From: Perkinsus chesapeaki ATCC PRA-425
Lineage: Eukaryota > Protista > Perkinsozoa
Length of the DNA: 45,961 nucleotides
Direction of reading: 5' to 3'
Assembly (NCBI GenBank): GCA_013115145.1
Contig: JAAPAO010000260.1
Coordinates: 1 to 45,961, forward strand
Shown piece after piece: positions 1 through 45,961 of this stretch. The notes below the pieces were generated by a model. It was not told the origin of the DNA and did not search any database. It saw only the letters and a list, made by a program, of their open reading frames with translations. Position 1 is the first letter of the stretch. The number at the start of each line of letters is the position of its first letter. Made by a program: the position numbers and the translations under genes.

Positions 1-826
1 GATTTTAAAGGCGCGTGACCATTTGCGAGCGCTACCTGAGGCGCGCCGGCCAAAATCCCTGGCAAAATCCCTGTACGCTTCTGATACATTTTGTTTCATA
101 CAAGAGGGGGTTTCAGCGTATTATCCTTGCTTTGGAGAGCAGTAGAGTAGCTGGCTTGACCTTTGGCTTCCATCTCAAGTACCTCCCCGATATCGGTAGA
201 AGTCTCGACAATGCTGGAGTTAGTATTGGTGTTATCGATATGTCCCCGGGAGCTGCCAGGTGATGGGCTTGGGTCAAACGAGGGGCCTACAGGTGGAATT
301 CTTCGTAATTTGTTTTCGATTTGCTATGATAGCAATGCTATCACCTTCCACAGCAAGCGCCACTTCCTGCTCCTCCAAGGATTCTTTTCGATTGATAGCC
401 AACCTCACAATTTCGTCCATCCTACCTGAAAACCATATTAATATACAAGTTGGCAAGTGCGGAGGCGAGTAAGGATGAATGCATAACCATTTTCAACGTT
501 GATAGCATAAAAGATTACACAAGAGGCTTCACTCTTTGAAGAACTGTGAGCCTCTTTATGTTTAGCCCACAAAAAGCAGAGAACTGTTGTCGAGCGACTC
601 TAATAGATTCCCAAACGCAAGAAATAACTTTGACGCTAGATCATCCTGCTTGATAAATGAAACGCGCGAGGGCCGGTGCCCGGCGCCAAGACCTTGGCTG
701 CAGAATTCTTGGGGAACTCGTAGAACCAGATTCTAGTGGGTGGATGAGCGAAACCAACGTATGATAGTCCTGCAGTGACTCGTCATCATCAAAACGCACC
801 GTGCGTTTTGATGCAACACCTTCCAT
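1..826 (-). CDS. Hypothetical multi-exon protein, 3' end runs off the window
   Basis: Start exon MEGVASKRTVRFDDDESLQDY (ATG 826), followed by natural-looking exons ESLDNSSLLLWAKHKEAH, MDEIVRLAINRKESLEEQEV and SSIVETSTDIGEVLEMEAK, separated by GT-AG-bounded gaps. No family recognised. Confidence 0.5.
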
Positions 827-1023
827 GCGTTACATTCTGTAACTCATCCGATAACACCATGTATAGTCAAGGCTCATCGATCCATCATCAGTGTGTTACC
901 AATGGTGATTCACCATCATCATGGTGGTAACATCAGCAATACTATTTTCCTTTCAGTGTCGTTAATTGGCAAACTTCTCTTAGTGTCATTCTCGCAACGG
1001 TACCAATGGCCAGCACTCCAGTG

Positions 1024-1240
1024 TTACCACCATGTGTTGTTCGTGGGATCCATGTAACACCAGCACTTATCATACATGAATACCGTTACACATCGAAACG
1101 GTTTGATATACTGGCGAGCGAGATCAGAACATGCGCGGTCCTCTTTCCCGAGGTCGTCACATTGCAGCTTGCAAGTATGGGCATTCAGTGCCCATTGAAG
1201 AATGAGCACTGCCAGCAAACAGCGCCCGGCGCTGTTAAAT
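1024..1240 (-). CDS. Possible small 6-Cys peptide exon with hydrophobic leader, start unresolved
   Basis: Open frame LLAVLILQWALNAHTCKLQCDDLGKEDRACSDLARQYIKPFRCVTVFMYDKCWCYMDPTNNTWW*, preceded by an acceptor-like TTAACAG. No in-frame ATG found. Confidence 0.25.
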
Positions 1241-2129
1241 GGTCAAGCATGGCCGAGCCGATTGTATCATCGTTGTTTATCGAATTGAGCACAGATCAAA
1301 TAAAATGAGGTTTTTGATCTGACGCCATCGCCACTTTTTCCCCTTGACCACTGATCAATGACAAGGGACCCTCATCTGGTTTCCGGTGTCATCGACAACC
1401 TTTAGTGCCACCACGATTACTTGATAGGGCACCAGGTTCCATCAGAGGGGCGATGGCTTCTTGGCAAGAGTATTTTGAAGACGCTCAAGTCTACAGTAGG
1501 CTACTATAGGTGGATACTTTTTCGGTGGCCTAATAATGGCCTGGTAATAGTAGTAGAATATTACTCTCACTACTACTAGCAGTAATCTTTTGGCACTATC
1601 TTTCCGCGTCGAGCAGCAAGGCTCGGTTAAGAATTTCTTCGACGCTGTGTATGACGCTGTGACAGCGTAACATAGCACACAGTTTGTATACAACCACTAC
1701 AGCCTCGTCGTCGTGGCTATCTACGATACACCTTGAGTTTTGCTTCCTCGGGAATCGCTATGCACCATAGTATTAGACACTGAATTCTGCCTCAAAGCTT
1801 CCCAAAGCTTCAAAACAAAATAGACTTATTTTGTATTCTTGAATACTTCCATGAATTTTATACATCATGAACGTTTATCATGCGCATTCATGCGCAAGCA
1901 TATTCATTTATTATTATTTATATCGCGAACGAGTAAATTACTACAGTAGCTTTAACTAGCTCAAACAAAGTAGTATATGTAATAAATATTATTTGAACTA
2001 GAAGTGTAATACTATTTGCTGTATTCATAAGTACCAATACTATTGTCCAATAGTTACTAATATCATAAACTATATATCAAGATGTGGTACACTTCTCAAA
2101 AATTACTACAATCGGTCTGATTTCTGCAC

Positions 2130-2846
2130 CTACCCACGGCTAAGCCATAGAGTACTACATTTAAGTGTATCCCACTCTGGCATCTTCCTTGGCTCCTCAT
2201 CTGATACTGGCTGCTCTCCATCCTCCTCACTGCCGTTGTCATCACTATCATGCTCCACCAGAGGGCTCGACGGTGTAGAGGGCGGTCTAACCTCTTCACA
2301 GTTATTCTCTGACCATTGTTCCTGCCATGCCTCTCGAATTTGCTGCTCCGTCCGAGTCCAAGCCTCCGCTGAAGCATCGCGTTTCCTCTGCCAATTCTCC
2401 AGTCTAGACTTAGCGGATTCCTCGTAAGCAGACATCATTTCTCTCAGATTTCCTCCAACCGATTCCGTAGTGGCACCGCATGCCTCCAGCAGCTGCTCTA
2501 GAGCATCCTCTTCTCGCTCGTTCGCCTCCGGCCAGGCCTCCTTAGGATGAACCTGGTGCCAGCATCACCCCTAACATTACCCTACTTCCCCAATATCATA
2601 TTGGCAATATGATACGTACATCGCAAAAGCCCTCCGAAATACTTCTACAGAGAACATTTACTAGGGGGGGCGCTTAGAAGTACACATAGCGGCATACTAA
2701 GACACTACCTCCGTTCCTTCCCAGCCACCTTCGCTGCTGCTACTACTATTAACTTCAACATCTTCTAGTAGTTTGTCCAGCAGTAAACCATCTGGGACAT
2801 CATTGAGAATAGCCAAATCGTGGAAGGCTAGATTAAGTTGGGCCAT
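2130..2846 (-). CDS. Hypothetical multi-exon acidic/coiled-coil protein (may extend further 3')
   Basis: Exon MAQLNLAFHDLAILNDVPDGLLLDKLLEDVE (ATG 2846) and a long exon VHPKEAWPEANEREEDALEQLLEACG...RLENWQRKRDASAEAW...DSDDNGSEEDGEQ. Splicing between them is not fully resolved. Confidence 0.45.
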
Positions 2847-3001
2847 TATTGAAGGACACCATTGTTAACCCTGTTGTTGTATAGCAGCTATACTATAGCT
2901 CATAGTATCGCTTTGAACTTCAAAATTTGAACCTATTCTAGAGGACACCCCTTCACCCAGAGTGCCGCGGCAGCTTCGTCTAGCCGACCAAATACTACCC
3001 C

Positions 3002-3042
3002 AAAAACTGACTGGGAAACTTTAAGTTTCCCAGTCAGTTTTT
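3002..3042. repeat. Perfect inverted repeat, 20-bp arms with 1-nt spacer
   Basis: AAAAACTGACTGGGAAACTT-T-AAGTTTCCCAGTCAGTTTTT. Confidence 0.95.
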
Positions 3043-3484
3043 AACTGGCAGGAATTATGTAACCACCGAATATGTGCACCGTTCCCGTTGCCAATACCCT
3101 TCTGTAGAGGACCTCTACTAGAGGAGCGGCCGGCAGTCTTTTATTCAATTCTCTAATATCACCTCATACTGCTAGCTGAGTTGCTATCTTTATACCGGCC
3201 AAATTTTTGATGAATAATTATAATTCATGATATATGACTCAATGTTCGTTAATATTTCTTACACAGATTCCTCGAATGTAGAACCCCCAGCGATGTTCCC
3301 AGCCCAGAGTGACAACTATACTAGAAATGCTCCGTAGGCTCCACATGCCTCCACCCTGCTATACTGCTGTTAACCCAAGGCAATATTGTTGATATGAACT
3401 GATACTGCCTCTCGGCAATCAGTGTTACTGAGCGTGACAATACAAAGCTTGGCAGCCTGGGGCCCATCATGGGTTCATCAAAAA

Positions 3485-4450
3485 CGGAAATTTTCATGCG
3501 TGCGCGGAAATTTCCGTGAAAACTTCATAGATTTCCGGAAATGCACGGAAATTTTGGAAATCACTGGAAATCTCCAGCACGCAGAGCACTGTAGCACCCT
3601 GCAGACGGTCTGTCAGCACGACGTTCTTAAGAATGCGCTCACTTCGTTCTGAAGCCTTCGGCGGTGGCTTACGATCAACTACTCGCCAACTTACCATTAC
3701 ATATTCGTCTGCGCGGAAATCCATGCAACCGTCATGCATGCCAGCACGCATGCGCCTCGATGGCGCGCACCCTTTACCGACATTCTCTTCTAGTACCACA
3801 GTGATACTATCACTAGTAGTGATACTGATTCACTACAGGAGAAGTGACTAGCCTAGAATCTAAAGCTGTTGCAGCTGCTCTGGCTTTCATTGCAGCTATC
3901 ACCAACGTTCCTCCGCTAACATGGTCAGCCTGACCATAAGCGCAGCTTCCACACACCAACAATTCTCAGCAATCATCAAGAGCATGAATATAATATGCTC
4001 CTAACCTCTCTTCCAGGCAACTGAAATAAACAGCGCCTCCGCCCATCAGCCTTCACGAAGTGTGAAACATATTTTCACTCGTGCGACGCAGCGGGTTTGA
4101 CCCAGTGGGCCCGAGTCGGACTGCCCGACTCGCGATCGACTCTAGCGGCGCGGTCTTTTATCCATGAAGAGCCTTCACTCTTGAAGAATCCGTATGTGCG
4201 CTTGGAACCACAAGACTACGCAGCTTACACACGTCGCCCTGAAAAGCTAGTAGCAGTAGCACTGCTGCAGTGCTACTGTAGCACAACGGGAGTATGCAGT
4301 TCGTCGGAGAGTGTGGAGGTGAATTTTCACACAAAAGTGCCGAAAACTCGGATATTCGAACAAGATTTCCAAAAATCACCACGATACACGGAAATCTTGT
4401 CGAACGCGGAAATCCGGGAATTTCCGTAGAAATATTTCCGCGGAAATTTG
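3485..4450. repeat. Two clusters of GGAAAT/ATTTCC motifs in intergenic DNA
   Basis: GGAAAT at 3486, 3506, 3537, 3547, 3556, 3566, ~3715, 4390, 4408, 4442, plus reverse ATTTCCG copies at ~3510, 3531, 4420, 4435. Confidence 0.6.
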
Positions 4451-4596
4451 CGGAGACCACGAAAACCGGGGCCCCCGGCATGCCCCGGCCCTCGGTGGTG
4501 ATGTGGCGATGATGTTTTCTAGCCATTCCCCTAACCGGGAATTAGGGAGAAGTATCATATTCTGTCGCGATGGCGAACCCTTGTTGAAACTTAGCC

Positions 4597-5913
4597 ATCA
4601 TCAACTTCGCGTGCGAACCCGGAATACGGACTCTGTGTAGTATTCGGTCTATACTGCGCTGCGATCAGAGGAGTGAATCCCCGGACCTACCCGATATGCG
4701 TTACTACGATTCATTCTGGAGCTAAAAGCTAACCACTGCCGCCATGAATCTGGCCTGGGCTTGATATTCCGAACTCTTTAGCTATCCTTTTGCTTTGGCG
4801 TCTCTACAAGTCGGAGGCGGCCCATTGAGTAGCATTCAATGAATATCAATCAGGCTCATTGACAATGAGCACTACTGTGGTTGAATCGTATGGGATCTCC
4901 GCCAAGCTAATGAATGGGCTGTTGAAACTGCAAACTCTGCAGCACAGAGACAGACCCCGTTTAAGGTTTAGAAATGAGATGAGATGGAGTTACCAACTTA
5001 TTAGCCATGGTTATAGCCACCAATGTTTCGTGTAGTCGTCTCGAACACGGCTAAGCAACCCATGCTGGACCTAGCAACCCAGACCATGTCGTTAATCATC
5101 GGGCATGATTTCTCCAGCAAGTGCTTCAGTAAAGTAGTGCTGGGCTCATCTCAGTGCTATTCCCCACGCGAGCACTAGGCCTTATGCTAGGAGCAAGGCC
5201 CAGTGAACGAATACACGTTGCGAATGTTTGGCTAAGTAATCCTCACCCTGAACGCCGAGCCGAAAAAGTGGGATTTGGTAGATTGGCACCGCCGAAATTA
5301 GGCTTCTATGAAAGAGCCTTGCTTCCTGACGTCGGCTCCTGCGAAGCTTCAAAGGTCCACTCACACGCTTATGAGGGAAATCCCTGCGATTGTTGTTATT
5401 GACGATCCCGGCGGGGCGTCGAAAACATCACGCCGTGTGATTCACGCGTGGCATGACGCCTCGTTGAAGGATAGCTTAGGACTAGTGGCGTTGAGATAAC
5501 ATCTTTGATATTCTTCTACAGTTGTTTGGAAAAAAATCATGCACATCGGCATCCTATTCCTCGCCTCTATTGCACTGGCCTCCCCGTCTGGCAAGTACTT
5601 CTACGAAGCTCCTGGTGGTGTGTGCATCCAAACTGACTGGGATCATTCCCTTTCCACTCTTACCTCGAGATTATCCTGCTATGGCGAGGTCTTCCAGCCA
5701 GCTAGAGTAAATATTCAGCAAGACCGCTCGGGCCGGTATTTTGTCATCCCCGATATCAGAAGGAGGCAACTGCTAGTGTCGCTGCGAAGTTTGGGAGAGA
5801 GGTGTGACAAGAGAGTTGTCAACCATGACCTACTATTTTTCACCGAGAAGAACGGCAATATATCGACCCATTTTGAAGGAGCCATCATAGAACTCATGCC
5901 GGGTGAATGCTAG
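4597..5913 (+). repeat. Copy 1 of a diverged ~1.3-kb tandem segmental duplication (gene plus ~940 bp upstream)
   Basis: Collinear with 6699-7974, e.g. GGAATACGGACTC vs GGAATACAGACTC, GTTGAATCGTAT in both, and a 37-nt block (5115-5151 vs 7173-7209) with one mismatch. Confidence 0.85.
5539..5913 (+). CDS. Intronless secreted 4-Cys protein, paralog A (124 aa)
   Basis: Signal-like MHIGILFLASIALA, then PSGKY, C-IQTDW, RLSC-G, QPARV, NISTHFEG and LMPGEC, all matched in the paralog at 7594-7974. Confidence 0.85.
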   Translation: MHIGILFLASIALASPSGKYFYEAPGGVCIQTDWDHSLSTLTSRLSCYGEVFQPARVNIQQDRSGRYFVIPDIRRRQLLVSLRSLGERCDKRVVNHDLLFFTEKNGNISTHFEGAIIELMPGEC

Positions 5914-6698
5914 TTACAGTGAAGCTCGGTGGTCGGTGACACCCACTAGGTGTCAAGCAAGTGGTATGTTTTTGTATGGGGCCAGTGTCAGTCCATCTAC
6001 AGTTGGTAGTGAAGTCATCTTCTTATGCTAACTCTTAACCTTACCCTCGACACCTCGATGAAGCAAATATCATTTCAAACAAGCGACATTGTGTTGAAGT
6101 AGAGTAGGAGAAATTCCGCGGAATCGTAAGTTTCGCACACTGGAAACTATTGCAAGCTTCAGCCAAAGGGCTAAGCCTCGAAGGCTTGGGCAGCTCTGAG
6201 AACTTCAGACTGAAATGACAGCCCACCGACCTTGTAAGCCTCCCCAGTGGAGTCCCACTCATCCTCCACCATTCAACTCAGCTTGCACTTGGTAACCTTG
6301 CTTAGACTTTCTCAACAATTCATGGACATCTAGTGGATGGCGGAGACCACGGAGCACCTCCGTCTACCACAGCTTGTGTGGCGTAATATCTCTTGAGGAG
6401 AGCATGACTTGTAGATAAAGTGTCGTCATAATTATCGCCGATGATTTATCGGCCGTCCTCAGCCAAGCCTACTATTTCTTCAACGACTCGCTAATAGCAA
6501 ATCACAAATCAGTTATGGCATCGAAACACCCAACGGAACTCCCGGGGGAGGAACACTGAATGATAATCAGTGTATGCTGAAGAGTTCAGTTATAACAAAC
6601 TACACGCCAAGTATAGGCGAGAAAACCAGCTGCGTCCCCCGCTTGAGTATAGATTCCTTTTGTACGCTTCAACATCGACTGACCACAATCTTACAACA

Positions 6699-7974
6699 AT
6701 CATCAACCTCGAGCGAGGCCGCAGGAATACAGACTCCGTATACAACGCTGTGATCCGATGAACCAATCTTCCGGGTCTACCACCTATGCGTTACACTGTT
6801 ACTTTGGTGGTATTAACCGGGGTTATTAGTGCTACCATAAATCCGGCTAGGGCACCAGTTGCTCCGAATTATTTAGCTACCTTTGGCCTTGGAGTCTCTA
6901 CGAGTCGGCGGCGCTCCCTTGGATAATATTCAGTGTATACGAATGAGCACCGGTTGAATCGTATTGGAACACCGGCAAGCTCGCTGATGAAACTGCGAAC
7001 TCTGCAGCGCGGAGATGAACTCTTTTTGGGCTTAGTTGTTCGGATTACCAACTCATTAGCCATGGTTGTACGTTTTTTTAGCCTGAAAGTTCCAAAAAGC
7101 GATTTATAATGCATCAAAGCCTCCTGAAGGAGAACAGGCTGCAGTATCGTCAATCAGCGAGCATGATTTGGTCAGCAAGTGTTTCAGTAAAGTAGTGCTG
7201 GGCTCATCTGAATTTCTTTCCCTACACGAAGACTTGACCTTATGCCAGGAGAAGGCCAGGGAACAGGTGCAAGCGTGCAAGCTATTAGCCAGTGGCCGAA
7301 TGGTCCTCACCTTCAGTGCCGAGTCCTGGAGAGAGCAAGTTCTAGTAGATGGACACCGCCAAGGTTAGTGCTGCGAGGAAGGTCCTTGCTCTCGGAGTTC
7401 AGACTCTTTTAAATTTCATAATCGGGAGAGGAAACCCTCGCCAAGTTGTTACCGGGTTCGGCGGGGCGTCGAAGATTTCGTGCGTGGCATAGCGCCTCCC
7501 CGAAGGCAATCGCTTAGGACTAGGAGCGTTAAATGGAGACAACATATTTGATGCACTTGGAAGAATTCCTTCCCAGTTGTTTGGAATAATAATATGCACG
7601 TCTGCTGCATCCTAGTCCTCTCTTCTATCGCATTGGCCTTCCCCTCGGGAACATACTCTCATAGAGCTGCCAGTGGCGACACGTGTGTCCAAACGGACTG
7701 GAACTCAGCCCATTCTTCAGCTAGCTTGAGAATATCCTGCAGTGGGGTGATCCTTCAACCAGCTAGAGTGTTGCTCGAACAGGACAGCAAACGATATCAT
7801 CTTGTTACTCTGGACACCATGTGGAGTAGGACCGCACTTCTCATAAGTTACAGAGACGAGTGTTACAAGGACCCTAAACCCCTTGATATGATATCCTTCT
7901 TCGATCACGGTACCAACATCTCAACCTATTTCGAAGGAGTAAAGGCGATTCTCATACCGGGGGAATGCAGCTGA
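6699..7974 (+). repeat. Copy 2 of the ~1.3-kb tandem segmental duplication
   Basis: Collinear with 4597-5913 at an offset of about 2.06-2.10 kb. Confidence 0.85.
7594..7974 (+). CDS. Intronless secreted 4-Cys protein, paralog B (126 aa)
   Basis: Signal-like MHVCCILVLSSIALA, then PSGTY, C-VQTDW, RISC-G, QPARV, NISTYFEG and LIPGECS. Four mature-region Cys align with paralog A. Confidence 0.85.
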   Translation: MHVCCILVLSSIALAFPSGTYSHRAASGDTCVQTDWNSAHSSASLRISCSGVILQPARVLLEQDSKRYHLVTLDTMWSRTALLISYRDECYKDPKPLDMISFFDHGTNISTYFEGVKAILIPGECS

Positions 7975-9386
7975 TCATGACCCCACCGCTGGTGTGTGCA
8001 GCAGATCCTAGTCTAGATGCTATCAGTGTTCTAGTCTGAGGCCCATGCTAGCTCATCTACATTTGGTACTGGAGGTCCTCTGCTTGCGCTGACCCTTCAC
8101 TTTCCTTCTATTATAGCACTTTTCATTTCGAATAAACAGCACTGTGTTGATGTAGGAGAAATAGGCAAACAACAGTTCCAACTCCAGGCATGATGATGAC
8201 CAGGGCCTCAGGGACGAAAGCATCCGGTCCGTCTACTACTCGCACTTTGGCGAGGCTACCATGGAGGAGGGGGGCTTCAATGCAATTGAAAGCGATGAGA
8301 AGTCCGGGAAATTTCCCCTCCAAAATATGTAGCGAACACATGACCATTATCCGACATCGCTGCGATGGGTTTTCAAGATCCGCCACACACTGCAACTTTT
8401 TGTACTATAGAAACTGCACCAGTAAAGTCACTGTCTCACTGCTCACCAGCTCCTACAATATAACACCAAAGTATTACTACAAATTTATCACCACTAGGAA
8501 AATCCTACCATGGGATTCGTCGCGAGAATTCCTTACACGAATCCTACCGTTTGCTGTGGCATGGGCGAATCATTTCCGCGATAATCCCGACTATCCAATC
8601 GAAAAAACATCTTCACGTCGTACTCCAGAAAACAGCCACCTGTACGAGTGGTTATCGGTAGCTTCCCTCGAACCAAGAAGGCGGCCGGATACATAATACT
8701 GAAAATCGCCGAGTAGCTGAAGCCATGTTTCCCCAGATGGATAATTTTATAGCAGAGGGGGCCCGGGTAGGTAGCCACAAACATATTCAAGACCTACCAC
8801 TCTTTGTCCACAGGTCGGGTCGATATCATGCACACCAAAGCAAATCTTGAGAGGACCTCCAGTCTGTGGGAGGCACCGAATCGTTAGAGTCGGTGCCACC
8901 GACACTAACGATGCAGATGGCATATACTCAGTATTGAAAAAGCCTAAACGGTGCCACCAGCAAACTTCAAAAGATCATGAGCCACATGACAATCGCGTCA
9001 TACAACCCTCTCAATGATACCAACTTACCAGTAATGTTCAATTTCTAAATAACTTTTGTTTTACTATATAACACAAGTCAGCAATAATCGATGTGAATTG
9101 GTATTAATAGTTATGCTGTTATAAGCGCAATGATGACTTTAATAATACTACTACCACCACCTACAGGTCTTCCATGGTCTTCCCAGAATGGCAGATGTGC
9201 TGATGGTTAATAGGAGGCTCGCTACAAAAGGTAGAGGAAGGAGCGGGGCAGCCGCCGCTTATACTGGGCGGAGAGGTCAAATGAAAGAATGTCCGTTGAG
9301 TTATAGTGGCAATTCGATGATGATTATTAAATATACATTGGTCAGCTGCCGATCACTTATAATGAGTCAAGTCAACTATCTCGCCC

Positions 9387-12300
9387 TCATAACTCGGTCT
9401 TATTGACATCAACACCACTAAGCTTTATAAATGTATCCGGTACTTTAATGACCGGACTGGGATCATTCGAGACCACGGTACCTGAATATCCCACAATATA
9501 TCACTATCCCACTTCAGTAGGGCTACCTCCTTCCGGCGGCGGTTCATCGCCTGCTCCATCACCATCATCATTCTTATCCGTAGCTGCTCTTGACGACGAT
9601 GCTGTGGTAACATCGGCCGTAGCAGCAGCCGGTTGATGAATGTTTTGCAATGGATGATCGTGAGCATTACCGTGGGGCACTTGGGGTGTTGTTATCTATC
9701 ATAAAAACAAAGGAGGACATTTAAAACAGAATCGCTATCCTTTAAACGGCAATCCCAAGCCCCACATCAATTGCACATCAAAAGCGTACATGAAGCAAAT
9801 CGAGTAGTTTTCTAATCCATGAGAATCGGTATATAATCGACTTTTTGGTATATTGAAGATGATCTTCTCAAGGAGTCATCTAACCTCATAGAAGCATGTT
9901 CCTCGGCGATGAAAAAATGTTTCCTAATGCAGAGACTTATAATGAAAATCCTGCTTTGTAATAATACACACACAAAAAATATAGTAAAATAAATATACAA
10001 ATTATGTACTAATATACCAGAGCGGAAGGAACGATGAACAAATATGAATAATATAAAAGCAAATATATCTCCTCTGGGAACATCAGATTTTCCCGCTTAC
10101 ATAACCATCAACAGGTGTTGAAGCAGCACTCCTATCATCTTCTCCAGAGTAATCGCTGCCAGATCCCCTCCGGCCATGTAGACACGGTAAAATGACTGGG
10201 GGCAAATTAGATGGCAGAACCTAACCAGCTTTGCCTCATATCAACGCTCAGCAGCTGCCGTACCACAGTTCCGCTGCGTCGATCGAATTTAGAGCCTTTC
10301 CGTCGGGCCTTAGCCACACCGTAGACCATATTCCCTCCTGGTCCTCTATAATAAGGGTTATCAATACAACCATGTGATAAGGAATACACTCCTTTGATCT
10401 GTTCATACCTGTCATCAAAGCTTTCATAGCAAACTTGGGACGCTGCCTTACGTGGTTTGGGCTGTTAGAACCAAGTAGGTATGATATGCGAACAGGCCCA
10501 CTGTGAACCACATGAAGAGTGCACAGTATACCAGTAATACTATAGTCATCGGACTGGCCTCTACACCACCTGTCAACACAAGGTTCGATGTGGATAGAAA
10601 TGGATGGAGACTATTGATGAAACCAACCCCAAATGAACCTTCTACTTTCAGATACGGACCCTTCAAGACTACAAATTTCAACGCAAAGATAAGCGAAAGA
10701 ATCAGACAGCGATAAGGCATAGTTCAGGGGAAAGTTCCTTATCGTCAGTGGCTTGATGACATCAACCCTTTTTAAGGAATGAACCTTGAAACCTTTTACT
10801 CTACTATGGCCAAATCAATGGTCGCGAAAATTTCTGTTGTATTATTTCCACCCTGACTGATACCGTCCGACCCGCCAGAAATGACTCTGTTAATACAGTA
10901 ATAAGAGAGCCATGAAGAAAGACAACCATCCACATAGGATATCTTTGCGCACTGTGTAGAATTCTCACCTACGAATCCTCCATTCTCATCCGAGAGTATA
11001 ACAAGATTTGCCACCGACAATGCCAGTCCGAACAACGTTAGAGCCGCAGTGGCTGTTATAAAGCAGTAAAATATCCTACATTAAAATAAACATTATATTT
11101 CCTTTTATTATTATTACCGATAATTCCCGCCTCCTATACAGGTGCCCACCCACGGACAGTGGTGATCGAACTTAGTCACACAAGTGTTACAGGTACCGCA
11201 ATGGGTGGCCCTTGGAGGACGATATAGATGGCAAGTGTGACAATATCTGAAAACCAAACTGGGAATCCAAACCATGCTCCCTCAGCGGCTGGTATCTATT
11301 TCTGGTGGCGACTCAATCCTCGCATCTTCCGACTCCAGCCATGAAATCTCCACGCTGAACCCTTATGAAAAAATTAGCCCGGAATTTTCCCGAAAATTCC
11401 CCTCTTGCCGGGGACATACGCCTGATCCAAGGCACATGGGAATTATGGAGGACGCAGCGATACGAAGGTTTACGTATCCCAACACTGTCTAGGAAGCCAC
11501 CAATCATACTACCAAAGCTATGGCCGTGACCCCCTCCATGCCCAGTACTACTTTAACCGAAATGGGTGGTTACTCAGCACACAATCTTGAAACCGCGGAG
11601 GGGCACGAAACCGTTTCTGAGACTGGTATCAGATAAGGCTTTGGTATAGTACGGTACCTCTCCTGTGGGTGGATCTTCGTATGCTCCATAAGACTCCAGC
11701 CTGGGCAGGATGCCGGGGTCAGAGTACATAGTCTTCAATAGAAGGTAAAGTGATACCACTTCCAGTATAATGAGAACCACTAGAACTCCTACGTTAAAGT
11801 ACTGAAATGAAAGACAACGGATAAGGGAGAATCGCTGAGGGACCATAGACCGCTGTGGAGAGACAGTAGAACTAAGTTTCATTCAGTGTGATGTAATTAA
11901 CTTAATGAAGCGGAATAGATAGACGAATCGATCGATATGGAAAAGGATTAGCTTCGGAAAGAATCTTAGGTTGATGCTTGCTTACTGGTGCTACGAATAC
12001 ATCCAATAGAACAGATGGTGCTAAGATAGCCAGAAAGCTGCCATATCCTTGCTTCCATTCCGGCCTGACAAAGTTGCGGTATGAAAGCCTTAATGGGTTT
12101 ATAGTACCCGCTAAGACAACAGCCTTCAAACCATATCTTGACGTCACCATAGCAAGGTTCGGCCACATAAGATACTCGCAGGCTCTCTTCCTCCTCAGCC
12201 GATATTGGGTCTTTAGTCGAAAACGATGATCCACCTACGGGAAGGATATTAGCCTTTAGAGCAGCGTAATGGAAAAGTGAATAGGACAGAAAGTGAAGCA

Positions 12301-12650
12301 AAATAGGAAGTACTATAGAGAAGTGAAGCCAAATAGGAAGTACTATAGAGAAGTGAAGCAAAATAGGAAGTACTATAGAAAAGTGAAGCAAAATAGGAAG
12401 TACTATAAAGAAGTGAAGCCAAATAGGAAGTACTATAGAGAAATGAAGTATTTTGTTATTGTGCTGTTTTATGACGGCAATTGGCCCTACATATATTACA
12501 CTGTACGCCAACACGGAATGATAAACTAGTAACTGCTGCCCTCCTACATTCCCAATTAGTACCTCCAGTTTTATGCCCAACTTCACCGGCCACTGAAGGT
12601 GGTGGCCTCCTTTGTGGTGGTGGCGACGGCGAATCGCCAGTCGCTGTCAT
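9387..12650 (-). CDS. DHHC: DHHC-type protein S-palmitoyltransferase (Erf2/ZDHHC9-like), multi-exon
   Basis: Exon ~11118-11246 encodes [38 protein letters not shown]. Upstream TM exons give [21 protein letters not shown] and [13 protein letters not shown]. The downstream TTxE-type motif reads AQTTYEQIK...NPY. ATG 12650; inferred stop at 9387. Confidence 0.95.
12291..12448. repeat. 30-bp minisatellite, ~5.3 copies, in DHHC intron 1
   Basis: Unit AAGTGAAGC(A/C)AAATAGGAAGTACTATAGAG at 12291, 12321, 12351, 12381, 12411 and a partial copy at 12441. Confidence 0.95.
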
Positions 12651-12952
12651 TTTACAAGTATTTAACAAATGACTATATAATCGAACAGTAGATACAAGCC
12701 GCTTTACCGGCTGACGGTCAAAGAGAGGCGGCAATCCAATGGACTTCACCTATGAGTCGCTATTGAATGTCTAAGGTATAGTAAGTGGGGATGTTCAATA
12801 GACCTCTTCCGGCTTTAAAGAGCGACTCCTCCTTGTTAAATCCAATTATAGGAGCCCACTTCGATTTCAGGAGAGGTCGATCGACCGCACTGAGTGATAC
12901 GAAGGTTCTACAGGTTTTTTGAACACCGAAAAAATGAAATACTTCGACGCAC

Positions 12953-13015
12953 GTTGTTTCGTAGACCCACGATATGGAATCGGGCACAGGTTCGACACCC
13001 GGTAGCAACATTTTT
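12953..13015 (+). pseudogene. Degenerate tRNA-like relic (Val-like ends) between the divergent DHHC and CARNMT1 starts
   Basis: GGTTCGACACC B-box at 12989-12999, 3' end TAGCAAC-A at 13010 then TTTTT. 5' GTTGTTT pairs 6/7 with it. Only 58 nt, with no proper D or anticodon arm. Confidence 0.4.
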
Positions 13016-13086
13016 CCAATATTTTTTTCGTTTTCGACCTCCCCGACAAAACAGCACATATAATTGGTGTAGATTGGTTTATTCCA

Positions 13087-16000
13087 ATGGCCCCGGGGCG
13101 ATCAAACAACAAGAAGAAGAACGCTCATAATAAGAGGGGAAAAAATAAACCGACGTAGGGACAAAAAAGATATTTTTGAGGTCGACTTGAGGTCATGTGA
13201 GAAACAAGCATTTTGTCTTCCTTCTTGAATTAATCCCAAATCTTGTAATTTGTTCCATTGTACAACTCAGGCATCACGTTGAGGAGCCTGGCTCACCAGG
13301 AGAGGGCCGGTCGCCGCTCGATCCTGAGGAATATGCCGAAGAAAAGAGACATTTTAACGAAGTCGTATGGAGCTTCGAAACGTAATAAAAAAGATGCATT
13401 TTATATAGCGCTGTTGAAGGGCAGATATGGTGATGATTTTGAGATGGAACTCAACGCTTTGGAGACGAGTCTCATGTCATTAAATGATGAGGAACTTGAG
13501 CTGTAGGCAGGAGAGCTCCATCGACCTCAAAGATACGCTTGCTAGGTGGGGCGGTAACCCTGAACAGTACATGAAGGACATTCGGGAGAGGATGGCCGTG
13601 AATCAACGCGTAGGATCGGTTCATGATCTAATAGACACTCTCCTTTACAGGTATGTCATTTACTGTCTGAAGTGTCCACTCAAATGTTCGGTGATACCAC
13701 GCCTCGGGCGGCAGCTAGAGCGATTAAGCCTCCTAAAGGTGATAGTAGGGACGGGGGGTGGGGAGGAGGATCTTAGGGGTTAGTGAAATACAGGGGAGTC
13801 ATGGAAGAGACCTTACAGGACTAATTATACTCTAGAACCTCCATTGTCATCCGCGGATCGTGGAAGGATGTCGGCTACCTGGAAGTATTTACTGTAGTTT
13901 GCAGCAGTTTGTGGAGATTCTTATTAATGGCGAGGTTTAGATCTTCCTATTTAGTGTTATTACTGCACAGCTTATGTTATCCAAGCTTAGAATCAGTAGC
14001 GGCTTTCTGAGGGCGAATCTTCGGACATAAATTTGTCTAGATCAACCATGGGCTTGAGGGGCATCCAGATACTCGTTCGATATTCCAAAAGGGTTCTGAA
14101 GAGGGTGTTAGGGAACAGAGGGGCAAGGTGTTATTTCTATGCTCGTACAGGTTATCAATCGCAACCTCGGAACATATCTAAAGTTAGATCGACCCTCCGG
14201 CAATTTGTGAGGGAATGGTCAGTGGAGGGAGAAAAGGAGAGAAGTCAATGTTTTAACCCTGTTATTGATGCTCTCAAACGGTGGGCTCTATACAAGCTTA
14301 TGAGTATCGTACTCGCTCCAACCTAAGATACGTCCCAGCTGGTGGGAGAGTAATTGTTCCTGGATGTGGAATGGGCAGGAGCGTGCTTGAAGTTTGCGCG
14401 GCGGGCTATGAGGCCATTGGAAATGAATTCTCGTAAGCGACCTTGAAAAGTATCTTCTTGGATCGACCTCAGATACCATATGTTGATCGCATCAAGTTTA
14501 ATGTTAAATGTTGGTCTCGATAAGTTTAGTATGCTAGTGTATCCATATCTCATGAGTCTGGGAGGTCGAAGGGGGAAAGATGACCATTTACGGGGAATAC
14601 AGGTAGTATTAGTGGAGTGCCATAATTTAGCTAAAAATTTATTGAGTTCGAAAATTAATGTCCTAAAAAGCGCCATGGTAAGGACAAGGCTGGTTTTAGT
14701 AGAGACTTCTGGTACTATTATTATAACTGATAATGGTTGTGCCGTGTTATAATATTCGTGGGCATAATGGAGCTTTTATCGATGGAAGCTGAACTGGTGT
14801 GTTTTACTGGTATTTAAAAGTCCTCGAGAAATAAAGTATGGGTTAAGTTCTTCGTTAGCATTATGGATATCTCGAGTAAAAAAATCTTAGCTTGAAGTGG
14901 AGATGATACATAGAAGCTCGGATACTCGTTCTCATCTTTACTCCAAGGTACCCGATGTCTCAGCTTATGAGATGGCCTGTAACACGACAGGGTCCATGGG
15001 AATGACAGCTGGGGAGTTTGTAGAGGTAGTATGGTGGAAACTGCATGATGACTATAGTGCCCTTCGAACCTATTGCTTATGTAGAGAAGCCTAGAGAACG
15101 TATCTGGGCTTATTTGCGGCTTTATGAACAATAACTTATTTTGCAAAAAGTTTATTATGAGTAGTATTATTATTGTAATATATTATCTGTCGGCTCCTTA
15201 TGAATTAATAAGTACTAATTCATTGGTTTAAATTTAAGTGTTAGTTCACCAGTGCCCCATAAAAGTATCCAAGGTTGTTCCGTCGAAAATGAAGTCCGTG
15301 GAATATTTTAACAATAATTCCATGCCAGGAGAGTTCCTATACAAAATTATAGGTTGATCTGAGCCGTAGTTAACAGGTTGAGCCATACGCATGAATTTGG
15401 GTCTTTAGATTCCGCGTACTGTATAAAGTTATTACTTTATATTTATAAGTGTAAATTTTTTAATTCGGAGAATTATATATATGATTAATAATATAATAGT
15501 TTCTTTTTGAAGATACTTCGGTAACCCTCTATGGCTCACTCGACAGTAGCTATGCCGTGTGGACTTGCCAACTGTACGTTCTTTCAGACCTTTTGTGGAC
15601 ATGAACACCTTAATGCATGGGATGCAGTAGCGTCCATCTTTTTTATCGATACTGCTAAGAACGTTGTCCAGTAAGGTCCGAGGTTCCTACATGCTCGACA
15701 TGTGGGGCGTCAGGTACATTCGAATACTCGCCCATTGCATTAAACCAGGAGGGGTATTCATTAATATAGGACCGCTACTTTGGCACTTTGCTGAGAGCAA
15801 AAATGATATAAGTATTGAACTGAGTTGGGAGGATGTAATGATTGGGCGAGGAGGGGGTAGCATCGTCGTTAATTTCGGATAACGTTAGAGTAGCTCGGAG
15901 AATTGATGCGGAGTAGTGATACAGGAGTCGCTACTGAGTAAGCGCCGCACCTAGGTTGGACATGGGAAGTGATCCGTGTATCGCTGGGAAATAGGTTATA

Positions 16001-16601
16001 ACTGAATTACGTTGAATCTATCGCAACCCGGTTCAAATTCACACCGTGGTCTTCGCGAGGTGTATTAGGTAGCTATTAACTAGGTGTATGATGCTCGAAA
16101 ACCATAACTGGATTCTATGCTATGGTGGCCTATGAACTGGTCAGTAGTTCCGCCTGCCAACCCACACACCCGGGTTCGAACCCGGCAGGCAGCATCTCAG
16201 ACTGGCATGAGGCATTTGTGGACACCGCTAGGAAGCTTGATATATTCTATATCTTGGCGCACAAGCGGAATAGTGTTGGATCGTGCTGTGAATATTAATC
16301 GCGGGTTCGATTCTAGGTGCGGCAACTTTTGGAGGTTTATTTCGATATAGTTGAGGAGAAAAGATTAGATGCCAACTATGCGAGCAACCTGGACAGTTTG
16401 TCTGAGGTAGGTGAATTTCTCGCGCGCCGCGAAATTAGTCCTTACCATCAGAGCCTGTTTCATTGCATCTTCTACGTGGCCCGGCGGAATAATCGTCCTG
16501 TTGAGGGCGAATCAAACTCGGTATACATATTTGACGAGCTCGAGGAGCGGCAGCGTCGACAAGAAGCTGGAGGGGGGAGCGGAGCTGCGTCTCACAATTG
16601 A
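13087..16601 (+). CDS. CARNMT1: Carnosine N-methyltransferase / N2227-like SAM methyltransferase, multi-exon
   Basis: KVRSTLRQFVREWSVEG, RVIVPGCGMGR (SAM motif I), GNEFS-YHMLIASSLMLN, MTAGEFVEV, WDAVASIFFIDTAKNV, KPGGVFINIGPLLWHF, IELSWEDVRQLL and SLFHCIFYVARR, all in family order. Confidence 0.93.
16119..16194 (+). pseudogene. Degenerate full-length tRNA-Gly(GCC)-like sequence in a CARNMT1 intron
   Basis: 76 nt GCTATGGTGGCCTATGAACTGG...CGCCTGCCA...CCCGGGTTCGAACCCGGCAGGCAGCA. Has an A-box-like segment, a GCC anticodon in CCTGCCA and a B-box. Acceptor and anticodon stems do not pair well. Confidence 0.55.
16421..16436 (-). other. Intronic AATTTCG(C)GGCGCGCG motif copy
   Basis: CGCGCGCCGCGAAATT inside the 45-nt intron 16407-16451; one mismatch to the copies at 21554 and 22573. 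Confidence 0.7.
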
Positions 16602-16881
16602 TGCTGTGTTCTACAATTACTCGGTTTCCATCGTATTAGGGTTCTTGTGTGCTTTGGGGGAAATGGTTATTAGCTGGCTCAATGGTGGGTGAAGCTTCGG
16701 GAGGAATCGTCAGCAGAAATTGACGGTTAACTTCAAATTTATAAGTTTATATGATTTGGGTTTATTCGGACATTCGCCAAGAAGCTTCGGTTATAACATT
16801 CGGTCATACCTAAACTTACGGTTTTTCTATCAGTTTTGTCTGTGACGCTTGAAGGTAGTTGATTTTGCTTGAAACAACAAC

Positions 16882-19549
16882 ATGTTGTATAAGTGGTCCT
16901 TGTTATTGAGCATAAGTTGTGTGGTGGTATCTAGTGCGGACAGTGTACTTAGCAGCTATCCTGTACAGCACTGTGTTGATGGGGATAAATGTGTTAACCG
17001 TGGAGTTATTAAAGTAGATGAAGGAAAGGTAATAAAGGGCTTAGGATGTGAATAGTTCTTCACTAGACCCGCTGTTGTCCATTCTGAGCCTGTGTTGGGG
17101 AGGTTAGACTTCGGTGAAATTTTGCACAATTCTTGAGGGTTTCGTTTGAATTGTTTCGCAAGAGGTGCGAGGGGACGTCAAAACAAAGGGGAAAGTCCTG
17201 GGTTATATTTGGTAGCGATCGAGCTCTATGATGAAAAATAAATCGGGAGGCGAAGCTGAGTTGTATGGAGTAGTACCTGACTTGTCGCGGCGATGAGGAA
17301 ACTCCAGGCGTGCCCGGAGCGAGGATTGATGGGCAACTTGGAGGGGGGGCAACTTTGCATTGGACAGTTGGCTGGAGAAAGCGTGTCTGCGTAGGTTGGA
17401 ATTTATATAACGTATTTGAATGTGCCAGGTGTCCTTACAACAGAACTCTGAGTACTTAAGGAAGTATGGCCCACTTCTGAGGGACAAGGTGCTAAATAAG
17501 GAAAATCTCGGTAGGAGGTTAGCGGAGCGAAGCGAAGATATTATTATATTTTGAAGGTGATGATTCTCTAGTGGAGCTTAGAGTGTTCTATGATGAGGGG
17601 AAGTATGTCCAGAGCAGTATTCCTGTGAAGGTAGTAAGGGATGGAGGACCTGGTTTATTATAGCTTTGATCGACGGTACTAGTATTATATGGAATAGGCA
17701 TCGAGTCACGGTTTGAATGTGCTATTGGCAACGGAACCCGATCCCAGAGAGGTGTGGGTGCTGGTAAATAGCTTGGCAAGCACGGCCATGTCATTCACAG
17801 TGTAAAAGTTTAAAGCACAGTATTACAGTTTACATCTGGTGTATACATGTTGTGGATACATGTTTACCAGTAGATATTTCACACTGTAGTGTCTTAAGGA
17901 TTCTCACTTTGATGGATGACCGATAATCTTTCCATGATTTTGAAGCTTGTATGATTTTATGGCGCTGTTATTAGGTGTTCCGTGAGACCTTGCAGACCCC
18001 AACGATAGGAGCTAGCAGTACTAGTTTAGCGGCTAAATCGGCCAGTCTTACTGAACATATTACACTACACTTGGATGACGAGGGACGGTTGGAGTCTGTT
18101 GGTTATCGAGTTAGGAAGACAGTAAGTGGGGGGATGGTCTGACCATGTGAGCTGCGACTTTAACGTGTAGGAGGATAAAATTGGAATCTAAGATGTCTCG
18201 GGCATGTTTTGTATGATTGTTCTGAAGGCTTGTACTCGGTTTAAAGTGGCTGATATAGTAAGCGACATGAGGTATCGATTCAATACCTGTCAACAATGTT
18301 GAAATTTGGTACTTGAGGAAATGATGCGAAATTTCACGAAGTTTTCCGGCATTGTTCTCGCTCTTCACCATCCGGTACACGTGACGTATTTTTGGACATG
18401 CAATCGGGACTGTTGGTGGGATTGAATCATGCATCAACTTGAGGCACGAAGCTGTCGGAACTTGTCACTTTCCGGAGCATTGATACGCTGTATTGAGAAA
18501 GCGTTGCTGTCGAGGATGTTTTCTATTTTCAGCTCGGTGCCCCATTGTTCCAAGTTAGTACTGCTACGTTACACTCTATGACTGTTACTAAAGGGCCAGC
18601 CATCCCAGTCCCTAAGAAGAGAGTACCTAAGGCTGCTGCTCAGTCAGGTAGCTACATTGCTCTACTATTATTTTCTGAATCCCCGTAGTTGGCTCTATCG
18701 GATAGTGTGATTAGTTTTTTGTAAGGATCTTTCTCATCTCAGCAGCCTCATCGGAACCTAGCCATGCGCACTGTTAATAGGGTCTCCCAGTTGCTATACA
18801 GTACCATATAACACGTTAAACTCCTTGGCGTTTGGAGTTCATTAGGTAATTTACTAATTGTAAATTAGTCTTTGTGGGATAATATTAGCAATTTCACGAA
18901 TAAGAACATGAACTTGTGGTGCATGGTGGAGCAATAACTGTGTGCATTCGTGTGTTCGACGAAGATACTTTTATAAGCATCAGACTGCTCTAAATTCCGA
19001 GTTGGGGTTTTGTTGCACCAGTGTCCCGGTCTATCCCCAACTGACATGGTAGGAACTTTTCGCCGAGCCAATTCTCTGTAGATATCTACTACTCACGGTT
19101 GGTTGGTTTTTTCAGTGTCAAACGTTCTTATGAGAATTGCTCAAAATGTATACTTGGTCCAAGTTAGACTCGCCTTCAAAGTTCATTGATGTGCTGGTCA
19201 GGTGCCAATCGATCCGGTAGCAACGAAAGTGAGCAAGCGGCAGCCAGCCAGGCCACACAGCTTGAGGAAGGCGAATATGAGGTTGAAGAGAAGCCTGAGA
19301 CTGAGCAAGGCTTCCTAAGAAAATACGTAGGAGCTCAATGTAGCTTTTATAAGGTGGATGATGCCGGTGGTTGTTTTCTCAGTGGTGGGTACTCCTTATA
19401 TTCTTCCTGTTATCATCGGCAATGGGCCAGGAAGAGGGTAAGGATTTTATGGCAGAATTGCGCAGTGGAGATCTACTGTGTTATCAGATCCTAAGCAGGC
19501 GGCTGCTGGAGCTGGCGGGGCTGCCAAGGGTGGCAATGGTGGGAAGTAA
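16882..19549 (+). CDS. EMC10: ER membrane protein complex subunit 10-like, multi-exon
   Basis: Signal peptide MLYKWSLLLSISCVVVSSA, then H...NRGVI, LTEHITLHLDDEGRLESVGY, TVTKGPAIP and the C-terminal EQGFLRKYWWVLLIFFLLSSAMG with a Gly/Ala tail. This matches EMC10 architecture (family motif SFFAKYWMYI). Confidence 0.8.
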
Positions 19550-20175
19550 GGTGCCTTATTAGTTGTATTCACTTCCTTCTTCATTAATGCCTCTTTGTTG
19601 AGTTACGGAATGGTGTCTCTATGGGATTGACATTGGCAACTCTCGGTAGGATGTTCAATGCTGTTGTGTGCACGGTATAGTTACTTGAGATATTACAATC
19701 GTACCTAATCGTTATAGTATTCCTAAGGTGTTTGCTCTGCGTTGTATGTTCTATTAGGCAGTGTAACAAACTCACATTTGGAATCACTTCAGGGCATCCT
19801 CTCGAAAATGTGTTCCCCCACAAGCTTATAGCGATTGCCCATTATAGACGTCTTGCTTATTACACTATGTGTTCTACGGGTTGTCGGGCATTTTAGAATA
19901 GAAGGTGTTTCAGATCGCCACGAGTGATTTTGGCCACTCAGTAGGGTGGCGGCGTGCCAAAGAATAAGGAGTAACCTTTCGGGCAGTTCGTAATGTTGAT
20001 ATTAACATGGCTTTTATTGCTCGAAGTGTTTACTGGCCTCTGAATAGGTGAAGTCAGTTTTAACGTTATGAAAGCCACTTGTAGAGGCTTCTCTGGGATA
20101 TATTTCCTTTTTTACTTACATTAATGTTATTGTCATCCTTTAATTGTATGTTTAATCGTTGTAGTTATATCCAGT

Positions 20176-22099
20176 ATGTTTTATATATTGATTTGTACAT
20201 TGGGCACTGTAGCCTTGATAGCATGCTCACTGCTGATGTTAATGCAAGCATTGGCGAATCTAATGAGGGGGGTGTTGCATCTAGAGCCCGGCGATGAAGT
20301 TGACGTAAGTAGTTCGAGCAGTAGAAGCCGTGCTTCATTCGCCCTCATTCGATATCGCAAACTGGTGGCTTATCAACTCCGATTACATCTTGATAGCCCA
20401 ATGAAACGATGCATAGCGTTCGAGCCGCAAGGCCTGTCTATTGGTTCAAGTGGTAACTACCGACAGTCAGCCCGAGATCCAGACGGAGTTAGCCCTTTGC
20501 CCAGATCCAGGTGTTCAATAAATTGGTGACCTATCAGCGCCGAATACGTCCGGATTTGTGATTGAGAGCCCAACAAAATCTCACTTTCATCGGGAGGTAT
20601 ATTCTCTTCACGAGTGCTGCTGTTCAGATAATCCTCACTGGAGCGTCGGGAGGAGTTGGCCACGCCATTCTTGACGAACTACTGTCTAGTCAATGTAGAT
20701 ATGTGGGGAATTTCGTGGCGCAGTGACGGTTGTCAGGTCGAATCCATCCTCGTAGAATTCATGCATGGGACATTGAAATGCATGATAAGAAGGATGACAC
20801 TGTCGAGTTGATGAGCGCTAATACTAAGATTACATACCGACAAGTTGATATAACAGATGAGAAGGCTGTGAGAGAGGGAGTGGAGGCAGTGGTGAAGTCA
20901 GGTGCAAAGAAGGTAGGCTAATTGCGGAGTTGGCAAAGCATGGTGTGGGTCAGTAGCTTCTTCGTCAGCAGCACTCGAATTGACCGGTATCCTTGTCCTT
21001 GATCGATAGGTCCTCTACCGAGGTCTCAAGGTCCTTGAGAACTTCCACTTTGTTAAGTTACCGGATGATTCCCTGACTTTCCGGGCGGCTCTTTGTCAAT
21101 GTGGTATACGTCATTTCTTTACTTTAATTTTCTTCTCTACAACTTACAGTACCAAAAATTGCTTCCGGGTATTTGTACCGGATCCGTAATACGGATAGGA
21201 AATGCACTGTTAGCCACCCTAGCAGGAAGTCATCGTCATTAATGCGGTCTTTTCCCTCTTCAGACCATTGTCATCTGCAATGCTGGAGTTCTCCATGCTG
21301 GATTAACTGAGGAGATATCTCATACCAACTTTCTCAATACACTTGATGTAGGTATACCCCTCTTAACTGCTGCTCATGCTCACGGTCAGGTCAATGCGGC
21401 ATCTCATCAGCTTTTGTACTCTTTATTCCTTCAACAGTCCCTCAGCGACTCCAACCCCTTCGAGCTTGTATCATTCGTTTCTATATCTAGCGCCATGGCC
21501 TTCTCAGCGAGCGCGTTCCTCTCTGCGTATTGCGCATCCAAGTAGGGCTGCTCAATTTCGTGGCGCGCGGTAATTGTATTTGATGTCAGGGCCGCATTGG
21601 TGACACTTCACCAATGCATGAGATTGGAGAATCGGCAGCAGAAGCATCCGGTGCGACTTTCCGTAGTGTGTCCATTTTTGGTTAGAGACAGCCCGGTAAG
21701 ACAGAAGACCAGAACCGGAGGACTTTCACCGCTGATGTTGTTGACTTAGATGTTTCAAGGTGCCTTTGCACATCCTACCTTAACAGAGAGATTAGTATTG
21801 TTTTTATGTCCACCTTTGGATTGTAGTTACGTTGCTAAGGCTATTGTGAATGAGGCGATCATCAACGGCAAGGAGGTACCTTGCGGCTTGCTGTCCGAGT
21901 TGCGCGTGCGTGCATAGTGTGGTGACAGGTATTGTGTCTCCCTCGATGGCCATTGGCATTTGCATTACTGATGTCGGCATTGTTGCCCACTGAGGTCTAT
22001 GACTGGGTAACTGCTGTGTCTGGCGGACAAGTCGGTATGGTTGGTGTGATGTCGAAGGCGAAAGTCCAGAAAGGAGAAGAGTCGATTAAGGAGGACTAG
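20176..22099 (+). CDS. Short-chain dehydrogenase/reductase with N-terminal membrane anchor, multi-exon
   Basis: IILTGASGGVG (TGxxxGxG), QVDITD, ICNAGV and AYCASK (YxxxK), with a hydrophobic N-terminus MFYILICTLGTVALIACSLLML. Confidence 0.9.
20709..20721 (+). other. Intronic AATTTCGTGGCGC motif copy
   Basis: Exact 13-mer in the 42-nt SDR intron 20695-20736. Confidence 0.7.
21554..21569 (+). other. Intronic AATTTCGTGGCGCGCG motif copy
   Basis: 16-mer in the 48-nt SDR intron 21542-21589, which splits YCASK|AALV. Confidence 0.7.
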
Positions 22100-22492
22100 A
22101 TGTCTCTAATATATTCTTCAAGATAACAGCAACACAACAGAGTCGAGTTTTGCACTGTGACAGACTTACAGTGTCACAAAGTCTCGTGGCGTGCAAGTGC
22201 TCTGCCATGGAAACATAGCGACTGCGCAAGACTGTTTTTTCTGAGTTAGAGAGGACTTTTATTAAAGCAAGGTGTTGCTTTTAGCCGAAATTGTGGTGAA
22301 TTTCCCTTCTATTGTCATCACCTATGTGTTCCTTCATACAGTTAGCACTTTGAAGCCTGATGATCAGGGAAGATTGGAATCAATATCATGACCACGGTCC
22401 TCCGTGACCATCATAACATCCTCATGTGATTCTCCACTCCACTCTACAGCACAGCTGCTACTTAGGGTTTTTTGTGCTCACTTCCCGTCAAT

Positions 22493-24038
22493 ATGTCAGT
22501 TAACCCATCTCTCGAGCTTGTTAGGAAAAACCGTTCCTTCGCGGGTACGTAGTACTAACGAGCCTGGTTTGTCGCGCGCCACGAAATTGTTAGGAACTAC
22601 CTACCGATTCAAGCATCAGTCTGAGTGTCTGGGAGGACTCGATGCGACCTTTTCTATCTTCATACCGGATTCGGCTACACCGAGCCACAAGGTGAGAGCC
22701 GACAAGTGCCGCAGCTGGGAATCGAACCTGCTCAGGTCCCCCTGGTGCACTATCTGTCTGGCCTTACCTGCTCTGATCTTAACGTCACTGAGAAGGCTGG
22801 TAAGACATCAGCTTGTACTTTCCTTTGATACTTGATTCTCTGACCAGGCTACCAGCGTGTAGCATCGGCGCTGGGATTGGCTATTGCCTGCCCTGATACG
22901 TCACCAAGAGGTAGGTCTGTAGGAGTTAGTTGACAGCAGCGTGCTCTTTTCTATACGAAGTTGATTAGTACGTAGTATAGTATAGGTGGTTGTTAAAGAT
23001 GCTGTGGCCTACTGTGTCGAGTAGGTGTTGACTCTTATACCATTCGAAATCCCGCAGTTTCAAAAAAATAGGGGGTGATCCTCAGTCTAATGGATGCCCT
23101 GTTTATGAGGGATAATAAAAGTGTGAACGGATATAGTGTATCATATTATTTCGCCGCCCCAGTCAACAACTATTTATAGCTCGCTTCTTATAGGTGCCGG
23201 CATCCCTGGTGAAGCTGATGAGTGGGACTTTGGCGTCGGTGCTGGTTACTATGTGGACGCCACGCAGGAGCCATGGAGTAAAAACTACAACATGTCAGGA
23301 CTTAGCAGCTTTGTCACGAAATTCACCCCGTTGCACCCTTCACAGGTACACCTACGTCACCGAGGAGTTCCCTCAGCTTTTGAAGGCGAGCTTCGAGCAG
23401 ATCGACGCGGGCAACTGCAGCGTTATGGGCCACAGTGTGGGAGGCCATGGCTCATTGACTGTGGCGTTGAGCAATCCTGGAAAATACAAGGTAGCTTCCG
23501 ACACGAGCATGATGCCAGTTTGTTCTCTTCAGTGCGCCTCTGCCTTCGCTCCGGCATGCAACCTCAGCGAGACACCATGGTGAGGGGGAAGTGTGTGGAT
23601 TCATACGAGTGATGATGTTGGCTTTAGGGGAACTAAGGCGTTTGGTCGCTTCTTTGGCGACAACAAGGGAGAGTGGAAGAAACACGACGCTTGCTGTCTG
23701 GCGGAGAAGTATTCAGGTGAGTAGAGTGGTATAGTCGATGCGCTGTAGGGGATTGGCTGTTGCAGGCCCAAAGCTGGACATTAAGATTGATGTGGGCTCC
23801 GAAGACGATCAGTATTTGAAGGCCCCTGTGGACCAGCTAAGATGCCGTGAATTCAGTCAAGTTGCTGAAGGGAATCCTAACATCACCTTGGACTTCAACG
23901 AGAGGGTGAGCTGCCGACTTCATCCCGTCGGGTGTTAGTTGTTGTTCATCTCAGGCCGGATATGATCACTCTTACTTCTTTGTGTCAACCTTTATTGAAG
24001 ACCAGTTGAGATTTCATGCTGAGCATCTCCTTAAGTAG
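22493..24038 (+). CDS. ESD: S-formylglutathione hydrolase / esterase D, multi-exon
   Basis: [50 protein letters not shown] (nucleophile Ser), [13 protein letters not shown] (Asp) and [21 protein letters not shown] (His). Confidence 0.97.
22573..22588 (-). other. Intronic AATTTCGTGGCGCGCG motif copy (reverse)
   Basis: CGCGCGCCACGAAATT in the 49-nt ESD intron 22545-22593. Confidence 0.7.
22707..22733 (-). pseudogene. tRNA 3'-end relic, antisense, inside the 44-nt ESD intron 22692-22735
   Basis: Reverse strand reads GAGCAGG-TTCGATT-CCCAG-CTGCGGC-A: a B-box followed by canonical 5+7+1 spacing ending in GGCA. Confidence 0.55.
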
Positions 24039-24742
24039 ATGATTGATTGCTGCTTAGTGGCATTATCAGTGTTATAGACTCTTCTAAATGTTTCCTTTGA
24101 GTCCCTGTAGAGTTGGCTGCTGCTGCTGCCATTGGGGGGCTGAGGCCGCTGCACGGTGGTAGAATTTGCGTCATTGATCCTGAAGTCGACAATCCCATCG
24201 TTCCCCGTGTTCATTGGAATCGGTTCCAGCAACGCATTTTACGTGCAAAAGTAGTTCTGGAATCGACTCCGAATCGGTTTATTGATCGACGATGGGTAGC
24301 TGTAGGCATTTTATTGCTGTAGCAACCCTTGGAGTGAGGGAATCCTGACACTCACCCGGGGACTCCCCGTGAAAATGCGGTGCTTGATTCGGTCGTTGCC
24401 GACGGTGCGAGAAAGCCTACCGTCGAATCCAGCGGGGAGGACACAACGGAAGTTTCCCTGAGTCAAGGGCCTTGACACGTCTCTCAAAGGGGGCATCGCC
24501 AAATGTCACGTGCGAAGGTGAAGTGCTGAGTGTAAAATCTGATTGAAAAAACGTATTTCTATGAATTAGCTAGAGTCAAAGCCGGTTGCGCCTTCACAGC
24601 AAGTGATCGAGGTGGGGGGGGGGGAATTCTTGAATACTACACGGCAAATGCGACCGCTTACATTGTGTAATACAAGGAGCCATAAAAGAGCCGCATGAAC
24701 TGTAGAAGCAGCAGCGAACTTGACATAACTTCTGAGTGACAT
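24014..24742 (-). CDS. Hypothetical multi-exon protein with N-terminal hydrophobic segment
   Basis: [27 protein letters not shown] followed by a GTAAGC donor; a later exon reads [30 protein letters not shown]. The 3' end is unresolved. Confidence 0.35.
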
Positions 24743-24940
24743 AATCTTATTAATCGACAACACTTTCTGAGGTTGGAGGAATCTCAGCCTCAAAGCATCA
24801 GATACTTGAAGGACGTTCGGGGTTTTCTAAAGAGCGATACACTCCTCTGTATCTCTCTACAAGATCGGTATGCAGTTTGCTGGTTGAGACGGAGAAGGAC
24901 ATGCCCTTACAGAAGAAGCTTATTATAATTCCTGCTGCCC

Positions 24941-25337
24941 ATGCCACCTATATGTAACCAGCTGAACTGCAAGAAGCAACGATCTTCCCTGCTCATACGT
25001 AACCCACCTAAGTGCCTTATTGGCATTCGCCGGCTCGAGAGTCTTTCCTGTATTGTATTGCTGCACTCTACAGCGGCTTGATGCTTTGTACCAAGTACTG
25101 CCGAAAACCTAGCTTCTACACAAGAGCCTTCGTCCAAGGCAACTTATACGCTTATACTCCTACAAGGCTACTTATTTCCACAGTATCTAACTGACCAACA
25201 AGCTAGAAGAATTAACTGTGGAAGATGCCAGAGAGAACACTCTTAATATGAGGCTTTACGGCAGCCATACGCCTGTACCGCGCGCGGTGGTCGGATGGCG
25301 GGCCGTACTTGAACAGCTAGATCCACGAGAGTGTTGA
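24941..25337 (+). CDS. Small (~89 aa) single-TM hypothetical protein, three exons, one predicted GC-AG intron
   Basis: Splices in phase to MPPILPYWHSPARESFLYCIAALYSGLMLCTKYCRKPSFYTRAFVQ-EELTVEDARENTLNMRLYGSHTPVPRAVVGWRAVLEQLDPREC*. Introns are ~24954-25012 (GT-AG) and 25139-25206 (GC-AG). Confidence 0.5.
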
Positions 25338-25570
25338 ACGGTAGTTTCCTTATTATTGACATTGCTGTGTTTTTGGAATAGGCGCAGGTCTTAACTATAT
25401 CTATTATATATATCCTATTTATAAGTTGATAATGTCCGAAGATTCCCGACGCATTTTAGAGTACCAACCCAACACGTTCCTGCCGCAGCTCTCTCTGCAG
25501 AGGCGCTGTGCCGACGGCCAAGTCTATCTAGACGAGCCCGCCAGACCAACAGTGAGCATTCCCCTCACTA

Positions 25571-28069
25571 TCAAGCACATTGAGGCTCTTCAGGGGCTGC
25601 CGAGGCCGAATTCCGTCCCGCCACAAGGATCTCTACCGAGTCTGTCGTTGCCTGTTTTAGGCGGTACCGCTGAGCTTGAGCGTGCGCCTTCAACACCGTG
25701 CTCTGTGGTAGGTCCCTTGTAGTTGTTGCCGGTAGGATATTCATCTTTGTCAGAAGGCGATGGACCACTCAGAAGCGTTGAAGACTCCACTCTCGGCAAG
25801 TAGGCAAGGCGTGAGGATCTCTATAAGGCAGCTTGCTCACTTTGTCGTCCATTAGAATAGCTGTTATAATTAGCGTGATAAGCGTCCCCTATCTATATCG
25901 CAGGAGCGGCACTCGGCAACAACTATCATCGCTGTATATGAGCCATATGATACGACCTAAGGGCCACAGGCTATAGCTTCGGATCTTCTGCATGAATCTT
26001 TTGGCAGCTCAGTATGGAAAATATATTCCACAATTGGGAAGTCAGAGCTAGACTTTGACAAGAGCTTAAAGTTAGTTAGGGAAAGTTCTCTAACTTTTTA
26101 GGAAATCTGCTTACAGTTTACCCCCAAAAAATTGTGACCGTCCTCCATACACAAGAAGCTCGTGTAGGTACCACAGCATCATCGCTATCAGGCATTAGGC
26201 CCCCATGTACCACACCGGAGGCCAAGAGGAGGCGTATCGTTATGCACGGTCGAAGGATGATGACTATCGAAGAGGCCGTTTAATACACTGTGTGTGTCTT
26301 GAAGTGTTTCACCATCACAGAGCGTCGGGTTGGATGGGAGAGATGTATTTTTCGCAAAGTCCATGAAGAGTGTTTCTGCGAGCGAATCGAGTATCATAGA
26401 GCCAGGGAGCTCCGGCAGACCGAGTTCGGCCAGGAGGTCGCCGAGCCCATGCCCACAAGTGTGCAAACTACCACAGCTGGGGTCTGCGCCACAGCGGAAG
26501 GTAGGCACCGAGAAGAGGGTTGAGGAAGCTGGCATGTAGTCAACTGAGAGGCGACTACCCTGTCGAAGAAGCAATGTGTCCGAGTCTGGCCTGCCCTGTG
26601 TGGTCGTCCAGGTGGGGCTGTGCGTGCTGGCTGTACCGGTATGAGGTGCAGTGTAGGCCCCATCGTCACCGGGGCCGAGCTTGAGGCTGTCAGCTCTACC
26701 GCCACTGACACCACCGAGGTCGAGGGGGATGAGGAGGAAAAGGCGTCGAGAGGATAGTGAAGGCAGCAGCCGAGTGAGGGAGGCATCCAGGGCAAGTGAG
26801 TTGGGGTATTCATCGAAGGGAGGTACCCGACGACTGTTTGTGCTGTTTGTAAAGGCAGCGTGGGGAGAGGTGGCACTGATGAGGGAAACAACTTCCAGTA
26901 GGGATGGTTGGAAGACAGCTCTTCTTGGTGGCTACGACGTGGTATGCTAGAAGTTGGTCAAATACAGTATTACATGTTCAGTGGAAACGTGGTGCAAACT
27001 CATTACTAGAGTCCAGCGTGTCGGAAAATAGAATCTGCGTAGGGGTTATGCTGACACTGTACAGTATAAAAAGAATCTGCGTAGGGGTTATGCTGACACT
27101 GTAGAGTATAAAAAGAATCTGCGTAGCGGTTAGGCTGACACTGTACAGTATAAAAAGAATCTGCGTAGGGGTTAGGCTGACACTGTACAGTATAAAAAGA
27201 ATCTGCGTAGCGGTTAGGCTGACACTGTAGAGTATAAAAAGAATCTGCATAGGGGTTAGGCTGACACTGTACAGTATAAGAAGAATCTGCGTAGCGGTTA
27301 GGCTGACACTGTACAGTATAAGAGCACTGTGTGTATTCCTATTCATGGATTAATTTATAGACCTGTCCGGTCGAGGAGTCTTTCAAGAGTGCCTGAAGCA
27401 CGCGGGAGCTCAAGATACGTGGGTGCTGTGCTGTTTCTGTACATCTACATAGCTCTAAATTCCTATCTTACATTGTCTTCTGCTCGGCCTCCTTTACACG
27501 CAGTGCATTCAGACACATTCGATCTGAGATGTTAATCGATAGCAATAGGATTGGAATTTATCCTACTGTCGCATATCTATTAGTGGCGTGCCTTCAGGTA
27601 CAGTATTACCACCATCACCGAGAGTATTGAAAAAGGAGGAAGATGAAACAGATACCAAGACCCCAGAATCATCGATGCCCCCGAGGGTGCCGAAGCGACG
27701 GATGGTTAAGTCGGAGACAGGATCGGAGGCTGCCAGCGAGTACAGTGTCAGCGGCGAGGGGGGCAAGAGAGGCTTGCTTGGGTGAGAATGATCGGCCATG
27801 ATGTGGGAAGCGTTGTGCAGGTACATATCTTCTGTATTTCGATCAACTCGTAACAGTATGTAATTAAGCAGGGCATGTCATCTACGGTTTCACTTCCAGT
27901 GGAGAACTGATCACTTTGCGTTGGGGGTGGGGTTGGGAACTATAGCAAACGAACAAGGTGGGATGAAGTCGAATGATATGCATTGATGGCATGCACCTAG
28001 CAGTAGCGGTAGCCTATTCCTCCTCCTAGTCGCTCGACCACTACTACTGCCTAGGCGATAGTAAGACAT
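25571..28069 (-). CDS. Hypothetical Ser/Pro-rich multi-exon protein
   Basis: Natural-looking exons MADHSHPSKPLLPPSPLTLYSLAASDPVSDLTIRRFG, HPYWKLFPSSVPPLPTL, GLGDLLAELGLPELPGSMILDSLAETLFMDFAK and STVLKAHAQAQRYRLKQ. No family recognised; ends approximate. Confidence 0.45.
27031..27324. repeat. 42-bp minisatellite, 7 copies
   Basis: Unit GAATCTGCGTAG(G/C)GGTTA(T/G)GCTGACACTGTA(C/G)AGTATAAAAA at 27031, 27073, 27115, 27157, 27199, 27241 and 27283. Confidence 0.97.
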
Positions 28070-28335
28070 GTTCGAAGCGCTCCTGTCATCGAATGGTATA
28101 TACAGTAGTAGAAGTAAAACAGTAGTAAACTTATATAGTACATGTATACTTGGAGTAAATACCAATACCTATTAAAGCATACTCAGTAGTTACTCCACTT
28201 CGTATCGGTATGCTCAATGAGACTTATAGAGTAGATAGAAGATGAATCTAGGGTTAATATTTACTATTATTGGATAACGTTAATGTTACAAGTGCAAGCT
28301 TGTTACACTTCCCTATCATCAGCTTGTCTAGTTTA

Positions 28336-30528
28336 ATGGCGCGTGAAGCTGCCCGTCTCAATGTCGGGGCCTGTGTGCAGTGCACGGCAGTGAGGCCGCC
28401 GCAGCAGCCCAGGCATCACGGCCTTTTAAGAGGAACTGCTGATCAAGGCAGCTTGCTTATCGCTACGGGAAGCATGTCAATGGATAGGTGGGCTGCATGA
28501 CCGCTGCGCCACGAAGTTATATTTCTCAGCGCCAATTTTGTTGAGGTTATGGAATACGATGCGTCGACGGAGGAGCTCGTGATGTTGGAGGAGATAGAGC
28601 ATCTATTCCCGGTAGGCACCGAAGGCGTGGTTGGCAGTGAGCTGTTGCTGGTAGGTTGAGAGGATAGTTTGGGCGCCAGAAGGCAGTGGCAGCAGGAGAG
28701 ACAACAACAGCTTCATCACGTGGTAAGATACTCATCAAGGATTCGGGTGCGCACTGCGAAGAATCCTGGCGAGTCAGCAGGATTGAATTCATTTCAGCTC
28801 CGATTATATCCGTCTGTGGCGCAAGGAGGCGGATGATGCACGGTTCAAGCTCGTTGGTATCTTCCGCCCGGCCCCTGGGTGTTCTGGCAGCGGAGCGTAA
28901 GCCCCCTGCTGTTTGCCCTTAACAGCATCGGAACTTCTTTCCTTCAGGCCGTGCTGCCCTTACTCTGGCGTTGTTTGGTGTGGTGATAGGGTGGCGGCCT
29001 GTACCCGCTCGGGCTTGCTGATAGTATGGAGCGCGTCAACCTTAGATATCCTACGGTGCTCGGATTTCGGCAGCGACACGCTGAACGCTATGGTGAGGCG
29101 GAAGGCGTATCTTTGTGCACTGTGAAGATTTTTCGGTTGCTCAGTCCCTATGTGATGTATCATTTGTGGGACCGGATGTATTGGCTGTATGCAATACTCG
29201 TGGGGAGGTTATCCTCGTGGACCTGGCCGAGGAGGACTCGGCCGACGCTGATGTTGTGGTGAGTAGTTCTGTATAGATTCGGTTTATTAGGATCTTTGTG
29301 AAGGATTTCAATGCTAAGTTTGTGGTAGCAACTATCAGAGGGCGGAATGACCCAGGCTAGTTGCCTGGGGCTTCCTAGTTGCTTTACCGCGGCCAATTTC
29401 TCAACCAGCGCACAATCTGCCTGTATCGGTGCAAAATTTCTTTATGCAGCTCCTCATCTTCCTATCAGTTCTGTAGTGTAGCTCGATTCTGTAGGTCCAA
29501 CGGCCACCGGAGGAGTTTCCTGAGCAGGCCACCAGGTAAGGCTGTCATCTACGAGTACCTCTACCGCTCTTCAGCTTCATGTCAACAACTGAGAACGGTC
29601 GGCTCGGGTTGATGATGCAGGAAACAGGAGAAGTGGTGTGTTACCGATTTGATATGAAAGGCGAGCAGGGCAGGCTCCGCTTCCTCACGACAGGTAGGCA
29701 TGGCCCCCCTGCTTGTTGATGCTGATGGCGGCGTTTAGTGCACACTGAGTCCTCGATAGCAGCGGCGAGCTTCCTGTGCTCGGATGGGCCTATGGGGTAG
29801 GTGTAGTGGTGAAGTTGGCTGCTTATCGATCTTAATAGGTCTATACTGTGCACGGCTAACGATAACGGCAGACTGTCTCTGTGGAAGTGGCCTGATGAAA
29901 GTAAGGAGCGGTATGACTTTCAGGACATGTTGTTGCCCAGGCCGTGGACATTCCCAAGGTGCTGCCAGAATTCGTCCTCTGTACCAGTGGTCGTTGAGCC
30001 TTTCAAATGAAGAAGGACTTGTATCATCGGTGCAATTGTGCAACGGAGCGTCCCCAGCTGGTGACAGCAAGCAGGTGAGGGCTCCCCTTCCTCGCAGTGT
30101 GCCTGTATCCGTAATCTACTTTGTGTTGGAGGTGAACTCCATTAATAGAAAAAACGGATGTATTCATGTCTTTTGTAGCTCGGAGTAATACTTCGCTCGT
30201 AAGAGTTCAATTTCTCAAGAACAGCGCAGTTCGCAACACTGCACGTTCTCGTAGAGCTCAACGCACCTGTTTCATTTGCACACCGGTATGATATTACTGG
30301 TTCCTTTAGGCCTTGGTGTTGAGTACGACTGGTGGTAGAGTTATCATAACCTTCCTTCCTGAAGAAGCGCCTTCAAATTGGGAGGATCAAGAAGTTCGCC
30401 AGAGCGGCAAGGCTCCACGTCTGAGTGCTGCCTCTGCTGCCAGCGGCCGGACGCGTAAGGCCGCCCTAAGGTTTACTAATAACTATGAACAATTGTTCGG
30501 CTGCCTCTGTTCTTTGGGGCTTGCTTAG
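28336..30528 (+). CDS. WD40/beta-propeller-like protein, N-terminus resembles DCAF7/AN11, multi-exon
   Basis: GSLLIATGSMSMDS|ANFVEVMEYDASTEELVMLEEIEHLFP, then beta-strand-like exons RVAACTRSGLLIVWSAST, DVLAVCNTRGEVILVDL and GRLSLWKW. The 3' end is approximate. Confidence 0.55.
28506..28518 (-). other. Intronic AA(C)TTCGTGGCGC motif copy (reverse, one mismatch)
   Basis: GCGCCACGAAGTT in the 42-nt intron 28488-28529. Confidence 0.55.
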
Positions 30529-31200
30529 TTGCGGCTGTGCAACTACCTTGTATGCTTCAGTAGTTCAACGTCTTAGCAGAATCATGCAGCATGATTCATG
30601 CTGAGAAAAAAACACCCTGCTGTCGAGAACAACGCTTCGAATCAACGCTAAAATGGGCGGTGGTTGAGAATCAATTTCTTGCGGAAACGACAAGATTTCT
30701 CCTTTTTAGGGCTCTCGGCGGCCTCTAGGCTCTCGGAAAGCGGACGGGTAGGTTTATTGTGACTTAGCCGATCGGGCGAGTTCCTGCTACTTAGGATCGT
30801 CCTTGGGTGCTCGGTAACTCGACCATAAGATCCTCGCCAATGTCTGCAGTGGAGTGAGACCTAAGCAATGAAAGAAGCAGCACGTTTCCAAACCACGATG
30901 ATCGCTTTGGTTCTTTCAATTCGGCACCCCTCCCTTTACACGGCAGTTTTGAGTGTACTAAGCACTGTTCCATCGCGGAGCTATCGATTGACGTGGGAGC
31001 CGTCTCACCACATGGCTACGTTGCTGAAATGTCCTTTTTCAGTCGAACTGTATCTTTTGTAGGCCTCTTTGTCTCACCTTATGCTTTTGCAATGAGACTA
31101 CGATCAGCAGCACCTGAGGTCATTCTACACTACCGATAGTGTTATTACTTTATTCAGGCAATAATAATAACAACACCTCCTCGACCAGAGGAATACCCCA

Positions 31201-31747
31201 CATGGACGGCCATCGCTCTCACGTGGTTAGCTTTCTTCACAGTGGCCTTCGGATTAGCGTAGGTTACAAACAAACTAGACTCGGAATCTCTTTTCGACCC
31301 ACAAAAAAACGAAACCGTTATTTCCGGGTCGGGCCATGTGGGTCGGCTTTAACGCAACCTGTCGAGTACTCAACCATCGATTGAATTCTTCACGGAGCCG
31401 ACTTCGTGGGATATTCAGACTCCTTCCGTAATGCTCCTTTCGATATAGGGTATGCTAGGAGGCAGCAGCCCCTGGTGGTAGATACCTCCTGATGTGGTAC
31501 CGGCAACGTAAACACGAAAAGTCGGTCGAGCGTCATCAAAAGATATTGGAGAAACAGCGACTGAAGCGCGCTTCGCTGGACGCTTGTAGGTGACCGATGT
31601 CGATGTGGTCCTACTGTTTTGTGGTTCAGTGATGAAAGCTGCGGAAGCTGGTGAAGTGCCACAGCGCAAGAAAGAGAGAAAGTCGAAGATAGGAGGGACG
31701 CGGAGGGAAAGGGACGATGACCATAGTCCTGAGAAGGCATCCAGGAG
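31201..31747 (+). CDS. Hypothetical basic/coiled-coil multi-exon protein (may extend to ~32520)
   Basis: Exons SFRNAPFDIG|YLLMWYRQRKHEKSVERHQKILEKQRLKRASLDA and VMKAAEAGEVPQRKKERKSK...SPEKASRR with GT-AG boundaries. Confidence 0.4.
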
Positions 31748-32669
31748 GGTAAGTGCCAGATATGGAGGACCATCACAATAGCCTTTTAACTTACGAGAAT
31801 ACTGCGACGCATATAATCTTCAATATATAAGAAGTGGAATTCACGCTTACGATGCTTAACGTTATCATAATGAACATGTGAAGGTGAAATAATTGAAAAT
31901 TGCGTATGTCGGAAAATATAACGAGAAAAGTGGTTGCTAGTAATGTATTGGCAACACATTATTACACTGGCTACGTAACACAGTCTTGCGCAGTGCATAA
32001 CGTATATGTATCCTTATAGTCATGTAATCTCGCTGGATGATCTTATAGATATATATATTATAAGTTGTTAAGACGATGTTATGTAAACTACTCACACGTT
32101 TACATGCATACTGGGTAAATGTATTTATATTTGCAAATATACAGTATTGTAATGTATTTTATTCGTCACTTGTTTTTATGCGCCCATCTTGATATTAGAC
32201 AAAGCGTTTAATCTGTAACTAGCATCATGGCGTCACTTGCTAGCGACTCGTGCGTACAGATTCTAGCTCATCATCACCAAGGACCTGACAAGGAGCATCA
32301 CAAGCACAATCGACGGAAGGTGAAAGAACGCAGTAGGCCGACTCACCTTTCACCATCCCTCTCACCATCTGCGGCTCGCACTAGCGCTGAGGAGCGAAGT
32401 AAGTCGGCACCCGCTGGCCGTGGCGTTCCTATTTGCTCTCGTGGGCTCAGGTCGATCTCCTACCTCTGGTGGCAAAACGCGGAAGAGCAAGCTGCTCGGC
32501 CATCATTAATTAGGCGGAGCGAAGCATTTAATAATTACGTGTCGGCCCTTTGTTGTTATTACGGAGTCTTGCGTTATAAGAAAGGTGCCAATATTAATAA
32601 CAGATTGCTTTGGGGCGTGATATGATATTTTTGAATGTCAAGTGGACAGGTGGTGCTGCTGTCAGTTTT

Positions 32670-33440
32670 ATGTCTGATATTGAATCCCCCTGCTCTCCTC
32701 CCTCTCCAACAGCTACCACTACTGACTCCACGACTGAGATGCCCTCCACCTCTGATAGTGTCCAGAGCGCCTCAATGGGTTGGGGCCAACAGCTCAAGCG
32801 ATGGTTCAATCTTAATTTTATCCTGCCCGCTAGAAGCCTTCAAAAAATAGATTTGGCGTCGGCTGTTTTACTAGGTATGTCAAATGCATGCTTCGAGCTT
32901 AGATCCTCTCCTCAGGCCTGTGGTTTGGTATCTTCCCTATACCTGGAACAAGTACGGCTCTGCTCGGTGCATTCTTGGTTATATTCCGCCGAAGTCGCTG
33001 GACCAAGTGGTGTAGGCTCCTACCTCCTGTCCCCTTTTGTGTCGCCATCACTTCTCTCTTAGGTCCGAATGCTCCTCAGTCTACTATAGCCTTTGGGGTT
33101 AATCTTCTCTGCACCCCCCTATGCATCGCCCTTATACCAGCCTGGCTGAGGATAGGTGAGTATCTGAAACGGCTCGCCAAAGGTAACCTCCTTCCCAGGT
33201 GGTTTGGTGTCACCGCCAAGGTTCGTCGGTTGCCATCCAGATTCTATCGTGTCTGCCATTAAAGCCAGTGACGGTCTCCTAGCTGTCCTTCGTGCCCTTC
33301 AGACCTTCGCCTCGTGCATAGGTCTTTGTATAATCGTATACCTAGCTTTCACTCCAGTAGTTGCCCTTATGTGGTGGTTCATGTTGAGGCCTCAAGGCAG
33401 CGCCAGGCTGCCGGTTCTGGGACCGCAATCTCGAGAATGA
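32670..33440 (+). CDS. DUF2062-like multi-pass membrane protein, multi-exon
   Basis: IDLASAVLLG, AFGVNLLCTPLCIALIPAWLRIGE and a C-terminal TM IGLCIIVYLAFTPVVALMWWFML resemble the DUF2062 pattern as I recall it. Confidence 0.55.
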
Positions 33441-33561
33441 GTCGAGCCTTGCAGAGTTCGGGTGCGACTCATTTAAGATATTTTTTGAAAACATCTTGTT
33501 CGACTTTCAATTCGGTCGGGTCCAGGTGAGCGTGCTTCTTTCTTTTGTTTTCAATCCCACA

Positions 33562-35892
33562 ATGCCGGGCCGAAAGCTCATCGTCAAAGGGCGAGCGCCG
33601 AGTCCTGCTGTAATTCAGAGGCGACAGGAGGCTGCGGCGGCAAGGGCAGAGTTCGAGGCCTTGAAGAACGAGAAGACCCTGGTGAAGATTCGATGGGAGC
33701 ATAAGCCAGGGAAGATGCTCTGGGGTAGGCCTCCTGTGTGCCTCCGCGCTCGGCAGCTGTCGTCAGTCTCCTCCAATTGCTTCAAGGACCATGTCTTGTC
33801 CACTCCAGAGCGACCGGCCTTCTATCTGGGCCCCATGCCGGGCTTCTTCAACGGTGACATCATGCAAGTGGTAAGGATTTGCCCCTATGACATTCTTTTC
33901 TGCATCCTGCGGAGGTGTGCTCGGAGCTGCGGAAATACAGTTAGAAATTCGCTCGAAAATAAGTTCAAAAAATAAGGTGTCGTATTCCCTCGGGGAGCCA
34001 CTGATGCCCCTATATGGCAGGTACAGTCGGTATCGGTCCATCCAGGTCTGCATCCAACATTGAGGCCCAACAAGCTCCTTCCACCACCAAAAGTTAAAGT
34101 GCTTCCGTGCATCGATGATGGACAGCAGAAGGTGCAGTATCCACTACTGCCTGCAACCGAGGTCGAACATGATAATAATGATGTAGCGTTGAGAAATCGT
34201 AAGGAGGATCAAGTGAGGCAAGATTCTCCTAGTGACGAGGCCCTGGCTTACGCCTTCCGTCAAAAGTTGCGTGGTATCACCGCTGACGGCCTTGAGGTGC
34301 TTGCCGGGCGAATGCAAGATCGGTCGGACCTTCCACCGGTGCTGTGGAGGGTGCTGGCCCGGTACGTGGGGCGGAGGTGCCCTGAGCTCCCTTTGCCGAC
34401 CTTGGACTACCTTCTTGCCACTGACATGTCCCTCTACTGTGAAGACTGGCATTTGATAAGGTCCGGTCTGGAGGTCCACCTCAGGGAGTTTGCTCGGTGT
34501 CCGGAGAGTGAGTTCGGTCTGGCGGGCCATCTGCTGCTGTTGAAGATGTTGCACAGGGTACCCAGGAAAGTTGCAGCAGGTTTGGCGCTGCCTTTGGGTA
34601 ATTTCCTGGCGCGCGCCGTTCCTCTCATGGACAGTCGAACGCTCGGAGAAGCGTGTAGATTACTGCTGCCTCTGAGTCGGTATGGAGTTGCTGAAGGTTG
34701 GTGGAATGCAGCCGCTGTTAAGATGGCGTCTTTGGGCCCGACCGAGGCAACAGTGACCAAGATTCAGGGCCTACTGGAGACCGGTGAACTCAGCAAGAGC
34801 AGTCGGAAGTTCCTTGGGGAAATGTTACGGGACTCTGTGTCCCTCGAGTCACGAGAAGACCCCCTCCTCAGCGCCCTCGCCGAGCCTCCTGCCCTCGCCC
34901 CACCAGCTCCCAGTGATCCAATAGAGCCAGCAGACTCTGGCGCGGAGCCCGTGTCTGATGACCTGCTGGTGAGGAGCCCGAGGGCAGCCCGCCAAGCTGA
35001 ATTACTATGTTCCACTTTGCCCAAGTATCCCGTGTATCCGCTATCATCCACCCCAATCCTCTGGCACCTTTCCCCGGCCCACTGCAGCCGTGCTGTGTTC
35101 GACCTGACCGCTCATAAGGTAGCTTACCGCCTTACCCTCCCCTCCAGTGGATCTTGTGTCAGTTGGCGTTGGTCATACGCTCAGCCGCTGCCGACAGCTG
35201 TGGACTGGCATTCCGCCAAAGACATCGAGGCCTGCCAGGAAGGCTCACTGATCGTGCTAAGGCAGAGGACTTTGCCGGACTTCTGGCCACCGCCGCTTGC
35301 TCCCGAGTATTTTGGCAGGCGCCATTGGGGCCTATCGTTGGTGGTCAGGTTGATCGATTCTCCCACCGCGATCTCTGTATAGTAATTCAAGCCCTGGGAT
35401 CCTTCTACCGTACACGACTCCTCTCGGAGGCAGAGGTCAGATCGGTCTTAGAACCAGCGTTGTCGAGGCTTATGACCAACGATGCCGTAAAGCGTACTCT
35501 ACCGGTGGACCTGGCTAGGGTGGTGTCTGGCGTCAAGTAGGAGAGGCCTTCGTGGCGGTCTTCCAGTGATATTGTTCAGGTATCTTCCAGACTCACCATG
35601 GCGGAGTGGTATCATTGCAGGCCTCGAGCGACATACCGTGTACCTCTTTAGCTTGCCTTACACAGTCCCCCTAAGAGAGGCCATCCCTTCCAGTGCACTA
35701 GTGTCCTACTGCGTGTCCTGGAGCAGTATGAGGGGAGATGGCAGAGCTTTAAGGCTTCTGGCCAACCATCTACCGAAGAGGAAAGCAGACCTCGGTGCCG
35801 GAGAGTGGACTCGGTGCGTGCAGGCTCTTGCCAAGGGTCGACGACTCCGGATGAGGCGAAGGCTTGAGAGACGCCTTACTAGAGTGCAGTGA
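33562..35892 (+). CDS. Large alpha-helical repeat protein (HPR/OPR/RAP-family-like), multi-exon
   Basis: A ~350-codon exon from ~34060 plus later exons with Leu/Ala-rich helix pairs (MDSRTLGEACRLLLPL, FSHRDLCIVIQALGSF, PSSALVSYCVSWSSM). A basic N-terminus (MPGRKLIVKGRAPSP). No clear RAP domain seen. Confidence 0.6.
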
Positions 35893-36174
35893 TCATGTTT
35901 CTGCTTAAACGTCGTTTCCTATATCCTTCGGCTCTTGAGCCTCCCTGGATGCCGGCTCTGATAGTTACATCTGATGTTGGCCCGTGTTAATGTCGGCAAC
36001 CTACGGCTTAGTGCTTGGCGAGCTCCATCGAGGTTGATGGCCACTGTAGGATTCTCATCAGTTCCAGAGACTCCCAGCGAGAGGCGAAGGCGCAGAAGGC
36101 TCAGGACCACCGAGGACATGGAACTGTGAGAACAACCGCAAGGCAAACTTTGATGGAAGTAGCTGATGGTTAGG

Positions 36175-36473
36175 ATGGACACTAAGGAGAAGCTGAAGTG
36201 GGCCGCCACTGTGGTGGTGGCAACCTTCCTTCCACTCTACGTTATGTACCGTTCTGCTGCTACCACGTCGGCCAAGCACGTAAGGTGACGACTTGCTGGT
36301 GAAGTGATGTCGACTTTCAGACGGAACAGCTTGCCATGCAAGAGGCGGCTGAGCGACGGGAATGGCTGCGCTTGGCATCGGTTCACGAGAAGGCGGAACA
36401 GAAGTACTCAGCAGATCCGGAGGAGAGAGCTAAGGGAGAGGCTGTGTTGGCAAAACATGGACAGACCCTATAG
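36175..36473 (+). CDS. Small single-TM hypothetical protein (two exons)
   Basis: MDTKEKLKWAATVVVATFLPLYVMYRSAATTSAK|..DFQTEQLAMQEAAERREWLRLASVHEKAEQKYSADPEERAKGEAVLAKHGQTL*. Confidence 0.5.
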
Positions 36474-36484
36474 TTTCTGTAAAC

Positions 36485-36644
36485 AATTACCATTGTTATT
36501 GTGTTACACTATAAGGTTTAATTACCATTGTTATTGTGTTACACTATAAGGCTTAATTACCATTGTTATTGTGTTACACTATGAGGTTTGATTACCATTG
36601 TTATTGTGTTACACTATAAGGTTTAATTACCATTGTTATTGTGT
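36485..36644. repeat. 35-bp minisatellite, ~4.6 copies, between convergent gene ends
   Basis: Unit AATTACCATTGTTATTGTGTTACACTATAAGGTTT at 36485, 36520, 36555, 36590 and a partial copy at 36625. Confidence 0.95.
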
Positions 36645-36703
36645 AATAGTATAAAGACAAAACCTACACATTTGGGAGAAAATTAATTAGTCGATCATGA
36701 AGG

Positions 36704-37136
36704 TCATCGGTCATCCACAGAAAGATCATTTGACGAGGTCTGAGAGGGCATGCTGTGGCACCACGCGAGGCCATCGTCTCCACCTTGCTGGCCAGATCCT
36801 GAATGTTCCTCTCGAGCTCATCAACACGATTGGTCATCTCATCGATGCGCCCAACAATGGTATCGGACATGCTTTGAAACCGGGTTTGCTAAAGGCCGCT
36901 TCCATCACAACACACAAAGGCTCTCACCATCTCCTTAAGCAGATTCGATACGAACGCCGTGAGCTCCTGATTGGACTGCTCCGCGACTGATGTCTCTTGG
37001 GAGCTTGTCGAAGAGGGAACTTCGGCACCTGAGTGTCATTGAGGGCTCATATGGCTATATCGGATATACCTCCCCGTTCGACAGAGTACCCCGCGTTGGC
37101 CTTGATACTGCCACTACTGGTACGAACGTCCGCCAT
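36704..37136 (-). CDS. HSBP1: Heat shock factor binding protein 1, four exons
   Basis: ELTAFVSNLLKEM|QTRFQSMSDTIVGRIDEMTNRVDELERNIQDL matches the HSBP1 coiled-coil signature ([28 protein letters not shown]). Confidence 0.92.
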
Positions 37137-37371
37137 TAATGAGTACTAAGAACCCTGGCAGTAGCGGACAAGCGACGCGTGCTTCTAGCTGGGACAAGCC
37201 TTAGGTTGGAGGGCAGCAGAGTGGAAGGATGAGCACTGTCAGCCGGGCAAAAGGGTATCGACATATCGATAAATCGATTAAGATTCGACCTATTCTCATT
37301 ATTAATTAGATCATCATTATGCAACATTCAACGTATGGGAGAGTGCTTGTCGCCGACTCGAACGACTTAAA

Positions 37372-38080
37372 TCATTCGGAAGGCAAAGATTCTCTCCTAC
37401 TTATGGCAGCGTAGTAGACCATCGACGACCACCAGGAGAACGAGGAGGTTAAATCCACTGCCTCGACCATTATTAGTTGCTCCATCAGTACCCCTGCGCA
37501 GCTGGAGGCGCCCAAGTGTAATAATGGCGACCTCCAGCTATCATGCTGCAGACAGGCCACAGTCAATGGGCGCTAATATCATCACAGTGAGCAGCAGCAT
37601 CAGCATTATCATAATCATTCAGACACAGCCAAAGAATTGTTCAATCCGCACACCCTCTACGAGGACTCAGCAGAATACTGTCAATAATTCTTGTATCATC
37701 ATTAATTGCATTATTAAAGGCATCAGATTCAACCTTATAACTTCATAGATACCTCTGCGGTGGTAATAGCAAGAAGATGGGTTGGATCATCATTGCCACT
37801 GTACCGTCAGTCCGTACAAATTAGGCCGATATAGCGTAATCGATCTCGGAAGCCGGCGCAAGATACTTGGAGGTCATCTAGCGCTCGCCGTCTTAATCGA
37901 TATGGGTGTGCGTCGCGCCTGAGTGACATGTCGGCTTCTTGGTGGGGATGCTGGCAATTCTTCACCATATTTCCGTCCCAGGAACTTGGTGTGGGTACGG
38001 CAGTGGAACTTTAAAAACACTGTGGTTTGCCCAATAACCGTTCGTATATCGGCCAAGACTGGGTTGTACGGCGGCACATG
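37372..38080 (-). CDS. Possible hypothetical multi-exon gene
   Basis: Several short open segments with splice-like boundaries (HCRTHTKFLGRKY, RDAHPYRLRRRALDDLQ, GNDDPTHLLAITTAE). Could not be assembled confidently. Confidence 0.25.
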
Positions 38081-38280
38081 CGTGATAAGGATTATGGCCT
38101 CAATAATGACCGTTTTAGGGCTTAGAGGGGAAGGGCGTTAAAGATACGCCAATGTTTGAAATAATTTACCAGACAACAGCTTGTAGGAGGTTGAATTTTG
38201 GATAGAGCTGCTAAGTGGGCAAGGGGACATCGGGAATCTTTCCGGTATCAGTGGTAGTGTTGATTATTAAACTGAGGTGA

Positions 38281-40637
38281 ATGTCCGTTCCACCAAGCAA
38301 CACTGATAAGGCAGAGGAGGGCAATACCAATAGACAGGAGGACCAAGAGGAGGAGATCTACATCAACCCTGATGATTGTATAGACCTTGGCGAAGGCATT
38401 GATGATTCAGCTGAGGTAGTATGAATGAAGCATGCATCAACCAAAGATACCGCAGGTGGCGGCTGATGAGAGGGCAGGGGTAAATAATGATCTATTGGAG
38501 GCAGCTGAAGAGGAGGAAGAACAGGACAACTGCTCCATTACCTATCCCTTTACAGACGCTGCATTAAGCCTGGCAGCAAACCCTAAGGATCATACACTCG
38601 TGGCTGTGGTAGCAATTATACCATATTTCCATCACAAATGCCTATGAATAGGGTCTTCAAAATGACACTGCTGAGCTGCTTCGGATTAGGCCGGGCTCCG
38701 TAGAGCCTTTAAGGATTCTCAGAGGTAGTTTGGCGTCTGTGGTATCATCCGTACTGGTGGGTTCAGGGCACACTGATAGCGTAGTGTCGGTAGCCTTCAG
38801 CTTTGACGGTGAGCTCCTGGCCACAGGCAGCTACGATGGCACTGTAAGGATATGGGAAATGGCCAAGTTGATGGCCGAAACTGGAGGTAGTAATATCTCT
38901 ATCCGGAACACCATCGGCCTGGTCAGATTGCACAACGTCGATGCTGACGCTGGAGGGTCCTGGGGAGGGTGTCGAATGGGTCTCATGGCACCCTAAAGGC
39001 CATGCCGTCTGTGCTGGCAGTCAGGACGGTACGGCGTGGATGTGGTGGGCTGGTAAGGCCAGTGGAGGCGGTAATGTGATGCAGGTATCTCTATAGGGGC
39101 GACTAGAGATCAAAGAGGGTTCGGTCAGGTATTCGCTGGGGCGCATGGCTCTTCGGTGAACTGCGGCAGCTTCTCGATAGACGGCAAGGCTGTAGTGACG
39201 GCTGGGCTGGACGGCGTAGTGGCTGTGTGGAACCCTAGGACAGGTAGAAATGTCGGAGGGGGGAATCGAACCAGGGACCTTTGGATAGGTGCGACTGCGG
39301 CGTCCTGTAGGACTAATGAGGAGGAGCTGCAGAGGAGCCAGCGACAAAGGCAGGTGGACGGTGATGTTGACATGGAAGAGGAGGTTCCAGGTGAGATGCT
39401 TGGCTGTGGCGCGCGGGAAAGATCCGTGTTGGGTCAGAAGGAGGCATTGTATCGATGGCTTTGATGCCACCAGAGGCGGGCAGCAGTCCAGTTGCCCTTG
39501 TCGGCACGATCGATGGTGACGTGAAGGTAATGCGGATGCAGGTTCGATCCCTGGCCAGGGCATCTATTCTGTTTCAGTTGGTTCAGTTGGAAACTGGGAA
39601 GCTTCTGGGCAAACTCCGCGGCTCCTCTGACGTCCAGATAGCCGGCCAACCACTGTCCGCCACAGACGGCAACAACAGTGCCTCGACTGAGGACGCTTAT
39701 AGCGTGGAGGCCTTGGGCTTCAGTGTGCCGGCAACCACTGGGTCAGGGGCGCAGCCGACACCTATATTACTGGCTGCTGGGGACCTGAAGGGCAAGCTGC
39801 TCATTTATGAGGCATCAAAGTTATTGGCGAGAGGGGTAGTAAAGCTGGAGGGGATAGGGTTTAACACACCTACATAGGAAAATAATAATCTGGCCTAGCA
39901 TCTTGATGTCGCTTCTTCAAGATATTTTTGAGGTTGATTGGACGGAATGCGTAATAAAATTAGGCAGAGTTAGCGTTGTGATCACGCATGGGCCTGCTGC
40001 CGCTGGGGCGTGACCACGAGAAGCTATCGAAAGCGGTGGTAGTGCTTTAACAGCTCTGGTCACTAACGATGGCTCTCGTAGGGTTTGAAGTTAGGTTTGG
40101 GTTAGACGAGGGTCATTATAAATTCCACATTGGGCTGATAAACAGGCGAGTGATGCACCACAATCTGAGGAGCGACTGTATATAGTAATTATTACTACCT
40201 AAATCACTTAACCATAGATCACTTACAAAATTTGTGCTCGTGGCGGCAGGTCCCTGCCGATAGGCTATGCTCAACATGCCCCTATCTCCTGTTTCTGCGG
40301 AAGTATCACATTATTGTCCTTAGTCGGGTCCTCGCCATCAAGTGTCACTGTCATCCGGTGCCACACGCTTAGCTTGGCATCCTCATGGTCTCCCTGTAGT
40401 AGCTGTGGGCCAAACTGATGGTGTCGTAGAGGTTATCAATGGTCTTACTGGGGAGGTATTGTCGAAGTGTCTCGGCCATCAGGAACAGATCTTGGATGTA
40501 GGCAGCTGCAGTGGTCGATGTTGGCATGTCTGGTTTAGGTATTATGCGTCCCTGGCTTCGAGGAGGGCTGGTTCCGAGTCGTCTCTGCTGGGGACGATAA
40601 CTGTATAAAGATATTCGACCTGCAGGTTATGACCTGA
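38281..40637 (+). CDS. AAMP: WD40 protein AAMP/Sqt1 (uL16 chaperone)-like, multi-exon
   Basis: Acidic N-terminus, then GHTDSVVSVAFSFDGELLATGSYDGTVRIW, TLEGPGEGVEWVSWHPKGHAVCAGSQDGTAWMW, FAGAHGSSVNCGSFSIDGKAVVTAGLDG, LAWHPHGLPVV, GHQEQILD and VVSAGDDNCIKIF. Confidence 0.88.
39251..39286 (-). pseudogene. tRNA 3'-half relic, antisense, filling the 45-nt AAMP intron 39244-39288
   Basis: Reverse strand ATCCAAAGGTCCCTGG-TTCGATT-CCCCC-CTCCGAC-A-TTT: canonical AGGTC variable loop, B-box and 5+7+1 spacing. Closely resembles the eukaryotic tRNA-Phe 3' half (ATCTAAAGGTCCCTGGTTCGAT...). Confidence 0.65.
39535..39562 (+). pseudogene. tRNA 3'-end relic, sense, inside the 51-nt AAMP intron 39527-39577
   Basis: GATGCAGG-TTCGATC-CCTGG-CCAGGGC-A: T-stem pairs 4/5, with canonical spacing ending in GGCA. 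Confidence 0.6.
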
Positions 40638-40736
40638 GCATTGCGCTATTTACCAACGTACAGCTGTTTCACCAACTCCTCCGACTGGCGTTCACCGGGG
40701 CTCCGCTCATCGTCAGTTTATTTAATCGCCTTTGCG

Positions 40737-41330
40737 ATGACCACTCAACGCCTTCCTCTTTACAGGAACAACTTCAATTGCGGCACCCTTTTGGGGAACT
40801 GGTATGAGGAGCGTCTGGCCCCGCAACAGAGAGCAAGGTCATCAGCGGGGACTGGGGAGGGCTGGGTGGAGGTGTTGGTAGATACGGTGAAGGGTACTTC
40901 TCGGCAGCGAACCTTTTGCTGGCCAACCCTAACTCGAGGACTTATGTCACCACCAGTAAGCATTTGGCTGAGGAGGGCCTTGGACTGGATAAAAGGGACA
41001 GGAAGCTCCGAGAGGAGGAGCTGATGGTGGGGAGGAGGACTGGGGTGGTAGGTGATGTTTGGTGTCCAGGCGGCACTCTCATCGACGCCAGCAAGTGACC
41101 TATTGGGAGGGGCATGCCCTTATGATTCGGATATGACCACTACGGCCAGAGATTCCTTTAGGAACCCTAGGGATGCATCATCCCTTCTTAGAGCAAGCAA
41201 GAGTAGTGCTATGATGGTGTGTAGGGTTGGTGAGCTGCTGCTGCTGCCTGTATAGGTGCCCATAATATAGGCACTAGTGGGGAGGAGTTGGAGGAATATA
41301 GGAGGAGATGGACCAAAGGTAATAGGGAGG
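40737..41330 (+). CDS. NWE-motif axonemal microtubule inner protein-like (CFAP68/CFAP107 type), multi-exon, 3' end uncertain
   Basis: MTTQRLPLYRNNFNCGTLLGNWYEERLA carries the LxGNWxEER motif; later exons give RTYVTTSK, MTTTARDSFRNP and LEEYRRRWTK. Confidence 0.65.
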
Positions 41331-42088
41331 AGGGCATAGCTCATGGTGGTGCCGGCGGCGGCGGGATCCATCTAGCCATTCATTGGAATGTGTTCCTGGC
41401 GTGGAGATATATCTCGTTTGTTGTTGATGTTCATGGGAGAAACTGGGGGAAATGGATTCTCCTAAAGTCATTTAGGGCTCTTTACGGCCACCTGTATAAG
41501 GGGCACTCTTCGAAGGACGACTGCAGTGTTCCCTCCCACGAGGGGATGTTGTTTTGATTTGTCTCATTATTACAAAGTAGTCTTCAAGGTGGTCTCGTTC
41601 AACTATCTGTTCCCAGCACAAACCCACAGCGGGAGTGATGTCTCAGACCAGACTGGCTTCCAGTTCAAGCGTTATGTTAAAGTATAGAGATGGCAAACGG
41701 GCAGCATTCATACCCTATCTTAATGATGACATGTCCCACTAGTAGTGTTATTGTATTACTGGCTTTGAGTTCTCCAGGAAGGTGGTGCTATTAGGGCTGT
41801 ATAGGGCCGTAGGGGGGCATCCAGAGCAATTTTAGGCCTATGGGCAGCACTTGAAGGGCGTTGAAGGGTGCTGATATATGCCTCATTATGATGATTGTAT
41901 ATCTGGTAGTATAATATATAGGATGTATTGGTGAAAGTAGGAGTGATAGGAAGGGGCATCACTTCGTAGTAGATTGGTGGTTGTTGAATTCCTGTAGTTG
42001 ACTTTGTATGCGGTTGCTGCTGTCCAACAGCGCTGCTATCCCTCCACCTACCACCACGACTACTAGGGATGTATTGATAGGCAATCTT

Positions 42089-44478
42089 ATGGACGTTGTG
42101 TCCGCATTGCCTGATTCTAGTATATCTGGGCTTCTGCAAAGAGGAAGGGAGTTGGTGATAGGAGAGGAGTGGAGGGGTGTGAACTGCATGGATCGGCTGC
42201 CATCGGAGGTCATCTACAAGATAGGGCTTTGTTTGGGCTTTCGCTCTCTCAGTGCTATGGCACAGACCTCCAGGTAAGTTAGTATCTCTTTATTGCTCTA
42301 ACTAATGCGCTCTCTAGAAGTCTTTGCGGGCTTATAATACCTGATTTCCAGTGTATGCTTCCTCAGGCGGGTGTGCAGAATCCTTGGTCCGGTCTGGCGT
42401 GAGACTGGCCTCCTCCTCTTCGATGGCTTTGCTATTGATGGTGAAGTTTTCGATGACCCCAGTCTCGAACTCTTCCAAACCTCCCTGTCTTACACCGTGG
42501 ACCAACAGAAGGATGCTCACCGGTTCTGGCCGATACGGTGCGGTCAGTTTATGGCAGCCATTGCCTTTGAGGAAGTAGGCTACACCTCACGCGTGCCTGG
42601 CCCTAGTGCATATCTCAGTGTCCCTATCTGGCTCTACGGGATGGCATACCGTCATCGGTCCAACTTCGTGGTTCGGAGGTCATCGATGTGACAGCGGAGT
42701 CTCTGGAGGACGCATCACCATCTCAACATCTCAGTGTGGAGTCATGCTCCTTTACTTGCCCGAGCAAGTTCGAGGTAAGTGATGATTGCTTTAGGTGGTG
42801 CTTAGTTGGAGAGGTTATTAGATACCAACAAGCCATCCAAGAGGTATATACCTGGAGTATCTAGTGGACCTACACTTCAGTCCAAGCGCTACTAGAGCTG
42901 TGATTGGGGTAACTACTACTCGCAGCAGCAACTGTTACTATGTATTATACCTATCCGTGTCATATCATATATACTGGGGCTGGCTGAATACTTTACCGTA
43001 GCTGTGTTGTGTCCTCAGTAGTACTGACTCAGTACTCTACCAAAACACTTCCCCCAAAGGTTTCCAAGTCGCTTCGACAGCTTCGTACCGTTGCTGCTAT
43101 ATATTACAGCAACTATTACTGTTATTGTTTAATTGTTGCTATAAATCATGCCCTCTGTGGTAGGTGATAGATGGCTCTCATAAATCGACAAGTCCGTTGT
43201 CCGTCCTATCATCCACGACTACTGCTGCCACAACGATGGCAGCCAGTCCAACCCCCAGCGGCAAGTTCCTCGACGACACCTTCTTAGCTACCCGTACCTC
43301 CAAGCTGGAGACCTGCGACTTCGCCTTGGAGACCGATCCCTCCATGTGGGCTGTGGCTTTCGGACCACTTTCGGCTGTAGGATATCCAACACCTTCCGAC
43401 AGCTATTGCAGCTTAGGTGCTTTCCTCCCGAGGCAGGTATTTCGATCAGTTCGACACTTACACAGTAAGCGCACAATCTCGATAGTAGCTAACAGGCGTT
43501 GACAGGTGGCCGGTGCAGAGGACCCTTCCGAGAACAAAGAACTCTTGAGAGACTGTCTGGAGTCGGCCTTGCTCGATGTGGTGTCAGTGAGAGTCGGCAT
43601 CTATCTCGAGCAGGGCAAGGTGGCATTCTTCCGCCGGGTAGACTCCGTGGGCCACTCTAGCAGTATGTTACCCGGGGACAGGTGGGAGGCTTGTTGTCTC
43701 TGGCTTCCGCCGATAACTATTGTTTCAGCTCTTCGTATGATTGTACTGGTTTTATTTATCAAACCAGGGAAGATCAGCCCTTCTTAAGACCGGCGTTGAT
43801 GTGCTGTAACGTTAATGGTGACTATGACTTTGTTCGAACTGAGCTCACGGCTGTCTGTAAGTCGGCAGGCCTCACCACATTGCACGCCCTCGGTTGTAGA
43901 AGTAGTTGAAAAACTGTCTTGGCTTGATGGGAACACTCGCCATCAGATAGGACTCCGCGGCATCATATATATATTAGTACACCATATCGTTATTATTAGA
44001 TATATTCATATTATTGACTAGTTATCGATTTATAAAGATATGGTATTACTAACCTATATAGTACTTAACGTTTATTAATATATGTAACCAGGCATACCTG
44101 TATCACTCTTGGTCGAATTCCTCTATCACTCGATAAGGGCATTCGCTCATTCTTGGTCCTACTGCTGTTGTCCCAGGTAATAAGCCTCCCTACCCTCCTC
44201 ATGATAACATCGATGCTTTGGACTTCCCAAACAACTGGGAGTATTTCGCCCAGCCAGCCCGGGATGTCGTCCTAGACCATTCAGACGGCCTCCGACTCCA
44301 CCGAGCTCCGACAGGCCTCGAGAGCTTGGATGACATCAGCGAGGTTCTTCGTGTTGCCGACGAGGATGAGATGAGTCTCATCGGGACACCAGAGTCGGGA
44401 AGTCCCCGGGATGGAGCCCTGCCGGCGCCGCGGTGGGTATCTCTTTCCAGCGATACTGAATACGAGGAGGAAACGTAA
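42089..44478 (+). CDS. F-box protein, multi-exon
   Basis: MDRLPSEVIYKIGLCLGFRSLSAMAQTSR fits the F-box LPxE(I/V)...L..L...S pattern. Downstream exons run to the acidic end SSDTEYEEET*. Confidence 0.7.
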
Positions 44479-45018
44479 GCCTTTTGCCGCCGGCTCGCTT
44501 GACCATAGTGGACCTCCTCAGTCCCGTAATACAGCGCAACGTTCGTGGGAGGGCGTCGTCGGCCACTTCGCCGCGGAGCTCTCCACTTGCCTATCACAGA
44601 GACTTCGACGATAACGATTCTGAGTTTGGCGATTTCGTGGCGTCGATGGCATGATGAGTATTGCACCCGAGTTCGATCCTCGGTTCCTGCGTTTGCAGCA
44701 TCCTCGAACAGGGTTTGCGTGTTCCAACGTAAATCTGCCATCTGTGAGCGGCGGCAGTAGTTGTTGTAAGATATCAGCCCTCCCTCCGTTTCTCAAGAAG
44801 TCGTGGCTGAGGTAATCAGGCCTTCAGCCGTTATATACATTTACCCGCTATTTATCCAACTTATAACATCATCGACAACAAGAAGACGACGACCTTTTCA
44901 TTTACCTATTATGCCTTTAGTTCATCTTAATACTATCCCACTAGGAGACTCGGATTCTCTGGACTGAGGTTGGTTAATCAATGAGTATCCTAGCTTCATC
45001 CTTGCATGATCCAGTATC

Positions 45019-45049
45019 AGCGCATACGTATCATTGATACGTATGCGCT
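45019..45049. repeat. Perfect inverted repeat, 15-bp arms with 1-nt spacer
   Basis: AGCGCATACGTATCA-T-TGATACGTATGCGCT. Confidence 0.93.
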
Positions 45050-45326
45050 CAAAGCTACGGGGAGCAGTGTTGCACGTAAATTTTACAACTGGTCTGTAGG
45101 GCTCGAATCGGTGTGCAGCTTGAACGCCGCTGAATACTCCCTCTAATAGCCCAACAGGGTAGAGCTCCTATGAGGGGCAGTTAAGTTGGAGTCCCATCCT
45201 TCTATACACTGGGTGGCATCTGTATAGAACTAGCAAGGCTCATACCGCTCTCTCCGAGATTATGCTTGAATAGCTAAATGAGGCAGCAGCAGTCCTCAGA
45301 ACTCACCTTATACAGTTCATTGTCTC

Positions 45327-45961
45327 ATGTCAAGGCACCATCGATCCTTGAGTGCCGGCAATCCACCCTCTGCCCACCTGAGTAGCGTATCTTCTACGCC
45401 GCCACGGTTGTCTTACTGTATAACACCTCGTATACACCCTGCCACTGGGCAGCTGTACTTCCCTACGGGGCTGGACCACTTTGGCCCTCATGAAGTAGTG
45501 GTACCGGATGAATTCCCCTTAAGAGAATATAGGGAAATGAAGAGGCAAAGAGAAGGTGGGTGGAGTTGGGTCCTCGTAGGGTTGCGTCACCAGTGAGTTG
45601 TTCGATATTACGCTGAAGTGGTAGCTAACTGGATGGCTGTTAGAGTCTCCAAAACTAGTGTTGTTGGCCGTTGCATATCGCTACCATTCTATCCACAATA
45701 GGCGGGACCTGCCAGCATCTAGCGGGCATTTCCAGATGACACCACTAATGTGTCGAGGCATTGTTATCAAAGACGTTCAGGATCTACTCGATGTATCGTT
45801 TTTGTTGCTACTGTATCATAGATATCAACTGAATGATGATGCTGCTGCTGATCGTTTTGTACTGTATTTCTGTTTATAGTAAATCTACTGTCGTCGGCAT
45901 CGCCGGCGAACCCGAAATCCCCCATTGACGAACTTGACATGAGGCGGAATATGGATAAGAT
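45327..45961 (+). CDS. 5' part of a hypothetical multi-exon gene
   Basis: MSRHHRSLSAGNPPSAHLSSVSSTPPRLSYCITPRIHPATGQLYFPTGLDHFGPHEVVVPDEFPLREYREMKRQRE followed by a donor-like GT; probably continues beyond the window. Confidence 0.45.

Follow-up and report, generated by a model that had tools for sequence, protein, structure and literature searches.

This 45,961-nt stretch of Perkinsus chesapeaki DNA (the window) raises the question of why the B box of tRNA genes recurs in and beside protein-coding genes. We found that the motif is in excess, that it keeps a tRNA-like spacing to a 3' end, and that conservation in three lineages is limited to the B box and occurs in both orientations.

B-box copies with tRNA-like spacing

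The B box GGTTCGANNCC matches at five distinct places on the two strands of the 46-kb window, compared with 0.25 expected, and at most two matches were found in any of 100 dinucleotide shuffles of the window. The site at 16173 (+) also matches as 16172 (-) because its core is palindromic. An earlier note on this DNA had listed these five places, all of which were recovered by our motif scan. It had put the chance expectation at ~0.35; the excess stands, with a somewhat different expected figure. Its observation that CA lies 18-19 nt past the first T of TTC was also borne out. The pattern B box-N9-CA has five matches, compared with 0.03 expected, and the N9 spacing therefore places CA at tRNA positions 72-73 in 5/5 exact copies. 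As that note described, no encoded CCA follows the CA at any of the five (0/5), and the 3' trailers of the copies are T- or pyrimidine-rich. Two further degenerate copies, at 16304 and 44670, had been overlooked by its reader. The total is seven (relics 1 to 4 and A to C; Table 1), approximately one per 6.6 kb of the window, and an HMM of the copies gave no further matches there. As in the 3' end of a tRNA gene, C72-A73 lies 20-21 nt from G52, CCA is absent and the trailer is T-rich.

Table 1. Copies of the B box and the introns discussed in the text
Feature	Position	Strand	Description
Exact B boxes	12989, 16173, 39541	+	GGTTCGANNCC motif scan
Exact B boxes	22718-22728, 39262-39272	-	GGTTCGANNCC motif scan
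Relic 1	12989..13010	+	B box GGTTCGACACC; CA at 13009-13010, then T5 and T7 runs
Relic 2	16173..16194	+	B box within 16-nt perfect palindrome CCGGGTTCGAACCCGG; CA at 16193-16194
Candidate last intron with relic 2	16145-16200	+	56 nt, GTAGTT..CTCAG; inferred from reading frames only
Relic 3	16304..16326	+	GGTTCGATTCT, degenerate copy
Relic 4	22707..22728	-	GGTTCGATTCC..CTGCGGCA
Candidate intron with relic 4	22692-22735	+	44 nt, GTGAGA..CTCAG; relic antisense within
Relic A	39262-39272 (B box)	-	CA at 39251-39252; antisense in its intron
Coding intron with relic A	39244..39288	+	45 nt, AAMP/SQT1-like WD40 gene; exact P. olseni gene model
Control intron	39391..39437	+	47 nt, between the relic A and B introns
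Relic B	39541-39551 (B box)	+	CA at 39561-39562, then TCTATTCTGTTTCAG; sense in its intron
Coding intron with relic B	39527..39577	+	51 nt, AAMP/SQT1-like gene
Relic C	44670-44682	+	GAGTTCGATCCTC, degenerate copy; 5/5 T stem; in 44658..44698

We found no tRNA gene in the window. ARAGORN called 0 tRNA genes, and the Rfam tRNA model (RF00005) gave no match in the whole window, either at the gathering score or at E<=10. Slices of 150-260 nt around 12989 and 16173/16304 also gave no match at E<=10. Filing the copies as tRNA pseudogenes was considered and ruled out: they cannot be so classed because the Rfam tRNA model scores none of them, in the window or in the slices. The T arm, a 5-bp stem around a TTCRANN loop, does not unite the copies. 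The outer three T-stem pairs are formed in 21/48 cases over all copies, and in 8/21 over the copies in the window alone, compared with 37.5% by chance.

An origin of the copies from tRNA-gene 3' ends, as proposed in the earlier note, is plausible from sequence. The exact B box, the spacing to C72 and A73, the lack of CCA, the T-rich trailer and an AGGTC flank at 39272 that resembles a variable loop all favor it. T-stem pairing at chance and a tRNA covariance model that scores no copy count against it. In P. olseni, a native tRNA-Lys(CTT) gene with the same motif lies inside a gene range in L005, and the motif of the copies is identical to the T loop region of native tRNA-Lys. P. marinus is reported to carry over 500 tRNA copies of five types (PMC3706591). 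When metagenomes were scanned with the 3' end of relic 4, most matching contigs were bacterial, and ARAGORN called a few tRNAs on them (Leu, Thr, Phe and Met). These matches show that an acceptor end of this kind occurs in nature, but they do not indicate the source of relic 4. Bacterial integration-site tRNA 3' ends, seen among these matches, resemble the copies in being a lone T arm and acceptor strand. They differ in being an integration by-product beside an intact tRNA or island, and they are neither intronic nor a conserved stand-alone motif.

Copies in mini-introns and beside coding sequence

Two copies, relics A and B, lie in verified coding introns of the AAMP/SQT1-like gene. Both introns are in the annotated P. 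olseni model, and the reading frames need them. A WD40 repeat ends at 39243, next to the relic A intron, and a WD40 repeat is restored once both introns are removed. The orthologues of relic B read GGTTCAATTCC in P. olseni and GGTTCGATCCC in a third lineage. The control intron between the two is required by a frame shift from 0 to 2; in a three-way alignment it contained no B box and no conserved interior.

The five other copies adjoin coding sequence, each within a plausible candidate GT..AG mini-intron or outron. Relic 1 is approximately 80 nt upstream of the ATG (13090, read from sequence) of a carnosine-methyltransferase-like gene. It precedes a possible splice acceptor AG at 13071-13072, and one RNA contig gives an exon/intron hint, a 14-nt loose end. 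Relic 2 lies in the candidate last intron of this same gene; the exon upstream of it matches Pfam CARME, and the presumed last exon (16203-16295) had no Pfam match. Relic 3 begins 6 nt past a TAA (16296-16298), which would place it in the 3' UTR unless the candidate 63-nt intron 16288-16350 is real and contains it; it has the same TGCGGCA end as relic 4. Relic 4 follows the stop codon (22097-22099) of a short-chain-dehydrogenase-like gene at a distance of approximately 630 nt. Relic C is 16 nt past a TGA stop (44652-44654) and has GT..AG around it in each of the three lineages compared; its surroundings are therefore a candidate 41-nt 3'-UTR mini-intron. The annotated coding sequence in L005 ends at 16019, 27 nt before the L005 copy of relic C. 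We rejected relic C as a coding intron, since the three-way alignment has a shared stop codon just upstream.

The copies are not confined to introns. The earlier note had called four of them intronic. This is accurate for the two in the AAMP-like gene, while the introns around 12989, 16173 and 22728 are only candidates. That no copy lies in a confidently coding exon, as the same note stated, holds. Public RNA contigs (sparse 454 contigs, four small runs) confirmed three unrelated introns and a spliced-leader acceptor at 16857; none of them reached a relic.

Conservation of the B box in three lineages

We compared relics A, B and C (3/7 copies) across a few lineages. For the AAMP-like gene these were the window, P. 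olseni (L005, exact model) and a third lineage (L004), and 10/10 intron positions are common to all three. The eight non-relic introns of this gene served as a neutral control, although alignment of introns of 40-60 nt is crude. They share no more than three consecutive internal bases three ways, and 51/221 ungapped columns are identical. In contrast, the relic A intron keeps an invariant 12-nt GGGAATCGAACC and the relic B intron keeps GGTTCRATYCC. Relic C persists in L001 and L005 as well as in the window. In L126, a P. olseni haplotype that is 93% identical, the sole B-box difference is at position 60, which is one of two free N positions.

Over 16 copies, G53, T54, T55, C56, A58 and C61 are invariant. 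Substitutions are found only at positions 52, 57 (G/A), 59, 60 and 62, which are those that vary among real tRNAs. C72 is kept in 13/15 copies and A73 in 10/15. The intron flanks of the B box are unalignable between lineages, the letters at N59/N60 differ between lineages within the same intron, and conserved copies are found both sense and antisense to the host gene. The B box is unchanged in tiny introns and beside genes of three diverged lineages; a protein therefore probably still binds it, with TFIIIC as the likeliest candidate.

The copies might instead be neutral debris without a present function: fragments of tRNA genes, or of a mobile element derived from tRNA (SINE or introner), whose insertion made or filled short introns. 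The relics fill most of their 41-61 nt introns, a full tRNA gene lies within a gene range in L005, and Perkinsus is very rich in tRNA genes and carries Dada transposons that target them (PMC3706591). However, orthologous B boxes are intact in three lineages while other intron interiors are scrambled, and the copies are alike only in the core and CA. We saw neither target-site duplications nor terminal repeats, and no A box or tail. The recent seeding of new introns by such fragments, one option in the earlier note, gains no support: the relic introns are all common to three lineages, and the sole presence/absence-variable intron (43379-43418) has no relic. That note had suggested looking for sister species that lack the introns; those of the AAMP-like gene are present in both P. 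olseni and the third lineage. As a full explanation, neutral debris is largely refuted by this conservation, and we consider it highly improbable.

Known mobile elements fit the copies only in part. In SINEs, a 5' tRNA head that contains both the A and the B box precedes a body and a tail. The members of a SINE family are similar over the whole element and are insertion-polymorphic. Like tRNA-derived SINEs, the copies are tRNA-related sequences with a B box dispersed in and near genes. Unlike them, the copies show the 3' part only, align over the core and CA only (11 nt plus CA), and have positions common to three lineages. Introners and other MITE-derived introns (e.g., in Amoebophrya; PMC7789003) are similar in that short introns consist mostly of one recurring element, but their copies are recent, nearly identical and lineage-specific, and they carry direct repeats and terminal inverted repeats. 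The relics are old, differ outside the core, lie in shared introns and lack such repeats (end repeats were judged by eye). Dada DNA transposons of P. marinus are 4.7-11 kb, and the duplicated target of Dada-tIA is TAGCTC (PMC3706591). They come from the same genus, in which tRNA genes are unusually numerous and broken up by insertions (PMC3706591), but nothing transposon-like flanks the relics in the window.

Repeated gene conversion from native tRNA genes could also keep a B box tRNA-like. Many potential donors exist (PMC3706591), and the identity to tRNA-Lys would be expected. Conversion tracts, however, would restore the T stem and acceptor, whereas conservation ends abruptly with the 11-mer and the T stem does not pair; the lineage-specific N59/N60 letters in the same intron also argue against it. 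We regard this explanation as extremely improbable.

Candidate readers of the conserved B box

We asked at what level the motif might act. In an RNA-level role, the third option of the earlier note, the copies would be T-loop-like elements in pre-mRNA or excised introns, serving tRNA enzymes or a small RNA. Relic C has the sole fully paired T stem, in which G52-C62 in L001 is A52-T62 in the window and the pair is kept. Sense copies end in CA, a T-rich stretch and AG, and therefore the trailer is at the same time a 3' splice region. Compensatory change was rejected as a general pattern; outer pairing is at chance over the copies. Moreover, two conserved copies are antisense to the host gene, or switch between sense and antisense from one intron to the next, and the relics lack a 5' acceptor strand and therefore a minihelix. 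An RNA role fits poorly and is improbable. The two orientations and the T-stem pairing fit best with a site that would be read as DNA.

The 11-mer could be a DNA site for another sequence-specific factor, for instance a regulator of Pol II or an architectural protein peculiar to the lineage, or could drive a short Pol III RNA. The conserved part is a short DNA motif only, copies lie near gene ends (relic 1 before an ATG, relics 3 and C just past stops), and the T runs past relic 1 would terminate Pol III. On the other hand, the motif is the tRNA B box letter for letter, with tRNA-typical variable positions, and TFIIIC is the known reader of the B box. We saw neither an A box nor any conserved element upstream, and the flanks are unalignable between lineages. 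We consider these possibilities unlikely.

The retention of TFIIIC sites, also among the options of the earlier note, fits best: only the B box survives in three lineages and in either orientation, and substitutions are confined to positions that vary in real tRNAs. Occupancy by TFIIIC is putative. TFIIIC-only B-box sites are known as extra TFIIIC (ETC) sites in yeasts, where they are few and mostly intergenic, and as Alu-borne sites in human. Like ETC sites, the copies are lone consensus B boxes without a working tRNA gene or A box (judged by eye for the A box and by failure of the tRNA model), and in three relics the motif is conserved between related lineages while the flanks diverge. Unlike ETC sites, they lie in 41-61 nt introns and beside coding ends, at the density given above (one per ~6.6 kb). 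In Dictyostelium, tRNA genes are followed by external B boxes, which are also additional B boxes outside the tRNA coding body, but they are reportedly attached to a live tRNA gene, whereas here there is none within the 46-kb window.

We infer a tRNA origin for the copies, TFIIIC as their reader and a downstream role for the site. 3' ends of tRNA genes (T arm with B box, acceptor 3' strand ending in CA, and T-rich trailer) would have been left as old remnants in the noncoding DNA of a compact genome, in mini-introns and beside coding sequence, while the tRNA body decayed beyond recognition. Purifying selection would then maintain the 11-bp B box as a site in double-stranded DNA, putatively bound by TFIIIC without a functional tRNA gene. 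It might serve as a chromatin or transcription landmark, e.g., a boundary, a Pol II roadblock or a loading site. We give this ETC-like reading an approximately even chance of being correct. Several points count against it. The features that favor a tRNA origin are short, retention of C72 and A73 is not required by a pure B-box model, and a TFIIIC complex within a transcribed intron would be expected to hinder Pol II.

A broader proposal is possible, but we hold it only tentatively. Thousands of conserved B-box sites without tRNAs, derived from tRNA-gene debris and read by TFIIIC, might occur genome-wide in mini-introns, outrons and UTR edges. TFIIIC would there organize chromatin or pace or stop Pol II, in a genome that uses spliced-leader trans-splicing.

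We found no paper on B-box copies of this kind in the literature. If the ETC-like reading is true, B-box-only sites in tiny spliceosomal introns and at coding edges, kept across deeply diverged species, would be new. They would clearly exemplify how debris of tRNA genes can become functional DNA elements, and the Pol III machinery would be used within Pol II genes in a new way. The idea is directly testable in cultured Perkinsus, and the finding is relevant to what fills and constrains very short introns.

B-box copies in the window

We found five distinct places in the window that match the B-box pattern GGTTCGANNCC, the 11-nt internal promoter motif of tRNA genes: 12989 (+), 16173 (+), 22728 (-), 39272 (-) and 39541 (+). 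The core at 16173 is palindromic, and the pattern also matches at 16172 (-). The number expected was 0.25, and 100 dinucleotide-preserving shuffles gave at most two. Matches to the B box followed by nine bases and CA, the spacing found in tRNA, numbered five (0.03 expected). None of the five exact copies has CCA after the CA. On inspection, their trailers were T- or pyrimidine-rich, with T5 and T7 runs 3' of copy 12989. The earlier note had described five full B boxes, all with CA at the tRNA spacing and no CCA, and most with such trailers, and these observations bear it out.

Tolerating one mismatch gave 11 matches (7.5 expected), and the additions are mostly noise. Copies 16304 (+) and 44670 (+) are real degenerate relatives. 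The first has the end TGCGGCA in common with 22728, and the T stem of the second is fully paired. When the window was searched with a profile HMM made from these seven copies, it recovered them and no others. No tRNA genes were found in the window by ARAGORN or Rfam. The earlier note had also proposed aligning the hits to the organism's own tRNA set, with the Rfam tRNA model among the tools; that model gave the copies no score, even on short slices at E<=10.

Genomic contexts of the copies

Protein searches with the window gave matches in Perkinsus olseni. We compared the window with orthologous DNA from P. olseni (contigs L002, L003 and L005, plus L126, a 93%-identical second haplotype) and from a third lineage (L001 and L004, assembled from run SRR12548988). 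Exon nucleotide identity of these orthologues to the window is ~65-84%. The AAMP-like gene (window 38422-42076 region) is absent from L001 at the syntenic spot (5067-5682) and present in L004, from the same run; the two contigs may be alternative haplotypes or paralogous segments, or the strains may have been mixed.

Features of the window that contain or adjoin B-box copies, and the gene that probably begins at 16857
Feature	Position	Context
Copy 12989	12989	~80 nt upstream of ATG of carnosine-methyltransferase-like gene; precedes possible acceptor AG, so a candidate outron
Copy 16173	16173	candidate 56-nt last intron, 16145-16200, of carnosine-methyltransferase-like gene
Copy 16304	16304	begins 6 nt past TAA, or within candidate 63-nt intron, 16288-16350
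Plus-strand gene	probably from 16857	introns 17027-17426, 17510-17555 and 17629-17972, confirmed
Copy 22728	22728	~630 nt beyond stop of upstream gene; candidate 44-nt plus-strand intron, 22692-22735
AAMP/SQT1-like WD40 gene	38281-40640	ten introns
Intron with relic A (antisense)	39244-39288	45 nt; counterpart of annotated P. olseni intron
Intron with relic B (sense)	39527-39577	51 nt; counterpart of annotated P. olseni intron
Relic C	44670	probable 3'-UTR mini-intron, 44658-44698; GT..AG flanks in all three lineages

For P0005, the annotated AAMP-like protein of P. olseni, we recovered the exons exactly on L005, and the three lineages were then aligned. Both relic introns have lengths that are multiples of three and contain no in-frame stops, so frames alone do not prove either one. 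Removal of 39527-39577 restores a WD-repeat-like stretch (GTIDGDVK/LVQLETGKLL, read by eye), and the adjoining 47-nt intron is required by the reading frame. The three lineages have each of the ten WD40-gene introns at the same position, and these introns are therefore old. The suggestion that tRNA-gene fragments seed new introns gained no support for recent times from this sister-lineage comparison, as the WD40 relic introns are present in all three lineages.

A stop codon common to the three lineages lies 16-27 nt upstream of relic C in the alignment (TGA at 44652-44654 in the window; CDS end at 16019 in L005), which rules out relic C as a coding intron. The carnosine-methyltransferase-like gene was called from a Pfam CARME match. 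Sparse public RNA contigs confirmed other introns and the spliced-leader acceptor at 16857, and left the candidate relic introns uncovered. The contig starting at 16857 has a loose 20-nt end, TCCGTAGCCATTTTGGCTCA, with the look of a dinoflagellate-type spliced leader; 16857 is probably a trans-splice acceptor at the 5' end of a plus-strand gene.

None of the seven copies is in coding sequence, as the earlier note had held for confidently coding exons. The note counted four intronic copies; two, 39272 and 39541, are verified as such, lying in introns that have annotated counterparts in P. olseni. The remaining copies are noncoding, and their candidate mini-intron contexts are plausible. Introns are thus not the only places where copies occur.

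Other features were noted in the window, intron turnover among them. Intron 43379-43418 (40 nt) is present in the window and in L005 and absent from L001. Introns 42910-43163, 43856-44176 and ~39836-40330 are AT-rich and 250-500 nt long in the window, and ~40-80 nt in the other lineages. A weak C/D-box snoRNA-like match at 37716-37800 (-) (SNORD87, 23.9 bits, E 2.6) has ATGATGA and CTGA boxes; the surrounding block, 37239-37798, has 72-75% identity to its counterparts in P. olseni and in the third lineage. A perfect 16-bp inverted-repeat hairpin, AAAAACTGACTGGGAA..TTCCCAGTCAGTTTTT (3002-3042), came up only as a weak look-alike of microRNA families. A tandem repeat at ~12250-12530, between a DHHC palmitoyltransferase gene and relic 12989, reads on the minus strand as repeated YSTSYFASL-like units.

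Conservation of the B box in three lineages

The eight relic-free introns of the WD40 gene have 51 of 221 ungapped columns identical in all three lineages, and their longest internal identical run is 3 nt. The relic A intron contains a 12-nt three-way identical run, GGGAATCGAACC. In the relic B intron, GGTTC followed by R-A-T-Y-C-C is kept three ways. Relic C is kept in L001 and L005, and its noncoding surroundings cannot be aligned.

We counted positions in 16 copies, the seven in the window and nine orthologous ones. G53, T54, T55, C56, A58 and C61 (tRNA numbering) are invariant in all 16. Substitutions are confined to 52, 57 (G or A), 59, 60 and 62, the positions that are free to vary in tRNA and the B box. 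C72 is present in 13/15 copies and A73 in 10/15, and the nine bases before them vary.

These data are at odds with neutral debris and with a mobile "introner": the copies compared between lineages are shared and selectively conserved, the copies have nothing in common beyond the core, and the presence-variable intron 43379-43418 lacks a relic. Amoebophrya introners are an element of another kind. Gene conversion from tRNA genes could keep the B boxes alike, but it would restore the stems too. The outer three T-stem pairs are complementary in 21/48 cases, compared to 37.5% by chance, indicating that no hairpin is maintained. An RNA-level role is disfavored by this chance-level pairing and by the occurrence of both orientations; conserved sense and antisense copies lie inside one gene.

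A putative DNA site and its suggested origin

The motif is short, is kept in either orientation, varies as the tRNA B box does and shows no RNA pairing, all of which argues for a site in double-stranded DNA. The B box has a known reader, TFIIIC, which would be the putative reader of the kept copies. ETC sites are similar in having a B box without a tRNA and in being conserved between species. Of the earlier note's three options, that of ETC-like TFIIIC sites fits best: B boxes are kept without a tRNA, in either orientation and with T-stem pairing at chance level, and TFIIIC is the presumed component. Less probably, a different factor binds this DNA, or the motif drives transcription of some RNA by Pol III. 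No publication describing B boxes or remnants of tRNA within Perkinsus introns turned up in full-text literature searches.

The CA at the tRNA spacing, the lack of CCA, the T-rich trailers and the flank of relic A, which has a variable-loop-like AGGTC, suggest that the copies descend from the 3' ends of tRNA genes and not from mature tRNA. The genus Perkinsus has very many tRNA genes (PMC3706591), which makes such an origin plausible. In P. olseni, an intact-looking tRNA-Lys(CTT) gene (L005 19202-19276, minus strand, followed by T5) lies inside the span of a protein gene called on the plus strand (18959-19912), and may be a present-day example of the relics' starting state.
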